From NCBI GenBank assembly GCA_030620995.1, contig JAUXIK010000004.1, forward strand, positions 18,447 to 82,446: a DNA stretch of 64,000 bases, written 5' to 3'. Source of the stretch: Candidatus Aegiribacteria sp. GTDB taxonomy: Bacteria > Fermentibacterota > Fermentibacteria > Fermentibacterales > JCC-6. How positions within the stretch are numbered: position 1 is the first letter of the stretch; every line of letters begins with the position of its first letter. The notes beneath the pieces are model-generated. The model did no database searches. It was not told where the DNA came from and saw only the letters and a program-made list of their open reading frames with translations. The position numbers and the translations under genes are program-made. Positions 1 through 64,000 of this stretch are shown one piece after another.

Positions 1-373
1 AACAAGAAGCGAATCCCTGCGAACGGCAGTAATGGAAATCTCTGCTGAGCCGTCCGACATGAGCATCTCCATATGTCCGAGATTGTATGTCCTGTCGGTC
101 ACAGCCGTCATGCTCATTTCAATATCACGCTGGTTTCCCATCAGAATCATATTCCAGCTGATTGACTGCGTTATCAGGAGTGAATCGGTACCCAGTTCCT
201 GAACATCAAGCTCCATATAACCGACATCATCACCCATTATGGACACGGCGAACTTCTGCAGACCGATATCCGCCGAACCGCCGGATATTGTTGAAGAATC
301 AGCGTTATTCAGCTCGTGTTCCCCTCCGCAGCCGCTGGCGAGTACTGGAACAACAATCAACAGAATCAGAGTT
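1..373 (-). CDS. Lipoprotein, partial (N-terminus in window, C-terminus runs off the left edge); missing from the ORF track because no stop codon is in the window
   Basis: The reverse strand from ATG (rc 371-373) reads MKPGKIITLILLIVVPVLASGCGG..., a signal peptide with a lipobox Cys. GGAGGA sits 6 nt upstream, and the frame stays open to position 1. Confidence 0.45.
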
Positions 374-389
374 ATTATTTTTCCGGGTT

Positions 390-1454
390 TCATCTGTTTC
401 CTCCGGTAAAGTTTTCTATGGCTGCCACGATCCTTTTTCCCGCCTTCCCGTCCCACATGGGAATGACAGGGGGAACATCGGGTCGACATGCAATCTGTTT
501 TGTTACAGCTTCAGGAATTAACGATGTATCGGGGCAGAGCACATTCGTTCCAATTTCGAGAGTCACCGGCCGTTCTGTACTGGTTCTGACAGTTACGCAT
601 GGAACACCAAGAACGCTTGTCTCTTCCTGAACCCCACCCGAATCCGTAATGACAACTGATGCGTCGACCTCACATCTGATAAAATCCAGATAAGACATGG
701 GTTCAACTATAGATAATCTTTTCGGAATACTCAGATCCCATTCATCCATATTGCGAAGAGTACGCGGATGCGCCGGGAACAGAATCCTGAGTCCTTCAAG
801 ATTGCCAAGGGCATCCAGGACAGCGCCAAGTCGCTCCGGATTATCAACATTTGATGGACGATGCAGAGTAACCAGGGCGTAAGGCTCGTCAGGCGGAGGT
901 GCTCCTGTATCCATAGCTGATGGAAGAAGTCTCAGCAGGGTATCAATCATGGGATTCCCAACAAGCTTTATCATTTCACTCTGTCTGCCTTCGGCCAGCA
1001 GATTATCCCTGGCTTCAGTGGTGGTTATGAGAAGCAGATTCGCGATTTGATCTGTCAGTACTCTGTTGATCTCTTCTGGCATATGGCGATCGAAACTTCT
1101 GAGCCCCGCCTCTACATGAATTACGGGAACCCCATACCGCACCGCCACAAGAGCACATGCAAGGGTTGAATTTACATCGCCGACAACAACAATGACCTTT
1201 GGCCTTCGTTCAAGGAACACTTCCTCATACCGCTGCATGATTGTCGCCGTCTGTACGGTAATGCTCGCTGATCCGACTTCAAGGTTCACGTCAGGTCTGG
1301 GCAGATCCAGATCATCGAAAAAGCTCTGTGACATTATATGATCGTAGTGCTGACCTGTATGAATGAGTCTGATTTCAACAGATGGATCAATGTTTTTTAT
1401 TATGGGGTCAACCTTCATGAAATTAGGTCGTGCCCCGCAGATTACGTCAATCAT
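390..1454 (-). CDS. wecB: UDP-N-acetylglucosamine 2-epimerase (non-hydrolysing)
   Basis: HTGQHYD motif and overall WecB/MnaA similarity. The likely start is M at MIDVICGARPNF (rc ATG 1452-1454) with a GGGAGAG RBS; the 52-aa extension on the ORF track is probably not translated. Confidence 0.85.
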   Translation of the reverse strand: MIDVICGARPNFMKVDPIIKNIDPSVEIRLIHTGQHYDHIMSQSFFDDLDLPRPDVNLEVGSASITVQTATIMQRYEEVFLERRPKVIVVVGDVNSTLACALVAVRYGVPVIHVEAGLRSFDRHMPEEINRVLTDQIANLLLITTTEARDNLLAEGRQSEMIKLVGNPMIDTLLRLLPSAMDTGAPPPDEPYALVTLHRPSNVDNPERLGAVLDALGNLEGLRILFPAHPRTLRNMDEWDLSIPKRLSIVEPMSYLDFIRCEVDASVVITDSGGVQEETSVLGVPCVTVRTSTERPVTLEIGTNVLCPDTSLIPEAVTKQIACRPDVPPVIPMWDGKAGKRIVAAIENFTGGNR

Positions 1455-1488
1455 GTACTCTCCCGTGGAATAATCGAATATGTATGAA

Positions 1489-1929
1489 TCAGACAGTATC
1501 CATTCTGTCGGTTCTTCTGCTGTGCCGTCCTCCGTCAAACTCCTCTGAAAGAAAGACCTCCGTAATTTCCCTGGCCTGGAAAAAGGCTGTGATCCCTCCA
1601 CCGAGAACAAGAATGTTCGCGTTATTATGATGTCTTGCGTAATAAGCCATCCGAGGGTACATGCATAGGGCTGCCCTGATTCCCCTGAATCTGTTCGCGG
1701 TCATGCTCATGCCCAATCCCGAATTACAGATAAGAATGCCGAAGTCCGCGCTGCCATCCAGCAAATACCTGCAGAGAGAAGCTGCAAAATCGGGGTAATC
1801 AACAGAATCGGCAGAAAATGGGCCAAGATCTTCTATATCCATGTCCAGCCCTTTTTTATCTTTGAGCCATATGGTCAGTTCACGCTTTAGAGGATAGCCT
1901 GCATGATCGCTGGCCAATACTACCTTCAC
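1489..1929 (-). CDS. rpiB: Ribose-5-phosphate isomerase B
   Basis: MKVVLASDHAGYPLK... is the RpiB/LacAB signature N-terminus; 146 aa. Confidence 0.85.
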   Translation of the reverse strand: MKVVLASDHAGYPLKRELTIWLKDKKGLDMDIEDLGPFSADSVDYPDFAASLCRYLLDGSADFGILICNSGLGMSMTANRFRGIRAALCMYPRMAYYARHHNNANILVLGGGITAFFQAREITEVFLSEEFDGGRHSRRTDRMDTV

Positions 1930-2855
1930 TAACTCCCGCCTCCTGCCTGGTATCCGGCTACAACGCTGGACAATACTATAGAGCAGAGCTTGGATTCAGC
2001 GGAATCAGCTCTTGATGTAAGTACAACCGGGTTTGTTGCTCCCATAATTACCGCGCCAAGCTCTCCGCCTGCAATGAAGATGAGTGCCTTGTAGAGAACA
2101 TTGGCTGCTTCAATATCAGGCAGAAGCAGTATGTCGGCATCTCCTCCGACAGGGCTCTCAATCTTCTTGATCCTGCATGCCTCGGAGGATACGGCAAGAT
2201 CCAGAGCAAGAGGAGCGTCAAAAATGATATCGCCGAATTCACCCGCATCCGCCAGTTCCTGCATTCTGGCCGCTTCCATTGTGCAGGGCATCTTTTCGTA
2301 TGGAACTTCCTTGGCGCAGACGTAAGTTGATTTGGGATGATCGATTCCCAGAGCATGAGCAACTGTAATAGCATTTTTCAGCAAACTGACTTTCTGTTCA
2401 AAATCCGGCGCTATGTTCATGGCGGCATCCGTAACTATAAGAAGCTTGTCGAATCCGGGAACACCAAACGCGGCTACATGACTCATAACTTCCGGGGCTC
2501 TTAAGCCAAGCTCCCTGTCAAGAATAGCTCGAAGGAACGTACTTGAAGCCACCAGACCCTTCATGATGACATCGGCTTTGCCGGATCGTACGATTTCAAC
2601 TCCCTTTATGGAAGCATTTTTATCATCTTCAGCATGTATGATTTCAATGCCGTTCAGATCGAAATCAGCCTTTTCCGCAGCCTCTCGAATACCTTTCTCG
2701 GGACCGATAAGAACTGCCTCGACCATGTTATCTTTGACAGCAGTGCCAATAGCGCTCATGGTTTCAACTTCATCAGCTCGTACAACCGCAACGCGTTTTG
2801 AAGGGAGTTCTCTGGCAATCTTTTTCAGTTCTTCGAGGCTTCTTACAGGTTTCAT
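1929..2855 (-). CDS. ptb: Phosphate butyryltransferase / phosphate acetyltransferase (PTA_PTB family)
   Basis: Family similarity over about 300 aa. The probable start is MKPVRSLEEL (rc ATG 2853-2855), and the 40-aa upstream extension on the track is unlikely. Confidence 0.8.
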   Translation of the reverse strand: MKPVRSLEELKKIARELPSKRVAVVRADEVETMSAIGTAVKDNMVEAVLIGPEKGIREAAEKADFDLNGIEIIHAEDDKNASIKGVEIVRSGKADVIMKGLVASSTFLRAILDRELGLRAPEVMSHVAAFGVPGFDKLLIVTDAAMNIAPDFEQKVSLLKNAITVAHALGIDHPKSTYVCAKEVPYEKMPCTMEAARMQELADAGEFGDIIFDAPLALDLAVSSEACRIKKIESPVGGDADILLLPDIEAANVLYKALIFIAGGELGAVIMGATNPVVLTSRADSAESKLCSIVLSSVVAGYQAGGGS

Positions 2856-3076
2856 GAATTCTCCCTGATTTTTGTGAAAATACACGGTAATGAATGTTAA
2901 CTTCCAATATACAGCACGAATATACGCACTTCTAAAGGAATCCCGCAAGAAGTGTTGACAAATCAACTCGTTCAAGAGAGATTAGGTGGCATTCTTCTGG
3001 AAATCAATCAATGTGTACCGGTGTTTAAAAAATCCTGTTCATACAGAAATACAACTCGCGAAAGGGGTGGTGACAA

Positions 3077-4396
3077 ATGAAATACATACCTGCGTCAAAA
3101 GTCAGGTCAACAATAGCAAACCATATGCTGGCAGATGGTTTTGATATGGTTCTTGACCTTGAGAAAAGCAAAGGATGCACTATACATGATTCTCAGGGTG
3201 ATAAGGACTATCTTGACCTCTTCAGCTTTTTTGCTTCAGCACCACTTGGCATGAACCATCCCGGGCTTTGCACCGAGGAATTCAGAAACCACATAGCCGA
3301 TGTTGCTATCAACAAGCCTTCCAACTCGGATTTCTACACTGAAGAACTTGCGGCTTTTGTGGAAGCATTTGCGGATACCGTTATTCCTGACAGCCACCCG
3401 CACCTTTTCTTCATTTCTGGCGGTGCTCTTGCCGTTGAAAACGCCATGAAAACGGCTTTTGACTGGAAGGTTCGCAAGAATCTCGAAGCAGGCAGAGGTG
3501 AGCTGGGCTCGAAGGTTATTCATTTCAGAAAAGCCTTCCATGGAAGAACAGGTTATACTCTTTCCATGACAAATACTGCTGATCCGAGAAAGTACATGTA
3601 CTTCCCTCTGTTCGACTGGCCGAGAGTAGATCCGCCGTCGATAAAATTCCCTCTTGAGGATAATCTTGACGAGGTCATCGAAGCCGAGAAAAAGACGCTT
3701 GAACAGATAGATGAAGCCATCAAGGAATACGGACACGATATCGCCTGTCTTGTCATGGAACCAATTCAGGGTGAGGGCGGAGATAATCATTTCAGACCCG
3801 AGTTCCTGCAGCAGCTCCGCGAACGGGCGGATAAGCATGAATTCATGTTCATTTTTGATGAGATTCAGACTGGAATGGGGCTTACAGGTGAATGGTGGGC
3901 ATGGCAGTCTCTGGGTGTAGAACCCGATATCTTCTGTTTCGGCAAGAAATCCCAGGTTTGCGGAATCGCATGCAACAAGCGTGTTGATGAAATAAAGGAC
4001 AATGTTTTTCACGAATCGAGCAGGATTAATTCCACCTGGGGCGGTAATCTCGTTGACATGGTCAGATGTACCCGTTTCCTCGAAATCATGGTCGAAGAAG
4101 ACACGCTGGAAAACGTCCGCAGCAGAAGCAAGACTCTCCTCGACGCTCTTCACAATCTTGAGAAGAAGTATCCCGGCAAATTCTCGAATGTTCGAGGCCG
4201 GGGACTCATGTGCGCCTTTGATCTTGAAGACGAGGAAACCAGAAACAGAATGATTGCTTCGATTATGAAGAATGGAGCCATCATTCTTCCCTGCGGTCAC
4301 ACCAGTATAAGATTCAGACCCCCTCTGAATATCACGGATGATGAGCTTCTTAAAGGGATCAGCATCATTGAAAAGGCTGCTGAGGTAGTTTTCTGA
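3077..4396 (+). CDS. lat: L-lysine 6-transaminase (class III aminotransferase)
   Basis: Blocks FDEIQTGMGLTGEWWAWQ, FGKKSQVCG, NSTWGGNLVDMVR, RGRGLMCAF and RFRPPL match Lat (lysine epsilon-aminotransferase) rather than other class III enzymes. Confidence 0.75.
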   Translation: MKYIPASKVRSTIANHMLADGFDMVLDLEKSKGCTIHDSQGDKDYLDLFSFFASAPLGMNHPGLCTEEFRNHIADVAINKPSNSDFYTEELAAFVEAFADTVIPDSHPHLFFISGGALAVENAMKTAFDWKVRKNLEAGRGELGSKVIHFRKAFHGRTGYTLSMTNTADPRKYMYFPLFDWPRVDPPSIKFPLEDNLDEVIEAEKKTLEQIDEAIKEYGHDIACLVMEPIQGEGGDNHFRPEFLQQLRERADKHEFMFIFDEIQTGMGLTGEWWAWQSLGVEPDIFCFGKKSQVCGIACNKRVDEIKDNVFHESSRINSTWGGNLVDMVRCTRFLEIMVEEDTLENVRSRSKTLLDALHNLEKKYPGKFSNVRGRGLMCAFDLEDEETRNRMIASIMKNGAIILPCGHTSIRFRPPLNITDDELLKGISIIEKAAEVVF

Positions 4397-4420
4397 GCAG
4401 GAATACCTTTTAGTAAGATA

Positions 4421-5278
4421 GTGAGAGACGGTATGGATATCATTCAGTTCACCAGAGAAGATATTGGTCGAATAGCAACACAGCTCGCCAGAACGGGGTG
4501 GGCCGAGGCCAACGCGGGAAATATCTCCGTTCTGCTTCCGGAAGGAGCAGCCGATACGATATGGGAAAATCAGGTTTTCTCCGATCCGCTCCCGATACCT
4601 ATTCCTGAACTGGCCGGAAGAACTTTCCTTGTGACCTGCGCCTGGAGCCGATTCAGAACACTTCAGCAAAAACTCGACACGGAAATAATCCCTGTCAGGG
4701 TTTCTTCTGATGGACTGAAAATAATCAGACTTAAGGGAAGCAAAGATCCCACAAGCGAGTTCAGTACCCATCTCCTTGTTCTGGCGGGAGCGGTAAGCCG
4801 CGGTTGGACAACAGCCTCTCTCGTTCATACACATTCGACGCATATGCTGGCGCTGTCCTCCAGTGACCTGCCGGGAGAGATGCTCGAAGATGCCGTCAAC
4901 AGATCTCATCCGGAGGTATCTCTTCTCCTCGGACGCGGTGTACGCTTTCTTGATTACATGACCCCCGGCACATGGGAGCTGGGGGTGGAAACAGCAAAGG
5001 TCTTTGAGAACAGTGACTGCGTTATCTGGAGAAAACACGGCATTCTTGGTCTTGGCAGAGATATTGATTCTGCCTGCGACGCGGTTGAAGTTGTAGAAAA
5101 GGCAGCTCGATTACTTCTCCTTGAGAAATCCGCTTTTGGTAAATTCGTAGGTCTGAAAAACCGCGAACTTGTGCCTAAAGACCCTTTGTCCCCAGAAGAC
5201 TCCGATGAAGATATCGATGATACGGATGGCGATTTGCCACCCGGTCTTCCGATTATAGACATTGGGGTCGGATCTTGA
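4421..5278 (+). CDS. Class II aldolase/adducin family protein with an acidic C-terminal tail
   Basis: The GWAEANAGNIS motif and overall fold resemble the fuculose/rhamnulose-1-P aldolase-like family. The last 5 codons and the stop lie inside the REPIN-like repeat. Confidence 0.65.
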   Translation: MRDGMDIIQFTREDIGRIATQLARTGWAEANAGNISVLLPEGAADTIWENQVFSDPLPIPIPELAGRTFLVTCAWSRFRTLQQKLDTEIIPVRVSSDGLKIIRLKGSKDPTSEFSTHLLVLAGAVSRGWTTASLVHTHSTHMLALSSSDLPGEMLEDAVNRSHPEVSLLLGRGVRFLDYMTPGTWELGVETAKVFENSDCVIWRKHGILGLGRDIDSACDAVEVVEKAARLLLLEKSAFGKFVGLKNRELVPKDPLSPEDSDEDIDDTDGDLPPGLPIIDIGVGS

Positions 5279-5390
5279 ATTTTGACATTTCTTAATTTAC
5301 TCAATGACATATACGCGAAAGAATGATTAACTATCAGATATGACACCTTTTCATCTGTCATGAAAATGTTAAAATTCAAGATCCGACCCC
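5264..5390. repeat. REPIN-like element: two inverted REP-like arms, 5264-5291 (GGGGTCGGATCTTGAATTTTGACATTTC) and 5362-5390 (its reverse complement with 1-2 mismatches), separated by a 70-bp spacer
   Basis: Inverted repeat read directly from the sequence. The arms are about 70% identical to the 29-bp inverted repeats that flank the RAYT gene at 12405 and 13357. Confidence 0.6.
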
Positions 5391-5563
5391 GTTACTCTTG
5401 ACAGGAAGTTTCAAATTCTCAATTATTCATCAGGGCATAATTCAAACAGGAGGTTCGATCTGATCATTTTTTCTTTTCTGTTGGCAAGTATGAGATGCAA
5501 ATTCAGTGGTTTTTCAAAAGATGGAAATCCTGACTGATCTGCATAAACTGAAAGGATAAATAA

Positions 5564-6115
5564 GTGAGAAGGTCGAAGTTCGCGGCAGCAGCCGTGATTA
5601 CATCAATCATTCTGTCAGTATCCGCATGCTGGAATCCATTCGCTCCCAAGCAGACTACTCCGATCAACCCATATCAGTACTACGCCCCTGTTGACAGCGC
5701 CTGGAAAGTACTGAAAAATTTGGAATATTCATATTCCAGCATGGATATTGACTGCTATATTGCATGCTTCAGAAGCGATTTCGAGTTTCATCTTCTTGAA
5801 ATTGACTGGGCTGATTACACCGGTAACGGTGTGATTGACGAGTACTGGGGCCTTGCCAAAGAAGAGGAATTTCACATTGCGATGTTCAATTCAGTATCGT
5901 CAATCGAACTGACTCTTTCGGGAGATTCGGAATTCCCCTGGAGTGGAGATCCGACAGGTATGGCCCTTGCCCTTCCGAGAACCTTCGATCTGAAAGTCTA
6001 TACTGACGGCGGGGTAAACGGATACTGTGCTTCCGGATCAGCTCTCTTCATCTGCAGAGAGGATGAATCAGGCGAGTGGTACATCTGGCAGTGGTGGGAT
6101 CAGTCAAGTACCTGA
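5564..6115 (+). CDS. Hypothetical lipoprotein
   Basis: Signal peptide with lipobox (ILSVSAC); no recognisable domain. Confidence 0.5.
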   Translation: MRRSKFAAAAVITSIILSVSACWNPFAPKQTTPINPYQYYAPVDSAWKVLKNLEYSYSSMDIDCYIACFRSDFEFHLLEIDWADYTGNGVIDEYWGLAKEEEFHIAMFNSVSSIELTLSGDSEFPWSGDPTGMALALPRTFDLKVYTDGGVNGYCASGSALFICREDESGEWYIWQWWDQSST

Positions 6116-6123
6116 ACCTGCCC

Positions 6124-7467
6124 CTAAGGCGTTAAACGCTTCGCGTCACGGGGAAACATCGTTGTAAGACGGATATTGTCCACATCGAGAATCCTGGCGG
6201 TCATTCTCTCAAGACCTATTGCAAGGCCGCCATGTGGCGGAAGGCCGTATTTGTGCGCCTGCAGATAGCTTTCAAAGTCATCCGGATCAAGCCCGAATTT
6301 CTTCATTTTTTCAACCTGCATTTCGTATTCGTGAATCCTTTGTCCTCCGGTTGTAACCTCGAGACCTCTGAACAGCAGATCGAAGCTCAGCGTTGTACCA
6401 GGATTTGCAGGATCATCCATCGTGTAGAACGGCCTCTTCTCCGTGGGGAAGTGAGTTACAAAAAGGAATTCGGAACCCCATTCCTCCTTTGAATACCTGC
6501 AGAGTATCTTCTCTTCCTCCGGCTCAAGGTCAGGTTCTCTCATGCAGTTCTTCCCGCTGATCTCAGAGGTAATCCTATGTGCTTCCTCCAGCGTAATGGA
6601 AGGTATTTGCTCACCTATTTCAGGCATCTTTGCGCCAAGCATTTCGAGTTCGTACGAAGTGTTCTTCCTCACCCTATAGAGGCAATGCCTCAGAACTGCT
6701 ACCTCAAGCGCCATCACGTCTTCAAATCCGTCAATGAAACCCATCTCAAAATCGAGAGAGGTGTATTCGTTAATATGTCTGGAAGTCTGGTGAGGTTCAG
6801 CTCGGAAAACAGGTCCTACTTCAAACACCCGCTCAAAGATACCTACTCCCATCTGTTTGTAGAACTGTGGGGATTGTGCAAGAAATGCAGGCCGGCCGAA
6901 GTAATCAACTTTAAAGATATTTGCTCCGCCCTCCGCTCCGGCTGAACAGATTTTCGGAGTGCGGATCTCGGTAAATCCCATATTTGAGAGGCTTTCCCTG
7001 AAGCCGAGCGCAAATGATTCCGCAATCTTGAGCCTGGCTCTTTCGCCGGGGTGCCGCAGACTCAGAGGGCGAAGATCAAGATTGGTATCAATGTGCAGAT
7101 CGAGAACTTTTTTGGTCGTATCGACCGGTGGCTGAACCGCAGGTGCTGAAATGATATCGATTGAATCCACATGAATTTCAACAGATGCGGGATGAATTGA
7201 ATTGTCCTTTATTCCGGCTTCCTTTACTGTACCCGTAACTTCAACCGACTGCTCGACATCCAGATTGTCAAGAATCTCTTCGTTTCCGTCATTCCCCATA
7301 ACGCATTGCAGTAATCCGTCATGGCGACGAAGCACGATAAACGCGCCCCAACCAAGGCAGCGGATTCGCTGAATTACGCCATGGAGCGTTACTTTCTCTC
7401 CCGCCATTCCCTCAAGCGTTTCTGCTGAAAGCAGGTTTGTCATTCCTTTATCACTTATACCGATCAT
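6124..7467 (-). CDS. aspS: Aspartate--tRNA ligase, archaeal/type-2 (about 440 aa; possibly non-discriminating)
   Basis: Class IIb motifs FRAEPHQTSRHINEYTSLDFEM and GGLAIGLERM; N-terminal OB-fold anticodon-binding domain; GGAGAGG RBS before the ATG at 7465-7467. Confidence 0.8.
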   Translation of the reverse strand: MIGISDKGMTNLLSAETLEGMAGEKVTLHGVIQRIRCLGWGAFIVLRRHDGLLQCVMGNDGNEEILDNLDVEQSVEVTGTVKEAGIKDNSIHPASVEIHVDSIDIISAPAVQPPVDTTKKVLDLHIDTNLDLRPLSLRHPGERARLKIAESFALGFRESLSNMGFTEIRTPKICSAGAEGGANIFKVDYFGRPAFLAQSPQFYKQMGVGIFERVFEVGPVFRAEPHQTSRHINEYTSLDFEMGFIDGFEDVMALEVAVLRHCLYRVRKNTSYELEMLGAKMPEIGEQIPSITLEEAHRITSEISGKNCMREPDLEPEEEKILCRYSKEEWGSEFLFVTHFPTEKRPFYTMDDPANPGTTLSFDLLFRGLEVTTGGQRIHEYEMQVEKMKKFGLDPDDFESYLQAHKYGLPPHGGLAIGLERMTARILDVDNIRLTTMFPRDAKRLTP

Positions 7468-7527
7468 GGAAAACCTCTCCGTTTTCTGGAAGCTCGTATT
7501 TCTCTTCAGAACAGCTAATATACATAT

Positions 7528-7923
7528 TCAGTCCTGTTGCGATGAATCACTCTCAAGGTTACTGTTCAGATTGGGATTAATTCCCCCGGATTTGAAAACA
7601 CGAATCAATCTGTTGGGAACTGAAATCAGGTGAGCCTGGAGTTCCCTGAATACATTTTCCGCGTTAATCAAAAGATCCTCTGCTTCCTCTCGACCCGGTT
7701 CATCCAGTTTGATTGTGCAGGAGAGTTTTCTCACATACCTGAATATATCCCTCAGTTTCGGCTGGTACTTTGTCCTCGAAAGCTCTCTAAGATTATGAAG
7801 TTCTTTCAGATCAGATTCAGCAAGCGCTTCTTCCTTCTGCAATCTGAAGCTCTCTCGTATGCGTTCCATCTGTTTGAGTAGAAGACTCAGCTCTTCGACT
7901 ACTCTTATATTTGCATTTTTCAT
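7528..7923 (-). CDS. Hypothetical coiled-coil protein
   Basis: ORF with a probable start at MKNANIRVVEEL; charged and helical; no recognisable domain. Confidence 0.3.
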   Translation of the reverse strand: MKNANIRVVEELSLLLKQMERIRESFRLQKEEALAESDLKELHNLRELSRTKYQPKLRDIFRYVRKLSCTIKLDEPGREEAEDLLINAENVFRELQAHLISVPNRLIRVFKSGGINPNLNSNLESDSSQQD

Positions 7924-7991
7924 ATTCTTGGCTTTCTTGATAGAGTGAATTAGAATTCTTGAAGTATATAAGATTAATCGATTGGAGAAGA

Positions 7992-9086
7992 ATGTCAGAC
8001 ACCTACCAAATATTAGCAATCAATCCCGGCTCCACGTCTACGAAAATATCTGTATTTGAGAGTGAAAAGGAAGTATGGTCTGCAAAAATATGTCATTCCA
8101 ATGATGAGCTGGCAGGATTTGACCATATTTTTGAGCAGTATGATTTCAGAAAAGATGTTATTGAAAAAGAGCTTGAGGAAGCTGGTTACGACATTCCATC
8201 CTTCGACGCGATTGTCGGTCGGGGTGGACTTCTCTACCCTGTTGAGGGAGGAACATACGAAGTAAACGAGAAGCTCCTTGAAGATCTCCGTGCAGGCGTT
8301 CAGGGGGAGCATGTTTCTAATCTGGGAGCTCCAATTGCAAATGAACTTGCTCATGAAGCCCACTGTCCCGCGTTTATAGTTGATCCGGTTGTTGTAGATG
8401 AAATGGAACCTCTTGCAAGGTTCTCGGGTCATCCTGATCTTCCCAGAAGATCGATCTTCCATGCCCTGAATCAGAAATCTGTTGCACGGAAAGCATCCTC
8501 AGATATTAAGAAATCATACGATAAGGTAAATCTCATAGTAGTTCACCTCGGTGGAGGAATCTCAGTGGGCGCTCATAAAGCCGGAAGGGTTATTGATGTC
8601 AATAACGCTCTTAATGGTGATGGCCCTTTCACACCTGAAAGATCCGGGGGTTTGCCGGTAGGTGATCTGACAGCACTCTGCTTCAGCGGTAAATACACTC
8701 TGCCGGAAGTCAAAAAAATGATCAAGGGCGCTGGCGGAATTGTAGCTTATCTTGGTACAAACGATATGAGGCTCGTCGAGGATAAAATCAGAGAAGGAGA
8801 CAGGAAGTACGCTCTGGTCTACGAAGCAATGGCATACCAGATAAGCAAGGAAATTGGAGCCATGGCAACTGTTCTTGAGGGCAATGTTGATGCAATAGTC
8901 CTTACCGGCGGAATCGCCTATGACAGGAATTTCGTGGAAATGATTCGCAGCCGCACGGGATTCATTGCGGAGATTCTGGTCTATCAGGGTGAGATGGAAA
9001 TGGAAGCTCTTGCGCTTGGAGGTTTGAGAGTGCTTCGGAAAGAAGAGAACGCAAAAATATACAACCCACGGAGGAAAGTTCTCTAA
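7992..9086 (+). CDS. buk: Butyrate kinase
   Basis: [14 protein letters not shown]-terminal ASKHA motif and full-length butyrate kinase similarity; the probable start is MSDTYQ. Confidence 0.85.
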
Positions 9087-10750
9087 TGAGTGATTCAGAA
9101 TTCGAAAAGAGAAAAAAACTCTGGGAAGAAAACATCCTTGATCCTGTCGTGAACAAATTCCCTGAAAGAAAAGAGACTTTCGTCACCGGATCGGGAGAGC
9201 CGGCGGAACGTGTTTACTTCCCTGAAAAACCGGATGAGGAATATCTGAGGAAACAGGGTTTCCCCGGACAGTACCCGTTCACAAGGGGAGTACAGCCCAC
9301 AATGTACAGGGGTCGTTTCTGGACGATGCGGCAATATGCGGGGTTCGGAACGGCGGAGGAATCAAATAAGCGGTATCGCTACCTTCTTGAACAGGGACAG
9401 ACCGGACTTTCAGTGGCGTTCGATCTACCGACTCAGATAGGATACGATTCAGACCATCCTCTCTGTGAGGGTGAGATAGGAAAAGTCGGCGTTGCTATCG
9501 ACAGCCTCTCTGATATGGAGATTCTGTTCAGTCAGATTCCCCTTGACAGTGTGTCAACCTCTATGACCATAAACGCTCCGGCTGCGGTTCTCCTTGCGAT
9601 GTACATTGTGGTTGCGGAGAAGCAGGGTATCCAGGCCAGAATGCTTCGCGGTACAATTCAAAATGACATTCTGAAAGAGTACATGGCCCGCGGAACCTAT
9701 ATTTTTCCCCCTGCCCAATCCATGAGACTCATAACTGACATTTTCTGCTTCTGCAGTGATAATGTACCGAAATGGAACACAATAAGTATTTCAGGATATC
9801 ACATTCGTGAAGCAGGGAGTACTGCTGCGCAGGAAGTTGCATTCACTCTTGCCGACGGTATTGCATACGTTGAAGCAGCAATTGAAGCAGGATTGAATGT
9901 CGATGATTTTGCGCCCAGGCTCAGTTTTTTCTTCAATGCGCACAATGATCTGCTTGAGGAGGTAGCTAAATTCAGAGCTGCGAGGAGATTATGGGGACAA
10001 ATCATGAGAGAGCGGTTCAAAGCAGAAAATCCAAAGAGCATGATGCTCCGTTTTCACACCCAGACAGCCGGCTCCTCTCTAACTGCTCAGCAGCCGGATA
10101 ACAACATCGTGAGAGTAGCAATTCAGACTCTTGCGGCAGTACTCGGCGGTACCCAGAGCCTCCACACGAACAGCAGGGATGAAGCCCTTTCTCTTCCAAC
10201 TGAACAGGCGGTTCGGATCGCTCTTCGAACCCAGCAGATTGTGGCTAACGAATCCGGGGTCGCGAATACAGTTGATCCGCTGGCGGGAAGTTATTTCGTT
10301 GAAAATCTTACAGATAAAATAGAAGAAGAGGCTCTGGAGTATATCAGAAAAATCGATTCAATGGGTGGTATGGTCAGCTCAATTGAGAGTGGATACCCTC
10401 AGAGAAAGATACAGGATTCAGCTTACAAATATCAGCGTGATATTGAAAATAAAGAAAGAGTAATTGTAGGGGTCAATAGTTATAGAATTCAGGAAGATCC
10501 ACCTGAAGGCCTCCTGAGGGTAGATCCTTCCGTTGCCGAATCGCAGCTTTCCAAGCTTGACAGCATAAGGAATAAGAGGGATAACAGTGCTGTTGAAACA
10601 AGTCTTGGAGCTCTTCAAAAAGCTGCAGACTCTACAGATAACCTGATGCCGTTCATACTTGATTCCGTACGGTGCTACGCTACTCTTGGTGAAATATGCA
10701 GGGTACTCAGGGATGAATTCGGGGAATACAGACCCAGCACGGTCCTGTAA
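9086..10750 (+). CDS. Acyl-CoA mutase large (catalytic) subunit, methylmalonyl/isobutyryl-CoA mutase family, without a B12-binding domain
   Basis: [61 protein letters not shown] matches the MCM/ICM catalytic barrel. The ATG overlaps the buk stop (TAATG), which points to translational coupling. Confidence 0.85.
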
Positions 10751-10805
10751 CCCAAAACCACTCATATGTGGTGTGGTCGAGTTTAGCAAGAAAGGAAAAT
10801 TCAAC

Positions 10806-12405
10806 TTGAAACTTTATAGAATCTGCTTAACAGCTTCAGTATTATTACTGCTTTTTCTCACTTCGTGTTTCGGCTCTTCGGTAGATAATTCAACCTGGAT
10901 TCTGATTGTCAGAGATGACTCCGTATCCGTTGGACAGCTTGGTGAATCATGGCTTGGAATGGATAGCCTTCAGAGGGAATCTTTCCTGTCAAAGGACAAT
11001 ACTATTGGTGAATTCATTGTCGCATACGGGAGAAGAGTCATCCTTGAGAAGGAGCTGGAAGCAGAGGGATATTTGACTGATCCTCTTTTTCTGTCTTACA
11101 GAAATTCATGGTTGATGGTCGAAACCGCCACGGCCGCAAAGAAATTGCTGGTTGAGCGGGAGGCTGCTGAAGTTACCGAATCCGATATACAGTTCTACGG
11201 TGAACACCTGGGCAGAAACGTGGTGTATACAGTCTATCCCGGTTCTGAAAATGAATTCAGTATCGGTCCGGTACATCTCCCGAATCTGCGACGTGAACTT
11301 GCCCTGCATCTTGATACATTATCATTCAATGAAATCGGAACTGACGGATCGGGTCTTCTAGTAAGGCTCGATACTCTGATGATGGTCGATTCTATCCTGA
11401 TCAAGAATGCTCTTTCTGATCCAGCCACAGTCAGTGATATGGCGATAAGAGATCTTTCTAATGCAAGATTCAATCGATGGGCACAGGATGTCAGTTACCG
11501 AATCTACACTGATTACTCGGTTACCTTTGATTCAGTTAAAGTTAAAGATTTCACTCAGCACCTTATCGGTAATAATCCTGATATGTCTGATAGCGTTGTT
11601 ATCGTTGAATCGGATTTCGGAACCTGGACAGTGAAATATCTTGAAGATGAGATTCTTTATCTTAGTACTCGTATTGATGTTCAGCCTGGATCTTCAGTCT
11701 GGATTGAAGATATGATTCAGGTCCTGCTGATGCAGTGCTATTTCTATGAGTTCATGCAGGAGGAATCTCCCGGAATACTTGACTCGCTGCGAGATGAATC
11801 CGAAACCTACCTGCTTAGTTTCGCCTCCGAAGAGTACTACAATGACATGATAGGCTCAATTGTAACCGTAACTGAATCAGACATCATATACGAATATGAG
11901 ACTCTTGAAGAACCTTTTATGATTGAGGAGAAGCGTGTACTTCAAGCAGCCTATATTCCAGTTGAGAGGACTGATGATTTCCGGCAGGCTGTATATGAAG
12001 AAAAACTGGAAGAATTTATCTCAGAGCTTGACGGTTTCGGATACCTGGCGGCAGATTCAACTCAAATCCAAATAACTCGACCTCTCAGATTTGGTGAAGT
12101 TCCAGGAGGCCACGGAGAAGAAGTTTTCTTACTCGATCCGTCCGATACGACAAGCTGGCTGGGGCCGGTCAGTGTATTCGCAGATGATGGGTCTGCTCTG
12201 CTCAGGCTTATAGAAGTAGTGCCTTCAAGGGTTGCGAGAATTGATGAAGTCAGGCGAAGTCTGAAGAACATGGCCATGACCAGACTTCAGGAGCAGGCCA
12301 CTGTTGAATTGATTCAGGAACTTGAAGAGAAGTACATTCTTATCATCAATGAAGAGATCCTTGACAAATTGCCTTCGGATCCGGGAATGTGGGCAACTCT
12401 ATAGG
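10806..12405 (+). CDS. Hypothetical lipoprotein (about 533 aa)
   Basis: The probable start is TTG at about 10806 after an AAAGGAAAA RBS, reading (M)KLYRICLTASVLLLLFLTSC with a lipobox. The longer start on the track overlaps the mutase gene. The stop TAG abuts the RAYT left inverted repeat. Confidence 0.5.
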
Positions 12406-13357
12406 GGTCAAACCTTGTATTTTAACATTATGGCTTATTAATATATTATTGCTAGCTATAATATTGTTCGTTCTTTATAATACGAGATACAGTTGCGAAG
12501 TGAAGTCCCAGGAAATCAGCTATCTCCTTCTGGCTGTATCCATACTCAATATATGCCTTGTATATAGCTTTGTCTCTTGCTTCCTTTACAGATCTAACAC
12601 CCAGGTCAAGCAGTTTCTCAATTGAAGGTCTGTCCGCATATCGTTGCCGTTTCAAAAACTCAGATTCATTTTTCGAATCAATCATTATGTCTCTCAGAGA
12701 CTCAACAAATTCGTCTTTACCGAGTATCAATCCACCCCTGGTATCTTCAAGCGGAGAATCACTTGATATTCCATCAAGTACAAACTTCCTGAAATTGCGT
12801 TTGGCCGTTTCCGAAGAACTTCCAAAATGTTCCTGTAGGAAATCGGTCTTAATGAATGGCATGCTTTCGTCAATTCCGACCATCTGCCTGTAACTGCTCC
12901 AAGAATATTCTTCTGGTTTCTCAACAATTCCTGCCCTTACAGGATTAAGTACAATGTACCTGCATAGTTCCAGGAAGTAGTTCTCGCGGTCAACAACAAT
13001 TGCATTATATCTTCCCTGAAAAACATGTCCGACAAGATCATGATGCTTATTGAAGTACTGTGCGTAGATACCGTTGAGGTTTTGCATTCCCATCGACAGA
13101 TTCGTCTCGGGAGTTTCAATAAAAAGATGATAGTGAGTATTCATGAGGCAGAGGTCATAACAATTCCATCCGAACCGATTCAGTATTTTCTGAAATATTT
13201 CAGAAAACTTATGTCTGTCCTCTTCATCAAGATAAATAGGCTGGCAATCGTTACCTCGGGCATAGATGTGGTAGAGCGCTCCTGGGAATTTAATACGTAA
13301 AGGTCTCATAATATATATATTATAATGTCATAATGTTAAAATACAAGGTTTGACCCC
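12405..13357. mobile_element. REP-RAYT unit: a tyrosine-transposase gene bracketed by perfect 29-bp inverted repeats, GGGGTCAAACCTTGTATTTTAACATTATG at 12405-12433 and its exact reverse complement at 13329-13357
   Basis: Inverted repeats read directly from the sequence; the ends abut the stop codons of the two convergent flanking genes. Confidence 0.75.
12452..13309 (-). CDS. rayT: REP-associated tyrosine transposase (IS200/IS605-like Y1 transposase) with a C-terminal helix-turn-helix extension
   Basis: HxH motif (NTHYHLFIET), a downstream conserved Tyr region (YSWSSY), and a C-terminal DnaA-domain-IV-like HTH (YSQKEIADFLGLHFATVSRI). Confidence 0.8.
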   Translation of the reverse strand: MRPLRIKFPGALYHIYARGNDCQPIYLDEEDRHKFSEIFQKILNRFGWNCYDLCLMNTHYHLFIETPETNLSMGMQNLNGIYAQYFNKHHDLVGHVFQGRYNAIVVDRENYFLELCRYIVLNPVRAGIVEKPEEYSWSSYRQMVGIDESMPFIKTDFLQEHFGSSSETAKRNFRKFVLDGISSDSPLEDTRGGLILGKDEFVESLRDIMIDSKNESEFLKRQRYADRPSIEKLLDLGVRSVKEARDKAIYKAYIEYGYSQKEIADFLGLHFATVSRIIKNEQYYS

Positions 13358-13986
13358 TACTGGGGGAAGAATTTGTAGAGATCAAGGTTTCTGATGGCAA
13401 AATTCAATGCCGGATACAGGATTTTTGAAAGGGCTCCAAACCAGAGGAGGCCGAATATGATAAAAATCCCGAAGCGCTCAAGCTTTCTATAACTGTACAG
13501 AGCCTGTCCATGAAGAAATCTCGCTACAATTCTGCTGCCATCAAGGGGTGGAATCGGCAGCAGGTTAAAAACCATAAGAACAATATTCATCAGAGCGGCA
13601 AAGGCCAGGCTATGCATGAGTATGGCCGGCATTATACCGGATGCGAGATGAAGCAGAACTGTTAGCACAAGGGCAATAGCAAGGTTGGTAGCAGGACCTG
13701 CGATAGCAACCCACATCATTCCCTGTTTTGGATCTCGAAAATGCCTGGGGTCAACCGGAACCGGTTTTGCCCATGCGAGCAATATCGGACTGTTGGTTAT
13801 CAACAACATCGCCGGAAGAAGAATGGTTCCAATGGGGTCTATGTGGGGAATTGGATTAAATGTAAGTCTGCCCATTCTATATGCTGTGGGATCGCCAAGC
13901 TTCAGGGCAACATATCCATGAGCTATTTCGTGGCATACGACACTGAAGAAGACAAGGATAATTACGAATGGAGTCTCAATACCCAT
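13357..13986 (-). CDS. Site-2 protease family (M50) membrane metalloprotease
   Basis: HEIAHG (HExxH) inside a TM helix, a downstream LDG motif, and a polytopic membrane profile. Confidence 0.8.
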   Translation of the reverse strand: MGIETPFVIILVFFSVVCHEIAHGYVALKLGDPTAYRMGRLTFNPIPHIDPIGTILLPAMLLITNSPILLAWAKPVPVDPRHFRDPKQGMMWVAIAGPATNLAIALVLTVLLHLASGIMPAILMHSLAFAALMNIVLMVFNLLPIPPLDGSRIVARFLHGQALYSYRKLERFGIFIIFGLLWFGALSKILYPALNFAIRNLDLYKFFPQ

Positions 13987-14675
13987 TACCTTCTCCTGCC
14001 GGCAAGAAGCAGCCAGATCATCTGTCCCAGAGAAGCAAGCGCAGCGGCAACATAGGTCATGGCGGCGGCACCAAGGACTTTCCTGACACCCTGCAGTTCA
14101 CCCGCAGTCATACTGCCGCTTTTCTCAAGGTAAACGACTGCTCTTCTGCTTGCATCGAACTCAACGGGAAGAGTAACCAGCTGAAACAGCAGCGCTGCAC
14201 CGTACAGAGCAGCGCCAACGTAATAAAGTGCGGTCATATGAAAGAACAGACCGCCGATTATCAATGGAAACAGCATCTGGGATCCAAGATTGGCGACAGG
14301 AACCAGCTTCTGTCTGATCTGGAACGGACCGTAGCCCATCGCGTCCTGAACAGCGTGACCGGCTTCATGCGCGGCAACTCCAACGGAAGCAATTGATGTC
14401 CCCTCGTAAACATTCTGAGAGAGTCTAAGGGTACTGCTGCGGGAATCGTAGTGATCCGTAAGATGCCCTGATATTTCTTCAATACCAATATTGGCCAGGC
14501 CGTAGTTATCAAGTATCTGTCTCGCGACGAAAGCCCCGGAAAGCCCTCTGCCGGTGGCAACCTGACTGAACCTTCTGTATGTGCCGTTTACCTTTGACCT
14601 GGCTATCATGCCTATGATCATAGCGGCAATGATGATCAGAAATCCTGCATTCATGTCTACGAATCCTAGATACAT
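13986..14675 (-). CDS. Membrane zinc metallopeptidase (Zn_peptidase_2 / YpfJ-like)
   Basis: HEAGHAVQD motif and flanking TM segments. Confidence 0.7.
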   Translation of the reverse strand: MYLGFVDMNAGFLIIIAAMIIGMIARSKVNGTYRRFSQVATGRGLSGAFVARQILDNYGLANIGIEEISGHLTDHYDSRSSTLRLSQNVYEGTSIASVGVAAHEAGHAVQDAMGYGPFQIRQKLVPVANLGSQMLFPLIIGGLFFHMTALYYVGAALYGAALLFQLVTLPVEFDASRRAVVYLEKSGSMTAGELQGVRKVLGAAAMTYVAAALASLGQMIWLLLAGRRR

Positions 14676-14778
14676 TTACCGTCCCCTGTTCTATCTTTGC
14701 GCGGATGCTCACCCGGAGAGTGCATGTCCGTAGTAAGCCTGTTTGTTTTAATGAATATAAGCAAGATTCTCCAGATGC

Positions 14779-14839
14779 GGGGACACGCAGCAGAGCGTCA
14801 TGTTCTTTGGGGACACGCACCAGAGCCTGCATGTCCCGC
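14779..14839. repeat. REP family 2 doublet (GGGGACACGCAGCAGAGCGTCATGTTCTTT + GGGGACACGCACCAGAGCCTGCATGTCCCGC)
   Basis: Near-identical doublets at 34865-34924 and, inverted, at 46931-46990. Each unit is an imperfect palindrome GGGGACAyGCA...TGCrTGTCCCC. Confidence 0.6.
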
Positions 14840-15565
14840 TGTTCTTTTATTGAGAAGCAGTTCAAGGTGTCTGAAAATTTTGCCTCTGGTAATTTCATTC
14901 TCAAAATCAGCGGGATGAATCGCAAACCTGACAGTCCGCATTCCGCCAAGGACAACTCTGGATGACGTAACCCAGAGATCAGCCATACATCTTTTCAGGC
15001 TACTGCCTCCCGCATAATTCACGACCGGTACTCTAAGATATGTCTGACCGGTCATCGGGTTCCATGTTCTCCATCTGCTTTCGGCATATGTAAATCCGGT
15101 TTCCGAAAGGGCTTTAAGTGTTCCCGTGCTGTATAACCATGCCGGCGCAGTAAAACCTGTTATATCAATTTCCAGAATTCGCTCAAGCTCGTCTTTCCCC
15201 TTTTTCAGCAATTCAGCAGCAGCCTGACGGTCAAGTCCCAGGAATTCTCCCTCTCCTCTTGTAAAGAACGCCGATCTTACTCGATCAACTGCTCCGTGAC
15301 TGCCGATACTGTCATAGTGATGGTATCCATGGAGAATCATCTCTGTTCCCTCAGCAGACAGGTCTCTGAGCCATTCACAGAATCCGGGGGAATCCTCAAG
15401 CGGCCATTTTCCCCAGAAGTCGGGAACTACCAGCATGCTGTACCGTGCCGCTCCCAGCTCAACCAGCGCATCGTGAATCCGCATGATGGTTTTTTCATAC
15501 CTGGGAGACACATCGTGCAGGGTAACATGAACCCATTTCTTTTCAGCCATCATTCCTCCCACCAT
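14798..15565 (-). CDS. DUF2334-type polysaccharide deacetylase-like protein
   Basis: N-terminal WVHVTLHDVSP motif typical of DUF2334. The C-terminal about 12 codons are encoded by the REP doublet. Confidence 0.6.
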   Translation of the reverse strand: MVGGMMAEKKWVHVTLHDVSPRYEKTIMRIHDALVELGAARYSMLVVPDFWGKWPLEDSPGFCEWLRDLSAEGTEMILHGYHHYDSIGSHGAVDRVRSAFFTRGEGEFLGLDRQAAAELLKKGKDELERILEIDITGFTAPAWLYSTGTLKALSETGFTYAESRWRTWNPMTGQTYLRVPVVNYAGGSSLKRCMADLWVTSSRVVLGGMRTVRFAIHPADFENEITRGKIFRHLELLLNKRTAGHAGSGACPQRT

Positions 15566-16755
15566 TTATCAGGGGGGATCAGGCTGTCCGGATCTCCATC
15601 TCTGAAAGCACTGATGATTCTCTCGTAGAAAACCTCTATCCTTCGGAACACGGAATCCCAGTCATGTCCGTCAAGAGCAAATCGTCTAAGGTAATCCGTT
15701 GTCTCTGAATCGGACATTGCCGCAGCGGATACGATAGCATTTGCGAGGCTTTCCGGACTGTTTGACCGGTAAGGAGGTACAAATCCCAGAGACGATGCCA
15801 TATCACCCGACGCGCCTGAATCGGGAAGAACCGGTGTTGTGCCGCATGCAATTGCCTCAAGACCTGCCAGACCGAACGTCTCTGATTGACCGAGTGACAG
15901 ATATACATCCGCTGAAGCCATTGCCTCAGCCACGGCTTCACGGTCTGGAAGGTACGGCAGACGACGCACTTCAGGATACTGCTTGATGAATTCCACCAGC
16001 CTGCCTTCAGCAGGGCCATGTCCTCCAATGACAAGTTTTATTGAAGCAGGATCTCTGAACAGTGGATATGCTTTCATCAGAAGATCAAGACCTTTTTCCC
16101 GGTGCAGCCTTGCGAGGTAAAGCACAAGTTTACTTCCGCTGTAAACTCCTAGAGCCCGCCGAAAATCATCAGAGCGTCTGGAGGGAGAGAACTGGTCTGT
16201 ACTAACGCCAAGAGGAGTAAGAAAGAGTCTCTTCACTCCTGAATCGTAAAGCTTCTGAAGTGTATACCTGCTGGCGGCAAAAACAGCTGTCATGCCGCCG
16301 TATGTTCTCCTGACATGGCTCCGGGCCAGCCTGGTCAGCGGCCCCGCGAGTCCGGGAAAATATTTACTCGCAAAAGGCTTAACGTAACTGTCAGGATAAT
16401 CCGAGTGGTAAAACCCTACGGTAGGGACAAAAGAGTTACCAAGGGCTTTCCTTGTATGAATCGGAAGCAGATAGGGGCTTCCGACCTCGACCAGATCAGG
16501 TTTGAAATCCCCGAAGGCAGAGGTCAGTCCCCCGCTGTCAACAATCAGGCGGTATCCTGAATTCAAAAGAGGAAGGGATTTCACTCTGTATACACTGGTA
16601 TTTCCATCTACAGTGCAATCAGTGTTTCTGCCGGGAATCACAAGAGCAATTGAGTGTTCGGGGCGGCCGGCGAAATACTCCAGCTTCCTGTCGTGGTAAA
16701 TCCTTATACCGCCGCCGGTTTCTGAATATAAACTGTTTGTATCGCAGATTCGCAC
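15550..16755 (-). CDS. Glycosyltransferase family 4 (GT-B, group 1)
   Basis: GT4 C-terminal domain motifs and the E...E region (SETFGLAGLEAIACGTPV). Confidence 0.8.
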   Translation of the reverse strand: MRICDTNSLYSETGGGIRIYHDRKLEYFAGRPEHSIALVIPGRNTDCTVDGNTSVYRVKSLPLLNSGYRLIVDSGGLTSAFGDFKPDLVEVGSPYLLPIHTRKALGNSFVPTVGFYHSDYPDSYVKPFASKYFPGLAGPLTRLARSHVRRTYGGMTAVFAASRYTLQKLYDSGVKRLFLTPLGVSTDQFSPSRRSDDFRRALGVYSGSKLVLYLARLHREKGLDLLMKAYPLFRDPASIKLVIGGHGPAEGRLVEFIKQYPEVRRLPYLPDREAVAEAMASADVYLSLGQSETFGLAGLEAIACGTTPVLPDSGASGDMASSLGFVPPYRSNSPESLANAIVSAAAMSDSETTDYLRRFALDGHDWDSVFRRIEVFYERIISAFRDGDPDSLIPPDKWWEE

Positions 16756-16774
16756 AGATAACCTTATTTACATC

Positions 16775-18793
16775 TCAGCGGATGCTGTCACCCGGCATGG
16801 AATCGCTTCCCGGTTCAAGCAGGAATACCTTCCCATCGCCGTCAGATGCCAGAACCATCCCGTTACTTTTTACACCCCTGATCGAAACAGGCTGCAGATT
16901 GACCAGAACTATGACTTTTCTGTTGAGAAGTTCCTCTTTCGAATAGTATGGTTTCATTCCTGCAACAAGCTGGCGGGTGTGATCACCCATATCTGCGATC
17001 AGCCTGTATAGTTTGTCAGCTCCTTCAATATCGTGAACTTCCGTTACCAGCCCGACTCTCATATCGAGCTTCGTGAATTCATCGTAAGTTATGCTTTCCT
17101 TGATCGAGATTCCCTGGGAGTTACTGTCATCGATCCCGCCGTCAGTTTCCCCTTTTACCATTACTTTCTCGAATCCTTTCTTCAGTTTGCTCAAAAGAAT
17201 CTCAGGAGTCCCGAGCTGATGCCCGGCCGGAAGATTTTCCCTGCCTGCGTCTTTCCAGAGCAAAGAGGTGTTTCCAAGCATTTCACCCGTTTTTTCAGAG
17301 GTGAAAGGTATGAACGGAGCAAGGAGAATCCTGAGTGAATCCGCAATCTGAAGACTGTAATAGATGGATGCAGCACACGCTTGAGGATCGCTTTTCGCTG
17401 TCTTCCAGGGTTGAGCCTGGTCAAAATACCTGTTTCCCTCGCGTGCTAGATCCATGATCCTGGAACATGCCGCCTTCAACTGGAAATTCCTTAGCAGTTT
17501 TTCCGTCTCATCCCGTGTTCTGACAGCTGATGCCATAAGTTCCTCTTCAACACTTCCTGCCCGGGCAGGTTCCGGTACTTTTCCATCGAAATACAGGTGA
17601 GCAAACTTTATTGTCCTGTTTATGAAATTTCCGAAAACATCGGCAAGTTCGTTGTTCTTGGATCTGAACTCACCCCAGGTAAAATCAGCATCCCGGTTTT
17701 CAGGAGCATTAATCGCCAGCGTGTATCTGAGTGGATCGGGAGGCAGGTTATCAAGGTAATCTTTCGTCCAGAGTGCCGTTCCCCGGCTTGTGGAGAATTT
17801 TTCCCCCTTGATGTTCAGATACTCATTAGCGGGAATATTCCAGGGAAGGACGAAATCTCCCAGACCATGAAGAACCGAAGGCTCGATGATAGCATGGAAA
17901 ACGATATTGTCCTTGCCTATGAACTGAACAAGGCGGCAATCAGGATTCTGCCAGTAATCTTTCCATCCGTCCGGATTCCCCTTCAAAGCGAAGTACTCCA
18001 TAGTGCTGCTGACATAACCCAGAAGGGCCTCGAACCAGACGTAGAGCACCTTTCCCTTAACACCTTCAAGAGGAACAGGCACACCCCAGTCAAGATCACG
18101 GGTTATAGCTCTTTCCCGGAGGCCTTTCTTGAGCCATCCGAGACAGTAGTTCTGCACATTGTTCTTCCAATCCCCGTGATTCCCAAGCCAGGTTTCCAGC
18201 CAGCCCTGGAACTGATCCAGTCTGAGGAACCATTGTCTTGTTTCTCTTGGCACAGGTGTGGCTCCGCATATGGCGCACACAGGGTCCACCAGATCCAGAG
18301 CATCAAGCCATGTGCCGCAGTCATCACACTGATCTCCTCGAGCCTTCATGGAATCGCACTCGGGACAGGTGCCGTTTACGTATCTGTCAGGAAGAAAGCG
18401 TTTGCAGCTCTCACAGTAGAACTGCTCCATGGGTTTTTCAGTGATGTACCCTTTTTCGAGAAGATCCAGAAATACCCCCTGTGTGAAGCGGTAATGTTCA
18501 GGCGTCTCCGTTCTCGAAAAATTGTCAAAGGATATTCCCAATCTATCAAAATCACTTTTGATCTCTTTGTAAAATATGTCAACCACTTCTCTGGGAGTTA
18601 TACCCATCTGTTCAGCTTTCAACGTTATCGGAACCCCGTGCTCGTCAGTGCCGCAAATGAAGATAACGTCCTCTTCACACATTCTCAGAAAACGAACATA
18701 GATATCCGCCGGTAGATATGCTCCGGCAATCTGACCAAGGTGAGTGGGGCCATTTGCATAGGGCAATGCGCTTGTTACGAGATATCGGGGCAT
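16775..18793 (-). CDS. metG: Methionine--tRNA ligase with a C-terminal EMAP-like tRNA-binding domain
   Basis: PYANGPTHLGQ (HIGH region), a KFSTSRG (KMSKS-like) motif and Zn-knuckle cysteines. The likely start is MPRYLVTS (rc ATG 18791-18793). Confidence 0.9.
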   Translation of the reverse strand: MPRYLVTSALPYANGPTHLGQIAGAYLPADIYVRFLRMCEEDVIFICGTDEHGVPITLKAEQMGITPREVVDIFYKEIKSDFDRLGISFDNFSRTETPEHYRFTQGVFLDLLEKGYITEKPMEQFYCESCKRFLPDRYVNGTCPECDSMKARGDQCDDCGTWLDALDLVDPVCAICGATPVPRETRQWFLRLDQFQGWLETWLGNHGDWKNNVQNYCLGWLKKGLRERAITRDLDWGVPVPLEGVKGKVLYVWFEALLGYVSSTMEYFALKGNPDGWKDYWQNPDCRLVQFIGKDNIVFHAIIEPSVLHGLGDFVLPWNIPANEYLNIKGEKFSTSRGTALWTKDYLDNLPPDPLRYTLAINAPENRDADFTWGEFRSKNNELADVFGNFINRTIKFAHLYFDGKVPEPARAGSVEEELMASAVRTRDETEKLLRNFQLKAACSRIMDLAREGNRYFDQAQPWKTAKSDPQACAASIYYSLQIADSLRILLAPFIPFTSEKTGEMLGNTSLLWKDAGRENLPAGHQLGTPEILLSKLKKGFEKVMVKGETDGGIDDSNSQGISIKESITYDEFTKLDMRVGLVTEVHDIEGADKLYRLIADMGDHTRQLVAGMKPYYSKEELLNRKVIVLVNLQPVSIRGVKSNGMVLASDGDGKVFLLEPGSDSMPGDSIR

Positions 18794-18806
18794 TTCTTCT
18801 CCATTT

Positions 18807-19733
18807 TCAAGGGGTTTCAGTCCCGCCCGGTGTATCGGAAGATTGCTTTTTAGAATCATACTCTTTTTTAAGAGGTTTTCTTTTTCTGTGGAACTTCTCT
18901 ATGTCCATTGTTCTCTCTTCATCGTCATCCATTAGAAGTGTTACTGTTTCAGTAAATATGTCAACTGAAGTAACCTCCCCTGTTCTTTTTCCTATTCTGG
19001 CTTTTGAACCGACCTGAGGGTACAGTTTTCTTGCTTTTCGGTAGAAATCCGACTCAAAATGCAGGCAGCACTTCAGACGGCCGCAGACTCCGGAAACCTT
19101 TGAGGGATTGGGAGTCAGGTCCTGTTCACGAACATCCCTCAGGGTAATGGATCTGAATTGTGAAAGGTAGGATGCACAGCAGAGTCTCTGGCCGCAGACT
19201 CCCAGACCGTCTTTCTGCCTTGCGTCGTCTCTTACCCCGATCTGCCGCATTTCGATCCTTGCGTGAAATTTGCTTGCAAGATCACGAACTAGTCCACGGA
19301 AATCCATCCGCTCATCAGCGGTGAAATATATCCTGATTTTCCGTCTATCCAGTTGAGCCTCGCAGCTTGAAAGCCGCATATCCTGTTTCCTCACCGAAAT
19401 TCTTTCCCTGCAGAACCTCAGTACTTTATTCTCGAAATCCCTGTTCTGCTCATAATTCGCGATATCGGTAAAGGTAGCCTTTCTAATAAACTTACCTGTA
19501 ATTGAAGCAACAGGATCCCTGGGATTGTACTTTGCAACAACTCGTCCGAGATCTTCTCCCCTGTCAACGGAAACAACTACCATTTCTCCTATCTCAACAG
19601 GAACTTCAGCCAGATTAATGAATGTATCCAGCCGTTTGGAACTGAATTGAAGCCTCAGAAGTTCGGTCGCTTCAAATCTGATTGATTCAAAATCATCAGT
19701 GTGATTATCGTTGTTGTTGCCATTATTGCTCAA
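18807..19733 (-). CDS. ricT: PSP1 C-terminal domain protein (RicT/YaaT family)
   Basis: PSP1 domain similarity plus the conserved holB-yaaT-metG gene order. Confidence 0.75.
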   Translation of the reverse strand: MSNNGNNNDNHTDDFESIRFEATELLRLQFSSKRLDTFINLAEVPVEIGEMVVVSVDRGEDLGRVVAKYNPRDPVASITGKFIRKATFTDIANYEQNRDFENKVLRFCRERISVRKQDMRLSSCEAQLDRRKIRIYFTADERMDFRGLVRDLASKFHARIEMRQIGVRDDARQKDGLGVCGQRLCCASYLSQFRSITLRDVREQDLTPNPSKVSGVCGRLKCCLHFESDFYRKARKLYPQVGSKARIGKRTGEVTSVDIFTETVTLLMDDDEERTMDIEKFHRKRKPLKKEYDSKKQSSDTPGGTETP

Positions 19734-20817
19734 GATACCGGGTCCTTTCCCGTTGCTTTAATATTTTCCATGCACCCAGGAATGCGGCTGCAAGTACTAT
19801 TCGGGGTATTCCATTTCCTCGAAGCCTGGTTTCAGCGGTCTGAAATACCGGGAGCAGCCTCTCAGCTTCATCATCATTCATATCGACCCCGCTGAAATAC
19901 TTATCAGTATGGGTAAGAGGTTTCATTTCCATGGATCTGCGTCTGAGATCAAGAAGTATAGACTGCATTTCTATCGTGAATTCCAAAGCCCCCTCCTTGC
20001 CAAGCTTCTGTGAAACCTCCACAGCTATCGAAATTACCGGTGAAGCCATGGTTTTGTCAACTATTTGACCCAGAATCTTCAGTGGATCGTAATTCGCGGT
20101 GAGGGATATGGTTTTACCTTCACGATTGAGGGCAACTCCAGGTCTTCCATCTGAAGCTACTGCTGTCTCTGCTGCCGTCTCTCTATTCATTCCTTTCCTG
20201 TCCATCAGGATATCCACTATCAGATTTTCACTCAGCCTTCTGAATCTTATGAGATGAGCCCGGGATCTGATTGTTGGAAGAAGGGCAGACCAGGCGGAAC
20301 TTATCAGGATAATAACTGTGTCATCAGGTGGTTCCTCAAGCGTCTTAAGAAGCGCATTAGCAGCTTCGACTCCCATTCTGTCCGAGTCGACAATGATTTC
20401 AATATGGCCTTTATTTTCGAAGGATTTGCGGGACAGTCTTCTTCTCATTTCACGTATCTGAGCAATTTTGATCCTGCTGTTTCCGGGGATCTGAAGCGGA
20501 CTGATTCCATCATCTGCCCTTGCCTTAAAAAGGGATGCTATGTCCTCCGGTTCTGTTTTCTCCAATTGCGGAATCGTTAATCTCACATCCGGATGCTGGA
20601 ATCTGAATACTCTCTTGCAGTCATTACATGTCCCGCAGTAACCTGAATCCGAAACAGAACACATCCATACAGCAGCAAGTTCAAGAGCCGCTGTAAGTTT
20701 TCCCACTCCCATGGGTCCGGCGAAAAGATAGGCATGAGCAAGCCTGTCTTTCATCATTGACCTTCCAAGAAGCTCAGAGGCCTGTTCCTGTCCCTTAACT
20801 ATTTGAAAAATGCTCAT
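19723..20817 (-). CDS. holB: DNA polymerase III subunit delta-prime
   Basis: AAA+ clamp-loader motifs (GPMGVGK Walker A, SRAH sensor region) and the zinc module CxxC (CGTCNDCKR). Confidence 0.8.
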   Translation of the reverse strand: MSIFQIVKGQEQASELLGRSMMKDRLAHAYLFAGPMGVGKLTAALELAAVWMCSVSDSGYCGTCNDCKRVFRFQHPDVRLTIPQLEKTEPEDIASLFKARADDGISPLQIPGNSRIKIAQIREMRRRLSRKSFENKGHIEIIVDSDRMGVEAANALLKTLEEPPDDTVIILISSAWSALLPTIRSRAHLIRFRRLSENLIVDILMDRKGMNRETAAETAVASDGRPGVALNREGKTISLTANYDPLKILGQIVDKTMASPVISIAVEVSQKLGKEGALEFTIEMQSILLDLRRRSMEMKPLTHTDKYFSGVDMNDDEAERLLPVFQTAETRLRGNGIPRIVLAAAFLGAWKILKQRERTRYLEQ

Positions 20818-20820
20818 TTT

Positions 20821-21936
20821 CTATTCCAGATACTCCTCAGGGTTAACTGGTTCCCCACCTCTTCTAATCTCAAAATAGTACCCCGGCTGCCCACCGGGGA
20901 TCGAGCCTGTTTTCCCGATCTGCAATCCGTTCATAATTTCATCTCCGGGATTTACCAGAATCTGTCCCAGATATCCGTAAACCGTGATATATCCGTCCTG
21001 ATGATCAAGTACAATCATCTGTCCCAGGCTCAGGAATTCCCTGGCATAAAGCACAACGCCTTCGGCTGATGAATACACCGGCTGTCCGGGCGGCGTGACA
21101 ACTGTGATACCGTCGCTTGTTGTCTGAGTTCCATACTCCCGATGAGTCTGAACTCCGAATGTTCTAACAACCTGCCCTGTGGCAGGCCAGCTGATACCTC
21201 CCCGGAAGGATTCCATGTAGCTGTCAGGTTCCGGTTCCAGAAAAGGAGTCCCGGAAGCCGCAGGAGTTGATCGAACACTGAGCCGGGTTACGAATTCCGC
21301 CCTGCTGATCCTTCTATCCTCGAGAACGGCAAGCGATTCTTTCTCGGCTGCTATCCTGCCCATCAGCTGATTCCTGATCGAAGCCTGGCGGGCTTCCTCA
21401 TCGTAAATTCCACCCTGCAATTCCTCCATCTGCTTTCTTAGCTCCTGAACCTCGACCAGAAGAAACTCCAGTGAGTCCCTGCAGCTGCCCAATGAGTCCT
21501 GACTGATGGAGAGCATGAACACTTCGTTCGCAGCCCTGGACGCAAGATAATCGATATATGCCTGGCGGCGGAGCATTCTGGTGAATCCCCCCTCTATGAA
21601 GAAATATCCAATCCCTCCGAGATTCCTGTGAGAATACAGGTAAAGCAGGTAAGAGGAAAGGCTTTCGACAAGTTCCCCACGGAGGGAATCCTCAGATGTA
21701 AATATCCCTGAGACCCTGGAAAGCTGCTGGAGTATTCTCGATTCCTCAAGGGCCAGTTCATTGTAATAATCCCTTGAAATGGTAAGGTGCTCGTGAATGG
21801 CATCGAGTATTGTTGATATTGCCGCTTCTTCTTCTTCCAGCTGCGAAATATGTGCCTGGGTTTCGCGCAGACATGTATCAAGACTGTCAAGAGAGCCTGC
21901 GGTAATGATACAGGCAGCAAACATCAGAACTGTCAC
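20821..21936 (-). CDS. M23 family murein endopeptidase with an N-terminal coiled coil (EnvC/NlpD-like)
   Basis: Coiled-coil N-terminal half; C-terminal LytM domain (QTHREYGTQTTSDGITV...GYITVYGYL). Confidence 0.75.
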   Translation of the reverse strand: MTVLMFAACIITAGSLDSLDTCLRETQAHISQLEEEEAAISTILDAIHEHLTISRDYYNELALEESRILQQLSRVSGIFTSEDSLRGELVESLSSYLLYLYSHRNLGGIGYFFIEGGFTRMLRRQAYIDYLASRAANEVFMLSISQDSLGSCRDSLEFLLVEVQELRKQMEELQGGIYDEEARQASIRNQLMGRIAAEKESLAVLEDRRISRAEFVTRLSVRSTPAASGTPFLEPEPDSYMESFRGGISWPATGQVVRTFGVQTHREYGTQTTSDGITVVTPPGQPVYSSAEGVVLYAREFLSLGQMIVLDHQDGYITVYGYLGQILVNPGDEIMNGLQIGKTGSIPGGQPGYYFEIRRGGEPVNPEEYLE

Positions 21937-21974
21937 CGATTCCTCCAGTCAATTCTATGGATATCCGCCTGTTA

Positions 21975-23132
21975 TTAAAACAGTCTGGATGCAATATCCT
22001 CAACCCGATCGACCTTCTCCCATGAGAATGTTCCATCGTGTCCCGGTTCTCTCCCGAAATGTCCAAAAGACGAAGTCCTGCTGAAAACAGGCTTTTTCAG
22101 ACCAAGGTAGTCTATGATATCATATGGCTGCAGAGGGAAAATATCCTTTACCACAGTCTCCACCGCAGAGATATCGGAGACTTTTTCCGTTCCGAATGTC
22201 TCTATCATAACAGAGACCGGTTCTGCCTGGCCTATTGCGTAGGCAAGCTGTATCTCGCATCTTTCAGCAATCCCGGCTTCAACGAGGTTTTTGGCAATGT
22301 AACGTGCCATATATGCTGCGGAACGGTCAACCTTTGTGGAATCCTTGCCTGAAAAAGCTCCGCCTCCGTGACGTCCTGTGCCACCGTATGTATCGACAAT
22401 TATCTTCCTGCCGGTAAGGCCGGTATCACCATGGGGCCCGCCAATGGCAAATCTGCCGGAGGGATTGAAAAGGAGTTTACCTGTCCATTGAAGATGCGGT
22501 TTGCACAGAGTAAGAACAGGGGATACTACTTTATTGCGAATGTCTTCAATCATATCTTCGGTTCCCACGTCCGGAGCATGGTGTACCGAGAGTAGAATCT
22601 CATCGATGGATACAGGCTTGAAACCCTCATATTCAACGGTTACCTGGCTCTTGGCGTCAGGTCGCGCCCATGGCAGTTCTCCTGCCAGACGAACCTCCCT
22701 GAGTTTTTCAAGAAGCCTGTGAGCAAGCTGTATCGGGTATGGCATATGAGCTTCCGTCTCGCAGCATGCAAACCCGAACATCAATCCCTGATCTCCAGCT
22801 CCCTTATTGTCTACAACACCATGATCGATATCCGGAGACTGAGAATGTATCCTGATCCTGTATGTGTTTTCATTGAAATGAAAACCCAGATCAGGCTGAT
22901 CATAGCCAATAGACCTGATAGTATCTCTGGCGACTTTCTCATAGTCCACATTGGCATGGCTTTTCACTTCACCCGCCAGCAGGCAGAAATTAGTAGTTAC
23001 GAGAGTTTCACAGGCCACATGAGCATTTGGATCAACGGTAAGGTGAGCGTCAAGAACAGCGTCTGATATCTGGTCACAGATTTTGTCCGGATGACCTTCG
23101 GAAACGGATTCGCTGGTAAACAGTCTTCCCAT
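21975..23132 (-). CDS. metK: S-adenosylmethionine synthetase
   Basis: GHPDKICDQISDA and the GGGAFSGKD motif; full-length. Confidence 0.95.
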   Translation of the reverse strand: MGRLFTSESVSEGHPDKICDQISDAVLDAHLTVDPNAHVACETLVTTNFCLLAGEVKSHANVDYEKVARDTIRSIGYDQPDLGFHFNENTYRIRIHSQSPDIDHGVVDNKGAGDQGLMFGFACCETEAHMPYPIQLAHRLLEKLREVRLAGELPWARPDAKSQVTVEYEGFKPVSIDEILLSVHHAPDVGTEDMIEDIRNKVVSPVLTLCKPHLQWTGKLLFNPSGRFAIGGPHGDTGLTGRKIIVDTYGGTGRHGGGAFSGKDSTKVDRSAAYMARYIAKNLVEAGIAERCEIQLAYAIGQAEPVSVMIETFGTEKVSDISAVETVVKDIFPLQPYDIIDYLGLKKPVFSRTSSFGHFGREPGHDGTFSWEKVDRVEDIASRLF

Positions 23133-23162
23133 GACTATTAAACCCTTCCAATCTGACAGCCG

Positions 23163-23280
23163 AAGAAAAAAAGCCGCCTGCCGGCGGCCTGAGGTTGCTA
23201 TCGGCTTTTTAGCACTTTTTTTTACGTGGTTGCAATAGACCTCAAATCATTCCACGAAGTTAAATGATACGAGTTATCCC
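23163..23280 (-). promoter_or_regulatory. Structured metK 5' leader: intrinsic terminator (GCCGCC-GGCA-GGCGGC + U7) 30 nt upstream of the start codon, preceded by a candidate SAM-II/V-like aptamer
   Basis: The terminator hairpin and U-run are read on the minus strand. The upstream segments UAUUGCAAC and GUGCUAAAAAGCC loosely resemble SAM-II conserved blocks; the class is not confirmed. Confidence 0.3.
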
Positions 23281-23452
23281 GACAAAGTCAATCATCAGGA
23301 ATAGTTGTTTATTCTCTGCATTTTCCATCTACCCGAAAGGATATCTAATCGTGAATGCCGGGCATTACTGTCATTGACAGATGAAAGCTACTGTTGGTTA
23401 TATTAATTTCAGATAAATAAAGTATATTATGTTAGTGAACTGCTTCAAAATT

Positions 23453-23493
23453 TGATTCCGGTGCGTTGGGAAATTAAGTTTTCAACTCATTAC
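23453..23493. repeat. 41-bp direct repeat copy A (TGATTCCGGTGCGTTGGGAAATTAAGTTTTCAACTCATTAC); its partner is at 27743-27783
   Basis: 38 of 41 bases identical to copy B. Together the copies bracket the 942-aa T9SS cargo gene and the beta-propeller gene. Confidence 0.55.
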
Positions 23494-23511
23494 CTGCATT
23501 CAAGCAAGTCC

Positions 23512-26340
23512 TTAATGACAGACAATCACTGTTCTGGTTTTCTCAAAGGAATCAGAAACAAGTGACACATAGTAAATCCCCACAGGGACATTATGTCCGC
23601 TTGCATCCTTTAGATCCCAGTGAAGATTATGGTTCCTCATGCCCGGTAAACCCTCTGCGAGTATTTTAACCAGATGCCCGGATATGTCATAAATACGTAC
23701 AGTTGAGGTAACAACTTCAGATGTCATGAACTCAATACTTACTGAACCTCTTGCGGGATTTGGGAATACATCAAAGTAATTACTTATTTCGACTTCCCTG
23801 GATGATAATTCTGATCTGCCTACATTGTTTTGATCAATAGTTTTGTAACTGAATGTTTCCACACCAGGAGCATCCAAGTATAGGGTTGTGTCAGATGGAA
23901 CAGTATTCGGATACTCGTACTCACAAATTTCTACTTCAACTCCACCTTGATAACTATATTCTCGTAATAAAGATATGTGTGTGTCATACAGAATACCTTC
24001 ATCCCACCATTCATCGCCTCCGCCTACCATGGTTTCAACACTGTTTCCAGTATAAGCATCATAAACTGTAACATAAAGCTCAACATCCCATACGCTGGCG
24101 TTAGTAATATCCGATCTAAAAGTTGCATCTTCCTGCAAATCTTTTGTCTTCCATCCTAACCAACCGAATCTATCCCGTTCATGGGTTTCATTCCAGTTTT
24201 CGTCATAGTAGGTTGGAGTAGTTATTTCAGTAGCACATACTTCACTCGATATTTCACTTGTACCTGGATCAAAGACATATTTATGGTGTACGATATTCCC
24301 AAGATAGTTAATAATATATAGGTGTAAAATGTCCTCATCATCGTCTTCATACATCCATGCTCCACCATAGATATAGCAGCTAGAGCTACCATCTTCATCT
24401 CCAGAATGGAGATAATACCCTTCATTAAATAGGAACGCATCAGATAACGAAGGAGGGAGAGTTATGTAATGTTTTGGATATACATATTCATCACGTTCAG
24501 GAATATATATAACATCATAATAAGCCCATATGGTATTCGACCTGGAATCCTGCTCACTATCCAAGCGGTAATACCCATAGAGATATTCTTCTACTACAAT
24601 TAGCGTATCTACCGCTTCATAGTTACCACTACTACCTGAGCCAAAGGCTGGTACTATGGTTGAGGCATCTGCATCCAGTCCATTTCCAGCAAGATCAGTC
24701 GCAAAAGAAGAATCAATACCCAGCTCAACGATTTGATTGCCAACATAATCCGGTGGTTGATTTCCAGTACCGAGATATATAGCCCACATATACACATCAT
24801 CCTGAGTCATGCAGGATTCATCAAGTTGAAGTTCTATCAAAGACGACCAGGTTATACTGGAATCTGGACCAACATACATCTTGATTGTCAAAGGAATTTT
24901 CTGAATCAGATTTGTAACAGGCTCGCTATAGTCAATCTCCAATGAGTATTCATTAGTACCGCCTCCGGTACTGATATAAGGAGAGAAGTTATACCCAACA
25001 TAATTATAACTCAGCGTCCTTCCTGAATCCGGGTCATTCAATACATTTGCTTCGTACGAACCATCTCTGATTATTTGCCAGTCATTTTCTTTAAGACAGA
25101 TATCGGTGATCCTTGGAGCCCAGTTATCAACAATTACACTTGTAACTTCAGATTCTGGGTCAGTGATATCAACAACTGGCAATGTATCAATAGTAGGCGT
25201 ATCAGATCTTTGAGGAATTGCCTCTACTTCAATAGCATAACGTCCATCCATGAATGCTGCAGCTTCATCAATGTTTGCGGGATTTGCACCATATCCGTCT
25301 GATAGTCTTGTATCCCACGCCCCTCTGCAGAATTCATCATCGTTATAATCAATTAGACGATTATAAGGATTGATCCACACAGTCTCGACACCAGGGAATG
25401 ATGCATTTACCCTGGCGCTATCGCAGGTATTTGTCAAGCATAAGTGATTTTGCCAATCATCGTTGTCGTAATAAATCTTCTGGTATTCATCATAGTAATT
25501 CTGTGGATCAGCATCATCAGGGATTTCCCCACTGAAGTTAAATAAAGTACGCCATGAACCCAGAATGTCGTTGGGGTAGTATTCTAGTGTGTTGGGGTCT
25601 TGCCAGAGAAGGCGCCACCTGACTTCCCGTACCCCACATTTATCGTTTGAAAGATCATAGTAATACTTAGTATATGGGCGAACAAGAATATCTACTATAT
25701 CACGCACTTCGTCCCAAGGTATTATTGGAAAATATGCGTTATCCGGAAGGATCACAACTCCATTTGATCCAAAACTACCATTGTAATTAACCGGTCCGAA
25801 TATCGCTTCATCGTAAAGAGGTGTAAGAGGTGGACTTAGATATTCGAACGGGTTGAAGTATCCGACTTGAGGAGTTCCCGGGGAAAGAGCACCTTCATCC
25901 AGCCAGCTGAAGTGTACATGACTCCCGAGGGGATGTTCTACTAATTCTGAAATCACAGACCTGTTGTACATATGATTGAGATCTAGTTTGAACCTTCTAT
26001 GATTAATATCTATATGACCATATAGCCATCCGTAAGTAGCACTTGAGTCATTACCGATTATTACATGACCTTCAGTCGGTGAACTACCTGTTACTGTATC
26101 AGGCCATATATCAATCACCCAGAAATCGTCTCCAGGATAAGGACATAATGCTAGATCAAACTCATTGCCATGAAAATCAAGCGCTCTGTGAAACTCATCC
26201 TGATTATTCCACTGACCGTACCCTCTCCAGGGAGTTACAGAAGCACCCAAAGGCCAGGCTGCTGGAGACTGAGGCACATCATAGTCGACTGTAGATAATA
26301 TTAGTAGAAGACAAAGACAAAACATATTATCTCTCCTCAA
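23512..26340 (-). CDS. Large secreted protein with an N-terminal M23/LytM-like peptidase domain and a T9SS C-terminal sorting domain
   Basis: Signal peptide present. The HRALDFHGNEFD...GHVIIGNDSSATYGWLYGHI block resembles M23 HxxxD...HxH. The last about 80 aa (FDVFPNPARGSVSIEF...VRIYDISGHLV...GIYYVSL) are a T9SS C-terminal domain. Confidence 0.55.
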   Translation of the reverse strand: MRRDNMFCLCLLLILSTVDYDVPQSPAAWPLGASVTPWRGYGQWNNQDEFHRALDFHGNEFDLALCPYPGDDFWVIDIWPDTVTGSSPTEGHVIIGNDSSATYGWLYGHIDINHRRFKLDLNHMYNRSVISELVEHPLGSHVHFSWLDEGALSPGTPQVGYFNPFEYLSPPLTPLYDEAIFGPVNYNGSFGSNGVVILPDNAYFPIIPWDEVRDIVDILVRPYTKYYYDLSNDKCGVREVRWRLLWQDPNTLEYYPNDILGSWRTLFNFSGEIPDDADPQNYYDEYQKIYYDNDDWQNHLCLTNTCDSARVNASFPGVETVWINPYNRLIDYNDDEFCRGAWDTRLSDGYGANPANIDEAAAFMDGRYAIEVEAIPQRSDTPTIDTLPVVDITDPESEVTSVIVDNWAPRITDICLKENDWQIIRDGSYEANVLNDPDSGRTLSYNYVGYNFSPYISTGGGTNEYSLEIDYSEPVTNLIQKIPLTIKMYVGPDSSITWSSLIELQLDESCMTQDDVYMWAIYLGTGNQPPDYVGNQIVELGIDSSFATDLAGNGLDADASTIVPAFGSGSSGNYEAVDTLIVVEEYLYGYYRLDSEQDSRSNTIWAYYDVIYIPERDEYVYPKHYITLPPSLSDAFLFNEGYYLHSGDEDGSSSCYIYGGAWMYEDDDEDILHLYIINYLGNIVHHKYVFDPGTSEISSEVCATEITTPTYYDENWNETHERDRFGWLGWKTKDLQEDATFRSDITNASVWDVELYVTVYDAYTGNSVETMVGGGDEWWDEGILYDTHISLLREYSYQGGVEVEICEYEYPNTVPSDTTLYLDAPGVETFSYKTIDQNNVGRSELSSREVEISNYFDVFPNPARGSVSIEFMTSEVVTSTVRIYDISGHLVKILAEGLPGMRNHNLHWDLKDASGHNVPVGIYYVSLVSDSFEKTRTVIVCH

Positions 26341-27520
26341 TCAGGCAGGAGTGTATACTGATGCCATCAAAGTACCAGAAGCCGGAATTATCACTGCGGA
26401 AACCAGTGTCGGAATTGACAAATCTGGCATGTGCATCAGGCAAGCTGCTTGATAACCATATTATATCCATATATGGAGATAGTAAAACGATGCGGGCAAA
26501 GACTCTAGGGTGTTGATATGCCAGAAAGGCCAGCACATGACCATTATCTGACACAGATTCTGACGTGAATTGAACTGGCATTTCAGAAACAGCTCGGGAA
26601 TCGTTTATGCTAAGGTACTTATCAAGTTTGATAATATCATCGGTTAGTGATATTGATCGGGCGCCAATATTTTCACCCCTGAAGTAGCAGCTTAAAATTA
26701 TAACTGAATCTGATTCACTGATTATAGGATCATTTACGCTTTCATCAAAATCGAATCTTGCGATTTGAGTACCATCATCAGTGCTGATAATCTGAAGTTT
26801 ATACAAATCCAGAACAGTAATAAAGGTATCATCATGAGATAACGTGAAGTTTCTTGTATGGATTATTCGTTCATTATCAGGTTCGAATAATTCCCTGTTC
26901 CATAGAAGATTCCCCTGCATATCGTATGCGCGCAGGCTATCGTAAGTGGTTGAATAGATACGGTCACCCGCATTAGATAGGCCTACAAAATGACCCCAGC
27001 TGAAGTTGTCCCTGGACAGAATGCAGTTGAAATCGGAATCGTACATCCTCAGACAGGTGGATTGTTTCACAAGCACCGTTCCATCGTTGGTTACACGGAT
27101 GAGAGGATTCCCGGGTAACTCCATTTCACTTGAGAACAGAGGAATTGATTTGACCGTGTTCTCAGCAAGATCGAAGAGGATAAGCTTCTCATCAAAATAG
27201 CAGTATCCGAGCAGATACTGACAATCAGGAGAAAAAGTCAATCTATAAATATCACCGGAATAGGGAATGCTGTTTACTACAGTATCACCCTCAAGTAGAA
27301 GAATGTACTCCTTGTCAACAAGAACAGTATGCCACTCAAAACCTTCCTCCGATTCAACACCGTATACAGTTCCCAGCTGCCCGTATACCGGATCAATACG
27401 ATCAAGAACATTGTAGCTCCATTCCTCAACGATGCGGATATCAGGTGAGGTCCAGCTTGATTCAGAGGTAATCGCAGGTGGGATAACAAGCATGATCATG
27501 CTGATGATATTGACAAGCAT
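26327..27520 (-). CDS. Secreted hypothetical protein, beta-propeller-like
   Basis: Signal peptide and beta-rich repeats; overlaps the upstream gene by 14 nt, so co-transcription is likely. Confidence 0.45.
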   Translation of the reverse strand: MLVNIISMIMLVIPPAITSESSWTSPDIRIVEEWSYNVLDRIDPVYGQLGTVYGVESEEGFEWHTVLVDKEYILLLEGDTVVNSIPYSGDIYRLTFSPDCQYLLGYCYFDEKLILFDLAENTVKSIPLFSSEMELPGNPLIRVTNDGTVLVKQSTCLRMYDSDFNCILSRDNFSWGHFVGLSNAGDRIYSTTYDSLRAYDMQGNLLWNRELFEPDNERIIHTRNFTLSHDDTFITVLDLYKLQIISTDDGTQIARFDFDESVNDPIISESDSVIILSCYFRGENIGARSISLTDDIIKLDKYLSINDSRAVSEMPVQFTSESVSDNGHVLAFLAYQHPRVFARIVLLSPYMDIIWLSSSLPDAHARFVNSDTGFRSDNSGFWYFDGISIHSCLIEER

Positions 27521-27742
27521 ATTTATCCTTCTTTCACGATATCAATAACTGGTGAAAATCAATTTCCTTATTGGAATATGTAATGATACAAAACTATCTA
27601 ATGCATGATAATGAACCCTATGTAAAATAATAAGGGGGGGGTAAAGCATGTCAATAACTCATTTAATTAATACTGCTAAAGGAACATTGATATTCAGAAA
27701 CCATACCCGAGGTATAGTGGCCAAATGAACCATGTCAGGAGG

Positions 27743-27783
27743 TGATTCCGGTGCGTTTGGAAATCAAGTTTTCAACTGATTAC
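27743..27783. repeat. 41-bp direct repeat copy B (TGATTCCGGTGCGTTTGGAAATCAAGTTTTCAACTGATTAC)
   Basis: See copy A; preceded by AGGAGGTG. Confidence 0.55.
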
Positions 27784-27919
27784 TGATAAGAAAATTAACT
27801 GATTCTCTTCTTCTTTTTCCTCTTCTTGCGCAAGTTCAGCAGGATCAGCTATCTCTTCAAGATTATCCTGATCGAATTCCTGACCGGTTTATTCGGATAT
27901 TTCCCGGTGTTCTCGCCTT

Positions 27920-29137
27920 TTATATCTCCTCTATCAACACCGAGTAACTGACGGTACCTCCGCTGAATACGCTGAGATAATAAGTTCCGGCAACTGCATC
28001 ATCAGGAAGACCGAGTTCACAGGTAACTCCCGGAGCCACATCCCACTCGGTATGGATTTCATCCTGATCTGGATCGAAAAGCCCCACGTTCAGTCCTGCT
28101 CCGTCAGCATCCGGAGTAACCATGAAGGTCAGGTTATGGCCTTCAGCAACTTCAACGCTGTACCAGTCTTCTTCGTCATAATCACCGATAATACCACTGA
28201 TTGTCTGTCCTGTTTCCAGTGCAACAGCGTAAACAGCTCTGTCTCCGGCATCATCACCGCTCCCTGCGTCATCCTGAAGAACGGCATTAACTGTCAGACT
28301 GTACGTTCCTGTGCCTCCTTTGAAGACACTGATGTAATAGATTCCTCCCGATGAACTGTTCATTATCATCGACCTTGTTAATGTCACACCTGCGGAAATG
28401 TCCCATTCCGTCCAGATATCATCGACTTCAGTATCAAGGAATGCGATATTTGCGCCTTCTGAATCATTTCCTGGAGCAAATGATATTTCAAGAATGCTGC
28501 CGGATGGAACCTCAAAGGAATACCAGTCGGATTCATCCAGATCACCTATAATGCCTCCCACTGGCTCTCCAAGTGTGATCTCAATCGCATCCGGAGCCCT
28601 TCCGCCGGCATCAGCACCTGAAATTCCATCGTTCTGCATTACCTTTGAAAGCTCAAGTGTGTAACCGCCAGGGCTTCCCTGGAATACATGCACGTAATAA
28701 TCACCGGAAAAATCCTCTGGCGTCATATAGCTGAATTCCTTGCTGACAGGCGGCTTTACATCCCATTCTGTCCACATGTCGTCCAGTTCGTCATCAAGTA
28801 TTCCAACATTAATACATTCAGCATCGTTCGAAGGAGTAAAAGATACGGTGAAAGTTTCTCCGCCATTAACGCTGAATACATACCAGTCATCCGTTTCTTC
28901 CAGCTCGAGTTCTCCTTCTGTAACGCCTTCACCCAGCACAAACGCATCAGCCGCGGTGTTGTTCGTACCTTCCGGGGTCTCAGCAGGAGTTTCAGCGGAT
29001 TCTCCCTGCTCCTCAATTTCTCCTTCGGTCTCCCCGGCGGGTTCACCCTGTTCCTCAGGTTCTCCCCCGCCGCAGGCCATTACAAGAAGTACGACCATTC
29101 CAGAGAATATCAGCGCCGTCCATAAAACGTGTTTCAT
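27920..29137 (-). CDS. Lipoprotein with an acidic linker and three tandem PPC (pre-peptidase C-terminal)-like domains
   Basis: Lipobox (LVMACGG) and an E/G/P-rich linker. Three repeats of about 100 aa each carry D-DWY-F/V...TEWDV/I. Confidence 0.55.
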   Translation of the reverse strand: MKHVLWTALIFSGMVVLLVMACGGGEPEEQGEPAGETEGEIEEQGESAETPAETPEGTNNTAADAFVLGEGVTEGELELEETDDWYVFSVNGGETFTVSFTPSNDAECINVGILDDELDDMWTEWDVKPPVSKEFSYMTPEDFSGDYYVHVFQGSPGGYTLELSKVMQNDGISGADAGGRAPDAIEITLGEPVGGIIGDLDESDWYSFEVPSGSILEISFAPGNDSEGANIAFLDTEVDDIWTEWDISAGVTLTRSMIMNSSSGGIYYISVFKGGTGTYSLTVNAVLQDDAGSGDDAGDRAVYAVALETGQTISGIIGDYDEEDWYSVEVAEGHNLTFMVTPDADGAGLNVGLFDPDQDEIHTEWDVAPGVTCELGLPDDAVAGTYYLSVFSGGTVSYSVLIEEI

Positions 29138-29255
29138 TCTTCTCTCCCTTCAAATAACTTGCGGATCCCGCAAAAACTGAAGAATTAAGTACGCCCTGGT
29201 ACATCAATCTTCTTCCACTTACTGACTTCACAACATGGGAATACCGGCCGACCGG

Positions 29256-29537
29256 TTAACGATATGTCCTGCGACTGATGAAACACATGTCAACCACAGG
29301 CGATATTCCTGTTTCGAATATCTGTATCATTAAAATACGCAAGTACAATCCTGGGGGCAACTGGCCAACATTAGAAACCGGACCCTGGGGACTATCGGAA
29401 GAAATTTTCTGATGAAGAAACCTTTTACGAGAATTCCGACACTGATAATTCGTGAAATCTTCCAGCAGAATAACTCTGTCAGCACCGAACAGAATGAAAG
29501 GGAGCACCAGTAACATGATTATGTATATCGCACGCAT
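29256..29537 (-). CDS. Small hypothetical protein with an N-terminal hydrophobic segment
   Basis: ORF only; weak. Confidence 0.2.
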   Translation of the reverse strand: MRAIYIIMLLVLPFILFGADRVILLEDFTNYQCRNSRKRFLHQKISSDSPQGPVSNVGQLPPGLYLRILMIQIFETGISPVVDMCFISRRTYR

Positions 29538-29712
29538 TTTTATTCTCTTCTGAATGAAAATTACTATAAATTATTTTCTCTTTAATTTATACTAGTTTAG
29601 TAGGAAATAATAATTGGTTGAACAATTCCCTCCCATAGCCTGTTTTTTTTAATCTAGTATAATTTATACTTGTTGAAGACAGCACTTGTGTACCATTACA
29701 GTGTAGCATATA

Positions 29713-30633
29713 GTGTCTGGAACTTGTGATGATATGCGATTGAATCAGAAGATTCATCGGACTGAGCGTTATGATGTATCTTTCTTTTTATCAGCAGTAT
29801 TCGATTGTGAATATGTGCGGCTGTGCTTCCGGAGGTTGTTCTTGAAACAGAATGTAAAACTCATTGCCAGGCTCGTTCGAAAAGCGAAAAAGGAGCTTGA
29901 TCGTAACAACCGCAAGGAAGCCCTTGAACTGATGATAAAGGCAGTGAACAGCGATGATAATAACGGACTGGTCATCCAGGCAATACAGTCACTTGATCAA
30001 AAAGAATCAGCGAAGACGATGTCCTGGGAATTGTATGAGGAACCCTTCTTCAATGAACCTGACGAACAGCCTCAAGCACCTGTTGAAGAAAAAGAAAGGA
30101 ACATATCTATGACGAAGGGGGATCGACTTGCCAAATTGTTTGAAGCTTCCGATAAGGCATTTGACGGAGGTCACCAGGCAAAGGCAATTGCTTATCTTAA
30201 TAAAGCTCGAAAGCTGGATCCGGATAACACTGAAGTAGAAGCAAAAATAGATTTCCTTAAAACAAAGATGAAAGCAGCGAATCTTATCTCCCTGTCACGA
30301 AGAAATATGAAAGCAGGAAACCTGTTGGAGGCTGTTCGCTTTGCTCAACAGGCATTTGAAATGATGCCCGGGATCGATGGCCTTCACGAACTTCTCGAAG
30401 ATATTGAAAAGATCGATTGCAATGCGGCCTCTCCTGCGGAAAGTACAAATAAGGATAACAGTAGAACGGAAAGTAATAAGCCATACATCGCGAAGATTCG
30501 GCAGCTTGTGCAGGATAATTCTCTTGAAGAGGCGGCTTCCATCGCGCTGAAGTCGTATGAAAACAATCAGGATGATGAACTGCTGCTGCAGTTTATCGAG
30601 AATTTCAAAAAATTGGGACTTATTGAAGAATAA
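29713..30633 (+). CDS. Hypothetical helical (TPR-like) protein; start uncertain
   Basis: ORF behind an AT-rich promoter-like region (two TATAATTTATAC boxes at about 29585-29680); no clear domain. Confidence 0.4.
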   Translation: MSGTCDDMRLNQKIHRTERYDVSFFLSAVFDCEYVRLCFRRLFLKQNVKLIARLVRKAKKELDRNNRKEALELMIKAVNSDDNNGLVIQAIQSLDQKESAKTMSWELYEEPFFNEPDEQPQAPVEEKERNISMTKGDRLAKLFEASDKAFDGGHQAKAIAYLNKARKLDPDNTEVEAKIDFLKTKMKAANLISLSRRNMKAGNLLEAVRFAQQAFEMMPGIDGLHELLEDIEKIDCNAASPAESTNKDNSRTESNKPYIAKIRQLVQDNSLEEAASIALKSYENNQDDELLLQFIENFKKLGLIEE

Positions 30634-30659
30634 TCAACGCTAATTTGTAAAGAAATCAG

Positions 30660-30826
30660 GCACGCAAGTAAGAAGAATTCCCAGAATAAGTACTATAATC
30701 CCCGAGAGAAACATCAGACCCGTAATAACAGGGTGCAGTTTCTTCCCAAGCATTACAAATCCGGTAACGGAAAACAGGAATCCAGGTATCAGCAGAGCGA
30801 GGTAGGCGTAATTCAAAAGTTATCCT
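30660..30826 (-). CDS. Small (about 55 aa) two-TM membrane protein downstream of dnaJ
   Basis: GGGAGG RBS, 7 nt, then TTG; reads (M)NYAYLALLIPGFLFSVTGFVMLGKKLHPVITGLMFLSGIIVLILGILLTCVPDFFTN. Below the 60-aa cutoff of the ORF track. Confidence 0.3.
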
Positions 30827-30880
30827 CCCAATCAGATCTTGAGTTTGTTCATCCGGGAATAATATCCGTTTCTGTCTGCG

Positions 30881-31906
30881 TCAAGCTTTTCTTCTGCCGC
30901 TCTCTGCCAGTTTTTCCCAGAGAGCTTTCTCTTCAGCGGAAACAGACGGAGGGAGTTCCACATCAACATGAACGAGTTGATCTCCTTTTGTACCTCTGTA
31001 CAAAACTCCCTTGCCTGGAATTCTTAAAATGGTTTCGGGCTGAGTTCCAGGGTGAATGTTGAGCAGAATTTTCCCTTCAATAGTTCTTATCTTGAGCTTC
31101 GTGCCAAGGACAGCCTGTGGAGCAGTAATCTTCACGGTGCAGTGAATGTCCCTTCCCTCACGTCGGAGGAATCTGTCAGACATGATTCTAAGCTTCACCA
31201 GAACATGTTTGTGCGAGGGGGTTACAAGTCGAAGAACTGTCCCGTTATCTGAGCCGGGAGGAATGGTTATCTTAACGCTTTCACTGCTTGTAACTTCTCC
31301 GGTGCCGGCACACCTTTCGCAGATATTGGTATACGTTTTCCCCTGTCCCCCGCATGATGGACATGGAAGCACCATCTGTCCCTGCTGAATTCTTCCAGCT
31401 CCTCCGCACTGTGAACAGATTTTCTCTCCTGATCCACCTGCTCCCAGGCAGACGGGACAGGTAACAGGAACGGAGAGGTCTGTACGGACATCTCCACCCA
31501 GCGCAGCAGTCCTGAATGGAACAGAGATGACTACTGTCGGTCTTGATGCGGCTCGCTGACCGAATCCACCTCTGTTCCCAAATTCGAATCCGCCACCTCC
31601 GAACATGGAGCGCAGAATATCATCAAGTCCGCCGGAACCGAAAGGACTTCCTCCTCCAGCACCGGTTCCGTCAAAGTGGAAGCTGCCTCCTCCGCCCTTG
31701 CGCATGAGGTCATACTGGGATTTCTTCTCAGCATTCCCAAGAATATCATAGGCCTCGGAAATTTCCTTGAAACGCTCTTCTGCACCTGTATCTCCCGGAT
31801 TGGCATCAGGATGATACTTCTTGGCCAGCTTCCGATAAGCTTTCTTCAGTTCTTCAGGTGCAGCTTTCTCGTTAACTCCAAGAACTGAATAGAGGTCTTT
31901 ATTCAC
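30881..31906 (-). CDS. dnaJ: Chaperone DnaJ
   Basis: J-domain HPD (KKYHPDAN), a G/F-rich region and four CxxCxGxG zinc-finger repeats. Confidence 0.9.
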
Positions 31907-32601
31907 TATTTCTGATTCTCTCTGGTACTGTTATTGAATGTTTGTCCGTTATCGGATACTGACGAGTGGTCTATCGGTTTTCCCACTTTCACCCTTGCAG
32001 GTCGAAGAAGTTCGTCTCCGAGCATATACCCTTTCTGAAACACCTCAAGAATAATATCCCTGTCCAGATCAGCAACCTCTTCGGCAAGCATTGCTTCGTG
32101 ATAATTAGGGTCGAATGGATCGTTCACCTCGACATCAAGGGGATGCAGTCCTTCCTGCCTGAGGATATCGGACAGCTGTCCGGATGTCCTGATGAGCCCT
32201 TCAGCAATCTCCTTGAGTGGATGATCACCTTCATCAATTAATTGCTCGGCGCGACTGTAATTATCAAGAACTGCCAGCAGTTCCTCAATCAGTTCTTTCT
32301 TTCCCTGAGTACAGAGCAGCTTGAAATCCCTGATCTGACGCTTCCTGTAATTATCGAAATCAGCCTGAAGCCTCAGAATTCTATCCCGAAGCTGTTCCTT
32401 CTCCAGTTCAGATTTCTCTTCCAATTCAGATAATCCACCGTTTATCTCCTCTGCTTCCGTTTCAGCATTCTCATCGCACTCAACGGTCTTCGGAGCAGGT
32501 TGTATTTTTCCGTCATCGTCCGGGGCAGCATCTACAGGAATTCTTCGACTGGTGGAAGTGTGCGTTACTCCCCGTTTTACTGTTCTTCTGGGGTCAGCCA
32601 T
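31906..32601 (-). CDS. grpE: Nucleotide exchange factor GrpE
   Basis: [13 protein letters not shown] motif and the GrpE C-terminal domain. Confidence 0.85.
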
Positions 32602-34508
32602 CAGTCATCAACTACTTCGTAATCCGCGTCAATCGTTTTTTCATCATCAGGTTCTGAATCCGGTCCTCCGGCTTCACCCGTTGGGGCCGAGGCTTCTCCG
32701 GCCTGCTGCTGATTCTTGTAGAATGCGGCTCCTACCTGTTTCCAGGTTTCCTGAAGGCTGTCGAACTTCTGTCTGATAATGTCATCGTCTTCACCATCAA
32801 GCGCTTTTTTCATTTCGGAAACCGATTCTTCAAGCCTCGATCTTTCAGCCGGGTCAAATTTGTCGCCGATATCCTTCAGTTGTTTTTCTATTTCAAAGAC
32901 CAGGGCATCCGCATGGTTTCTGCGCTCGATTATTTCCCTCTTCTTCGCGTCTTCCACAGCGTTGACTTCAGCGTCATGAACCATCTTCTTGATCTCTTCT
33001 TCGGAAAGACCGCTGGAGGCCTCGATCCTGATCTTCTGCTCCTTGCCAGTCGCTTTGTCCCTGGCCATCACATGCAGTATTCCGTTCGCGTCGATATCGA
33101 ACGTCACTTCAATCTGCGGCAATCCTCTTGGAGCGGGAGGGATTCCATCGAGAACAAACCTTCCGACAGCCCTGTTGTCCGCCGCCATTTTCCTCTCGCC
33201 CTGAAGTACGATAATTTCAACCTGCGGCTGATTGTCTGCCGCTGTGCTGAAAACCTGGCTCTTCTTGGTCGGAATTGTCGTGTTGCGTTCAATAATAGGT
33301 GTAGCAACTCCTCCGAGTGTCTCGATTCCAAGAGTAAGCGGAGTAACGTCAAGAAGAAGTACATCCTTAACGTCACCGGACAGCACTCCCGCCTGTATGG
33401 CGGCACCGACAGCGACCACTTCATCAGGATTTACGCCTTTGTGAGGCTCTTTCCCGAATATCTCGGTAACTTTTTTCTGAACCAGCGGCATTCGAGTCTG
33501 TCCTCCGACCAGAAGGACATCATCAACCTGTGAGTTGTCAAATCCCGAATCCTTAAGGGCACATTTGCAGGGATTAACAGTTCTCTGCACCAGATTATCA
33601 ACAAGCTGCTCGAGCTTGGCTCTGGAAAGAGTCATATCCAGATGCTTCGCGCCGGAGGAGTCAGCAGTTACGAATGGAAGATTGATGTTTGTGCTCTGGG
33701 TTGTGGAAAGCTCACACTTTGCTCTCTCTGCTGCTTCCTTCAGTCTCTGCAGGGCCATGGGATCCTTCGAAAGGTCAATTCCCTGCTGTTTCATGAACTC
33801 GTCAACCATCCAGTTGATTATTTCCTGATCAAAATCATCTCCGCCAAGGTGGGTGTCACCATTTGTCGATTTTACCTCGAATACGCCATCACCGATCTCA
33901 AGAATGGATATGTCAAAGGTTCCGCCTCCAAGATCGAATACCGCTATCGTCCTGTTGGATGATTCTTTGTCCAGCCCGTATGCGAGAGCGGCAGCTGTAG
34001 GTTCATTCACTATTCTTTCAACCTGGAGCCCGGCGATTTTCCCCGCGTCTTTCGTCGCCTGTCTCTGGCTGTCACTGAAATACGCGGGAACGGTAATAAC
34101 CGCCTTCTCCACCTTTTCTCCCAGGTAGTCCTCCGCGGTCTGTCTCATTTTCTGAAGGATCATCGCGGATATCTCAGGCGGGGAATACTTCTTACCAAGC
34201 GCTTCCACCAGGACGTCTCCGTTAGAACCCTCAACAACCTTGAAGGGAACTCTTTCCCTCTCAACTTTCATTTCACTGTATTTGCTGCCCATGAATCTCT
34301 TTATTGAGAATATGGTATTTTCGGGATTGGCCACAGCCTGCCTGCGGGCGACAACTCCCACGAGTCTTTCTCCATTGTCGTTGAAACCGACAACCGATGG
34401 AGTAGTTCTGGACCCTTCGGCATTGGGGATAACGGTAGGTTCACCGCCTTCCATAACAGCTACGCACGAATTCGTAGTTCCAAGATCAATTCCGATGATC
34501 TTTCCCAT
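32601..34508 (-). CDS. dnaK: Chaperone DnaK (Hsp70)
   Basis: [14 protein letters not shown] and full-length Hsp70 similarity. Confidence 0.95.
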
Positions 34509-34864
34509 AGTTTCCTCTCCTGTTCTCTTTCTCCCGAAGGGAGTAAGTTTCTGTTAATAAATCTTTTCCGCCATTCGGCTTTCAATATTTGTTTCGGGAT
34601 TACACCCGCCTGCTAAAACTTCCTGAAAGGCTTCTTCTCTTTTATGTCACCGTTCAGGTTTCTTTTTTCCCAAATACAGTGGAGCAATCAACATGCCAGA
34701 AATTGGAAGAGTGCTATGCGGTTGCACATCAGATATTTACAATTCATCCAGACAATCGTTATCAACTCCTCCACAAAATATACGTGCTATTGTGGCACAT
34801 CCCTTGGGGGTATGGTGATATAGTATATTAAACGGTTAATATGGTCGCGGGAGGCAAGTTTTTT

Positions 34865-34924
34865 GGGGACACGCACCAGAGCGTCGTGCTTTTTGGGGAC
34901 ACGCACCAGAGCGTGCATGTCCCC
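34865..34924. repeat. REP family 2 doublet (GGGGACACGCACCAGAGCGTCGTGCTTTTT + GGGGACACGCACCAGAGCGTGCATGTCCCC), 12 bp upstream of the uvrA start
   Basis: Same family as 14779 and 46931. Confidence 0.6.
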
Positions 34925-34936
34925 GGGAGAATTAAT

Positions 34937-37768
34937 ATGGACAGGATAATCGTAAGAGGAGCCAGAGAGCACAACCTGAAAAACATTACGGTGGAATTTC
35001 CCCGTAATCAATTCGTGGTCCTTACCGGAGTATCCGGTTCAGGTAAGAGTTCATTCGCTTTCGACACGCTCTATGCTGAAGGACAGCGCCGTTACGTTGA
35101 GTCGCTTTCAGCTTACGCAAGACAATTCCTGGGACAGCTTGAAAAACCCCTTTACGAAAGTATCGAGGGATTATCACCCGCGATATCAATCGAACAGAAA
35201 ACCGTAAGCCATAATCCAAGGTCAACAGTAGGTACGGTAACTGAAATTTCCGATTATATGAGAGTTCTCTTCGCTCGAACGGGAATTCCTCACTGCCCTG
35301 AATGCGGCAGGGAGGTTTCAAGTCAGTCAACTCAGCAGATGCTCGACAGAATTCTGCAGATTCCTGCCGGAACCAGACTTCTGATCACAGCTCCGCTCAT
35401 TCGCAACAGAAAGGGAGTGCATGCTGATCTCTTCCCGGAATTGAGAAGAAAAGGATACGTTCGCGTGATGATCAACGGCAAGATACACAGTCTTGATGAA
35501 ACCCTGGCTCTCAATGCCAGGAAAAAGAATGATGTGTACCTGGTAGTTGACAGAATTATCTGTGGAGAAGGCAAAGACGCCTCGGGCAGACTCATGGACT
35601 CTGTGGAAACAGCTCTCAGTGAGGGAAACGGTATCATTTCGGTGATTAACGCCGATACGAATGAAGAGACGCTCATGAGCGAACACAGTGCCTGTGCCTG
35701 GTGCGGTATCAGCATGCCGGAACTTACTCCACAGCTCTTCAGCTTCAATAATCCCGCGGGTATGTGTGAGGAATGTTCGGGTCTCGGATACGAGATGAAG
35801 GCCGACCCGCTTCTGGTTATCCCGAGGAAAGCTCTTTCCATCAAGGACGGGGCTGTGGCACCCTGGGGAATTCCATCAGGCCAGGGAAATTATCTTGTCA
35901 AAGCTCTGTCCAAAGCACTGGATTTCAATATTGGCGCTCCGTGGAAAAGCCTGTCCGAAGACACACAGGACGCTATTCTTTACGGCGCTGGAGATAAGAA
36001 GATCAGTATTTCCTGGTCTTCAAGTAACAGCAGCGGAACCTGGGAAACAAAATGGGAAGGCGTGATACCGAGGCTGGAGCGCCGTCACCATTCTACCAGC
36101 AGCCAGGCAGCGAGGAAGCACTACGAGAAATTCTTCAACAGGACACACTGTTCTGCCTGCGAGGGCACAAGGTTAAGAAGAGAGGCCAGGGCTGTAACTG
36201 TCGGGGATAAAGGGATTCATGAACTGAATTCGATGACGGTCAAGGAGCTTCACAGTTTCTTTATTAATCTTGAACTCGACGACTGGCGGTTGAAGGTAGC
36301 GGGCGAACTTCTGAAGGAGATCAGGGGTCGTCTTGAATTTCTGATTAACGTCGGTCTTCACTACCTTACACTTGACAGGACAGCGCCATCCCTCTCAGGG
36401 GGAGAAGCCCAGAGAATAAGGCTTGCCAGCCAGATCGGCAGCGGTCTCACAGGAGTTCTTTATGTCCTTGATGAACCTACTATCGGCCTTCACCAGAGAG
36501 ACAATCTGAGGCTGCTGTCCACTCTCGACGAACTCAGGGATCTCGGTAACACGGTTCTGGTGGTGGAACATGACCATGAAACGATACTTCATGCCGATCA
36601 TATAATTGATTTCGGACCGGGAGCAGGTATTCATGGAGGCAATATTGTAGCAGCTGGAACCACTTTGGATATAATAGCCTCACCCGATTCGCTTACCGGG
36701 GATTACCTGTCCGGCCGCAAATTCATCCACAGAACGGTGCCCGTAGTATCAGGCATGGGAAAGAACTCCATCATCCTGAGAAAAGCCAGTCTCCATAATC
36801 TGAAGGATGTTACTCTTGAGGTTCCACTGGGAAGATTCATCTGCGTAACCGGTGTATCCGGATCAGGAAAGAGCTCCCTTATAAGCCAGACACTCTACCC
36901 CGCCCTTTCAGCGGTAACAGGGGGATCTTCAAAGGAGCGCCCCGGACCTTACGGATCTCTGGAGGGTGAGAAGAAAATCGATAAGGTGATAAACATATCA
37001 CAGGATCCCATCGGCAGAACTCCCAGATCGAATCCGGCTACTTACACCAAGGTTTTTGATCACATCAGAGAGCTTTTCGCAAAAACCTCCCAGGCAAAGA
37101 TCAGGGGATACAAACCCGGTAGATTCAGCTTCAATGTCAAAGGTGGAAGGTGCGAGGAGTGCAGGGGAGCCGGTGTAATTAAAATTGAAATGCACTTCCT
37201 GGCGGATGTTTTTGTTGAATGCAAAGAGTGCAGGGGTCATAGATTCAACAGAGAAACTCTCAAAATCACTTACAGGGGACTCAATATCTCAGAAGTTCTG
37301 GATCTCACCGTCAGCGAAGCTCTGAACCATTTCGAAAGGGTTCCGCAGGTGTACCGGATACTGAAAGTACTCGATGACGTGGGTCTTGGTTACCTGCAGC
37401 TGGGCCAGCAGGCCACGACTCTGTCCGGGGGAGAAGCCCAGAGAATCAAACTGGCGAGAGAGCTTGCCCGGCCCGGGTCATCTCATACCGTCTACATACT
37501 GGATGAACCGACTACAGGACTTCATTTCCACGATGTCAAGAAACTGCTGATGGTTCTGGGGCGGCTCGTAAAAGCGGGTAATACTGTCATCGTAATTGAA
37601 CACAACCTTGATGTTATCAAGAATGCCGGCTGGATTATCGATCTGGGTCCGGACGGAGGGGACGCCGGAGGAAGCATAATCGCCACCGGCACACCTGAAG
37701 AGCTGGCCGCGAATAAGAATTCATATACCGGACATTTCCTGAAGACAATTCTGGAAGCTGAAGCATGA
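34937..37768 (+). CDS. uvrA: Excinuclease ABC subunit A
   Basis: Two ABC ATPase modules (GVSGSGKSS twice, LSGGE signatures) and zinc-finger cysteines. The start is at MDRIIVRGAREHNL; the 32-aa extension on the track is REP-encoded. Confidence 0.95.
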   Translation: MDRIIVRGAREHNLKNITVEFPRNQFVVLTGVSGSGKSSFAFDTLYAEGQRRYVESLSAYARQFLGQLEKPLYESIEGLSPAISIEQKTVSHNPRSTVGTVTEISDYMRVLFARTGIPHCPECGREVSSQSTQQMLDRILQIPAGTRLLITAPLIRNRKGVHADLFPELRRKGYVRVMINGKIHSLDETLALNARKKNDVYLVVDRIICGEGKDASGRLMDSVETALSEGNGIISVINADTNEETLMSEHSACAWCGISMPELTPQLFSFNNPAGMCEECSGLGYEMKADPLLVIPRKALSIKDGAVAPWGIPSGQGNYLVKALSKALDFNIGAPWKSLSEDTQDAILYGAGDKKISISWSSSNSSGTWETKWEGVIPRLERRHHSTSSQAARKHYEKFFNRTHCSACEGTRLRREARAVTVGDKGIHELNSMTVKELHSFFINLELDDWRLKVAGELLKEIRGRLEFLINVGLHYLTLDRTAPSLSGGEAQRIRLASQIGSGLTGVLYVLDEPTIGLHQRDNLRLLSTLDELRDLGNTVLVVEHDHETILHADHIIDFGPGAGIHGGNIVAAGTTLDIIASPDSLTGDYLSGRKFIHRTVPVVSGMGKNSIILRKASLHNLKDVTLEVPLGRFICVTGVSGSGKSSLISQTLYPALSAVTGGSSKERPGPYGSLEGEKKIDKVINISQDPIGRTPRSNPATYTKVFDHIRELFAKTSQAKIRGYKPGRFSFNVKGGRCEECRGAGVIKIEMHFLADVFVECKECRGHRFNRETLKITYRGLNISEVLDLTVSEALNHFERVPQVYRILKVLDDVGLGYLQLGQQATTLSGGEAQRIKLARELARPGSSHTVYILDEPTTGLHFHDVKKLLMVLGRLVKAGNTVIVIEHNLDVIKNAGWIIDLGPDGGDAGGSIIATGTPEELAANKNSYTGHFLKTILEAEA

Positions 37769-37772
37769 CCGG

Positions 37773-40700
37773 TTAGTTTTCTGATGAGTTTCTCTCAAGC
37801 AGCATTTCTGACAGTGCGACAAAAGCCCTGAAAATATTTTTCACGCTTTGAGATACTCCAGTCGCATTATTCCATGCTGAGATAAGCCTTCCTCCATGTT
37901 CAAATTCCCTGGAAAGAACATGATATTTCCCCAGGATATCCGGATGATACTTTATTCTTCCGATTCTGCCCGGTTGGATTTCCTCCACAATCTTTCCTGC
38001 AAACAGGATTCCAACTTCAAACCTGCTTCCACATGCTGATTCCAGATATAGGTACTCGCTTCTGAATGCGTTCCGCAGCTTCCGGGCAATGCATTCAATC
38101 GAGGGGTTGTCAATCGTAAGCAGTTCAAGCGCAGCCTGATTCAGAGTATAGTCCCAGCCGGGGTCACCGGTATTGAAAGTCGTGAGTATCCCTGCATCCG
38201 GATAACCAGTACCAGCATCCACGCTCCAGGCGGTAGTCTGGTTGCGGCCTTTGTCCCTGCTCCTCTGAAGCGCTGCATAAGCTTTACTGACTATCATATC
38301 CAAACCGTCTTCCGAGGAATGTACTGTCGCTGAGCCAATACTCACTGTAACGGGAACCTGATCCGGTCTGATATCTTTGCCGGCAATTTCTCTGCAAATG
38401 CGCTCTGCTATCATGAAAGCGTTCTCACTGCCTGTATCGGGGAGTATTATCCCAAAAAGATCCTCCTTGATCCTGCCGATCATGTCGTTGGGACGAAGAG
38501 TCTGGGATATCGTAGAAACAACGGCCCTGAGGATTCCATCTCCCACTCTGAAACCGAAAAGTTCGTTGATCTTTCTCAACCCGTCCACATCAGCAAACAG
38601 TATGGATAAAGGAGCGCTCTCCGAAACATTCTCAGCAAGCAGCTCCTTCAGTCTTCTTGTCCATGAAAAGCCTATTACAGAACCGGTCATTGTATCTACA
38701 TATGCCATGGATTCTCTGTCTCTGAGGAGCAGAGCGGAACCTATCTGCCTGTAAAAACCTGAAAGGAAAACCTCTGTGCTTCTCTCCACTGTGTTGAAGG
38801 GCGTATCAATCTCGAGGAGCAGGTAATTCCCCTGATGCGCCTGAACTGATCGAAACCTTCTTTCAGCATGCAGCGGGATAACGGACTTCTCGGTTGGTAT
38901 CACTAAATACCTTCTGCTGCCGAACGGAGTGATTCCGAAGTTATCAATTTTCTGTATGTCTTCAGGATATTCAAGAATCGTTTTCTTCGCCTCCCAGTCC
39001 GGCAGTCTCTCTTTTCCGAACCCGTAACTCTCAATTATCCGGATTTCACCGTTATTTACTTTAAGAGCCAGAATCCTGTCCACTTTTACGAGGAATCCAA
39101 GTATCTCAAGGCTGCGGCTGATCTCCGATCGAGCGGATACCTTTTTGGACATGCTGGATATTTCTCTGATGATCTTACTCAAATCAGATTCAATTTTTCC
39201 GGCAAGAATATCCCGAAGCTCCGTCAGTGATCCTTCTGCACCCCCGGCGAGTTTCCTCAGTATCACGTCCCGTTCGCTGATATTTGATACACTCATGAAT
39301 CGAAGGCAAACATCATCTGGCAGTTGTCCGGCTATATGATGGTCAAGTTCCGCCAGTAACAGATACAGCTTCGCTTCCTCGGCAAATTGCCGGGAGAGAT
39401 TCAGTCTTGTCCTGCATCGCAGAATGAGCCATACCAGCAACAATCGGTCCATCTGTCTGGCAAGGATCTGCGCTGAACTGAAGAAGTCCTCCTTGTGTTC
39501 TTTCTTTGACGACAGAAGAGCGCTTATACACAGTTTCCAGGAAAGCACAGGTTCCTTCTTAAAACGGCCTGTAGAAGAATCAAGAGCGGCTGCAATGATC
39601 GCTGAAGACTTTTCAAACCCTTCAGCAAATGATTCCATAGCGAGAAACAGGGCATAGATGGCAGCTTCGCTTCCAGGTGATGACATCAGAAAGTCCGATA
39701 TGGCATCAGCTTCCTTAATTGGTTCTTCATTACGTTCGAGCTGCCGAAGAAAATTCACCGTTCCGGGAAGAAGAAGGTCCGCTTTTTCCGGAATCGGCGT
39801 TTCCCCTGTCAGGAATCCCAGAAAAGCTGAGCACCATTCCGTTACAGGCTCATCCGACAGAATTTTTTCAAACTGTAGAATTTCTTCTATTTCTGCCGAT
39901 GCACTCTGCGAATGGCGTATCTGGAGAGTTCGAAAATACATATCAGCAAGATGATCAAGCGCATACAGATGATTGGATACACTTCCACTTGTTGCAGCGT
40001 TTTTCGATACCCGTTCCATGATGGATATGAGATTTCTAATGGTGTATCCGGAACGTTCCTTCATCGCTATAACGATTGTATTGAGTATTTCCGCAACCGC
40101 CATCTGATCGTTGAGTTTCTCAGCCAGAAGAAGAGCCCGTTCAAGCATGGCCATTGCTTCTTTCTTCTTCCCGGAAACCATGTATACCTTCGCCCTGCAC
40201 CATTCCAGAGACTGTCTTGATGACGGGGATAAGATTCCTTCACGCGATAGAGCAGCCTGTATCGCGGTTTCCGATGCGGAGTTCATTCGAAGTACCGCCA
40301 GAGATACAGCTGCGGTGGCAAGAATCACAACAATAAGATCGTTATCCTCAAGTTCAGGCAGCCAGTTGATTATATCCTGGATTTTCGCCGCCGTTTTTCT
40401 CATTCCCTTGAAATCATGTGGAATTTCCACGATGCTCTCAAGAATTTCAGGAAGCCATGTTGCAGCTTCCACACTCATGCTCAGGTTCATTGCGTCATTC
40501 AGATGTTGCTCAGCAAGTGGAAATTTGTTATCCATCAGTTCAAGCTCGCCGAGTCGTGTCAGCGCCTTAGCTCTGTCAGATGAAGATTCAAGAGCAGGTA
40601 AGAGAGCTTCTAGGAATTCTCTTCCTGTTGAATGTTCGATATCTTTGAGTTTTCCCGGTTTATAAATTCCGAGAACTTCTCTTATTTCAGGAAGGAACAG

Positions 40701-40853
40701 AGTATTCGCCGGCAGACTTATGAGTTCGCTGATATAGTGCGCAACAAGTTTGAACTCACCTTTGTCTTTTGCCTGACGCAAGTCTGATAGAAGAAGATTT
40801 GCTCTTTCCCGAGGTGCGAGATCATCCGGTGATATTTCAGTCAACCTAACCAC
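37773..40853 (-). CDS. Large (1026 aa) signalling protein: N-terminal helical/TPR-like repeats, a degenerate GGDEF domain and a C-terminal extension of unknown function
   Basis: The GGDEF fold is recognisable (DVDGLRKINELFGFRVGDGIL...SIGSA...RNQ), but the active-site GG(D/E)EF is KEDLF while the I-site RxxD (RPND) is retained. Confidence 0.65.
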   Translation of the reverse strand: MVRLTEISPDDLAPRERANLLLSDLRQAKDKGEFKLVAHYISELISLPANTLFLPEIREVLGIYKPGKLKDIEHSTGREFLEALLPALESSSDRAKALTRLGELELMDNKFPLAEQHLNDAMNLSMSVEAATWLPEILESIVEIPHDFKGMRKTAAKIQDIINWLPELEDNDLIVVILATAAVSLAVLRMNSASETAIQAALSREGILSPSSRQSLEWCRAKVYMVSGKKKEAMAMLERALLLAEKLNDQMAVAEILNTIVIAMKERSGYTIRNLISIMERVSKNAATSGSVSNHLYALDHLADMYFRTLQIRHSQSASAEIEEILQFEKILSDEPVTEWCSAFLGFLTGETPIPEKADLLLPGTVNFLRQLERNEEPIKEADAISDFLMSSPGSEAAIYALFLAMESFAEGFEKSSAIIAAALDSSTGRFKKEPVLSWKLCISALLSSKKEHKEDFFSSAQILARQMDRLLLVWLILRCRTRLNLSRQFAEEAKLYLLLAELDHHIAGQLPDDVCLRFMSVSNISERDVILRKLAGGAEGSLTELRDILAGKIESDLSKIIREISSMSKKVSARSEISRSLEILGFLVKVDRILALKVNNGEIRIIESYGFGKERLPDWEAKKTILEYPEDIQKIDNFGITPFGSRRYLVIPTEKSVIPLHAERRFRSVQAHQGNYLLLEIDTPFNTVERSTEVFLSGFYRQIGSALLLRDRESMAYVDTMTGSVIGFSWTRRLKELLAENVSESAPLSILFADVDGLRKINELFGFRVGDGILRAVVSTISQTLRPNDMIGRIKEDLFGIILPDTGSENAFMIAERICREIAGKDIRPDQVPVTVSIGSATVHSSEDGLDMIVSKAYAALQRSRDKGRNQTTAWSVDAGTGYPDAGILTTFNTGDPGWDYTLNQAALELLTIDNPSIECIARKLRNAFRSEYLYLESACGSRFEVGILFAGKIVEEIQPGRIGRIKYHPDILGKYHVLSREFEHGGRLISAWNNATGVSQSVKNIFRAFVALSEMLLERNSSEN

Positions 40854-41024
40854 ATCCCGTCAATAAAGCAGATTTATTACATAATTGCACAGTTCTCCTT
40901 TCAGGTCAACTCCTAACACAGGCTAAGGGCGCTGACACTTGTTCATGCGCTCCACCGGGGTTATCTTTCTGCCTCTTCTGAATATGTGCCGTGACAATAC
41001 TTACTCTTGCGAAAGGACATTCAA

Positions 41025-43433
41025 GTGACGTTACCGAAACGTTACAATGCCGGGGAAGCTGAACCCAGATGGCAGGATTTCTGGAACAATCGAGGAATAT
41101 TCAAATTTGACAGTAATTCGAAAAAACCTGTTTACTCAATTGATACTCCTCCGCCCACCGTTTCCGGGATGATTCACATGGGTCATGTATTCAGCTACGT
41201 CCAGGCGGAAGTTCTGGCAAGGTATCATCGAATGAAGGGCCAGGAGGTCTTCTACCCCTTTTGTTTTGATGACAACGGCCTGCCAAGTGAGAGATTCACT
41301 GAGCAGCAGAAAAAAGTGCGTGCTCAGGATATGACGAGAAGCGAATTTGTGAAGTTATGTCTCGAAGTAACCAAAGACGCTGAGGATACGTTCAGAGATC
41401 TCTGGACAAGATTCGGATTCTCGTGTGACTGGGATCTTCTCTATACGACAATAGACCCGTGGGTTCAGAGAATAAGCCAGCGGTCCTTTCTTGATCTTAA
41501 TAGAAAGGGATTTGTCTACAGAAAAGAAGCTCCGACATTGTGGTGCCCTGAATGCCGGACAGCGGTAGCCCAGGCCGAAACGGAAGACAGTGAGTTTGGC
41601 TCGGTCTTTCATGATCTTGAATTCCCCCTTGCGGATGGTTCCGGAAATATCCCCATAGCCACCACAAGACCGGAACTGCTCCCGGCATGTGTTGCGGTTT
41701 TCGTACACCCTTCGGATGAAAGATGGAGTCATCTGATCGGCAGGAAAGCCGCTATTCCAGTCTTTGGTCATGAAGTTGAGATTATGTCGGATTTCAAGGT
41801 TGACAGGGATAAGGGCAGCGGGATAGTCATGTGCTGCACATTCGGTGATACAACTGATATCGAGTGGTGGCAGGAATATGATCTGGATCTCAGAATAGTA
41901 CTGGATAACAGGGGGCACATGAATGCCGCCGCAGGCTTCCTGGAAGGCATGTACTGGAAGAAAGCCAGAAAAGTTCTTGTACAGAAACTCGATGATGAAG
42001 GATTCAGAAAAGGCGGAGAAGATATTCAGCATGTAATCAATGTGCATGAAAGATGCGGAACTCCGCTTGAATTCCTGCTTAATATGCAGTGGTTTGTGCG
42101 TATTCTTGATAAGAAGGATGAACTCATCAGACGAGGCAATGAAGTTAACTGGTATCCCCCTTATTTCAAGGTTCGCTATGAGCACTGGGTGGAAAACCTC
42201 AAATGGGACTGGTGCATAAGCCGTCAGCGCTTCTATGGAGTACCTTTCCCGGTGTGGTTCTGCGAGGATTGCGGTGAACCTTTCTTCGCCAAGGAGGAAA
42301 ATCTTCCTGTTGATCCTCTGGTGGATACACCGGAGGGACCATGCCCTTCGTGCGGAGGTTCAGACTTCAGACCCGAATCAGATGTCATGGATACGTGGGC
42401 AACGAGTTCTCTCACCCCTCAGATCAACGCAAAGTGGGGGGAAGAGGATGAGATGGAAGGATTGCTTCCCATGAGCCTCAGGCCTCAGGCGCACGATATC
42501 ATCAGGACATGGACATTCTATACAATAACGAAGGCGCATCTGCATTCAGACAGCATTCCCTGGAAGGATATAATGATCAGCGGTCACGCTCTGAACCCCT
42601 CAAGGGAAAAGATGTCCAAGAGCAAGGGAAATATCGCTGGTGATCCGCTTGTCGCTCTTGATCGATACTCGGCTGACGAGCTGCGCTACTGGTCATGCAG
42701 CTCGAAACTGGGCAACGATGTTCTCTTCAGCGAAGATATTCTTGGAGACGGCAGACGCCTTGTCACAAAACTCTGGAACGCTACAAGATTCGCTTCTTCC
42801 AGACTTGAGGATTTCGACACTGAACTGGAACCCGATCTGAAACCCTTTGACAGATGGATTCTCTCCAGATTCACCAGAACCGCGAAAGACGCTACATCCG
42901 GTATGAATAAGTATGAGTTTTCCGTCTGCATCCGCGATGGCGAGCATTTCTTCTGGAAAGCGCTTTGTGACAATTATCTGGAAATAGTAAAAAAACGTCT
43001 TTACTCAGACGATAACCCGGATGAAAAGCATTCCGCCCAGTACGCCCTCTACCATGTTCTTTACGGCTCACTGAGGCTTTTCGCTCCCGTTCTTGTACAT
43101 ATCACCGAGGAATTGTATCAGGCTGTTTTCAGGGAGAACGAAGGACATGAAAGCATTCATATAGCTCCCTGGCCGGAACCGGATTACATGGATGAAAAGG
43201 CTCTGAAATACGGTGATATGACACTTCAGATCATTGAAGAAGCCAGAAAATTCAAGAGTGAAGCAAATCTAAGCATGGCGGCACAACTCAGTTCAATTGA
43301 GATCAGCGCCCAACCTGAAGATCTGATTGAACTGAAAACCTTCGAAGATGATCTTCTGAATGTCACAAGAGCGGAAACTATCGGCTGGAGCGAAGGTCAG
43401 AGTCTTTCTGTCAGAGTTGTTAACTCTGAATAA
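41025..43433 (+). CDS. valS: Valine--tRNA ligase (short form, about 800 aa)
   Basis: PPPTVSGMIHMGH (HIGH) and KMSKSKGN motifs with a CP1 editing-domain insertion. The probable GTG start is at 41025 after AAAGGA; the track's TTG at 41007 is also possible. Confidence 0.65.
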   Translation: MTLPKRYNAGEAEPRWQDFWNNRGIFKFDSNSKKPVYSIDTPPPTVSGMIHMGHVFSYVQAEVLARYHRMKGQEVFYPFCFDDNGLPSERFTEQQKKVRAQDMTRSEFVKLCLEVTKDAEDTFRDLWTRFGFSCDWDLLYTTIDPWVQRISQRSFLDLNRKGFVYRKEAPTLWCPECRTAVAQAETEDSEFGSVFHDLEFPLADGSGNIPIATTRPELLPACVAVFVHPSDERWSHLIGRKAAIPVFGHEVEIMSDFKVDRDKGSGIVMCCTFGDTTDIEWWQEYDLDLRIVLDNRGHMNAAAGFLEGMYWKKARKVLVQKLDDEGFRKGGEDIQHVINVHERCGTPLEFLLNMQWFVRILDKKDELIRRGNEVNWYPPYFKVRYEHWVENLKWDWCISRQRFYGVPFPVWFCEDCGEPFFAKEENLPVDPLVDTPEGPCPSCGGSDFRPESDVMDTWATSSLTPQINAKWGEEDEMEGLLPMSLRPQAHDIIRTWTFYTITKAHLHSDSIPWKDIMISGHALNPSREKMSKSKGNIAGDPLVALDRYSADELRYWSCSSKLGNDVLFSEDILGDGRRLVTKLWNATRFASSRLEDFDTELEPDLKPFDRWILSRFTRTAKDATSGMNKYEFSVCIRDGEHFFWKALCDNYLEIVKKRLYSDDNPDEKHSAQYALYHVLYGSLRLFAPVLVHITEELYQAVFRENEGHESIHIAPWPEPDYMDEKALKYGDMTLQIIEEARKFKSEANLSMAAQLSSIEISAQPEDLIELKTFEDDLLNVTRAETIGWSEGQSLSVRVVNSE

Positions 43434-43437
43434 CCTT

Positions 43438-44256
43438 TTAAAATGCAACCTTGTATAGAGTGAACAGCCCCAGCGCTACTGTTGCTATACCCACAATTAC
43501 AGTAAAATTGCTGATTCTTATTTTCTTTACTGTCCAGGCACAGAATGGAACCGATATGAACGAGCCGATAACAAGCGGCAGAGCAATGCTCCAGTTGATA
43601 TCAGCCCCCAGAATAAGATAAGCAGTCACACCGACAAGACATGTAAAACTTTCCGCAAAAGATGTTATTGCGATAGAACTTTTACTCTTAACTCCCGACA
43701 GAATCTGCCCTGATGTGACAAGGGGCCCGTATCCTCCCCCCGAGAGCCCCTTATTGAACGCGGCAATAATTCCAAGACCCAGTATTTTCTTCCAGGAGAA
43801 CCTGTGAACGGTATTTCTCCTGACAAGAATCAGGATTCCCATAATAAGCACTATGGAACCGATAATTATCCTCAGATAGGCTTTCGGGATATGGAACGCC
43901 AGAATTACCGCCGCGACCGCGCCAATAACACTGCATGCGGCCAGCACAAACGCTATCTTTGAATCGTTTGACTTCGGAATGTACCCGAGGATTTTCATCT
44001 TCTTCACTATCCGGTGATCTCTGTCTCTTCTGAAGTTGAAATCAACATTGCCCATCCTGTGATGCATGAATGCCGCAAACCCGCCCGTAAGCAGTTCTGA
44101 CAGAAGTATCGCAGGTACTACGGCAAGAGGTTCGTAACCCATAAGAAGAAGAATCGGAGTCATGGTTGTTCCGTAGCCCATGCCAAGAGTTGAATCAACA
44201 TACTCGCAGATGAATGCCATGAAGAACAGTAAGCCAATTATCGGAACCGGATCCAT
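43438..44256 (-). CDS. TauE/SafE (TSUP, DUF81) family membrane transporter
   Basis: An 8-TM profile with duplicated GGG..G motifs typical of TSUP. Confidence 0.75.
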   Translation of the reverse strand: MDPVPIIGLLFFMAFICEYVDSTLGMGYGTTMTPILLLMGYEPLAVVPAILLSELLTGGFAAFMHHRMGNVDFNFRRDRDHRIVKKMKILGYIPKSNDSKIAFVLAACSVIGAVAAVILAFHIPKAYLRIIIGSIVLIMGILILVRRNTVHRFSWKKILGLGIIAAFNKGLSGGGYGPLVTSGQILSGVKSKSSIAITSFAESFTCLVGVTAYLILGADINWSIALPLVIGSFISVPFCAWTVKKIRISNFTVIVGIATVALGLFTLYKVAF

Positions 44257-44277
44257 AAGCTATCTCTCTCTTATCCG

Positions 44278-44502
44278 CTATCGCTCCTCTGTCCGTTTTT
44301 GCTGCAGCTTGTCAGCTTTTGACAGATAGAGCCGGCTATCTTTGAAGAGTATCCACCGAATCCTGTCGCCATCCAGCAATTCCAGCTGTTCCGCGACTTC
44401 CTTTGGAACGGTGACCCGCCTTCTGCTTTTTCTGATTGTAACAGAGGTTTCACCAGCATATTCAACATCATCAAGATTGATTTCCACAATAATTCCCTCC
44501 AA
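44278..44502 (-). CDS. AbrB/MazE/SpoVT-type swapped-hairpin DNA-binding protein (74 aa)
   Basis: VTIRKSRRRVTVPKEVAEQLELLDGDRI resembles the AbrB-N fold. Confidence 0.45.
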   Translation of the reverse strand: MEGIIVEINLDDVEYAGETSVTIRKSRRRVTVPKEVAEQLELLDGDRIRWILFKDSRLYLSKADKLQQKRTEER

Positions 44503-44634
44503 GTCAGACCAATATACTTTGGATTAATACCAAAGCCAATTATTTCAGTCAGAAAAAAAAATTCGGATTGTCATAAAGGATAAAATGACTTATGAATTAT
44601 GGATAAATTTATATTCTTTGGCAGAGGAGAAAAA

Positions 44635-45267
44635 ATGGAATATCCTGTTATTCACAATCCAGGCTCAATCGAACTGCTTCTGGATAAACTCCACGGCACC
44701 AAATCCCCCAGAGTGGTTGATTACGACTTTCTCACCACTCTCGGATTCAAGAGGGAAGTTGATGAATCACTCCTCATGCTTCTCGGATTTCTTGGTTTCA
44801 TCGATGATAACAATCAGCCGACCATCCTGTGGGAAAAGTCTCATGATCCTGATAAAGCAAAGGTTCTGCTCGGTAAAGCAGTAAAAGCTGCATACAGCAG
44901 CCTCTTCAAGGCTCATCCTGAGGCTATAACTGAAGAAAACTCTGTTCTGATGGAGTTTTTCAGATCCAGCTCAGGTGCATCCGATCCTGATGCTGCATAT
45001 ATGATTCTTTCTTTTAAAGTCCTCTGTGATCTATCAGAGTTTGACGAGAAACCTCCAATTGCGCAGAAAAAGCCTGAAAAAAAACCAAAAGCGATTAAAA
45101 AGACTCCGGCCGCGGAACTTCCGGAAGCAAAATCAGTTACAGATAAAGTAGCTTCAACGGATTCCTCACCGGTTATCAGATTGTCGATAAATATTGATAT
45201 TGATGAATCCGACCCTGAACTGAGGGAACTGACTCTGAAACTCATCAGAAAGCAGTTAGAACTATAA
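44635..45267 (+). CDS. Hypothetical protein with a lysine/proline-rich low-complexity middle segment
   Basis: ORF with the probable start MEYPVIHNPGS; no recognised domain. Confidence 0.35.
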   Translation: MEYPVIHNPGSIELLLDKLHGTKSPRVVDYDFLTTLGFKREVDESLLMLLGFLGFIDDNNQPTILWEKSHDPDKAKVLLGKAVKAAYSSLFKAHPEAITEENSVLMEFFRSSSGASDPDAAYMILSFKVLCDLSEFDEKPPIAQKKPEKKPKAIKKTPAAELPEAKSVTDKVASTDSSPVIRLSINIDIDESDPELRELTLKLIRKQLEL

Positions 45268-45297
45268 ATCAGTGTTTTACCAATAGATAAAAGTACC

Positions 45298-46923
45298 TTG
45301 AAAGGAGCAATTTTTGCTATGAAGAATTCGAGATGGATTATACCGCTGATCATGCTTACAGCAGTAATCCTTGCAACCTCTTGCGGAGATGATGAAACTC
45401 CGACCGGACCGGGCACATATCCTACAGCGTCAATCCTCAGCGCATCGACAGGAGCAAGTAATTCAGTATCCACTTCCTGGACCATGTGTCCTGATGATAA
45501 TTTTTCCGAATACAGCCTTTACAGGTCCCTGACTGAAGGGATTTCCGCCAATCCGCCGGACAGCCCTGTAAGAGCCGCCAGCAATGCGGCGGATACAACC
45601 TTTACAGATACAGGCCTGGAGTGGAGCACGGACTACTTTTACGCTGTCCGGACAAAGAATACCGACAATCTGTACTCCTGGAGTAACGAAGTATCAGTGA
45701 CCACTCCTGACTCCGGCAGTACCGGTGACTATCTGACCTGCTACCAGATCCAGGGACAGCAGTCATCCTCACCGTATGTTGACCAGATCGTTTCCGTAAC
45801 AGGAATTGTAACTACAGGCGGGGACGAACTCTACTATTCTGCGGGTCCTGTCGCGGTGCTGAGTGATCCTGATGGAGGTCCCTGGACGGGACTGGTTCTC
45901 TACGGTGACGATATCACTTCTCTTGCCAGGGGTGACAGTATACTTATCACCGGTACCGTTCAGGAGTACTACGGTCTGACTGAACTGGGTAACATTTCCT
46001 CTGTTGAGATTGTTTCTACCGGGAACGAGGTGCCACCAGCCACTGCGGTTTCCACTGGGGACATATCCAATTCTACTGATCCAGAGCAGTACGAATCCGT
46101 TCTTTGCACTATCAGCGATGCGATTGTAACCGAAGTCCAGGGATACGGCCAGTTCCTTGCCGATGACGGCTCAGGCGAATGCATTGTGGACGACATGGGC
46201 ACTTATTCGTACAGCCCTGCTGTTGGTGATACGATCATCACCGGAACCGGGATACTATGGTACTCCTGGGACGAATGGAAACTCGAACCCAGGGATGACA
46301 ACGATCTTATTACTTCCGGAGGCGGAGGCGGTGATACTTACACATGCTACGAGATCCAGGGACAGCAGTCGGAATCACCCTTTGATGGACAGACTGTCAG
46401 TGTCACCGGGATCATAACCGCTGACCCTGATGATTATACCGCTACATCTTCAACCTACTCCGCCATGGCAGATGCCGCCGGAGGACCCTGGAGCGGTCTG
46501 CTACTATATGGCGACGATCTCGAAGGGCTTCAGAGAGGTGACAGTGTAACGGTAACCGGAGTTGTGGATGAGTACTACGAAATGACTGAGGTTAAGTACC
46601 CGATATCCTACGTAGTACACTCGAGCGGACATGCTCTTCCGGATCCAATTCAGTTCTCTACCGGTGATCTCTCACCTTCTCTTGACCTTGAGCAATGGGA
46701 ATCCGTATTTGTGACCGTATCCGATGTCGATGTAACACAGATTGGTCTACCTTATTACACATGGGCTGTCGATGACGGAAGCGGAGAGTGCTACGCCGGC
46801 ACAATGGGTGACTTCACCTACGATCCGGCTGTAGGCGATAACCTGTCAAGCATGACAGGATTGCTCTGGTACTCCTACGATTTCAAGATTCAACCCAGGG
46901 ACGACAACGATATAGTCCAATAA
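45298..46923 (+). CDS. Lipoprotein with an FN3-like N-terminal region and two tandem domains of about 195 aa
   Basis: Lipobox (ILATSCG). The two internal repeats both begin D(Y/T)(L/Y)TCY(Q/E)IQGQQS and end KL/IEPRDDNDLI/IQPRDDNDIV. Confidence 0.5.
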   Translation: MKGAIFAMKNSRWIIPLIMLTAVILATSCGDDETPTGPGTYPTASILSASTGASNSVSTSWTMCPDDNFSEYSLYRSLTEGISANPPDSPVRAASNAADTTFTDTGLEWSTDYFYAVRTKNTDNLYSWSNEVSVTTPDSGSTGDYLTCYQIQGQQSSSPYVDQIVSVTGIVTTGGDELYYSAGPVAVLSDPDGGPWTGLVLYGDDITSLARGDSILITGTVQEYYGLTELGNISSVEIVSTGNEVPPATAVSTGDISNSTDPEQYESVLCTISDAIVTEVQGYGQFLADDGSGECIVDDMGTYSYSPAVGDTIITGTGILWYSWDEWKLEPRDDNDLITSGGGGGDTYTCYEIQGQQSESPFDGQTVSVTGIITADPDDYTATSSTYSAMADAAGGPWSGLLLYGDDLEGLQRGDSVTVTGVVDEYYEMTEVKYPISYVVHSSGHALPDPIQFSTGDLSPSLDLEQWESVFVTVSDVDVTQIGLPYYTWAVDDGSGECYAGTMGDFTYDPAVGDNLSSMTGLLWYSYDFKIQPRDDNDIVQ

Positions 46924-46930
46924 CTATAAA

Positions 46931-46990
46931 GGGGACATGCAGGCTCTGCTGCGTGTCCCCAAAAAACCTGACGCTCTGCTGCATGTCCCT
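46931..46990. repeat. REP family 2 doublet in inverted orientation (GGGGACATGCAGGCTCTGCTGCGTGTCCCC + AAAAAACCTGACGCTCTGCTGCATGTCCC)
   Basis: Reverse complement of the doublets at 14779 and 34865. Confidence 0.6.
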
Positions 46991-47035
46991 AACATCATTT
47001 TATTCCATATTACGCTATTGGGCAAACGTCGTGTT

Positions 47036-47995
47036 CTAAGTCCGACCCTGGAGCCAGCGGGTTTCTTCGCGCAGGCCGTCCAGGAGAGGTGTGGATGGTT
47101 TCCAGCCGATCGTGCGTTCCAGCAGCTCGGTTGACGCAAATGTGTCAGGAACATCGCCTGCCTGAACCGGAAGGAATTCCAGACACGCTTTTTTCCCCAC
47201 GGCCTCCTCAAGAATGGTTATAGCTTCCAGAAGAGGAAGTGTGTTACCGCCGCCAAGATTCATCACTCTGCCGTCAGTGCAGTTTTCCGAAAGCCGCAGA
47301 CCCTTGACCAGATCACCGACATATGTGAAATCCCGTGTCTGTCCTCCATCACCGAATATTCTGACAGGCTTTCCTCCGAGGATCGCCCTTATGAAAATGT
47401 TGAATGCCATATCGGGTCTCTGACGGGGACCGTATACTGTGAAGAATCGAAGAGATACACTTGGAAGATCATGATTTCTGGTATAAAGCCTGACCATATT
47501 CTCAGCAGCCAGTTTGGTTACTCCGTAAGGAGAATCAGGAATCGGAACGGTTCTGTCCTCCACCATCGGCAGATCAGCAACACGTCCGTATACCGAAGAT
47601 GATGAAGCGAAGATGAAATTGCGGAGCCTTCCATCGCGGACAGCCCATTCAAGAAGGCGCTGAGTAGCCAGAATATTGTCAGCAGTATAGCGCAGAAACT
47701 CTTTTCCCCAGCTCTTCCTTACGCCTGCCTGGGCAGCCAGATGGTATATGATGATGTCTTCATCATGAGATACCGCTTCATCAAGTTCGAAGAATGCCGT
47801 ATCCGAAAGATCCTGCTCAAGAAGTGTGAAACAGGGGTTGTCAAGCAAAGCGGATATATTCGCTCTTTTCAAATCAGGAGAATAGTAATCTCTGAAACAG
47901 TCAATACCGATTACGCTTTTTCCTTCAGCCAGAAGACGTTCTGACAGATGGCTTCCGATGAAACCCGCGGCTCCGGTGACTATATACTTCATCAA
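47036..47995 (-). CDS. NAD-dependent epimerase/dehydratase (extended SDR; UDP-sugar epimerase-like)
   Basis: [11 protein letters not shown] Rossmann motif and the YxxxK catalytic pair (YGVTK). Confidence 0.8.
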
Positions 47996-48079
47996 TTTTC
48001 GCTCTCTTCTATTTTCCTGTACTGCAACTTGTTCCGCACTACACTATTGTGTAAGTGCCGCAAGTGGCGTCCGACCCCA

Positions 48080-49552
48080 TTAATCGCCGCTTTCTTCGGA
48101 AATGCCCCAGCTGACCGTGTTTACACCTACCTGCAACAAGTATCTCAAATTGTCTTTTCTAACAGCCGGAGGGAGGAATTTCGCTCCAAACGGCGCCAGG
48201 CAGAGAAGTTCTGCGGGATTCGGAAGTTCATCAACCAAAAGGTCTATATGAGGTATTGGTACCGGATCAACCGGATATACAGCCATTCTCGACAGCAGCA
48301 GTTCTCTGAGCTTATCCCATGGAGTTCCCTCACAGCTGAATCCGGCTGCCATTTTGTGCCCTCCCGCGTTGGTGAACACATCTCCCATACTCATAAGAAA
48401 ACCAGCCATGTTCCAATCCCCGAATGAACGGGCTTCTCCAACGAGTTTTCCGCCCTCCCGCGGGGATACTATCAGTGTTCCTCTCCGGGTCACTCTGCTT
48501 AATTTGCTGGCGAGAACCCCCCCCATGCCATCAGGGATTGTATCCATGTATACAAGCGTCATTCCGTATGCGGACGCCTGGTCATCTCTGTTCTTGAGAG
48601 CCTGCGAGAATATGTCTGACAGCTGATACGCTCTGTACCGGCTTTCCTTTTTCATGAGTTTCCAGATAGACTTGCAGCTCCTGTAGTCTTCATCCATCAT
48701 GAAATCAAGCATGATCCCGATTCCTGAGCCCTTCCCTTTCCCGACAGTTGATGTGATCTCGTGCCGGATCATGGATCCCGTCCAGGCCGATTCTCTTGCG
48801 GGCCACCGTTCGGCAAGTATCTTCATGCCGCCTTTGAGCAGATCAATATCGATTTTTCCGAACTCCTCAAGGAGATACCTGTTCCAGCCCAGCAGAGGTA
48901 CTCGGTCCGAAACAGTTCCGAGAGCAACAGCTGTCAGAAGTTCAGGTTCGTTTTCCCACCCGGGGTAGATTGATATCAGGGCGGCGTACAGGACTCCGCA
49001 TCCGGCCAGATAAGTGGCGGGTGGGCCGGTTCTCTGTGGATTGATCATTCCATGGGCTTCAGGCAGAGGGGGGTTGAGCATGTGATGGTCGGTGATAACC
49101 ACCCTTGCGCCCTGATCCAGAGCCCAGCGGACTCCTGCTACAGAAGAACATCCGTAATCAACTGTAAGCAGCAGATCACCTGACAGAAGAGAGCCTTCCA
49201 TCAGCCTGGGAATAAGACCGTAATCATCTGTCGAACGTTCAGGCATGATTGGAATGACTTCAAAACCTTCTCCCTCAAGAATTCTGATTCCAACATAGAG
49301 CCCGGTAATGCCATCCATGTCATCGTGCCCATAGAGGACAATTTTGCCTCCACGATCTTTCAGATCATTGAGTTCACGGCGGAGAATATCAATATCGGGA
49401 ATACCGTCCGGCCATTCCGGCTTATCGGGCAGCCACTCTTTAATGGGATCGGGTAATTCGGGAAAGCGATGGAGAAGAATAGAATATGCCAGAGGCGTAA
49501 CCTTACACCTGCCCCGCTTCGTGTCGGGACCTTCTTCAATGGAACGCATCAA
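48080..49552 (-). CDS. DHH-family phosphoesterase (RecJ/NrnA-like; DHH + DHHA1)
   Basis: [11 protein letters not shown] and GGHKMAAG motifs. Confidence 0.7.
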
Positions 49553-49707
49553 TTCTCTCCAACAACCTGGATTATATCGGTAAGACCGACTTATTTATAA
49601 ATTCAACAACATAGCCTTATCCCTGAAAGCAGCTTTGTCAACCTTCCATGAATACAATAATGACATCTCTACCTGAGTTTGGAATTATTGTTCTTCTACG
49701 TCGGATA

Positions 49708-51978
49708 CTATGAGCTATCCAGTACAGCGCGGAGAGTTCCGGCCAGATTTCGGATATCAATCGGTTTTCCAATTATGGTACTGACGTTCTTCTTAAGCAC
49801 ATTCTCAGAAATAGTATTCCCGTAACCTGTTAAAAGTACTATCGGGAACTCCGGATGGGTTTTTCTTATCTCCTCTGCCAGATCCAATCCTGTCATTTTC
49901 GGCATTGTCAGATCGGTAAGAATCAGGTCATATTTGTCAGGCTGCTTGCAAAATGCTTCCAGCGCATCGACACTGCTGCCTCTGGCGTCAACAGTATAAC
50001 CAAGCTGATTCAGAATTTTTCTTAACAGCTCCAGAACTGACGTCTCATCATCAATAAGCAGAATTGTTTCATGTCCTCTCGGAAATGAATCTATCTGTTT
50101 CCGTTGAGGTTTCGCAATCTCCTTTGTGACAGGAAGATATACATGAAAAGCAGCCCCTTTTCCCGGTTCGCTGGATACAGTTATCTCTCCGCCATTACTC
50201 TGGATAATGCCGTGTACTACTGAAAGCCCCAGACCGCTGCCTTTTTCAGACTTCTTTGTGGTGAAGAAAGGTTCGAAAATATGATCCTTTATTTCTTCAG
50301 TCATTCCCGGCCCAGTGTCACTCACAGTCAGCCGGACATATTCTCCCTCCTGAAGGATCGGGTGTGATCTCGAATCATCACCGTCATCGGAATGAAAAGC
50401 CTTCAATTCAAAAGTGATCTGTCCTCCTCCATCTGCCATTGCCTGATAAGCATTGGTACACAGATTAACAATGACCTCATGTATCTGTGATGAATCAGCC
50501 ATGACCATCGGGCAGTTCACATTTATTTCCTTCAGTATCTCAATCGTTGACGGAATGATTGGCCGCAGTAATTTCAGGGCTTCTTCCACTACCTGCTGCA
50601 GACGAATCGGTTTTTTCTCCATTTCCATCTGCTGGCTGAATGTCAGGATCTGCCTGACCAGATCCTTCGCGCGGTTGGCTCCGCTCAGAATCTCTTCCAG
50701 ATCCTCGGTGATAGGATCATGAGAGGACAATCTGGACAGCACCATATCGGTATAGCCGATAATGGGTGTAAGGATATTGTTGAAATCATGAGCAATACCA
50801 CCCGCAAGAATCCCAATTGTTTCCAGTTTCTCCGACCGGAACAGGCGCTTCTGCATTTCAGCTTTTTCCCGTTCCTCTTTTTTCAGTTCGGTAATGTCCC
50901 GATGGCTTGCTACGTGCGCAATCGTCTTCCCTTTATCATCCGTTACCCTGGAGGCGGAGACCAATACAGGGAAAAGCTCTCCGTTCTTTCTCCTGGCAAC
51001 CAGCTCTCCCGACCAGCTGCCTTCTATTGCCTTTTTCAGTGTCGGTTTCTGTTCATCAGGATAAATGGAAGATATCTCTTTTCCCATCAGCTCTTCCCTC
51101 GAATAGCCGAACATTCCGGCAAATGCTTTATTCACATATGTAATTCTCCCTTTGAGATCGCCCATGACAAGGCCGTCAGGCGAACTCTCGACCGACTGAG
51201 AGAACTGCTTCAATTCCCTCTTCGCTTTTTTCCGCTCGGTGATATCCCTTATCGTGGTAACCCTGAACGCCTGATCCTTCTTCTTTATATTTCTTGCCTC
51301 GATCTCTATCGGGAACAGCGTTCCATCCTTTTTTCTTCCCGATATTTCAAATGGTTCGGCAATATGCTCGACTATCCGTCTTTCTATCATTGAATGGTAT
51401 TCCGCGGGTACACACTGTTCAATTACGTTCCTCCCGATTATCTCTTCTCTTGAATAGTCGAACATTTTCAGAAGTGATTCATTTACATCAATTGCCACGC
51501 CTTTTTCATGAATCAGGATACCTTCAATAGTGAGATTCGAAAGATTTCTGTATCTCTCTTCGCTCGCTCTCAGTTTTTTCTCAGCCATCTTCTTCTCGGT
51601 AATGTCGTAAAATGCCATGGCAAATAATCCGCTGTCCGGTGAAAACACATTGAAGGAATGGTATCTGTCTGTCGGGGAAAAGTAAGATTCAAAGGATTCG
51701 GATTTTCCTGTTTCCGCTACTCTGGCGCAGACATCGAGGTATGGAGCTTCTTCGGCTCCATACAGTCCTGAAGCTTTTTCACCGATTACGCTTAAGCGTT
51801 TGATGCCAAATATCTTTTCATACTCCGGATTAACGTCGATTATTCGGTAGTCAACAGCTTTGCCCCTGTCATCGTATACGATTTCGTTCAGGCACACCGC
51901 TTCGCCAATCAATTCAAAGAAGGATTGGAAGCTCCACTGATCTTTACTTCGACCGGGCTTATCTTTGTCTATTATCAT
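49708..51978 (-). CDS. Hybrid sensor histidine kinase / response regulator with multiple PAS domains
   Basis: Repeated PAS blocks, a HisKA H-box (HDFNNILTPIIGY), a HATPase_c G-boxes and a C-terminal receiver domain (LLIDDE...DLTMP). Confidence 0.85.
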   Translation of the reverse strand: MIIDKDKPGRSKDQWSFQSFFELIGEAVCLNEIVYDDRGKAVDYRIIDVNPEYEKIFGIKRLSVIGEKASGLYGAEEAPYLDVCARVAETGKSESFESYFSPTDRYHSFNVFSPDSGLFAMAFYDITEKKMAEKKLRASEERYRNLSNLTIEGILIHEKGVAIDVNESLLKMFDYSREEIIGRNVIEQCVPAEYHSMIERRIVEHIAEPFEISGRKKDGTLFPIEIEARNIKKKDQAFRVTTIRDITERKKAKRELKQFSQSVESSPDGLVMGDLKGRITYVNKAFAGMFGYSREELMGKEISSIYPDEQKPTLKKAIEGSWSGELVARRKNGELFPVLVSASRVTDDKGKTIAHVASHRDITELKKEEREKAEMQKRLFRSEKLETIGILAGGIAHDFNNILTPIIGYTDMVLSRLSSHDPITEDLEEILSGANRAKDLVRQILTFSQQMEMEKKPIRLQQVVEEALKLLRPIIPSTIEILKEINVNCPMVMADSSQIHEVIVNLCTNAYQAMADGGGQITFELKAFHSDDGDDSRSHPILQEGEYVRLTVSDTGPGMTEEIKDHIFEPFFTTKKSEKGSGLGLSVVHGIIQSNGGEITVSSEPGKGAAFHVYLPVTKEIAKPQRKQIDSFPRGHETILLIDDETSVLELLRKILNQLGYTVDARGSSVDALEAFCKQPDKYDLILTDLTMPKMTGLDLAEEIRKTHPEFPIVLLTGYGNTISENVLKKNVSTIIGKPIDIRNLAGTLRAVLDSS

Positions 51979-52387
51979 AATGTGCCTTTAAACAATAGAT
52001 TCTCGGTCCTGGTGTAATTTTCATACAGTTCAACGATTCCTTCTTCAATTCGCGATTGTCAGATACCGGTAACAGCGCTGAACAAAACAGGGAGAATGCC
52101 GGGATGGTTTTACCCCTTCCCGAACATCCCCCCATGTAGAACAGTATCTGAAAATATTCCCGCAAATTACGTATACATCTAACTCTTATATATACATTAC
52201 ATATTTAATGTACGTGCAGTCAACCTTTGTCATTTTTATCTTTGCGGTTATCCTGAATTAATTTTAAACTGAAAGGATTTCTCCGGTTATCAAAAATCTT
52301 CTCATAAGTGAGGCAGATCATCAATTTTCAGGCTTGCCCGAACAGCCCGCACTTGAAACCTGTTGAATATATTCGTAAACTCAGTGT

Positions 52388-53476
52388 ATGAAGATTCAAT
52401 CATTACTTTGCAGATTCGTCACCCTGTTCCTTCTGCTGCTCTCCGCTTCCCCCGCTGAAACAGCCTTTGAACCCGTTTCGGAATCTCCCTGGCTTCAGGG
52501 CGGAATAGCCTCCAGTCTCTTCCCGACAACACCGCTGGTCATAATAGTTAACCCGGCCTGTCTCGGGCTTCTTGAAGGACACGGAGTCGCGGCTTCAGCA
52601 TCACGTCCCTTTGGATTGCACAGCCTTGACCGAACGGCAATAGCAGGAGACTGGATGTTCAGGAGATTCGCGGTGGGCGCTGCTCTCTCTCTGTCAGGCG
52701 ATGGAAGCTATACCGAGGAAACCGCTGTCGCCGCTGCTGCTTTTCGAATCATGAACGGCGTCGTTCTCGGAACGGATATCTCCATCAGAAATCTCCAGAT
52801 AAGCGGTTACGGCCGGGCAACAGGTGTCTCGGCGGACATCGGCGCGGTCTGGTCTCCCACTTCCGGTGTTTACTCTACAGCTCTTTTCCGCAGTGTCATT
52901 AGAAGCGATCTCGGTGATTCCGGCGATCCGTCTTCTCCCCGATCACTTGAGCTCGGTCTCGGCGTCGTCCCGGTAGACAGAGTATCCCTGGCCGTAGGAG
53001 CCGGCAGGCAGGAAGGTCTCGATACCGAATTCAGTTTTCATACCGCTTTTTCCCCACAATCCAGTATCAGCCTCGGGGCGGGAATGATTACGAACCCCGC
53101 AAGATTCTGGGCAGCTCTGTCCATTTCGGTATCCCCGATCAATGTGGAATACGGTTACGGAGAGCATTCAACTCTTCCTGGAACCCATTCAGTTGCCCTG
53201 TGCTGGGGGAACTGCGCATCCGATCCACCCGCGCTGAATCTTTCCGACAGCGAGGAAGAATCGGAGGCTTCCGCACCTGAATTCCCCCTGAATGTCAACA
53301 CGGCAACCGAGGAGGAATTTTTATTGATTCCGGGGATAGGACCAGGCCGAGCTTCAGCTATAGCCGCCTGGATGCGGCAGAACGGACCTGTCTCCTCAAT
53401 AGAAGAGCTTGATGATATTCCCGGCGTAGGTCCTTCACTTATGGAAGTGTTCAGAGAGTTTCTGGTGGCTGAATGA
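52388..53476 (+). CDS. ComEA-like helix-hairpin-helix DNA-binding domain fused to an N-terminal G/A/S-rich beta-barrel-like domain
   Basis: Signal peptide. The C-terminal about 70 aa (LNVNTATEEEFLLIPGIGPGRASAIAAWMRQNGPVSSIEELDDIPGVGPSLMEVF) form a ComEA-type HhH pair. The N-terminal about 250 aa resemble the 293-aa barrel protein at 57906. Confidence 0.6.
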   Translation: MKIQSLLCRFVTLFLLLLSASPAETAFEPVSESPWLQGGIASSLFPTTPLVIIVNPACLGLLEGHGVAASASRPFGLHSLDRTAIAGDWMFRRFAVGAALSLSGDGSYTEETAVAAAAFRIMNGVVLGTDISIRNLQISGYGRATGVSADIGAVWSPTSGVYSTALFRSVIRSDLGDSGDPSSPRSLELGLGVVPVDRVSLAVGAGRQEGLDTEFSFHTAFSPQSSISLGAGMITNPARFWAALSISVSPINVEYGYGEHSTLPGTHSVALCWGNCASDPPALNLSDSEEESEASAPEFPLNVNTATEEEFLLIPGIGPGRASAIAAWMRQNGPVSSIEELDDIPGVGPSLMEVFREFLVAE

Positions 53477-54975
53477 AAATACCTCCTGTACTTATTCTGC
53501 TCCTGTTTCTGTCCAGTATGGTTTCCGCTATCGAAGGAGATGTAAGGGTTCGGCTTCAACGAAGATTCCCGGCGTGCCGCGGTACTATCGAGAATTACTA
53601 CGCTGGTGACGAATTCGGTTTCTATGACAGGTTCAGGTTCCGCAGCGGCACGATGCGCTTTTCGCTTCTTCTGGACAAGGCCAGAGGCGAGGAATGGGTT
53701 GATATCATCTCCGGTGGTGTAATATGGACTCCTCCGAACGGTAACCTTCAGTCCGTCTCGGCGGGATGGCTCAAGGTCGATCTGGGAAGCGGGATGGTTA
53801 TTTCCTGCCCCGGCAGATGGTCCGACTTGAGTGAACTGGCTCTCTATAAACCTCCGGGCATCAGGAACCGTATAGAACCCGCCACATCCGCGTGGGGCTG
53901 CAGAGGAGACCCTCTGATCGGAGCCGGGGCATTAGCCCGGTTCGGAGACCTTGATGTGTCATTGCTGGCGGCTTATTCCCTATTGGACTCCATTGGTGAC
54001 GGACATCACAGAACCGCATCGGAAATCGCCGGAAAAGCCGCCATCCGGGAAACTCTCGGAGCCATCCGCGTTGGAGGGGAAGAATGGGGGGTTACACTTG
54101 CCGGAGCTATTGAGCATGACAGCGATGAACAGTACTGGGTCCGCATGGGAACCGACTGGGATCTTGATTTCAACACTTTCCGATTCACCGGAGAAACAGC
54201 CGCAGGAGTAGATTCCGGAGGAGTATCAGCAGCGTTCTGGGCAGCTCCCACACAGAATTTCGGTAACTTCAGGCACATGCTCATGCTGCTGCGGAACCCG
54301 TCGGATTTCCCGGATGCCAGAACATCACCCCCGATAGGCCGCGAATGTGATATCGGCTTCTGTTACGGGTTCAGGTGGAATGTTTTCTCAAGAACCGTTC
54401 TGAAAGCAGGCGCTGGAACATATTTCAATAACGATGAGCATCTGCTTCGCGGTTCGACCGAGATTCAATACAGATTCCCCTGGAACATGGAAGCGACAAT
54501 GGGCGGTCGAACACGAACAGAAACTGCTGAATCAGGGTGGAGAGTCTGGACAGGCAATAGCTGGCAGCCTCTCGAAAAATTCAATATCAGGACAAAACTC
54601 TCGTTCACCGGATGGAGTTCCGACGAGGATTCCACTGAAAACGGAACCGGCATTGAACTCAGGATCAGATACTTTCCTGTCAGCCTGTTATCAGTCGGTC
54701 TCGGCGGAGCCGCTTTTTCCACTGATGGATATAACTCCAGGGTGTACGCGGCAGAGGCCTTCTTCCCCGGTGAGTTCGGCTCCACTGCGCTATGGGACAG
54801 GGGCTTCATGTTCCATATGAGCATTTCCGCTGAAATCAGTGAAGATCTCTTCCTCAGAGCAAGGTTCCTGAGAAAGATCATTGAGGACGCGGCTGTTCTT
54901 GGCTCCGGCTGGGAAGAAACCGAAGGCGACTCCAGAACCGAATTTGGTTTTCAGCTTGACTGCTCGCTTCAGTAG
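53473..54975 (+). CDS. Secreted beta-rich protein (possible outer-membrane barrel), co-transcribed with the ComEA-domain gene
   Basis: Signal peptide, a 4-nt overlap with the upstream gene (ATGA), and amphipathic beta patterns. Confidence 0.4.
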   Translation: MKIPPVLILLLFLSSMVSAIEGDVRVRLQRRFPACRGTIENYYAGDEFGFYDRFRFRSGTMRFSLLLDKARGEEWVDIISGGVIWTPPNGNLQSVSAGWLKVDLGSGMVISCPGRWSDLSELALYKPPGIRNRIEPATSAWGCRGDPLIGAGALARFGDLDVSLLAAYSLLDSIGDGHHRTASEIAGKAAIRETLGAIRVGGEEWGVTLAGAIEHDSDEQYWVRMGTDWDLDFNTFRFTGETAAGVDSGGVSAAFWAAPTQNFGNFRHMLMLLRNPSDFPDARTSPPIGRECDIGFCYGFRWNVFSRTVLKAGAGTYFNNDEHLLRGSTEIQYRFPWNMEATMGGRTRTETAESGWRVWTGNSWQPLEKFNIRTKLSFTGWSSDEDSTENGTGIELRIRYFPVSLLSVGLGGAAFSTDGYNSRVYAAEAFFPGEFGSTALWDRGFMFHMSISAEISEDLFLRARFLRKIIEDAAVLGSGWEETEGDSRTEFGFQLDCSLQ

Positions 54976-55013
54976 TTCGCATATTTCAGCAACATTCTGA
55001 GAGGTGATAAACT

Positions 55014-55493
55014 TTGAGACCGTCCTGGGACGAATACTTTCTGAAACTCGCCATGCTTGCTTCCGAACGTGCCACATGTCCGAGAATGCACTGCGGCTGT
55101 GTGCTGGTGAAAGACAGGTATGTGCTTTCAACAGGGTACAACGGTTCTCTCCCCGGACTGGAGCACTGCGAGGATGTGGGATGTCTCATTGTCGATAACC
55201 ACTGCGTCAGAACAAATCATGCCGAGATGAACGCGATTGCCCAGGCTGCGAGGCACGGCGTTCCACTGAACGGCGCCACCGCTTACATAACGAACATGCC
55301 ATGCACCACCTGCGCGAAAGCCCTGCTCGCTGCCGGTATTTCACGTGTTGTTATCTTCTCCGACTACCACGGATCGCTTGCCGAGAAGTTCCTCGACGAA
55401 TCAGATGTTCCGATTGACCGGCTGCCGATGCCCGAACTGGAAATTAACTACGATCTCGAAGGATACTCCTCCGCGAAAAAGTTCGAAAGCTGA
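55014..55493 (+). CDS. comEB: dCMP deaminase (ComEB-type cytidine/deoxycytidylate deaminase)
   Basis: HAEMNAI and PCTTCA zinc-binding motifs; 159 aa. Confidence 0.85.
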   Translation: MRPSWDEYFLKLAMLASERATCPRMHCGCVLVKDRYVLSTGYNGSLPGLEHCEDVGCLIVDNHCVRTNHAEMNAIAQAARHGVPLNGATAYITNMPCTTCAKALLAAGISRVVIFSDYHGSLAEKFLDESDVPIDRLPMPELEINYDLEGYSSAKKFES

Positions 55494-55754
55494 CCGTTCG
55501 GATTCGGTCGTCTCCGGACTGTCTTGGACCAGTTACAGTTATCACTGGATACTGTTGCGCCAGACAATCAATATAAGGCTGAATATCTCTAATAATCATG
55601 ATGTTCTCCTGTAAGTTTCAAAGTTGTACTTTGAATGTGTATACAATTGCTTGCATTCTTCGTTGTCAATTGCTGGAAATCCGTTATTGATTTCTTAAAA
55701 GTCAATTCTCTGTATACATGTTTGCCTATTTTCGTAACTGTACTGAAATGCAAT

Positions 55755-55960
55755 TTTCTTACAGTATAGAATAAGATATTCAGAAATTTGGATTATCTTA
55801 CAGTATGGAATAAGTTTGCACCCAGAATAATCGAAGCATTAACCGAATCTTGTATTGTATCAGCCAATCCCTGATTCTTGTTGACATGACATTTCTTACA
55901 GTATAGAATAAGATATTCAAAAGGTGGTGATATTCTTGCATTATAGAAGAAGTTTGTATC
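55755..55960. repeat. Tandem duplication (about 138 bp) of the promoter and 5' end of the DUF4143 ATPase gene; 27-bp repeat copies at 55755, 55794, 55893 and 55933
   Basis: R1 and R3 are identical (TTCTTACAGTATAGAATAAGATATTCA), and R2 and R4 are related. A sigma70-like TTGACA (55881-55886), then 15-16 nt, then TATAGAAT lies in the downstream unit. Confidence 0.55.
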
Positions 55961-57129
55961 TCGACAGAATCAGACCATTTATCGGATCTCCTGTTGTGAA
56001 AGTCATAACAGGTATGCGCCGGGTTGGGAAAAGCGTCTTCCTGGGTCAGGTTGTCGATCTGGTGCGATTGATCTCTCCGGGAACGAAAATTCTGTCAGTC
56101 AATATGGAACTGATGGAAAATTGGCAATACCGGGATGGCATTCTTCTTCACGGAATGATTACTGATCAGGGAACCGATATGGCTTTGTTCCTTGATGAGG
56201 TACAGGACATTAGAGGTTGGGAGGAGATCGTCTCTTCTCTTCTCGCCAGAGGCGGAGTTGATCTCTACATTACAGGATCAAATGCACAGATGCTTTCATC
56301 GGAGCTGGCAACGAAAATTGCGGGAAGATATGTGGAATTCCAGATATATCCGCTTGGTCTCTCGGAGTTCATTAAATTCCGTGGGGATGAAGCCGTCTCA
56401 CTGGAAGAGGAATTCCGTTTATACCTTAGATTTGGCGGGATGCCGGCTCTTCATTCGATGGAGCTTTCATGGGAAGTTGCATACCAGTACCTTCAATCTG
56501 TCAGAGATACCGTTCTCCTGAACGATGTAATCACTCGAAACAGCATCAGAAATATTCCGCTTCTCGAATCAGTATTTACCTTTCTTGCTGACAACATAGG
56601 TTCTCTTTTCTCTGCAAAACGTATTGCAGATTATCTTGGATCGCTGGGCAGGAGTACATCAGTTAACACTGTCATCGACTTCATTCATTATCTGTCTGAT
56701 GCCTTCGCTTTTCATTACGTAAGAAGATATGATCTCAGGGGTAAGAAACAGCTTGAATACACCGGCAAAGCGTTTTTAAATGACCTTGCCTTCCGGCATG
56801 CACTTTTCGGTTACAGGGAAGGTGATATTTCCGGTTTCCTCGAGAATATCATCTACATGGAACTGAGGCGAAGAGGTTATTCCATTTTCATTGGCTGGCT
56901 GGACGGAAAAGAGATTGACTTCATAGCCCACAGGGGAGATGAGACTATTTACATTCAGGTTGCGTATCTTCTTGCATCTGAGGAGACGATCGAAAGGGAA
57001 TTTCTCCCCCTCATGAACACTCAGGATAATTGCCCCAAGATGGTGCTTTCCATGGACAGAGACTTTCCATCAAGGAAAGGCATCCCTCAGATATATATAC
57101 CGGAGTTCCTCACAGGCGCTCAATCCTGA
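55924..57129 (+). CDS. AAA+ ATPase of the AAA_14 + DUF4143 family
   Basis: Walker A-like GMRRVGKS, Walker B LFLDEVQ, and a C-terminal DUF4143-like region; GTG start after AAAGG. Confidence 0.7.
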   Translation: MVIFLHYRRSLYLDRIRPFIGSPVVKVITGMRRVGKSVFLGQVVDLVRLISPGTKILSVNMELMENWQYRDGILLHGMITDQGTDMALFLDEVQDIRGWEEIVSSLLARGGVDLYITGSNAQMLSSELATKIAGRYVEFQIYPLGLSEFIKFRGDEAVSLEEEFRLYLRFGGMPALHSMELSWEVAYQYLQSVRDTVLLNDVITRNSIRNIPLLESVFTFLADNIGSLFSAKRIADYLGSLGRSTSVNTVIDFIHYLSDAFAFHYVRRYDLRGKKQLEYTGKAFLNDLAFRHALFGYREGDISGFLENIIYMELRRRGYSIFIGWLDGKEIDFIAHRGDETIYIQVAYLLASEETIEREFLPLMNTQDNCPKMVLSMDRDFPSRKGIPQIYIPEFLTGAQS

Positions 57130-57152
57130 ACCCGCAAGGTGAGATTTGCGGG

Positions 57153-57560
57153 TTATAGTTCAAATAGAATTTTCAGCGAACGGTTTATTCTCTGTACTTC
57201 GTCAGGTGACAGTTTCCCGCGGATTCTGATCATTCTGTGACTATGATCGATTGGACGCGTCTGCAGGCAGTCCGCTATGGATTTCTTCGAAAGGCCATTA
57301 TCAGGTGAAGGAAGAATTTCAACATTAGTCATTATCCGTGCTTTTTTTGCGCTCCATTCAGTAACTGGAACAACCTGAATAACCGGAACTCTTTCATTGT
57401 AAACATCATTCGTTACAATTACACACGGTCTGATTTTCCCCATCTCCGGACATTTATCCGGGAACCGCAAATGTAGTGACAAGCTGTTTTCTGAACCAAG
57501 AGTCGGATCAAGATTTACATCAATCACCATACCTCTTTTCAACACAGTCATTCCGGCCAT
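57153..57560 (-). CDS. Type II toxin, PemK/MazF-family endoribonuclease
   Basis: KRGMVIDVNLDPTLGSE...IRPCVIVT matches the MazF/PemK fold; overlaps the upstream small gene by 13 nt. Confidence 0.7.
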   Translation of the reverse strand: MAGMTVLKRGMVIDVNLDPTLGSENSLSLHLRFPDKCPEMGKIRPCVIVTNDVYNERVPVIQVVPVTEWSAKKARIMTNVEILPSPDNGLSKKSIADCLQTRPIDHSHRMIRIRGKLSPDEVQRINRSLKILFEL

Positions 57561-57781
57561 CCGGCTACTGTTGATTCAGTCAATTCTTTCAGATCATCAT
57601 CCAGTGAATAAATTTCAGAATACAGATCAGCTGATCTTCTCAGGCTTTCAAGTTCCATAGCTTTCTTTAACAGGTTAATAGCCTCTCTGACTACAGAGCT
57701 TTTATCCTTGAATCCATACACTTCGAATTCACTAAGGAATTGAGCCTGTGCTTCTTCAATACTGAATTTTGCCTGCAACAT
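57548..57781 (-). CDS. Cognate antitoxin (77 aa)
   Basis: Small ORF overlapping the toxin start; a helical, acidic C-terminus. Confidence 0.5.
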   Translation of the reverse strand: MLQAKFSIEEAQAQFLSEFEVYGFKDKSSVVREAINLLKKAMELESLRRSADLYSEIYSLDDDLKELTESTVAGWPE

Positions 57782-57905
57782 ACAGAAACCTTTCTGTCCC
57801 TACTTCTAGCCCCCAATTTACGACCCTATAATAAGTACTATGATATTCAAAGTCAATATGAACCCGGAATAACCCGCCTGCATGTGCAGTTTTACGTTCT
57901 ATCGA

Positions 57906-58787
57906 TTAAAAAGAAACAGATAGACCGGCCAGAACAGGCCAGCTCAGCTCGTCCCTCTGAGATATGGCGGCTTCGATTGTATATGAACCACCCGACTCAT
58001 AGGTATACCGCAGGCCCGCGAAGAACCCGCTTATCTCATCCTCACCGGGTGAATATTGATAACCCGCCGAACATCCATACTCAGAGTAATTAATGCTCAT
58101 TCCGCATCCAAATGCGTCGGAAGTTGAGAATCCTATCTTCCCGCCGGCAAAACCGGTCATAATCGATGATATGCGATAGCTCGCTCCTGCGGATATTTCG
58201 GTTGGCATATCCTTACGAATGCCCTGCCATGAAGGAGCCTGCCCGACACCTGTAATAACGATACCGGCAAGAAGCCCACCGTCAGGTTTAAAAGCCAGCC
58301 CCGCATTAGCGTTAATACCGGTTCCTCCCTCAGCCGCCACATTCTCCCATGACAGACCTGCTGAAACACCCGCATCAATCCAACCCGCAAGCGGGAAGGA
58401 CACTCCGGCCATTGCGCAGCCTGTTGAATAGGAATACTCGCCGGTAACAGCACCGGACTCATCTCTTCCGATGAGCCCTCCTCTGCCCAGATAAACAAGA
58501 CCGGTTCCGACTTCAATGTCAGATCCGGCAGAGAAAGCACCTGCGATTGATACGGCTGTAGTTTCCAGGTTCCATCGGCCTCCTGCCGCGCTGAACCCGG
58601 TTTTGCAAAGAGCCGGATTCGACAGCATGGATCCCGGACCTGTACTGATCGCACAGCCGGCGGGTCCGAGCATCATCGTCGATGGAAATCCTGGAGATGA
58701 CAGAACCAGAAGATCAGCTGTCCCCGTTTCGCCTGCGATAGCAAGAGAAGCCGCTATCAGCGGGATACAGCAAAGTATTCGGTACAT
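57906..58787 (-). CDS. Gly/Ala/Ser-rich outer-membrane beta-barrel-like protein
   Basis: Signal peptide, an NPA motif near the N-terminus, alternating beta patterns and a C-terminal aromatic residue (SVSF). Confidence 0.4.
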   Translation of the reverse strand: MYRILCCIPLIAASLAIAGETGTADLLVLSSPGFPSTMMLGPAGCAISTGPGSMLSNPALCKTGFSAAGGRWNLETTAVSIAGAFSAGSDIEVGTGLVYLGRGGLIGRDESGAVTGEYSYSTGCAMAGVSFPLAGWIDAGVSAGLSWENVAAEGGTGINANAGLAFKPDGGLLAGIVITGVGQAPSWQGIRKDMPTEISAGASYRISSIMTGFAGGKIGFSTSDAFGCGMSINYSEYGCSAGYQYSPGEDEISGFFAGLRYTYESGGSYTIEAAISQRDELSWPVLAGLSVSF

Positions 58788-59917
58788 GTCTCACCTCCCG
58801 AAGTTCTGAAGACAACAGCGTAAAGACCCGGAGAGGCCATTCCGTCAACGGTCGAAAGATTCCAGGTATAAGAACCGGACTCAGCATTTACATCAAGGAT
58901 CTTCTCTCCATTAAGATTGAAAACCATTATCGATGAGGACTGCCCATCAGTTGCGTCCCACGCGAAAGTAACCACTGAGGTGGCGGGGCTTGGATACACG
59001 GCGAATTCATCAATGGAAGCAGGACCTCCTCCACCCGTGGGCGGCATGGAGTCGTAATAAACTCCCTGTCCATCCGAGGATATATAGAACGTACCGTCAA
59101 GATCGGTTCTGTAGATGGTTATATCTCTGTCGTTCAATCTGTTAATAACTTCCGCGTGAGGATGACCGTAAGGATTTCCAGCACCGACGCAGATGGCGGC
59201 AATCGAAGGATTGATCTCAACCAGCCATTGCGTGCAGGTGGATGTATATGATCCGTGATGCCCCACCTTCAGCACATCTGCTGATATTTCATCAATTTCT
59301 CCTGTTGAGAGCGCTCCAAGAACAACGTCCTCTCCGCCGTCCGTCTCGAGATCACCGGTAAAAATGAATGAAACTTCATCGTATGTAAGCCGGATAACAA
59401 TGGAAGAGTTGTTTATGTTGGATGGAGACAGGGGATCGACAGGATGAATCACCTCAACCGTCAGTTCAGGCCCCCAGTTCAGAATATCTCCTCTCCGGGG
59501 AGTTACGAATTCAGAACCGTTGTTCATAATTGCCTCAAGATAGGTTTCGTATGTCCAGGTGCCTCCATAGGGCCAGCCCGAATCGTATGCTGTCACTACC
59601 GGAAGTGTGTTATAGACGGATATCAATCCGCCGACATGATCGGCATGGAGGTGAGTGCCTACAACTCCTTCCAGGTATGTAACCCCAAGGCTGTCCAGAA
59701 GAGGAAGTACTCTGTCTTCTCCGCAGTCCCACACAGGAGGATAGGTGCTCATATCACCCCCGTCTATCACATAATGCCTGCCGCCGGGTGTGCAGACAAT
59801 CATGGCGTCGCCGGAATAATCTTCGAATGTGGTGTCTATGAAAAATACTACAAGAGGGTCAGCCGCGAAAACGCAGTGAACCAGAAGAATAATCAACAGA
59901 ACAAAAACTGTTTTCAA
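58757..59917 (-). CDS. Secreted MBL-fold metallo-hydrolase (ComEC/Rec2-type beta-lactamase-like domain) with a T9SS C-terminal sorting domain
   Basis: HLHADHVGG, a later GHHGS motif, and a T9SS C-terminal domain (FAVYPSPATSVVTF...GLYAVVF). Confidence 0.65.
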   Translation of the reverse strand: MKTVFVLLIILLVHCVFAADPLVVFFIDTTFEDYSGDAMIVCTPGGRHYVIDGGDMSTYPPVWDCGEDRVLPLLDSLGVTYLEGVVGTHLHADHVGGLISVYNTLPVVTAYDSGWPYGGTWTYETYLEAIMNNGSEFVTPRRGDILNWGPELTVEVIHPVDPLSPSNINNSSIVIRLTYDEVSFIFTGDLETDGGEDVVLGALSTGEIDEISADVLKVGHHGSYTSTCTQWLVEINPSIAAICVGAGNPYGHPHAEVINRLNDRDITIYRTDLDGTFYISSDGQGVYYDSMPPTGGGGPASIDEFAVYPSPATSVVTFAWDATDGQSSSIMVFNLNGEKILDVNAESGSYTWNLSTVDGMASPGLYAVVFRTSGGETCTEYFAVSR

Positions 59918-59932
59918 GCGGACTATTTCAGC

Positions 59933-60538
59933 CTACTGAACGAAGGCTTTTATGAATGCCCAGCTGTTCTGCACGAAAGAATTCTCAAAAACACTGTTCA
60001 GTGAGCCTGGTGTGCCGAAATCACCATTCCCGAAAGTCATCGTGGATTTACCCCATGTTGAAGATGTGCTGGAGATCCATCCCGGGTTGATTCGCTCGCA
60101 GGAGTAACCCGCTGTTACAGGCCAGCTGCCGGTGTAGATTATTTCGTCAATAATTTCCCTTGAAGAGCTGCGCAGTGTCAGCCTGCCCGTATCGTTGATT
60201 GTGAAATCGCTGTATACATAGTCCGGAACAAGACCGCCGTTCATGGATTCATCTCCGCATGAGCAAAGGACGTAGTAACTATCCGGCGGCAGCAGATAAG
60301 TGGACATCGTTACTTCCTGCCCGAGAGCGTTTGACAGAGTCCATCCGGAAAGGTTGACCCAGTCTCCCGATCTGTTGTACAGTTCAACCCATTCGCCGTC
60401 TGTTTCCGTATAGGAAGCGAGGGGATGTGCCATGAATTCATTAATAACAACGACACCGCTGGACAGTGTTCCTCCGCCACTGCTACCGGGCACAAACGGT
60501 GTAATCTGAGCAATCAACAGAATAGAAAGCAATATCAT
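59933..60538 (-). CDS. Lamin-tail-domain (LTD) secreted protein
   Basis: VVINEFMAHP...EWVELYN matches the LTD signature. Confidence 0.6.
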   Translation of the reverse strand: MILLSILLIAQITPFVPGSSGGGTLSSGVVVINEFMAHPLASYTETDGEWVELYNRSGDWVNLSGWTLSNALGQEVTMSTYLLPPDSYYVLCSCGDESMNGGLVPDYVYSDFTINDTGRLTLRSSSREIIDEIIYTGSWPVTAGYSCERINPGWISSTSSTWGKSTMTFGNGDFGTPGSLNSVFENSFVQNSWAFIKAFVQ

Positions 60539-60648
60539 AGGCTACCTCCTTTGAAGCACGCCATTCCACGGCACGCTTCATCATATTTCATAGGAGTTTG
60601 AAACCCTTTTGTCAACTCGTACATCCCGGCCGTTATAATCAAGAAATA

Positions 60649-62013
60649 TTATTTACTCTTCTTTTCTTCGGGTTGCTCCAGGTTGAAGTCTATGCCGAAT
60701 TGTTTGATTGAACATTCGGGGCAGATCCCGTGAGTGAACTGTGCGTCGGAGTGTTCGGAGATATAGAACTCTATCTGCTTCCAGTAACCGTCATCATCCC
60801 TGACTTTCTTACAGCTCGCGCAGATGGGAAGCAGGCCCTGGAGTTTCTTCACATGCGCCAGGGCATCACGAAGCTGATCGTTTTTCCTGGAAAGCTCCAG
60901 GTTCTTCAGGCGGCAGATCTCGGCTTCCTTCTCCTTCTTCTCGGTCTCGAACTGCACCTGAAGCCCCGCTACCTTATCCATGCTCTTCTCGTTCAGATAC
61001 TCTTCCAGGCATATTTTCAGTTCCCGGAAGTACACCACCACCTGCTGCAGATCCCCTTTTGCCTCGTACAGATCCGTTATGTTCTCCAGACAGAGGATTT
61101 CACAGTCCTTTATCTTAAGCTTTCTTGTTATCGAAAGGCCTCTGCTGATAAGCTCTTCAGCTTCATCGAGACGTCCAAGGATGATATGTAACCCGCCTAA
61201 ACAATTGCATGTGTAAGCAATTCCTCTTTTGTTGCCGATCTCCTCAAACTGTTCAAGGCTCCTTGTGAAGAAGTCCAGAGCCGATATGTTATCGCCTAGG
61301 TTTTGCTGCAGACTCCCAAGGTTGCACAGAGTACTCGCGATACCTTTTTTATCCCCCAGGTCTTCCCTTATATCAAGAGCTTTCTGGAAGTACTCCTGTG
61401 CTTTGTCCAGCTCTTCCTTTTTTCCGTATACAGAACCCATGTTGTTGTAGATGTATGCCAGTTTCGCGCGGTTCCCGGACTCCTCCCATATCTTCCGTGA
61501 ATATTCATAGGATGACTGCGCCAGATCAAGGCGAAGCAGACTGCTGTAGCATGCGCCTATATTCAGGTAGCAAAGGGCAAGTTCATCTTTACCTGCGCCA
61601 CATTCCTGTTTCCGTCTGAGAGATTCGTGGTAGTGTTCAAGAGCCTTGTCAATCATACCCTGAGACCTGTAGCTGGAGGCCATGATGCCGTGAACGGATG
61701 CCATGCCGTTCTTATCTTCGAGTTTCTCAGAGATCTCCATGGATTTCCGGCAATACGACATTGCCTCAGCGAAGTTCCCCGCCTCCTGATTGACCGTTCC
61801 AAGCATATTGCAGCTCCTGGCCTGCTCGACAGGAAACCCCAGTTCTCCAGCCAGATCATGTGCTTCCAGAGCATAAGCTTCCGATTTGCGGGGATCTGAA
61901 TGAATCTCACTAAGAGCAATTTTGTTCAGCAGGGATACAAGTTCCGAACCGGGAGGTTCAAGTCTGAGTTTTTCGAGTTCCTTCTCCAGCGCTATGATTT
62001 CCTCATTCGGCAT
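60649..62013 (-). CDS. TPR-repeat protein with a coiled coil and a C-terminal Cys4 module (CASCKKVRDDDGYW...HGICPEC)
   Basis: Multiple TPR-like repeats, then ICASCKK...FTHGICPECS. Confidence 0.55.
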   Translation of the reverse strand: MPNEEIIALEKELEKLRLEPPGSELVSLLNKIALSEIHSDPRKSEAYALEAHDLAGELGFPVEQARSCNMLGTVNQEAGNFAEAMSYCRKSMEISEKLEDKNGMASVHGIMASSYRSQGMIDKALEHYHESLRRKQECGAGKDELALCYLNIGACYSSLLRLDLAQSSYEYSRKIWEESGNRAKLAYIYNNMGSVYGKKEELDKAQEYFQKALDIREDLGDKKGIASTLCNLGSLQQNLGDNISALDFFTRSLEQFEEIGNKRGIAYTCNCLGGLHIILGRLDEAEELISRGLSITRKLKIKDCEILCLENITDLYEAKGDLQQVVVYFRELKICLEEYLNEKSMDKVAGLQVQFETEKKEKEAEICRLKNLELSRKNDQLRDALAHVKKLQGLLPICASCKKVRDDDGYWKQIEFYISEHSDAQFTHGICPECSIKQFGIDFNLEQPEEKKSK

Positions 62014-62270
62014 GCAGCGTACTCCAGACTAAACCCCTTTCAAAAAGAATATTAATTTCTATATTCTTTCACTCATTAGCATAATATTCATTCATGTGAC
62101 TGGTGTCAATAAACTGAAGCAGCAAGATTGGCGTTGCATGTCCCCACACATATTTACATCAAACGATTCAGAAAGAATAATAAGTAAATCAGAAAGCATT
62201 CAAAGGGCTAGTAAGTACTTGATAATATACCTTAATCTGTTATGATATAACATTATGGAAGGGGTATACA

Positions 62271-62495
62271 ATGTTGCTGGCACATAAGATTGAGCTACGC
62301 CCAACTCCTGAGCAGATCATCCTTTCCATCTACGACCTCTCCGGAAGAAAAGTCCTTATAGCCGCTCAGGAAGTAATGAGAGAGGGAATGAACCGGATAA
62401 CCGTCGATACATCAACGCTTGCCTCAGGAATGTACTTCGCGAGGCTGACAGCCGGAGACATCTCGGCAACAACGCGGATGGTAGTAACAAGATAG
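62271..62495 (+). pseudogene. Orphan T9SS C-terminal sorting domain (74-aa remnant of a truncated cargo gene)
   Basis: LSIYDLSGRKV...LASGMYFARL...TRMVVTR is a T9SS C-terminal domain with no cargo domain. A REP family 2 remnant (GCATGTCCCC at about 62135) lies upstream. Confidence 0.45.
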
Positions 62496-62535
62496 AGGAA
62501 AATGTCACCTTGAAAACTCAGATGTAAGGATCACG

Positions 62536-63999
62536 ATGAAACTCTGGATATTACTCTTTGTATTTACTTTCTTCACAGTTGGCCTGGCCACCGATATAGA
62601 TCAGGCAATGGTAAAGATATACACGAACAGCATGGCCTGGAGCTATTACATTCCCTGGATCACCGAAGCTCTCAGGGAAAGCTCAGGTTCCGGTTGTGTA
62701 GTTGACGGGAACATGATACTGACCAACGCCCATGTTGTAAGTAATGAGACTTACCTGCAGGTGCGGAAAGAGGGTGATCCCAGGAAGTATCAGGCATCTG
62801 TGGTGGCGGTGTCCCACGATTCCGACCTGGCGCTGATAACGGTGAAAGATGAATCTTTCTTCCAGGGCATAGATCCTCTGGAACTGGGAGAGCTTCCCCG
62901 CCCCAGGGAACAGGTTACGGTCTATGGTTACCCCATGGGCGGAGATGCCCTCAGTACCACTCAGGGAGTTATTTCCAGGATTGAGAGTTCTTTCTACGTT
63001 CATAGCGGTCTTTCTCTGCTTACTGTACAGATTGACGCGGCGATCAATCCGGGGAACAGCGGCGGACCAGCCATCATTGACAGCAGGATCGTCGGCGTTG
63101 CCATGCAGACAATCTCTCAGGCAGACAACATAGGGTATGTGATACCGGTTCCTGTGATCAAACACTTTTTTGAGGATCTGGAGGATGGGAGCTACGACGG
63201 GTTCCCCAGCGCCGGATTCAGCTATCAGGTTATTCGTAATGAGGCTTTCACCGAAATGTTCGGAATTGAAAAAGAGCAGGCCGGAGTGATGGTTACCAAT
63301 ATTGCCTATGGCTCACCGGCGGCGGAGGTGCTGGAACCGGGCGATGTAATAATGGAGATAGACGGCAGATCAATCGCAGGGGACGGCACTGTGGAATTCA
63401 GATCCGGCAGCCGTACCAAACTTGACTATATGGTACACCGACGGCAGATAGGTGAGGTTATTCCCCTTGAGATAATCAGAGATGGTATCTCGGCGACGGT
63501 TGAGATGACACTCAACACCACGCTTCACGATCTTACGATTGTCTCCAGCAAGATATATGACACCCCGCCGGAGTACTTCATCTTCGGGGGAGCGGTGTTC
63601 ATGCCCCTTACGCTTAACTATCTGGAAGAATGGGGCAGTGACTGGCGTATGTACGTCTATGAGTACTTCACCTACCCATTTTTTTTCAACAACTGGCGCA
63701 CAGAAGACACGGAAGAAATAGTTATCCATACTTACATGCTCCCCGCCGAGGTGAACACCGGTTACGAAAACATCGCTAACGAGATAATCAGAATGGTGGA
63801 CGGCACCCCGGTAAGAAGTTTCTCCCAGTTCGTCGAATTGGTTGAAAGCAGCACAGGTCAATTCCTTGAGCTGACCACCAATCTGGGCAACATCATTGTT
63901 CTGGACAGGGAAGAAGCCTTTGCTGTCAATGACGAAATACTTGACCGTTATGGCATCCCGGAGGACAGAGTGGTATTCCAGGAGCCTGTCCGACAATGA
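62536..63999 (+). CDS. Secreted trypsin-like serine protease (S1C/DegP-like) with a PDZ domain
   Basis: Signal peptide and a catalytic triad context (TNAHVV, DLALI, GNSGGP); PDZ-like middle region. Confidence 0.8.
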   Translation: MKLWILLFVFTFFTVGLATDIDQAMVKIYTNSMAWSYYIPWITEALRESSGSGCVVDGNMILTNAHVVSNETYLQVRKEGDPRKYQASVVAVSHDSDLALITVKDESFFQGIDPLELGELPRPREQVTVYGYPMGGDALSTTQGVISRIESSFYVHSGLSLLTVQIDAAINPGNSGGPAIIDSRIVGVAMQTISQADNIGYVIPVPVIKHFFEDLEDGSYDGFPSAGFSYQVIRNEAFTEMFGIEKEQAGVMVTNIAYGSPAAEVLEPGDVIMEIDGRSIAGDGTVEFRSGSRTKLDYMVHRRQIGEVIPLEIIRDGISATVEMTLNTTLHDLTIVSSKIYDTPPEYFIFGGAVFMPLTLNYLEEWGSDWRMYVYEYFTYPFFFNNWRTEDTEEIVIHTYMLPAEVNTGYENIANEIIRMVDGTPVRSFSQFVELVESSTGQFLELTTNLGNIIVLDREEAFAVNDEILDRYGIPEDRVVFQEPVRQ

Positions 64000-64000
64000 A

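Follow-up and report, generated by a model that had tools for sequence, protein, structure and literature searches.

A terminal-repeat doublet, probably a non-autonomous miniature of TIRYT-type transposons, provides the stop codon of an aldolase gene in Candidatus Aegiribacteria

Results

An inverted-repeat doublet at the 3′ end of an aldolase gene

The stretch of Candidatus Aegiribacteria DNA analysed here (64 kb, hereafter the window) carries a class II aldolase ORF of 285 aa at 4421-5278 on the plus strand. The product matches Pfam Aldolase_II at 4e-25 and is rhamnulose-1-phosphate-aldolase-like, this being the closest NCBIfam model, with a score below cutoff. The 3′ end of the ORF overlaps a miniature non-coding doublet of 127 bp (5264-5390, assigned to neither strand) made of two outward-facing terminal repeats and a spacer. 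The left arm (GGGGTCGGATCTTGAATTTTGACATTT; 5264-5290, plus strand) includes the last four sense codons of the aldolase (GVGS) and its TGA stop at 5276-5278. Its inverted partner, the right arm, lies at 5364-5390 and reads GGGGTCGGATCTTGAATTTTAACATTT on the minus strand, while the 73-nt spacer (5291-5363) contains a short internal inverted repeat, AATGACA / TGTCATG. The GGGG ends of both arms point outward.

An inverted-repeat search delimited the arms at 27 nt each, 96% complementary with a single G/A mismatch. The initial annotation had recognised a hairpin-capable inverted repeat at this position, which is present; its arm length of 28-29 bp and spacer of 70 bp were slightly off. An inverted match of 27 nt arose in 0 of 100 shuffles, so a chance origin is not expected. 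As single-stranded DNA, a 139-nt stretch containing the doublet folds at -29.8 kcal/mol (z = -7.9), and as RNA the doublet has a predicted fold of -50 kcal/mol (z = -8.4). Single arms, taken alone, do not exceed shuffled sequence in folding (0 to -1 kcal/mol) and show no self-complementarity.

The aldolase ORF ends ATT GGG GTC GGA TCT TGA (I-G-V-G-S-stop), with ATT immediately outside the left arm and the GVGS codons and TGA inside it, as the initial annotation had read it. The resulting tail, ...PIID-IGVGS*, is unique among the homologs inspected: the nine closest all finish in ...PP(I/V)ID* and IGVGS occurs in none. The five added residues sit on a poorly conserved acidic/proline tail, and their effect on the aldolase is therefore probably negligible. 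An exact-sequence look-up of the window's aldolase and transposase proteins found no identical record.

Neither a further copy of the doublet nor any other match to the core shared with the transposase arms (see below), with up to 3 mismatches allowed, was found in the 64 kb. A metagenome scan for arms of the doublet's GGAT type returned 7 loci, none of them in the window's genome. An Rfam scan of 4000-14500 (E <= 1) gave nothing relevant, and a literature search found no paper on the arm sequence. We also considered an integron attC site, judged by eye, and rejected it: the right junction, GTTACTC, does not fit GTTRRRY and is native flank that also occurs in relatives lacking the doublet.

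Beyond the doublet, a promoter-like site (TTGACA-17-AATTAT; 5398-5426, plus strand) begins 8 nt past the right arm, is conserved in all relatives and precedes a 183-aa gene at 5564-6115. This gene encodes a putative lipoprotein of no Pfam family and has a long leader. The intergenic region 5391-5563 is almost invariant in seven relatives that are 7-16% diverged in coding DNA.

A TIRYT-type transposase element 7.0 kb away

A transposase element occupies 12402-13359, 7.0 kb from the doublet. The transposase gene (12452-13309, minus strand) encodes a RAYT-like Y1 (HUH) protein of the TIRYT type, 285 aa long with a C-terminal helix-turn-helix (HTH), and is enclosed by 45-nt terminal inverted repeats (TIRs) that are 91% complementary. 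The left repeat (TAGGGGTCAAACCTTGTATTTTAACATT...; 12402-12446, plus strand) contains the TAG that stops the ORF at 10659-12404; the right repeat (13315-13359, minus strand) contains the TAG that stops a peptidase M50 ORF (13357-13986, minus strand). These two convergent ORFs thus each end in a TAG composed of TA and the first G of the repeat, and both junctions are identical in L134 (GCA_023131525.1), a genome that shares 97% identity with the window across 10 kb and likewise carries this transposase locus. The right repeat immediately precedes the transposase ATG and contains -35/-10-like hexamers; a promoter role of the arms is only suggestive, as promoter-like sites are not enriched in them (5 versus 3.4 +/- 2 in shuffles).

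The transposase matches Pfam Y1_Tnp at 2e-12, and its best NCBIfam match is REP_Tyr_transpos at 65.7 bits, below the cutoff of 80. HTH_Crp_2, HTH_3 and HTH_23 match residues 233-281 with E = 3e-5 to 3e-4, just below their gathering scores, and homologs have precomputed HTH_23 / HTH_38 domains. In an alignment of 12 homologs, H61 (in an HYH motif) and Y118 (in RYIxxNP) are invariant. A profile of these 12 homologs matches E. coli TnpA_REP (4ER8) with E = 0.0017, aligning HYH over HMH, the HUH motif of that enzyme, and RYIxxNP over DYIYINP, whose tyrosine we take to be the catalytic tyrosine of the E. coli enzyme. This match was reached by the profile and not by the single sequence, for which phmmer against the PDB returned just a designed repeat protein matching the HTH. 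The family numbers 2948 proteins at E <= 1e-30, mostly of 280-300 aa and named 'transposase' or 'REP element-mobilizing transposase RayT' in their sources; many are on contigs of ~1 kb, as expected with repeated ends.

The corresponding element in L070 (CSMAG_2080) has a different left end. Comparison of L070 1100-1240 with window 12300-12430 shows a shared right flank and an unrelated left flank; homology begins exactly at GGGTCAAACC, and the left arm is degenerate. This points to rearrangement or gene gain/loss at the element end. In L070 the TAA stop of the M50 gene directly abuts the arm.

A terminus shared across phyla

Alignment of the four arms, two from the doublet and two from the transposase element, shows that all share a 26-nt core, GGGGTC-N4-CTTG-N-ATTTT-N-ACATT, as the initial annotation had noted. 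The two kinds of arm differ at 4-5 of the 26 core positions, including the variable tetranucleotide (GGAT in the doublet, AAAC around the transposase). The relation claimed earlier therefore stands, and the identity, given there as about 70%, was measured as 21-22/26 core positions or ~75% over 28 nt.

We surveyed the core as a degenerate 26-mer, with one genome per species. It was found at at least 116 loci, in Nitrospirota, Desulfobacterota, Actinomycetota, Chlorobi, Verrucomicrobiota, Elusimicrobiota, Patescibacteria, Aegiribacteria and others; the sister genome CSMAG_331 alone has at least 4 loci. Among the matches listed, the commonest form is GGGGTCAGGTCTTGAATTTTGACATT, and conservation sets in abruptly at the first G and extends for 26-27 nt, with random flanks apart from a weak A/T preference at -3 to -1. 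The same matches comprise 40 dimers and 75 singles. GGGG points outward in 52 of the 73 neighbouring arm pairs listed, which include 40 short doublets (spacers -1 to 170 nt) and 13 pairs 600-1030 nt apart. Eleven of these 13 long pairs enclose a homolog of the window's transposase, and by tblastn 13 of the listed loci contain such a homolog (25-86% identity, nine of them 42-53%), most of which abut the motif. The variable tetranucleotide is equal in both arms of 39 of the 40 short doublets listed; arms around one transposase gene can differ, as with GGAT and GTAT in L128. No direct repeat that would represent a target-site duplication was found in the flanks of 37 of the listed doublets.

A Nitrospirae metagenome-assembled genome contains at least 7 copies of a 102-bp doublet, in both orientations and with a conserved 48-nt spacer. 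The surroundings of several copies are unrelated, and a few copies have one flank in common; this doublet is thus largely a dispersed miniature element. The view that the window's doublet is a non-coding, hairpin-capable derivative of the repeat family at the transposase ends is upheld; in other genomes such doublets are dispersed and multi-copy.

As a check independent of the core, three homologs were chosen by protein alone, and all carry GGGGTCA(G/A)GTCTTG termini. In P0110 (95% identity to the window's transposase) the arms are identical. P0170 (48% identity) has GGGGTCAGGTCTTGCTTTTTGTC on both sides and a solo copy, and Undibacterium P0133 (48% identity) has GGGGTCAAGTCTTGACATGAC upstream and at least 5 variant arms within 20 kb. 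Since the same termini recur in homologs chosen in this way, the outer 14 nt appear to be the most conserved part of the terminus.

Arms of this kind also occur in other arrangements. In sister Aegiribacteria (L076 5799-6668, L075 3870-4740), what two AAAC-type arms enclose is not a transposase gene but one for a DUF6144 protein of 231 aa. On one side of this pair lies a transaldolase-like gene that stops within one arm (...GSNLVS*/F*); on the other side, a transketolase N-subunit gene opens with codons (MSNVKIQGLTP) that form the reverse complement of the other arm. Candidatus Aegiribacteria CSMAG_515 (L007, L014, L048, L098) has at least 4 copies of a longer element, in which ~110 nt of conserved interior (tcaataactgttggtcggtattactctgcctga...) come after a GTAT-type arm. 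The L007 and L048 copies resemble each other in their outer flanks, L098 shares these in part, and L014 has different ones. In L100 the arm is tandemly duplicated.

History of the aldolase locus

Aminotransferase-aldolase synteny is common to seven relatives, which are 7-16% diverged, and none of these genomes has a transposase at the aldolase site. In L055 (~10% diverged), the aldolase ends in ...PIID-TAA. A stretch of 29 nt that contains GGGGACATGCACGA and ends in ATT separates this stop from the same doublet, which occupies the same site with identical junctions and ~94% identity and so follows both the native stop and the 5′ half of a REP-like hairpin (see below); relative to the window, differences fall at 1/54 arm and 7/73 spacer positions. 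L119 and L120 have no doublet. There, TAA is followed by an intact 30-nt hairpin, GGGGACATGCGCGCTCTGCTCCGTGTCCCC, and then TTTACG; the stem is 11 bp. L131 and L132 have, 4 nt after TAA, a different doublet of 83 bp with arms TAGGGTCAGGTCTTGCATTCAAGCATTTAT. Remnants are all that is left downstream in L133 (ATTGGGGTCGGGTCTC) and in L117 and L118 (ATTGGG); L133 and L117 retain 6-15 nt of the left arm. The 83-bp doublet (L131 980-1062; the contig end in L132) has arms that are 29/29 complementary, and reflects either a separate insertion at this spot or a concerted change of both arms.

The L055 arrangement changes the explanation of the aldolase tail. The initial annotation had held that the insertion rewrote the C-terminus, which is not so: L055 has the same doublet together with the native ...PIID-TAA 32 nt upstream. 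Comparison with orthologs does bear out an altered tail in the window, and it argues against insertion as the direct cause. The IGVGS tail most likely arose through a later deletion beside an old insertion, since the window lacks the 32 nt, stop included, that L055 keeps. This deletion is seen in one assembly only.

The L119 hairpin belongs to a second, truly palindromic repeat family, GGGGACAYGC-N10-GCRTGTCCCC, which we refer to as REP-like and which folds at -12.8 kcal/mol (z = -5.8). The window holds full copies at 14809-14838, 34895-34924 and 46931-46960 and partial copies near 14780-14808 and 46973-46990; in relatives, copies are found at L070 3587-3704 and at about 3845-3877 in L119. Tandem number varies, with three in L070 versus one and a half in the window. 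The end of this family, GGGGACAC, fits the GGGGWSAS motif (see Discussion) too, and the family is linked to no transposase.

From these states we infer an order of events by parsimony, the aldolase tree of the seven relatives being star-like, with no clean map onto the presence or absence of the doublet. The 30-nt REP-like hairpin would originally have followed the aldolase gene. The doublet would then have landed in or next to the hairpin loop, with loss of the hairpin's 3′ half, giving the L055 state. In the window's lineage, a later deletion would have removed TAA together with what was left of the hairpin, 32 nt of L055-type sequence, and so brought the aldolase ORF into frame with the TGA of the arm. 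The doublet thus appears to be old, predating the split from a ~10% diverged genome, and for that reason gives no sign of recent movement.

Stop codons within arms

Among the loci of the matches listed, 30 of 187 arms contain the end of an open frame of 100 codons or more, against 3.4% of random positions in the same loci. The comparison is crude, as the frames are unverified as genes and the arms are intergenic. The stop is a TAG formed from TA and the first G in 8 cases, including both genes that flank the window's transposase element, and in the sample each of the 8 arms with a preceding TA marks where a long open frame ends. It is a TGA at +12 in 6 cases, the aldolase included, and a TGA or TAA at +19 in 14. 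The terminus has TGA or TAA in two of its three inward frames, as well as -35-like hexamers. The comparison with random positions suggests that the capture of the aldolase tail is one of many.

Discussion

RAYT-like genes with long TIRs instead of REPs have been described and named TIRYT/TIRtrons (Di Nocera et al. 2013, PMC3733652); many of these TIRs share GGGGWSAS, and they also occur single, dimeric or grouped (PMC3733652). Subclass 2.1 transposases (Y1 plus C-terminal HTH) were later equated with TIRYT, and no repeats were found near subclass 2.1 genes (Quentin et al. 2018, PMC6006769). The window's element has the features described for TIRYTs: a RAYT-homologous Y1 HUH transposase with its tyrosine and a C-terminal HTH, long TIRs with a GGGG start, and low to moderate copy number, with repeats as singles or dimers, here a dimer, away from the gene. 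As for GGGGWSAS itself, the family consensus GGGGTCAG fits, whereas the transposase arms (GGGGTCAA) and doublet arms (GGGGTCGG) are each one position off. On this basis the doublet is, as judged from sequence, a TIR dimer of the TIRYT/TIRtron class. What differs from the published cases is the host phylum, which is new (Candidatus Aegiribacteria / Fermentibacterota), and the extent of the conserved terminus, for which the TIRYT papers report the 8-nt motif only and which here reaches 26 nt across phyla.

The initial annotation had called the doublet REPIN-like. The analogy of an inverted doublet forming a hairpin is sound; the family assignment is not, the single arms being no palindromes and no GTAG-tagged REP. 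As in REPIN-RAYT systems (Bertels & Rainey 2011, PMC3116915), a non-autonomous hairpin doublet accompanies a Y1 gene flanked by such repeats and keeps a fixed site through vertical inheritance in related genomes. REPIN units, in contrast, are palindromic with a GTAG tag and reach hundreds of copies (PMC3116915), unlike the non-folding arms, GGGG ends and one doublet in 64 kb observed here. Bacterial MITEs (RUP, NEMIS/Correia, ERIC) are similar in being small and non-coding, with TIRs that match an autonomous element in the same genome, and in lying at a gene end, where they are probably co-transcribed and can give codons to the adjoining ORF. Classical MITEs, however, derive from insertion sequences with DDE transposases and have target-site duplications, none of which was seen at the doublets here; this lack fits what is expected of a Y1/HUH enzyme.

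We consider it likely that the doublet is a non-autonomous miniature (TIR dimer) of TIRYT/TIRtron transposons and that the present aldolase tail came about by a later deletion. It is quite improbable, by comparison, that a full-length transposase element after the aldolase lost its interior in place and never moved as a miniature. Deletions do occur at this site, as the L133 and L117 remnants and the 32 nt lost in the window attest, the window has a single doublet copy, and the subterminal ATGACA of the right arm resembles the promoter-proximal arm of the transposase. Yet no related genome among the seven has a transposase there, doublets with conserved spacers of their own are dispersed elsewhere, several in unrelated flanks, and alignment of the spacer with the transposase element's interior shows no significant similarity (local alignment score 19; shuffled mean 19.7). 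Derivation by direct deletion from the window's own transposase copy is likewise unsupported, the spacer alignment giving no signal. A classical REPIN, with two inverted REP palindromes served by a single-copy RAYT, is very unlikely: an inverted pair with a short spacer and a long hairpin would suit it, as would a RAYT-like gene with related repeats on either side, but the arms have no hairpin of their own, the protein falls under the NCBIfam RAYT cutoff and has an extra HTH domain, and long TIRs with GGGG ends are the very distinction drawn for TIRYTs (PMC3733652). We give almost no credence to an inverted repeat that arose by chance, or to a regulatory palindrome specific to this locus and without relation to the transposase; the placement between a stop codon and a promoter would suit one and nothing further does, against the shuffling result and the recurrence of the same 26-nt core at transposase ends across phyla.

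Compatible with the miniature-element reading, though unlikely, is a present role of the hairpin as a functional 3′ structure (stabiliser or terminator) of the aldolase transcript, replacing the REP-like hairpin. A doublet-free relative has the 11-bp hairpin and TTTA at the same place, the doublet RNA folds strongly, and the comparison with L055 shows stronger conservation of the arms than of the spacer, a contrast that rests on small numbers. Against such a role, no T-run follows the stem, no terminator-like site was detected, Rfam gave no match, and L133 and L117 manage without either hairpin.

Y1 enzymes work on DNA single strands and leave no target duplication, as is established for IS608 and TnpA_REP. 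If IS608 TnpA and E. coli TnpA_REP are a guide, the TIRYT-derived doublet would, when single-stranded, fold into a long hairpin, which the Y1 enzyme would recognise, cut at its GGGG/CCCC base and move without target-site duplication; at the 3′ end of the aldolase mRNA, the doublet hairpin would now take the place of the lost REP-like one. Mobilisation in trans by the transposase 7 kb away, as the initial annotation proposed, is plausible. Three points speak against recent activity: the doublet has no second copy in the window, differs in its arms from those of the transposase at 4-5/26 positions, and is older than the ~10% divergence.

A more general proposal, which we offer tentatively and regard as rather unlikely, is that the TIRYT clade (~3000 homologs, E <= 1e-30) has one terminus across phyla, with an outer part GGGGTCAGGTCTTG and 26 nt in many lineages, which is suited to gene ends and recurrently donates stops where insertions at or into stop codons and REP-like hairpins are tolerated. 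If this is true, the aldolase tail would be an instance of a general property of the terminus and not an accident.

Neither the doublet nor the captured aldolase tail overturns current understanding. Candidatus Aegiribacteria, a candidate phylum, joins the hosts of the little-studied TIRYT transposons, and the locus offers a stepwise route to the capture of a stop codon, by insertion beside a REP-like hairpin and subsequent deletion. The terminus is conserved over 14-26 nt across phyla, against proteins that are ~45% identical, and provides a concrete DNA substrate for a first biochemical test of a TIRYT.

Follow-up and report, generated by a model that had tools for sequence, protein, structure and literature searches.

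A 958-bp region at positions 12402-13359 of the window, by which we mean the whole 64-kb stretch of DNA that was analyzed, carries one transposase gene between two inverted arms. The gene (12452..13309, minus strand), which we call a TIRYT gene for reasons given below, encodes a 285-aa protein with an N-terminal HUH/Y1 nuclease domain, a helical middle and a predicted C-terminal helix-turn-helix (HTH) tail. The inverted repeat is perfect over 31 nt (12402-12432 and 13329-13359) and 91% complementary when extended to 45 nt. Specifically, the arm on the 3′ side of the gene (12402..12432, plus strand) reads TAGGGGTCAAACCTTGTATTTTAACATTATG, with imperfect pairing continuing to 12446, and the arm on the 5′ side (13329..13359, minus strand) is its exact reverse complement, with imperfect pairing from 13315. 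Contained in these arms is the 29-mer GGGGTCAAACCTTGTATTTTAACATTATG, which lies at 12404-12432 on the plus strand and has its exact reverse complement at 13329-13357. This 29-mer has two matches in the window, compared to none in 100 dinucleotide-preserving shuffles. The first-pass annotation had reported the correct sequence and the correct position of its reverse complement, but had placed the left copy one base off, at 12405-12433.

The element is flanked by a Fermentibacteria-specific gene encoding 532 aa (10806..12404, plus strand), whose product has a full-length C-terminus, and by a gene for a 209-aa M50 (S2P-type) metallopeptidase (13357..13986, minus strand), which adjoins the element in all relatives examined. 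The first three bases of the 3′-side arm are the TAG stop codon of the 532-aa gene (12402-12404), and the outer three bases of the 5′-side arm are the TAG of the peptidase gene (13359-13357). The 31-nt arms thus take in both stop codons in full, in line with the first-pass description of both neighboring genes as ending inside the element boundaries.

The enclosed protein is a RAYT-like HUH/Y1 enzyme. Its earlier identification as an HUH-Y1 transposase holds up in a profile search, where Pfam Y1_Tnp scores 47.6 bits (cut-off 23), and in a 32-sequence alignment, where H59-Y60-H61 and Y118 are invariant. Pfam matches to the C-terminal HTH are weak and fall below their cut-offs (HTH_Crp_2, 24.3 bits; HTH_23, 21.1 bits), and an AlphaFold2 model of the protein (pLDDT 94) has helices at 236-284. 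When this model was compared to solved structures with Foldseek, the best match was E. coli TnpA-REP (4ER8, TM 0.74 over the target), with the ISDra2 and IS608 TnpA proteins next. These relationships were recovered by the fold search alone, as a PDB sequence search with either the protein or the 32-sequence profile matched no HUH enzyme. The best NCBIfam family is REP_Tyr_transpos (NF047646), at 65.7 bits under its cut-off of 80, and transpos_IS200 (NF033573) scores 20.7 bits versus a cut-off of 55. Homologues are named "RayT" in some databases, and an exact-protein look-up for the product of the window's own gene returned no record.

The first-pass annotation called this locus a textbook REP-RAYT-REP unit. 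A RAYT-like enzyme, cognate inverted repeats and dispersed related copies are indeed present, but the arms themselves are not REPs. No internal palindrome was found in the single arms, and 66-nt stretches around each arm, taken on both strands, fold no better than shuffled sequences (z = +1.06, -0.30, +1.46 and -0.19), so that the hairpin expected of each repeat is not predicted. When the whole element is folded as single-stranded DNA, its two arms pair together. The element has no GTAG-tagged hairpin, a scan of 12200-13600 found no intrinsic terminator formed by the arms, and no Rfam match at or near the element reached its gathering threshold. A TA dinucleotide was considered as a target-site duplication and rejected, because it is part of the inverted repeat and is absent beside other arms.

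A candidate promoter for the TIRYT gene (13310..13346, minus strand), read from the sequence, lies partly within the 5′-side arm. It comprises a -35-like TTGTAT at 13346-13341, a 16-nt spacer and TATAAT at 13324-13319, with the ATG located 9 nt beyond. A consensus scan of the same stretch selects another hexamer pair (TTAACA, 18 nt, TATATT). Transcripts from such a promoter would have little or no leader.

The arms recur throughout the protein family. Among 80 metagenomic homologues with 41-48% identity, and with the arm core scored at two mismatches or fewer, GGGTCAGGTCTT is present upstream in 69 of 76 flanks, approximately 51 nt before the start codon, and is found inverted downstream in 65 of 73. 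The modal spacing in the family, with the first G of GGGTC and residue 2 as its end points, is 51 nt, and the corresponding distance in the window, counted from the sequence, is 50 nt. A conserved extended -10-like element, TGnTAnnnT, occurs in the upstream arms only. Most homologues share the terminal sequence (G)GGGTCAGGTCTTG, and both arms of the window lineage read GGGGTCAAACCTTG. The same 26-nt pattern also encloses homologues from other phyla (44-46% identity), and a replicon of the cultured species Legionella adelaidensis carries the same arms. The core GGGGTCAGGTCTTG is near-invariant across phyla and fixed 51 nt from the start, and the protein has drifted to ~45% identity. The TIRYT family is chromosomal and very large, with more than 3,000 hits among the matches listed in one search.

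Related arms are also dispersed at low copy as singlets and hairpin doublets, often on gene stop codons. The window contains one non-coding doublet of 127 nt (5264..5390, no strand assigned) composed of GGGGTCGGATCTTGAATTTTGACATT and GGGGTCGGATCTTGAATTTTAACATT. Its arms (5264-5290 and 5364-5390) are each 27 nt, are 96% complementary and are separated by a 73-nt spacer, and together they form one long REPIN- or MITE-like hairpin (-29.8 kcal/mol, z = -7.7). The related repeats that had been noticed at 5264 and 5390 are thus a real pair. An aldolase-family gene upstream (4421..5278) has its TGA inside the doublet, and the same doublet is present at the orthologous site in a relative (L016). A strict 26-nt version of the arm pattern occurs at 24 loci, of which Fermentibacteria MAGs account for 17, versus ~0.3 by chance, a figure that is our own estimate for 21 specified bases over 596 Gb. 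The 64-kb window contains four arms, and the related MAGs with the best sampling have five or six that fit the strict pattern. This count is far below that of usual REPIN populations, and counts against the explanation we favor below.

In the same genomes, the dispersed arms carry GGAT or GTAT in a 4-nt block that is AAAC in the gene's own arms, a difference that weighs against the explanation favored below, as the protein may not act on them. GTAT-type 26-mers are identical between MAGs assigned to different species. Elsewhere, arms bracket a DUF6144 gene (L022 and L023), and terminal micro-duplications are present at two of the loci with the element (L004 and L117). The variable presence of arms between relatives, together with these micro-duplications, suggests activity at the DNA level. 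A second TIRYT paralogue was considered as the source of the GGAT and GTAT arms and was rejected, as the 60% identical candidate (P0004) is another orthologue at the same M50 site. No TIRYT paralogue was found.

The association of the element with the M50 gene predates the divergence of these Aegiribacteria lineages, and the element has been inherited vertically, evolving under purifying selection and at the pace of its neighbors. It occupies this position in eight other Aegiribacteria loci (L001, L002, L003, L004, L006, L019, L115 and L117), across which the identity of the element protein to that of the window declines from 95% to 48%. Between the window and L001, dS is 0.089 for the element gene and 0.045-0.085 for the neighboring genes; for L003 and L004, the values are 0.59-0.66 and 0.34-0.61, respectively. 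The dN/dS ratio of the element gene is 0.15-0.33. Because the same M50 site is occupied in eight loci, and because dS resembles that of the flanking genes, we regard the element as an old resident of this Candidatus Aegiribacteria chromosome rather than a fresh insertion. There is one full-length copy in the 64-kb window, and its single-copy status is based on the window and the relatives. Viral contigs and phage records yielded no relatives, and 72,556 plasmids gave just one near-full-length match of comparable identity (43%). A close relative, L005, has no element at this site. This locus also lacks a gene for a protein with a Por_Secre_tail (Por) domain that its closest relatives carry, and the empty site is therefore best read as a secondary deletion.

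The same Por gene helps to explain the compact layout of the window. In five related loci (L004, L006, L019, L114 and L116) it is present in the same orientation, and the element lies between Por and M50. This comparison shows that the flush left junction originated through deletion of the intervening secreted-protein gene. The first-pass annotation had the element inserted precisely between the stop codons of two convergent genes, which is true of the present layout but not of its history, since the Por gene was deleted later. Two layouts without Por are flush with the arm, one shared by the window, L001 and L115 and the other in L117, which might suggest deletions that end at the arm boundary.

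Perfect arms are specific to one lineage, being confined to the window and L001, whereas those of relatives have three to six mismatches in 29 nt. In both the window and L001, the 3′-side arm has the sequence version of the 5′-side arm. Moreover, both arms carry AAAC in the window clade and both carry AGGT in L006 and L117, a pattern showing that the two arms evolve in concert. These comparisons fit an arm-to-arm conversion specific to the lineage of the window and L001. The locus L115 has the same deletion junction as the window, aactcTATAGGGGTC, with arms that are unconverted, and so the Por deletion preceded the conversion. A single event producing both the Por deletion and the 3′-arm conversion is ruled out by this locus. 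The earlier proposal that perfect termini imply either recent activity or strong maintenance can thus be divided, with synteny and dS arguing against recent activity and maintenance surviving in the form of putative conversion between arms.

Given these characteristics, region 12402-13359 is probably a TIRtron, in which a TIRYT (TIR-associated tyrosine transposase) gene is accompanied by the inverted arm pair carried by that protein family. The class and its arm motif GGGGWSAS were described in 2013 (Di Nocera, De Gregorio and Rocco, BMC Genomics 14:522; PMC3733652). The likenesses to that account are these: a RAYT-like Y1 protein that exceeds RAYTs in length, long flanking inverted repeats of which none is palindromic alone, a constant distance between arm and coding sequence, small families of orphan arms present as singles, dimers and groups, and GGGGWSAS at the opening of the arm. 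This motif appears as GGGGTCAG (8/8 positions) in the orthologous elements of L006 and L117, as well as in most of the 80 distant homologues, and as GGGGTCAA (7/8 positions) in the window. Relative to the TIRtrons described there, the host phylum is new (Candidatus Aegiribacteria / Fermentibacteria), and the last motif position and the next block are altered in both window arms (AGGT to AAAC). The long-term synteny, the apparent arm-to-arm conversion and the candidate arm-embedded leaderless promoter likewise go beyond the consulted passages of that paper.

Judged by its architecture, the protein likely falls in subclass 2.1 of the TnpA-Y1 enzymes as defined in 2018 (Quentin, Siguier, Chandler and Fichant, BMC Genomics 19:475; PMC6006769). 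This subclass has HTH or DnaA-C-like tails and no REPs, and 20 of the 26 published TIRYTs belong to it. The window element resembles its subgroup 2.1.2 in the HUH/Y1 core, the extension and the predicted C-terminal domain of the HTH_23, HTH_28 or Bac_DnaA_C type, and in the absence of REP sequences nearby. The locus is a further member of the already described TIRYT/TIRtron class and not a new kind of system.

How such an element might operate can be outlined, although our search of the literature found no biochemical work or experiment on any TIRYT, and we infer binding, cleavage and mobilization alike. The protein would recognize the conserved arm core, probably through its HTH domain on duplex DNA. 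The recognition helix (TVSRI) is constant although the arm core changes from AGGT to AAAC, and the HTH may therefore not read that 4-nt block. As an arm on its own does not fold, we propose that the Y1 domain takes as its single-stranded substrate the stem between two inverted arms, which would form a hairpin in doublets and a panhandle in the full element. Short arm doublets might occasionally be copied or moved in this way, as has been proposed for RAYTs with REPINs. Since the 5′-side arm holds the -35 element of the gene's own candidate promoter, binding there would autoregulate expression. Finally, arm pairing followed by mismatch correction, or templated repair, could have made the arms of the window and L001 identical.

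A REPtron is reportedly a RAYT (TnpA-REP) gene with flanking REPs or REPINs. The possibility that the window carries a classical example, with hairpin-forming REPs that are recognized by the enzyme and belong to an abundant REP/REPIN population, appears improbable to us. The closest solved fold is that of TnpA-REP, REP_Tyr_transpos is the best NCBIfam family, and the name RayT is attached to some homologues. A single-copy, vertically inherited gene with inverted cognate repeats on either side also recalls RAYT groups 2 and 3 (PMC5581495), and the 5264-5390 doublet, with its 27-nt arms and 73-nt spacer, has REPIN-like geometry, as short REPtron doublets also make hairpins. However, REPs are imperfect palindromes with a conserved foot tetranucleotide of the GTAG type, whereas the window arms have no fold singly and no GTAG-tagged hairpin accompanies them. 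The four arms in the window are few compared to REPIN populations, which typically number tens to hundreds. The NCBIfam score is below its cut-off, and the 285-aa protein has a predicted HTH tail that is absent from RAYTs such as the 165-residue 4ER8 chain. In the literature (PMC6006769; PMC3733652), the TIRYT architecture is set apart. An active, autonomous insertion sequence that recently landed between convergent genes, with perfect repeats marking a young copy, is a reading that the evidence largely refutes, and we give it almost no weight. Perfect 31-nt terminal inverted repeats around one transposase gene in 958 bp are what such an element would present, its GGGG ends have TA at either side, and the close relative L005 lacks it. 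But the TA is not beside other arms and is therefore not a target-site duplication, and the empty L005 site is best read as noted above. Furthermore, the position on the M50 side is shared with the eight other loci, whose element proteins go down to 48% identity, element dS equals flanking-gene dS, the arms are imperfect at the same site in relatives, and the Por deletion predates the conversion. The window contains no second copy, and the family is not found in phage and viral collections and is almost absent from plasmids. IS200/IS605 elements (IS608, ISDra2) have the HUH/Y1 fold and its catalytic residues in common with the window protein, but they carry subterminal hairpins, both in one orientation, lack terminal inverted repeats, encode a TnpA of ~130-150 aa and are multi-copy and horizontally spread, whereas the window element has such repeats and is single at a syntenic site.

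Two further possibilities would have the TIRYT settled in its host. The protein may be a domesticated DNA-binding or nicking protein that serves a host function and mobilizes nothing, with the arms acting as an operator or promoter on the 5′ side and as a transcript-end element on the 3′ side, and with the scattered arms as binding sites or terminator-like hairpins under selection. The fixed 51-nt spacing from core to start and the restriction of TGnTAnnnT to upstream arms are consistent with this role, as are purifying selection with vertical inheritance, the location of arms at gene ends and the identity of GTAT-type 26-mers in MAGs of different species. We nevertheless consider it unlikely. 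HUH and Tyr residues that are invariant family-wide argue for retained nuclease chemistry, the downstream arm is conserved equally to the upstream arm though it has no promoter role, and the DUF6144 arms and micro-duplications mentioned earlier suggest activity on DNA. A different proposal, which we put forward with equally little confidence, is that TIRYTs are not transposases in the ordinary meaning of the word but long-domesticated chromosomal nucleases with the arm core GGGGTCAGGTCTTG as an obligatory cis-partner. Such an enzyme would act at arm ends, hold the arms of a pair identical through conversion, seed arms on the 3′ ends of genes, where they donate stop codons, and promote deletions ending at the arm boundary. 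A TIRtron of the described class remains our preferred reading of the locus.

The locus is of value because it constitutes a natural series, with the same element at the same site while its protein declines from 95% to 48% identity with that of the window. The series shows vertical inheritance of the gene and its arms under purifying selection, with both arms changing together. It also shows that flush junctions with neighboring stop codons can come from deletion rather than from targeted insertion. These observations provide context for work on the domestication of HUH enzymes.

The element at 12402-13359 consists of a transposase gene (12452..13309, minus strand, 285 aa) enclosed by two inverted arms. 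The first-pass annotation placed the left copy of the 29-mer GGGGTCAAACCTTGTATTTTAACATTATG at 12405-12433; its true position is one base lower, 12404-12432. The exact reverse complement is at 13329-13357, as that annotation reported, and the 29-mer has no match in 100 shuffles of the window. The perfect inverted repeat is even longer, at 31 nt (12402-12432 and 13329-13359), and imperfect pairing (91%) continues out to 45 nt. The upstream gene (10806..12404, plus strand) encodes a 532-aa protein without a Pfam family, and the gene on the other side (13357..13986, minus strand) encodes an M50 peptidase (Peptidase_M50, 53.9 bits). The TAG stop codons of both genes sit within the arms, such that both flanking genes do end inside the element, as had been claimed.

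The enclosed protein is confirmed as an HUH-Y1 transposase. It matches Pfam Y1_Tnp at 47.6 bits (cut-off 23), and the NCBIfam models for REP-associated tyrosine transposase (65.7 bits, cut-off 80) and IS200 transposase (20.7 bits, cut-off 55) score below threshold. Residues H59-Y60-H61 and Y118 (in RYIVLNPV) are invariant in an alignment of the protein with 31 homologues. The best match to its confident AlphaFold2 model (pLDDT 94, pTM 0.89) among solved folds is 4ER8, the E. coli TnpA-REP with bound REP hairpin (TM 0.74 over the target), followed by the ISDra2, IS608 and IS200 transposases. The proposed C-terminal HTH is only partly borne out: residues 233-281 are modelled as a bundle of helices, and give several weak HTH matches that all fall under Pfam cut-offs.

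The arms are not REPs. Folded singly, neither arm on either strand performs better than shuffled sequence (z -0.3 to +1.5). The one further arm pair in the window, the related pair that had been noted at 5264 and 5390 (arm core GGAT), forms a 127-nt doublet that folds at -29.8 kcal/mol (z = -7.7). Likewise, when the whole 972-nt element is folded as single-stranded DNA, its two arms pair as the terminal stem. Structure arises only when two inverted arms pair. Because no hairpin is predicted in single arms, the initial description of a textbook REP-RAYT-REP unit is replaced by a different class assignment. RAYT-like genes with long terminal inverted repeats in place of REPs are named TIRYTs (proteins) and TIRtrons (units) by Di Nocera et al. 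(2013; PMC3733652), who also describe a common arm motif, GGGGWSAS, and an arm-to-gene spacing that varies little. Twenty of 26 TIRYTs belong to TnpA-Y1 subclass 2.1, whose hallmarks are C-terminal HTH_23, HTH_28 or Bac_DnaA_C-like domains and no REPs (Quentin et al., 2018; PMC6006769). In the literature searched, the term TIRYT occurs only in these two papers. Here too a RAYT-like gene lies between long, non-REP inverted repeats, and the feature is a real and well-defined member of the TIRtron/TIRYT class rather than a textbook REPtron.

The arms are a property of the wider family. A protein-based scan of metagenome contigs, blind to arm sequence, yielded 80 loci encoding homologues 41-48% identical; in the great majority, an equally blind search for the best inverted repeat spanning the gene picked arms that start with (G)GGGTCAGGTCTTG. 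The 12-mer GGGTCAGGTCTT, allowing up to 2 mismatches, occurs within 260 nt of the start in 69 of the 76 loci having enough upstream flank, and inverted within 300 nt downstream in 65 of 73. Measured from the 12-mer to where the protein match begins, the spacing clusters mainly at 51 nt and secondarily at 58-60 nt. In Legionella adelaidensis, one replicon encodes a homologue with GGGTCAGGCCTTG on either side of the gene. With one genome per species, a strict 26-nt pattern identifies 24 loci versus roughly 0.3 estimated by chance; 17 are in Fermentibacteria MAGs and seven in other phyla, three of which bracket homologues 44-46% identical.

Upstream arms of the homologues, but not downstream arms, continue into TGnTAnnnT, with an ATG only a few bases beyond it; the CTTG block of the arm thus resembles a -35 element, in a promoter that would give a leaderless mRNA. 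For the window, we infer a putative promoter partly in the 5′-side arm (TTGTAT at 13346-13341, a 16-nt spacer, TATAAT at 13324-13319 and 9 nt to the ATG, minus strand), read from sequence; a consensus promoter scan proposes a neighbouring hexamer pair instead.

The history of the element can be followed at orthologous sites in related genomes (database loci with L numbers). The window comes from a Candidatus Aegiribacteria; the best protein match is 95% identical (GCA_023131525.1), and the M50 gene adjoins the element in L001, L002, L003, L004, L006, L019, L115 and L117. Identity of the TIRYT to that of the window is 95% in L001 and L002, 86% in L019, 82% in L003, 81% in L004, 60% in L117 and 48% in L006. 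Its synonymous divergence matches that of its neighbours, with dS of 0.089 against 0.045-0.085 for L001, and 0.59-0.66 against 0.34-0.61 for L003 and L004. The TIRYT gene has a dN/dS of 0.15-0.33, so the element and the chromosome have diverged together, with purifying selection acting. Viral contigs and phage records contain no member of the family, and plasmids almost none. An empty site, as anticipated in the first-pass annotation, is found in a more distant Fermentibacteraceae genome (L008/L009), where the M50 gene is followed directly, across a 110-bp spacer, by a Por_Secre_tail gene; this arrangement is likely ancestral. The element is old rather than recent.

The two flush junctions have separate histories. 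Towards the M50 gene, the stop codon of most lineages touches the arm or overlaps it (TAG in L001, L004, L006 and the window; TAA in L003, L019 and L115), with the stop 17 nt from the arm in L117, and this junction is old. On the other side, a gene with a Por_Secre_tail (type IX secretion signal) and resembling Peptidase_C25 separates the element from the 532-aa gene in some Aegiribacteria lineages: L004 (6639-8135), L006 (6684-8162), L019, L114 and L116; its L008 counterpart is at 6660-8162. This gene is missing from the window, where 12398-12401 corresponds to its region, and from L001, L115, L117 and L005. Alignment places the deletion breakpoints at window 12397/12402, equivalent to L004 6592/8159, and the 532-aa protein remains full length, its sole change from most relatives being L for F at the last residue. 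The deletion boundary is 0-4 nt from the arm end in lineages retaining the element. In L117, with a 4-nt gap between stop and arm, the absence reflects either an independent deletion or recombination. L005 (flank protein 79% identical) lacks both this gene and the element, leaving the two stop codons separated by 6 nt; since its closer relatives have both, this is best read as secondary loss.

Counted over 29 nt, the two arms at the orthologous site have 0 mismatches in the window and L001, 3 in L117, 4 in L003, 5 in L004 and L006, and 6 in L019 and L115. In L003, L004, L019 and L115 the 5′-side arm reads ...TTTTGACATT.TG and the 3′-side arm ...TTTATAC(T/A)TATTG, whereas both arms of the window and L001 read ...TTTTAACATTATG(G). 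The 3′-side arm (12402-12432) was thus overwritten by the 5′-side version, shared G-to-A change included. Because L115 has the deletion without the conversion, these are separate events. In the window clade the core is AAAC in both arms; in L006, L117 and the wider family it is AGGT in both. The two arms evolve in concert. Perfect termini had been taken to imply recent activity or strong maintenance; concerted arms and conversion favor maintenance, and the concerted arms argue against recent activity.

Arms also occur away from the gene. Orphan TIR arms are described in PMC3733652 as "moderately abundant" families of singles, dimers or groups. The 5264-5390 doublet is present at the orthologous site in L016 (genome ~90% identical at the nucleotide level), and related MAGs carry 5-6 strict-pattern arms each, as singles, hairpin doublets of 73 nt overall (L017, L030) or direct pairs (L027). 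In many cases the arm sits on the stop codon of the upstream gene: a TAG abuts the arm in L014, L025 and both window arms, and genes end at TGA or TAA inside the arm at window 5276-5278 and in L013, L022, L024, L029 and L031. AAAC-type inverted arms bracket a 231-aa DUF6144 gene, with no transposase gene between, in L022 (3870-4740) and L023 (5799-6668). A transaldolase/Fsa-like gene lies to one side of this pair and a transketolase N-terminal subunit gene to the other; the longest transketolase ORF begins within the arm, which would then encode its N-terminus, KIQGLTP.

An identical 26-mer arm, GGGGTCGTATCTTGAATTTTGACATT, is shared by L011, L012, L015, L026, L028 (CSMAG_515), L017, L027, L030 and L032, in MAGs classified as different species of Fermentibacteria. 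The 4-8 kb around each copy contains no TIRYT gene, and no cognate gene was found for this arm type. The outermost arm bases are in short tandem duplication at L004 8143-8166 (CCCCCTAAGGGT twice) and L117 843-868 (AATTGGGGTC...AATTTGGGGTC); activity at arm ends, or slippage there, may have left them.

The window holds other repeats. A palindromic family, GGGGACAYGCAG...CTGCGTGTCCCC, often in two units, occurs at 14780-14837, 34863-34924 and 46931-46992, each copy folding stably as a hairpin (RNA z -2.3 to -4.8), and kindred GGGGACA.../...TGTCCCC hairpins lie 3′ of the 532-aa gene in L004, L006, L114 and L116. Unrelated to the TIR arms, it looks like the REP-like or terminator-like family of the source genome. 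Three direct copies of an AT-rich unit of 31 nt, TTTCTTACAGTATAGAATAAGATATTCAGAA, fall within 170 nt (55755-55785, 55794-55824 and 55892-55922; 97% and 68% identical to the reference copy). The sole Rfam match is a SAM-II riboswitch at 23199-23261 (minus strand; 48 bits, gathering score 44). About 175 nt from it is the first copy of a 58-nt direct repeat (23436-23493 and 27726-27783; 81% identity, 4.3 kb apart).

Alongside the fold and catalytic residues, the conserved arms at fixed distance, the vertical inheritance, the concerted arms and the low-copy dispersed arms that this analysis establishes, we propose that the TIRYT protein recognises the conserved arm core, probably through its HTH on duplex DNA, and that binding at the 5′-side arm would autoregulate the promoter. 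The Y1 site would take as its substrate single-stranded DNA whose inverted arms have annealed to each other, and this would now and then spread short doublets; arm pairing followed by repair could be the source of arm conversion. The importance of the finding is modest, raised slightly in that the class is without experimental characterisation in the literature searched and this locus provides a clear evolutionary series.

Follow-up and report, generated by a model that had tools for sequence, protein, structure and literature searches.

A previously undescribed hairpin repeat family of uncultured Candidatus Aegiribacteria and its plausible link to a resident Y1 transposase

Repeats and genes in the window

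The window analyzed here, a 64-kb stretch of a metagenome contig, carries a Y1 HUH transposase gene bounded by terminal inverted repeats (family 1) and a family of short hairpin repeats (family 2) at three loci. The relevant features are as follows.

5264-5390, no strand: gene-less inverted pair of family-1 repeats, REPIN/MITE-like, with 27-nt arms and a 73-nt spacer; folds as a long hairpin
12402-12446, plus: left family-1 terminal inverted repeat of the Y1 gene (TAGGGGTCAAACCTTGTATTTTAACATT…)
12452-13309, minus: Y1 HUH transposase with C-terminal HTH, TIRYT / TnpA-Y1 subclass 2.1-like; candidate mobilizing enzyme
13315-13359, minus: right family-1 terminal inverted repeat of the Y1 gene
~14702-14731, plus: decayed family-2 unit (…GGAGAGTGCATGTCCG); the orthologue L043 has an intact copy
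14779-14808, plus: family-2 5' half-unit GGGGACACGCAGCAGAGCGTCATGTTCTTT; its complement gives the TGA stop of the DUF2334 ORF
14809-14838, plus: family-2 full hairpin GGGGACACGCACCAGAGCCTGCATGTCCCG; the complementary strand codes for GHAGSGACP in the DUF2334 tail
34865-34894, plus: family-2 5' half-unit between the divergently transcribed dnaK and uvrA
34895-34924, plus: family-2 full hairpin of consensus sequence; GGGAG follows at 34925-34929
43422-43442, no strand: empty family-2 site; the orthologous convergent spacer is filled in others
46931-46960, minus: family-2 full hairpin; the plus strand is the G.U version
46961-46990, minus: family-2 5' half-unit AGGGACATGCAGCAGAGCGTCAGGTTTTTT (minus strand)
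62135-62145, minus: remnant GGGGACATGCA, the 5' arm of a diverged unit that has lost its 3' arm

A 60-nt composite, in which a half-unit is followed by one complete hairpin, is common to all three loci, and the three composites (58 to 62 nt) have pairwise identities of 87 to 93%. With at most one mismatch, the motif GGGGACAYGCA occurs 11 times versus 1.58 expected, a count reached by 0 of 100 shuffles. A sequence-only reading of this DNA had described palindrome doublets at the three loci; all three loci are real, but only the second unit of each is palindromic, the first having no 3' arm. The remnant that it placed near 62135 is present, and can be refined to the 5' arm of a unit orthologous to a second, diverged hairpin (GGTGACACGCAACGTAGTGCATGTCAC) in L060 and L028. 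The hairpin at 46931-46960 starts 7 nt past the stop codon (46921-46923) of a 541-aa ORF, and the spacers orthologous to the empty site at 43422-43442 hold one family-2 unit each in L083, L120, and L113.

A conserved hairpin that is not a terminator

The full family-2 unit is a 30-nt hairpin, GGGGACACGCA-S-CAGAGC-S-TGCATGTCCCC, whose 12-bp stem, interrupted by one C.A mismatch, carries a 6-nt loop; its foot is GGGG, paired with CCCC. The mismatch is kept, 35 of 40 distinct variants having C.A at stem pair 8-23, and reads G.U on the opposite strand. The half-unit comprises the 5' arm and loop, with a degenerate T-rich tail replacing the 3' arm, and the best-conserved stretch of the unit is the 18-nt GGGGACACGCASCAGAGC, which recurs every ~3 helical turns. 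Compensatory changes maintain the hairpin. At stem pair 12-19, 20 of the 40 distinct variants have C-G and 16 have G-C (28 versus 28 over all copies), pair 9-22 is G-C, A-U, or C-G, and the covariation score of the stem, 0.155 versus 0.069 when shuffled, was reached by 0 of 500 shuffles. Single units are predicted to fold as RNA hairpins with a ΔG of −24.1 kcal/mol on the G.U strand and −18.8 kcal/mol on the opposite strand (z = −5 to −6 versus shuffles).

Several known identities were considered and rejected. A T-run precedes the hairpin on the plus strand and an A-run follows it on the minus strand; because no U-run lies directly 3' of it on either strand, it is not an intrinsic (Rho-independent) terminator, and a terminator scan called no family-2 unit. 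The window shows no excess of canonical hairpin-plus-U terminators over shuffles (17 versus 18.4, 10 versus 15.6, and 17 versus 17.6). We rejected a CRISPR-like array because the units are 0 to 15 nt apart, without spacers, at scattered sites; paired DNA uptake sequences because the loop is conserved like the arms and the spacing is fixed; and an integron attC because core housekeeping genes flank the sites and the unit measures just 30 nt. A known RNA family was rejected for lack of an Rfam match: at gathering score, the sole Rfam 15 match in the whole window is SAM-II, away from the repeats, and positions 34780-34960 gave nothing at E ≤ 1.

Distribution and turnover across the lineage

In six Candidatus Aegiribacteria/Fermentibacteria MAGs, our scan of species-representative genomes recovered at least 95 family-2 arrays (164 units), which occupy ~50 independent sites; at least 23 to 28 arrays fall in each of three MAGs, and 3 to 4 in the 64-kb window. 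The loci were found via the repeat itself, and these densities are lower bounds. The copies are nearly all intergenic, and many are dispersed through a genome, as is characteristic of REPs. Since the family is enriched across the lineage, the alternative that the motifs are unique to the three sites fails, and the dispersed REP family proposed in the sequence-only reading consists of genuine palindromic REP-like repeats at dozens of sites. Among other taxa in the scan, 33 matches were listed, none with a 3' arm; these are chance matches. When a loop-free palindrome pattern was run against metagenomes, 17 of 18 matches were unrelated palindromes or terminators, L002 being the sole relative. Viral contigs gave no family-2 match and hence no sign of a phage origin.

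Each array has the form [half-unit]n plus hairpin, head-to-tail, and only its last unit keeps the 3' arm. Arrays contain 1 to 8 units, and counts vary between orthologous sites: the uvrA leaders of three species hold 2, 5, and 7 units, while the DUF2334 3' end holds 1 to 3 in scanned orthologues and ~8 in L126. The stem subtype is unlike in 45 of 82 orthologous species pairs, and both filled and empty sites are found among orthologues. Units are thus gained, lost, and replaced at fixed sites. Most sites are common to several species and so do not demonstrate recent transposition, and slippage and gene conversion alone could suffice to explain array change. Neither the two filled/empty comparisons nor the flank listings of the units revealed a clean target-site duplication; the linkers of the composites are the sole recurring flank motifs. 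Units occur singly or in direct head-to-tail arrays and never as the inverted pairs that define REPINs.

Position relative to genes

In its usual placement, family 2 lies shortly past a stop codon and in G.U orientation. Between the hairpin and the stop codon of the gene that is transcribed toward it, the median gap is 13 nt, and co-directional site groups are antisense in 17 cases and sense in 5 (binomial p=0.017; crude ORF calls); about one-fifth of sites have the sense orientation or belong to 5' leaders. Judging from orientation and folding, the post-stop hairpins probably act as 3'-end or stability elements of the upstream mRNA.

Two loci in the window depart from simple intergenic placement. 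The DUF2334 ORF (14798-15565, minus) runs through the full hairpin and terminates within the half-unit, and the proposal that the first doublet encodes its last codons holds in the window and four orthologues, all five of which carry the repeat-encoded tail GHAGSGACPQRT* (~13 aa and the stop codon). At uvrA, where an array is present upstream in three species, the ATG lies at 34937, 12 nt downstream of the hairpin end at 34924, exactly as the sequence-only reading had it. PDB UvrA structures have N-termini that align to residue 33 of the 975-aa ORF, which confirms as spurious the 32-aa extension that the sequence-only reading had called so. The GGGAGA that it took for the end of the repeat, by contrast, falls just beyond the 30-nt unit, and the post-hairpin sequence is unlike in the two orthologous uvrA leaders (GGGATGGAATT; GTGAACGGTGAATGGGATT), so that the repeat may or may not supply the RBS. 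In the minimum free energy fold, GGGA pairs with the U-run that precedes the hairpin, through three G.U pairs and one A-U pair. We do not claim a FourU-like sequestration of the uvrA Shine-Dalgarno sequence, because the pairing has this make-up and the orthologous leaders do not conserve it.

The Y1 transposase and its relation to the hairpin

The Y1 protein (285 aa) matches Y1_Tnp at residues 13-119 and HTH_3, HTH_23, and Crp-like models at residues 233-281, so that it is a Y1 HUH protein with a C-terminal HTH, longer than a RAYT or IS200 TnpA, as expected of a TIRYT. Its gene is single-copy, conserved, and syntenic in all relatives. The flanking family-1 arms are 45 nt long, 91% complementary, and begin GGGGTCAA, matching 7 of 8 positions of GGGG[AT][CG]A[CG], the TIRYT inverted-repeat consensus (PMC3733652, PMC6006769); the long terminal inverted repeats of a TIRtron are therefore present. 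Terminal repeats of homologues in other phyla begin GGGGTCAG, and the TIRYT repeat head is conserved for ~16 nt across phyla (GGGGTCAGGTCTTGAA). Family 1 flanks the Y1 gene in the window, L087, L092, L096, L125, L126, and L127. Family 2 flanks it in no genome examined, its nearest array being ~1.4 kb off, and so does not form a REPtron, in which the same repeat flanks a RAYT gene.

The family-2 foot GGGGACAC nonetheless fits GGGG[AT][CG]A[CG] at 8 of 8 positions, although only the first 7 to 8 nt are shared with the canonical TIR. Each of the 11 family-1b arms seen, from 8 loci and 7 independent sites, has a family-2 unit within 41 nt, two arm-hairpin-arm composites are complete, and at 7 independent sites a TIRYT-type inverted-repeat pair encloses the hairpin. 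The composite linker motifs occur beside solo units in 7/46 and 13/46 site groups versus backgrounds of 0.8% and 0.5%. The sequence-only reading had suggested, from a shared GGGG(T/A)C head, that one RAYT serves two REP families or that a second RAYT lies elsewhere. The shared head survives as a fit to the TIRYT consensus, with family-1b arms solely beside family 2, but only family 1 borders the Y1 gene, no second Y1 gene was seen in ~0.5 Mb of related loci, and the Y1 protein scores below the NCBIfam RAYT cut-off (65.7 versus 80 bits). A mobilization link between family 2 and the Y1 transposase is plausible from these sequence relationships.

Discussion

Family 2 is a previously undescribed hairpin repeat family of uncultured Candidatus Aegiribacteria (FCB group), and it is new to the REP/TIR-repeat kind. 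REP/BIME elements and REPINs with their RAYTs are known from E. coli and Pseudomonas (PMC3116915, PMC3479197, PMC3733652). Like REPs, family 2 consists of 20- to 40-nt imperfect palindromes that fold as stem-loops with a conserved stem mismatch, its many extragenic copies mostly follow genes and separate co-directional or convergent ones, its clusters vary in copy number, and the same genome holds a single-copy, vertically inherited Y1 transposase. Unlike REPs, it has no GT[AG]G, its GGGG foot being itself paired with no GTAG adjacent; its units run head-to-tail, which is rare for REPs, rather than forming head-head or tail-tail dimers; and most array members are truncated. The absence of family 2 from the flanks of the Y1 gene and the RAYT score of the Y1 protein further set it apart from REP/RAYT systems. 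The CGTC-tagged REPs of Bacteroidetes/Chlorobi, among others, have 8- to 9-bp stems, 4- to 5-nt loops, an unpaired CGTC tag, and a CCA tail (PMC3733652); these too are small palindromes in FCB-group bacteria with no repeat-flanked transposase, but family 2 has none of those stem and loop sizes, tag, or tail.

TIRtrons (Di Nocera 2013, PMC3733652; Quentin 2018, PMC6006769) resemble the system in the window in the long Y1 protein, the C-terminal HTH, and the 45-nt inverted repeats, and TIRYT repeats resemble family 2 in the consensus that its foot fits exactly and in the TIR pairs that enclose its units. Self-complementary TIR repeats have been reported in S. maltophilia, and no REP-like hairpins had previously been found for TnpA-Y1 subclass 2.1 (PMC3733652, PMC6006769). 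Family 2 differs from the TIRtron repeats in being a self-contained 30-nt hairpin, not the TIR of the Y1 gene, with similarity ending after ~8 nt. The BOX elements of Streptococcus pneumoniae are small, modular, intergenic repeats that form RNA structures and contain one module whose tandem number varies between sites and strains. Family 2 resembles them in this build, but sequence and module set are unrelated, BOX is not known to have an associated Y1 transposase, and the host belongs to another phylum.

The reading toward which we lean, by a modest degree, is that family 2 is a lineage-specific, REP-like, non-autonomous repeat with a 30-nt hairpin core, processed by the Y1 enzyme and having a role as RNA. 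The hairpin would at first have been the apical module of miniature elements bounded by TIRs, kin of the window's TIRtron, and the resident single-copy Y1 HUH transposase would process it as single-stranded DNA via the shared GGGGWSAS foot. Arrays may grow by local partial tandem duplication or by re-insertion beside an existing head. Copies would persist mainly just past stops, in the orientation yielding a perfect 12-bp G.U-containing RNA stem; at uvrA, the hairpin would instead sit in the 5' leader, adjoining the Shine-Dalgarno sequence.

The orientation bias, the ~13-nt distance past stops, the perfect G.U stem on the transcribed strand, the retention of sites between species, and the lack of enrichment of canonical terminators in the window are all compatible with a host-selected RNA hairpin, a 3'-UTR stabilizer or U-less terminator spread and homogenized by recombination, gene conversion, and slippage, to which the Y1 gene is close by coincidence. 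We consider this unlikely: the hairpin has no U-run after it on either strand, about one-fifth of sites are sense or in 5' leaders, the filled/empty polymorphism and ~50 unrelated sites require some insertion mechanism, and nesting within TIRYT-type inverted repeats is left unexplained. Less probable again is that another enzyme, a second RAYT/TIRYT or an unrelated transposase, mobilizes family 2 while family 1 belongs to the window's Y1 gene. A RAYT usually has a repeat family of its own (PMC6006769), it is family 1 and not family 2 that borders the Y1 gene, and the two families differ past the 8-nt foot; yet tblastn with the Y1 protein over ~0.5 Mb of related loci found no second Y1 gene, only syntenic orthologues, and the nearest protein-database homologues are all the same syntenic gene. 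Finally, the strong conservation of the 18-nt stretch, spaced ~3 helical turns apart, and the retention of the uvrA array in three species could be read as iterated operator- or iteron-like sites at 28- to 30-nt spacing for the Y1 HTH or a nucleoid protein, regulating, for example, uvrA. That most copies are single and follow the stops of unrelated genes, that compensatory changes indicate a folded single strand rather than duplex recognition, and that copy number at uvrA ranges from 2 to 7 make this very improbable.

A bolder version of the Y1-processed repeat, which we regard as rather unlikely, holds that the hairpin is the minimal natural substrate of TIRYTs (TnpA-Y1 subclass 2.1), the enzyme reading a GGGGWSAS-footed single-stranded DNA stem in TIRs, MITE arms, and hairpin alike. 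If so, the 45-nt gene-flanking TIRs, the 27-nt MITE arms, and the 30-nt hairpin would be alternative forms of one TIRYT-read stem, the head-to-tail, 3'-truncated arrays would be the footprint of TIRYT strand-transfer chemistry, and a defined DNA substrate would be at hand for probing TIRYT function.

With family 2, a REP-like system is on record for an uncultured lineage of the FCB group. The repeat has practical consequences for annotation, since it causes false ORF extensions (32 aa at uvrA) and repeat-encoded tails (DUF2334), and its hypervariable arrays disrupt or confuse MAG assemblies in this lineage. The variable-number arrays could help to tell apart Aegiribacteria strains of anaerobic digesters and sediments, and the 30-nt hairpin, with its GGGGACAC foot and fixed C.A mismatch, is a concrete candidate substrate for the widespread, uncharacterized TIRYT domesticated Y1 transposases.

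Composition of the family-2 repeat

Family 2, the GGGGACAYGCA-type hairpin repeat of about 30 nt, occupies three loci in the window that match the description given by the sequence-only reading; all are composites of 60 nt, with pairwise identities of 87 to 93%.

14779-14838, locus 1, at the 3' end of the DUF2334 gene
34865-34924, locus 2, in the uvrA leader
46931-46990 (-), locus 3
~14702-14731, decayed fourth family-2 unit

Allowing one mismatch at most, the window contains 11 occurrences of GGGGACAYGCA where 1.58 would be expected. The loci had been described as doublets of palindromes; when the copies are read in register the two 30-nt units stand, but only the second is a complete hairpin. 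The first 30 nt (e.g., GGGGACACGCACCAGAGCGTCGTGCTTTTT) form a half-unit that retains the 5' arm and loop and has a degenerate, T-rich end, while the second 30 nt, GGGGACACGCACCAGAGCGTGCATGTCCCC, fold into a 12-bp stem with one C.A mismatch (pair 8-23) and the 6-nt loop CAGAGC. Comparison with related loci identifies the remnant suspected near 62135 as the 5' arm of a diverged family-2 unit.

Distribution across genomes

The window comes from a JGI metagenome contig of 66.9 kb, so family 2 was counted in other genomes. At least 105 stretches matched when species-representative genomes were scanned with GGGACAYGCASCAGAGCST. Among the matches listed, 70 stretches come from six Candidatus Aegiribacteria/Fermentibacteria MAGs (DAOWJX01, JAUVEU01, CBDVBK01, JAUWJE01, DAOWNO01, and GCA_023131525.1), and because these six contain at least 95 arrays and at least 164 units, the refuting outcome named in the sequence-only reading, a motif confined to three sites, did not arise. 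Other taxa supplied 33 single matches among those listed, approximately the chance expectation, and none of the 33 had a 3' arm. The metagenome collection yielded one true relative, L002 (LGVF01267722.1), and the viral contigs scanned yielded no match; Rfam had no match to family 2, and our literature search found no paper on repeats of Candidatus Aegiribacteria, a lineage of the FCB group. At L002 920-1000 the duplication of the unit has a period of 33 nt and interrupts the 3' arm, unlike the array types of the MAGs.

Array architecture and turnover

Family-2 arrays follow a common plan, in which a series of 5' half-units of 28 to 30 nt is closed by one full hairpin. Single-unit arrays number 54 of the 95 among the matches listed; two units are found in 24 arrays, three in 10, four in 5, five in one, and seven in one. 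Some arrays carry added 3' partial units, and at two related loci (L092 and L126) full units are repeated with a 15-nt linker, giving a 45-nt period.

Comparison of flanks placed the 95 arrays among the matches listed into 50 site groups. The orthologous sites of all three window loci are occupied in other species with differing unit numbers: the uvrA leader array has 2, 5, or 7 units, and at the DUF2334 3' end the count is 1 to 3 among scanned orthologues but about 8 in one genome with a 95% identical Y1 protein. Of 82 orthologous species pairs, 45 differ in the stem subtype of the terminal unit. Every subtype switch requires both partners of a pair to change, so family-2 units are being replaced and not merely inherited. 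Three genomes have a family-2 unit at a site that is empty in the window (~43422-43442), and one orthologous site is filled in related loci L095 and L099 and empty in L091. No clean target duplication was seen in the filled/empty comparisons or flank listings. One MAG has two copies, and another a single copy, of a conserved block some 200 nt long (L095 7474-7700; L099 183-410, inside an ORF call; L091 2790-3000), with or without an inserted family-2 unit.

Stem covariation and folding

We gathered 105 full units for stem analysis. Two subtypes are co-dominant at pair 12-19, G..C and C..G, with 28 copies each, and in minor subtypes pair 9-22 is altered to A-U or C-G. Across 40 distinct variants the covariation score was 0.155, versus 0.069 in shuffles, a value reached by none of 500 shuffles, and the score collapsed when pairing partners were slid. 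Of the 40 variants, 35 have C.A at pair 8-23, which is G.U on the opposite strand; in RNA folding the G.U strand is the more stable, at -24.1 versus -18.8 kcal/mol.

Placement relative to genes

Placement rests on crude ORF calls. On those calls, among the matches listed, 17 co-directional site groups carried the unit in antisense orientation relative to their flanking genes and 5 carried it in sense (p=0.017), with a further 14 groups convergent and 5 divergent. Where a gene is transcribed toward the full hairpin, its stop codon lies a median of 13 nt away (among the matches listed), and its transcript bears the G.U version. This after-stop rule holds for window loci 1 and 3; locus 2, in the uvrA leader and in sense orientation, is a minority placement. 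No U-run follows the family-2 hairpin on either strand, and canonical terminator-like sites are not commoner in the window than in shuffles. The window's only strong hairpin-plus-T-run terminator (23171-23190, -) follows a SAM-II (long-loop) riboswitch (23199-23261, -) upstream of the S-adenosylmethionine synthetase gene.

The suggestion that the repeat encodes the DUF2334 C-terminus is borne out in the window and four orthologues: the ORF runs through the hairpin in all 5 sequences, producing tails such as GHAGSGACPQRT, with the stop codon supplied by half-unit tail or linker. Likewise, the 32-aa uvrA extension is a repeat artefact, as had been proposed; PDB UvrA sequences begin to align at residue 33 of the long ORF, which places the uvrA start at the ATG at 34937. 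The sequence-only reading took the repeat's terminal GGGAGA to double as the uvrA ribosome-binding site, which may hold; GGGAG comes after the unit and is not part of the 30-nt core, and the sequence following the hairpin differs between orthologous uvrA leaders. A palindrome in the dnaK-uvrA divergent intergenic region (ACGTGCTATTGTGGCACAT, 34782-34800), conserved in the orthologous region of related locus L041, could be a regulator binding site.

Other direct repeats in the window

A 31-nt direct repeat, TTTCTTACAGTATAGAATAAGATATTCAGAA, occurs in three copies at 55755-55922 with 39- and 98-nt spacing; it overlaps the window's best sigma-70-like promoter match and may be an operator or promoter repeat. 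The 58-nt direct repeat at 23436-23493 and 27726-27783 (81% identity, 4.3 kb apart) is probably the common end of two paralogous genes.

Possible relationship to the resident Y1 transposase

12452-13309 (-), Y1 gene, HUH transposase, Y1_Tnp plus C-terminal HTH
12402-12446 and 13315-13359, family-1 inverted repeats at its ends

The Y1 protein scored 65.7 bits against the NCBIfam model for REP-associated Y1 transposases (RAYTs), under the cut-off of 80. The gene and its family-1 flanks match the TIRtron/TIRYT class (PMC3733652), which has terminal inverted repeats (TIRs), and TnpA-Y1 subclass 2.1, in which no REP-like hairpins were found (PMC6006769). More than 3000 homologues occur across phyla. 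Within the lineage, in the related loci searched, the gene is single-copy and syntenic, adjoining peptidase M50 down to 60% identity, and family-1 inverted repeats always border it in the window and its relatives; it has the appearance of a domesticated gene passed on vertically. TIRYT-type Y1 genes of distant phyla share a near-constant inverted-repeat head, GGGGTCA(A/G)(A/G)(C/T)CT... (12402-13359 here; related loci L125, L128, L129, and L130). At 5264-5390 two family-1 arms of 27 nt, complementary at 96% and separated by a 73-nt spacer, enclose no gene; this pair is a REPIN/MITE-like derivative of TIRtron ends.

The family-2 foot, GGGGACAC, agrees with the published TIR consensus GGGG[AT][CG]A[CG] at 8 of 8 positions; the TIRs of homologues in other phyla read GGGGTCAGGTCTTG..., and family 2 has just the foot in common with them. 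The 526 kb of related loci contain 11 copies of a family-1 variant, 1b (GGGGCCGGGCCTAACATCTAAACATT), at 8 loci and 7 independent sites; each has a family-2 unit no more than 41 nt away, and two complete arm-hairpin-arm composites combine 1b with family 2. The composite linkers (5' WTGC; 3' G...ATGYT) border solo family-2 units too, far over background.

Family 2 is genuine and belongs to the REP/TIR-repeat kind as a member not described before. Three features are unusual beside canonical REPs: head-to-tail arrays with truncated units, a paired GGGG foot, and nesting inside TIRYT-type repeats. For its biology, the inferences with the best support are that the resident Y1 enzyme may mobilise it and that it may act as a 3' hairpin of mRNAs.

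What the first reader, a model, noticed from the sequence alone, without database searches (positions are those of the whole stretch)
23453..27783. AT-rich-looking islet bounded by 41-bp direct repeats carrying a T9SS-secreted M23-like giant protein and a beta-propeller protein
Near-identical 41-bp direct repeats (38 of 41 bases) lie at 23453-23493 and at 27743-27783. They bracket two overlapping minus-strand genes, 942 aa and 397 aa. By eye the composition is more AT-rich than the surroundings, with long A/T-rich codon runs between 24.2 and 26.3 kb. Direct-repeat-bounded, compositionally distinct segments are typical of insertion by site-specific recombination. Alternatively the repeat could be a shared regulatory or 3'-end element. 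Copy B is preceded by AGGAGGTG, and both copies sit just 3' of a minus-strand gene's stop codon.
Basis: partly seen in the sequence, partly recalled or inferred. Interest (0 to 1): 0.6.

Follow-up and report, generated by a model that had tools for sequence, protein, structure and literature searches.

The report
Recombinase-free accessory secretion operon islet
A 4.5-kb, AT-rich two-gene operon has been inserted between two housekeeping genes of an uncultured Aegiribacteria genome; it encodes a beta-propeller protein and a secreted M23-like peptidase, and its 41-bp "bounding" repeats are two copies of the operon's own 3' tail, not integration sites.

Summary
Two 41-bp direct repeats (38/41 identical) bracket two minus-strand genes, and this is the lowest-GC 4.5-kb stretch of the window (0.404 against 0.476).

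It is a true insertion. In three related Aegiribacteria genomes the flanking 405-aa gene and the SAM-II riboswitch/metK sit about 300 nt apart with nothing between them.

The site-specific-recombination reading fails on four counts:
- The empty sites contain no copy of the repeat.
- Both repeat copies lie inside the inserted DNA.
- There is no target duplication; about 8 nt of target are replaced.
- The islet holds no recombinase, tRNA gene or terminal inverted repeats.

The repeat is the conserved 3'-flank motif of the large gene. It occurs at that position in other genomes and nowhere else in 493 kb. Copy B is a 5'-truncated copy at the left edge of the insert, so the incoming DNA was probably longer than one unit.

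The same operon sits at four or more different loci in relatives. At two loci it is flanked by 178- and 296-nt direct repeats of local genes, and a third locus carries a displaced copy of its upstream flank. That is the signature of one homologous plus one illegitimate crossover.

The cargo is a beta-propeller protein plus a T9SS-secreted protein with a complete M23 catalytic motif. Verdict: an ordinary kind of event with an uncharacterised, mosaic cargo.

The parts
23296..27780 (-). The whole inserted segment, about 4.49 kb. It is absent from the orthologous 405-aa gene / metK spacer of three relatives.
   Evidence: blastn and pairwise alignment against empty sites L023, L025 and L027. The right junction is sharp at 23295|23296. 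The left junction is at about 27780 (CAG|TAATCAG). About 8 nt of the empty-site sequence (GATTTCGA) are replaced. GC is 0.404.
27743..27783 (-). Repeat copy B. It is a 5'-truncated copy of the operon's own 3'-flank motif, sitting at the very left edge of the insert and upstream of the operon promoter.
   Evidence: An equivalent copy sits at the same junction in L031. It lacks the GAGATGCTTGATT-type stretch that precedes the motif after the stop codon in native copies.
27627..27654 (-). The operon's own sigma-70-like promoter, TTGACA-16 nt-TATTAT. Its spacer contains a C8 tract.
   Evidence: Best promoter match in the region, 11 of 12. The same element including the C-run is conserved upstream of homologues in L002 and L031.
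26327..27520 (-). 397-aa protein with an N-terminal hydrophobic signal or anchor and a beta-propeller fold. It has no Pfam family.
23512..26325 (-). 937-aa protein (942 aa from the TTG at 26340). It has a signal peptide, an N-terminal M23-like metallopeptidase domain, about 650 aa of beta-rich domains and a T9SS type A C-terminal sorting domain.
23453..23493 (-). Repeat copy A. It is the native 3'-flank motif, 18 nt after the stop codon of the large gene.
   Evidence: The homologous motif lies at the same distance from the stop codon in L009, L017 and L002.
23296..23452 (-). 157-nt AT-rich tail of the insert beyond copy A. Its distal 89 nt are shared with L031.
27920..29137 (-). Upstream flank, not part of the insert: a 405-aa gene with a PPC-domain repeat.
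   Evidence: It is directly followed by metK in L023, L025 and L027.
23199..23261 (-). Downstream flank, not part of the insert: the SAM-II riboswitch leader of metK (21975-23132). The -35 element of its promoter (TTGACT at 23291) abuts the right junction of the insert.
   Evidence: Rfam RF01726, 48 bits against a gathering score of 44. Promoter. Alignment to empty sites.

Best explanation
**What it is.** The islet is an accessory, strain-variable operon of Candidatus Aegiribacteria (Fermentibacterota). In order it carries its own promoter, a 397-aa beta-propeller protein, a translationally coupled 937-aa T9SS-secreted protein with an M23-like peptidase domain, and a conserved 3'-flank motif.

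**How it got here.** It entered the spacer between the 405-aa gene and the SAM-II/metK promoter by illegitimate, microhomology-type joining. Neither a site-specific recombinase nor a transposase was involved.

**What the repeats are.**
- The 41-bp repeats are two copies of the operon's own 3'-flank motif.
- Copy A is the native one.
- Copy B is a truncated copy that forms the left end of the inserted DNA.
- The incoming fragment was therefore longer than one unit. It came from tandem or concatenated modules, or from a motif-module-motif arrangement made earlier by a single crossover.

**How it spreads.** Among relatives the operon moves and is re-acquired by host recombination, one homologous plus one illegitimate crossover (Campbell-type single crossover or HFIR). 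This leaves long direct repeats of local genes.

**Shown:** the insertion, the junctions, the origin of the motif, the absence of att sites and target duplication, and the multi-locus distribution with local direct repeats.

**Inferred:** the longer-than-unit donor, the recombination pathway, and the cargo function. The proposed function is a periplasmic propeller acting as partner or inhibitor of a secreted peptidoglycan-type hydrolase.
For: **Empty sites.** L023, L025 and L027 have 405-aa proteins 92, 82 and 80% identical to the window's. In all three the 405-aa gene is followed directly by the SAM-II riboswitch and metK. Their spacers align with each other and contain about 8-26 nt that the window lacks.

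**The motif belongs to the module.**
- No copy of the 41-mer is present in those spacers.
- Its 20-nt core AATCAGTTGAAAACTTGATT matches at 19/20 and 18/20 about 20 nt after the stop codon of the homologous large gene in L009 and L017. L002 matches more weakly.
- In 493 kb of related DNA plus the window it occurs only next to this operon.

**Left junction.** The target reads ...CACAGTGAT..., the native motif context reads ...GCAGGTAATGAG..., and the junction reads ...TCAGTAATCAG.... This is a 6-7-nt microhomology.

**Nothing mobile in the islet.** There is no integrase, transposase or tRNA gene, and no inverted repeats at the ends. There are no relatives in phage, plasmid or viral collections.

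**The operon has at least four genomic contexts**:
- L002: flanked by a 296-nt, 99% identical direct repeat made of the clp promoter and 5' coding sequence.
- L001: flanked by a 178-nt, 86% identical direct repeat made of the 3' end of a HEAT/GGDEF gene. The two copies differ at 11 synonymous and 4 non-synonymous codons, with frame and stop codon kept. P = 2.5e-4 under neutral drift of one copy, so they look like two functional alleles.
- L009: a 5' fragment of the upstream-flank gene lies downstream of the operon.

**Experimental precedent.** Single crossover of circular molecules in E. coli produced 109-950-bp duplications flanking the inserted DNA (PMC3240628).

**Composition.** Operon GC is 0.40-0.42 in every genome, against 0.47-0.49 in the flanks of four of the five loci compared. 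The fifth, L017, is an assembly palindrome without real flanks.
Against: - No donor with tandem modules was seen among the roughly 10 operon loci recovered. The longer-than-unit origin of copy B is therefore inferred from the structure alone.
- The sequence after copy A resembles the sequence after copy B only marginally (24 of 500 shuffles reach the score).
- Copies A and B (38/41) are more alike than either is to L031's copy (about 33/41), although L031 shares the same left junction. This needs gene conversion or a later re-acquisition of the large gene.
- The motif core is more conserved than the adjacent coding sequence, so it has some function. That function could in principle be recombinational.
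- The window's own repeat is not made of local target sequence. The single-crossover signature seen in L001 and L002 therefore does not directly explain the window.
- The distribution is patchy. The closest relative by flanking genes, L023, is empty, whereas the more distant L031 is occupied. This requires recombination between lineages.
Confidence: 0.6

Rival explanations
1. The 41-bp motif is a recombination site for a recombinase encoded elsewhere and acting in trans, in the manner of integron attC sites or Xer-exploiting elements. On this view the operon, or the large gene plus its motif, moves as a cassette.
For: - Copy B sits within 2 nt of the left edge of the insert.
- The core has dyad symmetry (AATCA-N10-TGATT) and is more conserved than the neighbouring coding sequence.
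- The block 'large gene plus motif' is present or absent as a unit at two different loci: the window against L031, and L004 against L033.
Against: - Empty sites carry no motif.
- The right end of the insert lies 157 nt beyond copy A, not at it.
- No motif lies between the 397-aa gene and the large gene, which a cassette model for the large gene would need.
- The edges of the deletion in L031 show ATAATAT microhomology instead.
- No recombinase lies within 10 kb. The nearest transposase is a Y1 enzyme at 12452-13309.
- Other operon loci (L002, L004, L029) have only the 3' copy.
Confidence: 0.12
2. One reading: an integrase-mediated genomic islet whose 41-bp direct repeats are attL and attR, or a transposon with a 41-bp target-site duplication.
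For: Direct repeats bracket a low-GC segment, and empty sites exist in relatives.
Against: - The att core or target sequence should be present once in the empty site, and it is not.
- Both copies are inside the inserted DNA, and 8 nt of the target are lost rather than duplicated.
- There is no integrase or transposase, no tRNA target and no terminal inverted repeats.
Confidence: 0.03
3. The repeat is a generic terminator, REP or other 3'-end element of the genome, and its two copies here are coincidental.
For: Both copies lie downstream of minus-strand genes. The genome does carry REP-like palindromes and a Y1 transposase.
Against: - There are only two copies in the 64-kb window.
- An nhmmer profile finds it only beside this operon in 493 kb.
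- It has no stable fold (z = -1.0 and +1.8) and no U-tract.
- It is absent downstream of the 405-aa gene in the empty-site genomes.
Confidence: 0.03
4. The operon is ancestral at this position and was lost precisely in L023, L025 and L027. On this view there was no insertion in the window's lineage.
For: L031, a more distant relative by flanking genes, has the same junctions. The operon diverges from L031 (87% nt identity) about as much as the flanks do (84-91%).
Against: - The three empty spacers are mutually alignable and share nucleotides missing from the occupied sites, so three independent clean deletions would be required.
- The operon is compositionally foreign in all genomes with real flanks.
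- It sits at a different, more widely shared locus (Metallophos | C25 peptidase) in most relatives.
Confidence: 0.07

Closest known systems
Campbell-type single-crossover insertion and homology-facilitated illegitimate recombination (HFIR), as in Acinetobacter, S. pneumoniae, P. stutzeri and E. coli conjugation (PMC3240628)
   Same: Foreign DNA is inserted by host recombination without a dedicated recombinase, using one homologous anchor and one illegitimate, microhomology joint. The single-crossover products carry 109-950-bp direct duplications of the anchor. That matches the 178-nt repeat in L001, the 296-nt repeat in L002 and the displaced flank fragment in L009.
   Different: In the window itself the direct repeat is not local target DNA. 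It is the operon's own 3' flank, and both window junctions look illegitimate. The pathway is inferred from sequence only, in an uncultured lineage whose competence is unknown.
Polymorphic effector-immunity modules and their displacement, such as Vibrio cholerae T6SS EI arrays (PMC5361080) and Rhs/CDI orphan modules
   Same: - A two-gene module is swapped between strains.
- It has mosaic blocks.
- 'Orphan' copies of one partner occur: 397-only loci L031, L032, L033 and L035.
- Tandem partner paralogues have constant N-termini (L022).
- HFIR has been proposed as the mechanism for such modules.
   Different: Secretion is by T9SS, not T6SS or T5SS. The putative partner gene lies upstream, not downstream. 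No toxicity or immunity has been shown. L001 carries an intact large gene with a frameshifted 397-aa gene.
Integrase-borne genomic islands with att direct repeats, including elements that carry a surrogate gene end (e14 in icd; from my own knowledge)
   Same: A low-GC segment bounded by direct repeats. In L001 the repeat is the 3' end of a gene at 86% identity, as with surrogate gene ends.
   Different: There is no integrase, no att sequence in the empty site and no tRNA target. The repeat differs at every locus.
Integron gene cassettes (an ORF plus a 3' attC site)
   Same: A gene unit ends in a conserved 3' element, and the unit is flanked upstream by a copy of that element.
   Different: There is no IntI gene, no attI site and no cassette array. 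The motif lacks a stable attC-like hairpin. The insert's right end is not at the motif.
M23 (LytM/lysostaphin/EnpA) metallopeptidases and T9SS type A cargo proteins
   Same: HxxxD and HxH motifs plus a third His are conserved across the family. The fold matches the EnpA catalytic domain and lysostaphin. The C-terminal sorting domain matches PF18962 and TIGR04183 and resembles that of PorU.
   Different: The Pfam M23 model and profile comparison fail. The family is tiny: 43 clusters at 50% identity among 1.84 billion representatives. It is always paired with a propeller gene.

Membership tests
Integrase-mediated genomic island (att-flanked) | A tyrosine or serine recombinase gene inside or beside the element | tested here: not met
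   Only two ORFs lie between the repeats and neither has a recombinase domain. The neighbours are metK, M23, holB, the 405-aa gene, a TPR gene and dnaJ/grpE/dnaK.
Integrase-mediated genomic island (att-flanked) | The direct repeat (att core) is present once in the unoccupied site | tested here: not met
   Empty sites L023, L025 and L027 lack the 41-mer.
Integrase-mediated genomic island (att-flanked) | Integration into a tRNA/tmRNA gene or a conserved gene end | tested here: not met
   The window has no tRNA or tmRNA gene. The insertion lies in an intergenic spacer just upstream of a promoter.
Transposon / insertion sequence | A transposase, terminal inverted repeats and a target-site duplication | tested here: not met
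   No transposase domain. No inverted repeats at the ends. About 8 nt of the target are replaced rather than duplicated.
Integron cassette | An attC-type imperfect palindrome folding into a stable hairpin, with an integron integrase and attI nearby | tested here: not met
   The folds of both copies are no better than shuffles. No integrase was found. A formal attC model was not run.
Insertion by one homologous plus one illegitimate crossover (single crossover / HFIR) | The insert is flanked by a direct duplication of local homologous sequence (the anchor) | tested here: inconclusive
   Met at related loci L001 (178 nt) and L002 (296 nt), and half-visible in L009. In the window the repeat is operon-derived, not target-derived.
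Insertion by one homologous plus one illegitimate crossover (single crossover / HFIR) | The two anchor copies derive from donor and recipient alleles | tested here: met
   In L001 the copies differ at 11 synonymous and 4 non-synonymous codons with frame and stop kept. P = 2.5e-4 against drift of one copy. This was tested on the related locus only.
Insertion by one homologous plus one illegitimate crossover (single crossover / HFIR) | Microhomology at the illegitimate joint | tested here: inconclusive
   The left junction shares CAG-T-AT between the target and the native motif context. The donor sequence at the right junction is unknown.
T9SS type A cargo protein | A C-terminal sorting domain (TIGR04183 / PF18962) | tested here: met
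   PF18962 at 33.1 bits against a cut-off of 27. TIGR04183 at 31.2 bits against 23, residues 858-940. PorU CTD match.
T9SS type A cargo protein | T9SS machinery encoded in the same genome, and secretion shown | not tested
   Other T9SS-CTD proteins occur in related loci. Machinery genes were not searched for.
Peptidase family M23 | HxxxD and HxH zinc/catalytic motifs | tested here: met
   H51, H109, H141 and H143 are invariant and D55 is at least 90% conserved in 11 sequences that go down to 25% identity.
Peptidase family M23 | A match to the family profile (PF01551) | tested here: not met
   No Pfam hit at E <= 0.01. hhalign against the window's own M23 protein gives probability 0.1. Only weak LECT2 hits, E = 0.45.
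Peptidase family M23 | The M23 fold | tested here: inconclusive
   Foldseek against the EnpA catalytic domain gives probability 1.00, target-normalised TM 0.57 and E = 8.8e-3. Lysostaphin gives probability 0.98. The model's mean pLDDT is 44, with only residues 50-150 at 59-83.
Effector-immunity pair | Toxicity of the effector, neutralised by the adjacent gene product | not testable with these tools
   Only indirect signs exist: orphan 397-only loci, tandem 397 paralogues, and co-varying adjacent blocks. The counter-sign is the frameshifted 397-aa gene in L001.

The most novel reading that the evidence does not exclude
The operon is a T9SS-dependent polymorphic effector/partner system. It would consist of a secreted M23-type bacteriolytic enzyme and a cognate periplasmic beta-propeller inhibitor ('immunity').

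Its variable block spans the propeller's C-terminal half and the peptidase domain. That block would be exchanged between Aegiribacteria strains by host recombination. The process would leave orphan immunity genes and long local direct repeats. Expression may be phase-variable through the C8 tract in the promoter spacer.

This would extend effector-immunity biology, known from T6SS, CDI and Rhs systems, to the type IX secretion system in an uncultured phylum.
Probability: 0.2. Interest if true: 0.65.

Novelty: new member of a known kind. Interest (0 to 1): 0.4.

Why it matters
**For genome scans.** Direct repeats around a low-GC segment do not by themselves indicate site-specific integration. 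Here the empty-site test shows the repeats travelled inside the insert. Related loci show that ordinary host recombination can generate 40-300-bp flanking repeats around a recombinase-free operon.

**For biology.** The cargo is an uncharacterised, lineage-restricted pair: a beta-propeller and a T9SS-secreted M23-like protein. It shows mosaicism, orphan partner genes and presence/absence polymorphism at several loci. That makes it a concrete candidate for strain-level antagonism or cell-surface variation in Fermentibacterota, a phylum with no cultured representatives known to me.

Tried and rejected
**Searches that found nothing**
- The 31-nt core of the repeat was searched in genome contigs and metagenome contigs: no exact match.
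- The exact 942-aa product is not on record.
- Viral, phage and plasmid collections hold no relatives apart from C-terminal-domain-only hits in Rhodothermus plasmids.
- PADLOC defence models gave no hit.
- Rfam hits near the repeat (U4, U8, isrD) are far below their thresholds. The repeat is not part of the SAM-II riboswitch, which lies 190 nt away.

**Ideas tested and dropped**
- RNA hairpin or terminator: rejected, since the folds are no better than shuffles and no terminator-like site lies at either copy.
- The 157-nt tail as a decayed copy of the promoter region, which a concatemer donor would predict: only marginal, 24 of 500 shuffles.
- An early working idea that the 178- and 296-nt repeats in L001 and L002 are long target-site duplications from staggered cuts: set aside for L001 because of the synonymous-biased differences. 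It is not excluded for L002.

**Technical dead ends**
- L017 looked like inverted tandem modules but is an assembly palindrome, with 100% identical inverted repeats of 1544 and 918 nt.
- A chimeric query (the 397-aa protein plus a gene flanking the L002 locus), meant to recover the L002 empty site, returned only 397 homologues. The empty sites of L001 and L002 were therefore not obtained.
- The whole-protein structure model of the large protein is poor (pLDDT 44).

Full report
**1. Observation**

The two 41-bp sequences at 23453-23493 and 27743-27783 are real. They are 38/41 identical and are the only matches in the window at up to three mismatches, and 100 shuffles gave none. Gapless extension gives 58 nt at 81%.

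All genes in this region are on the minus strand. Read on that strand, from 29137 down to 21975, the order is as follows:

| Feature | Coordinates |
|---|---|
| 405-aa gene | 27920-29137 |
| copy B | 27743-27783 |
| promoter | 27654-27627 |
| 397-aa gene | 26327-27520 |
| large gene (937 aa from the ATG at 26325; 942 aa from the TTG at 26340) | 23512-26325 |
| copy A | 23453-23493 |
| 157-nt tail | 23296-23452 |
| metK promoter | -35 at 23291 |
| SAM-II riboswitch | 23199-23261 |
| metK | 21975-23132 |

A source's own gene call for the identical large protein is 937 aa.

The segment is the lowest-GC 4.5 kb of the window. Its GC is 0.404 against 0.476 for the rest, and only 2 of 595 sliding windows are as low. 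GC3 of the large gene is 0.326.

**2. Organism and relatives**

Homologues of the large protein are few and come from Candidatus Aegiribacteria / Fermentibacteria metagenome-assembled genomes. The N-terminal 420 aa find only 43 clusters at 50% identity among 1.84 billion representatives. The 397-aa protein has 25 close homologues in the same lineage.

**3. It is an insertion**

The 405-aa flank protein has close homologues. In three of those genomes (L023 at 92% identity, L025 at 82%, L027 at 80%) its gene is followed directly by the SAM-II/metK leader, then M23, holB, PSP1 and metS, exactly as in the window. The spacer is about 300 nt.

Alignment places the right junction sharply at 23295|23296. 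That is immediately upstream of ATGATTGAC, the -35 region of the metK promoter. The left junction is at about 27780 (CAG|TAATCAG).

The three empty spacers align with each other. They contain about 8 nt (GATTTCGA and variants) that the window lacks. The empty state is therefore ancestral. About 4.49 kb were inserted and there is no target duplication.

**4. What the repeat is**

The empty sites contain no copy of the 41-mer, so both copies are part of the inserted DNA.

The core AATCAGTTGAAAACTTGATT recurs about 20 nt after the stop codon of the homologous large gene. It matches at 19/20 in L009 and 18/20 in L017, and in diverged form in L002 and L029. A profile built from these copies finds nothing else in 493 kb of related loci plus the window.

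Copy A is thus the native 3' flank. Copy B lacks the stretch that normally links the stop codon to the motif, and it begins within 2 nt of the junction with target DNA. It is a 5'-truncated 3' flank lying at the left end of the incoming fragment.

The junction shows a 6-7-nt microhomology between the target (CAGTGAT) and the native context (CAGGTAAT).

The motif is not a terminator or a structured RNA. Fold z-scores are -1.0 and +1.8, and no Rfam family or terminator pattern matches.

There is no recombinase, transposase or tRNA gene, and no terminal inverted repeat. No phage, plasmid or viral relatives were found.

**5. A nested history at the same site**

L031's flanks are more distant (405-aa protein at 78% identity). 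It has the same left and right junctions, a copy-B equivalent, the promoter and a 400-aa homologue of the 397-aa gene. It lacks window 26325-23385, which is the large gene, copy A and about 68 nt.

The edges of that gap carry an ATAATAT microhomology, which is consistent with a deletion.

The closest relative by flanks (L023) is empty, while the more distant L031 is occupied. Presence/absence alleles have therefore been exchanged between lineages.

**6. The operon elsewhere**

The pair (propeller gene plus large gene) is conserved even in 24-30% identical paralogous families. Its location varies.

- **Site C (Metallophos | operon | C25 peptidase).** This is the most widely shared site.
  - L004, L005 and L029 have both genes and no flanking repeats.
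  - L032, L033, L034 and L035 have an RHH-PIN pair plus the propeller gene only. There the indel is again 'large gene plus about 107 nt of 3' flank'.
- **L002.** The operon lies upstream of a clp ATPase gene. It is bracketed by a 296-nt, 99% identical direct repeat comprising the clp promoter and first 79 codons.
- **L001.** The operon is bracketed by a 178-nt, 86% identical direct repeat of the 3' end of a HEAT/GGDEF gene. The copies differ at 11 synonymous and 4 non-synonymous codons and keep frame and stop. P = 2.5e-4 under neutral drift of one copy, so they look like two alleles that were each functional.
- **L009 (site C).** A 61-codon 5' fragment of the Metallophos gene plus its upstream spacer lies downstream of the operon.

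These structures are what a single homologous crossover plus one illegitimate joint produces. Experimentally, single crossovers of circular molecules gave 109-950-bp duplications flanking the insert (PMC3240628). HFIR has been proposed for effector-immunity module turnover (PMC5361080).

The operon's GC is 0.40-0.42 in every genome, against 0.47-0.49 in the flanks of four of the five loci compared. The fifth, L017, is an assembly palindrome without real flanks.

**7. Cargo**

*The 397-aa protein.* It has a conserved hydrophobic N-terminus. Its model is a beta-propeller (pLDDT 77, pTM 0.74), and Foldseek returns many propellers at E about 1e-10.

*The large protein.*
- It has a signal peptide and a T9SS type A sorting domain.
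- Its N-terminal domain has H51, H109, H141 and H143 invariant and D55 at least 90% conserved across 11 sequences. That is the M23 catalytic constellation HxxxD ... H ... HxH, from established knowledge of LytM and lysostaphin.
- The confident part of the model matches the EnpA M23 domain and lysostaphin.
- Sequence profiles do not recognise it.

*Mosaicism.* Identity in the propeller's C-terminal half tracks identity in the M23-like domain (Spearman 0.50 over 21 pairs). It does not track identity in the rest of the large protein (0.07). The two co-varying parts are adjacent in the DNA, so physical linkage alone could explain this.

*Possible effector-partner system.* Propeller-only loci and tandem propeller paralogues with identical N-termini (L022) recall orphan immunity genes. 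On the other hand, L001 has a frameshifted propeller gene at a G8 run. The effector-partner reading is therefore an inference, to which I give about 0.2 probability.

**8. Verdict**

- Site-specific recombination with the repeats as att sites is not supported.
- The repeats are the operon's own 3'-flank motif, carried in on a fragment longer than one unit.
- The event type, a recombinase-free accessory islet acquired through host recombination, is known.
- The cargo family and its multi-locus, repeat-leaving behaviour are new details in an uncultured phylum.
- What remains unexplained: why the motif core is so conserved, where the second copy originally came from, and what the proteins do.

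Noticed in passing
window 12402-13359: A 285-aa ORF (12452-13309, minus strand) has an IS200-like Y1 transposase domain (E = 2e-12) and a C-terminal HTH. It is bracketed by 45-nt inverted repeats (12402-12446 and 13315-13359, 91% complementary). A related 27-nt inverted pair at 5264-5290 / 5364-5390 shares the GGGGTC..CTTG.ATTTT.ACAT motif. This looks like a RAYT/REPIN-type system.
   Followed up: partly
window 14779-14837, 34865-34923, 46932-46989: Three copies of a 58-62-nt internally palindromic repeat (GGGGACACGCACCAGAGC...GCATGTCCC). Two are direct and one is inverted, at 87-93% identity. REP-like intergenic elements?
   Followed up: no
window 23171-23295: A SAM-II riboswitch (23199-23261, minus strand; 48 bits against a gathering score of 44) upstream of metK. 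It has its own TTGACT-16-TATCAT promoter, and a terminator-like hairpin with a T-run follows at 23190-23171. The insert ends exactly at the -35 region without touching it.
   Followed up: partly
window 27627-27654 (minus strand); L002 about 8592-8623; L001 2945-2952: The operon promoter spacer contains a C8 homopolymer. L002 also has C8, and the run is interrupted in L031. The 397 homologue of L001 is frameshifted at a G8 run. This suggests possible slipped-strand phase variation, or sequencing error at homopolymers.
   Followed up: partly
window 29138-29712 compared with L025 8206-9983 and L031 5278-8350: A second indel lies just upstream of the 405-aa gene. Relatives L025, L027 and L031 carry a 334-aa T9SS-CTD gene and a 208-aa gene there, and L031 also a radical-SAM gene. 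The window and L023 keep only about the first 100 nt of the 334-aa gene; the 93-aa ORF at 29256-29537 overlaps that remnant. The neighbourhood is a variable region for secreted-protein genes.
   Followed up: partly
L017 1-6591: This metagenome contig is an assembly palindrome, with 100% complementary arms of 1544 and 918 nt. Its apparent inverted extra copies of the operon are artefacts.
   Followed up: yes
L022 7407-12664: In a distant member of the family, two tandem propeller paralogues (400 and 330 aa) share 149 identical N-terminal residues and then diverge in mosaic fashion, upstream of a 912-aa homologue of the large gene.
   Followed up: partly
L032 1014-1638, L033 9333-9957, L035 5076-5605; remnant in L004 8490-8546: An RHH-PIN (VapBC-like) toxin-antitoxin pair sits immediately upstream of the propeller gene in the propeller-only versions of site C. 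Only a remnant of about 57 nt is left in L004, where the operon has its own promoter instead.
   Followed up: partly
L031 9690-9720 compared with window 27810-27920: L031 lacks about 110 nt of the spacer just after the 405-aa stop codon that the window and all empty sites retain. This is a separate small deletion next to the shared left junction.
   Followed up: no
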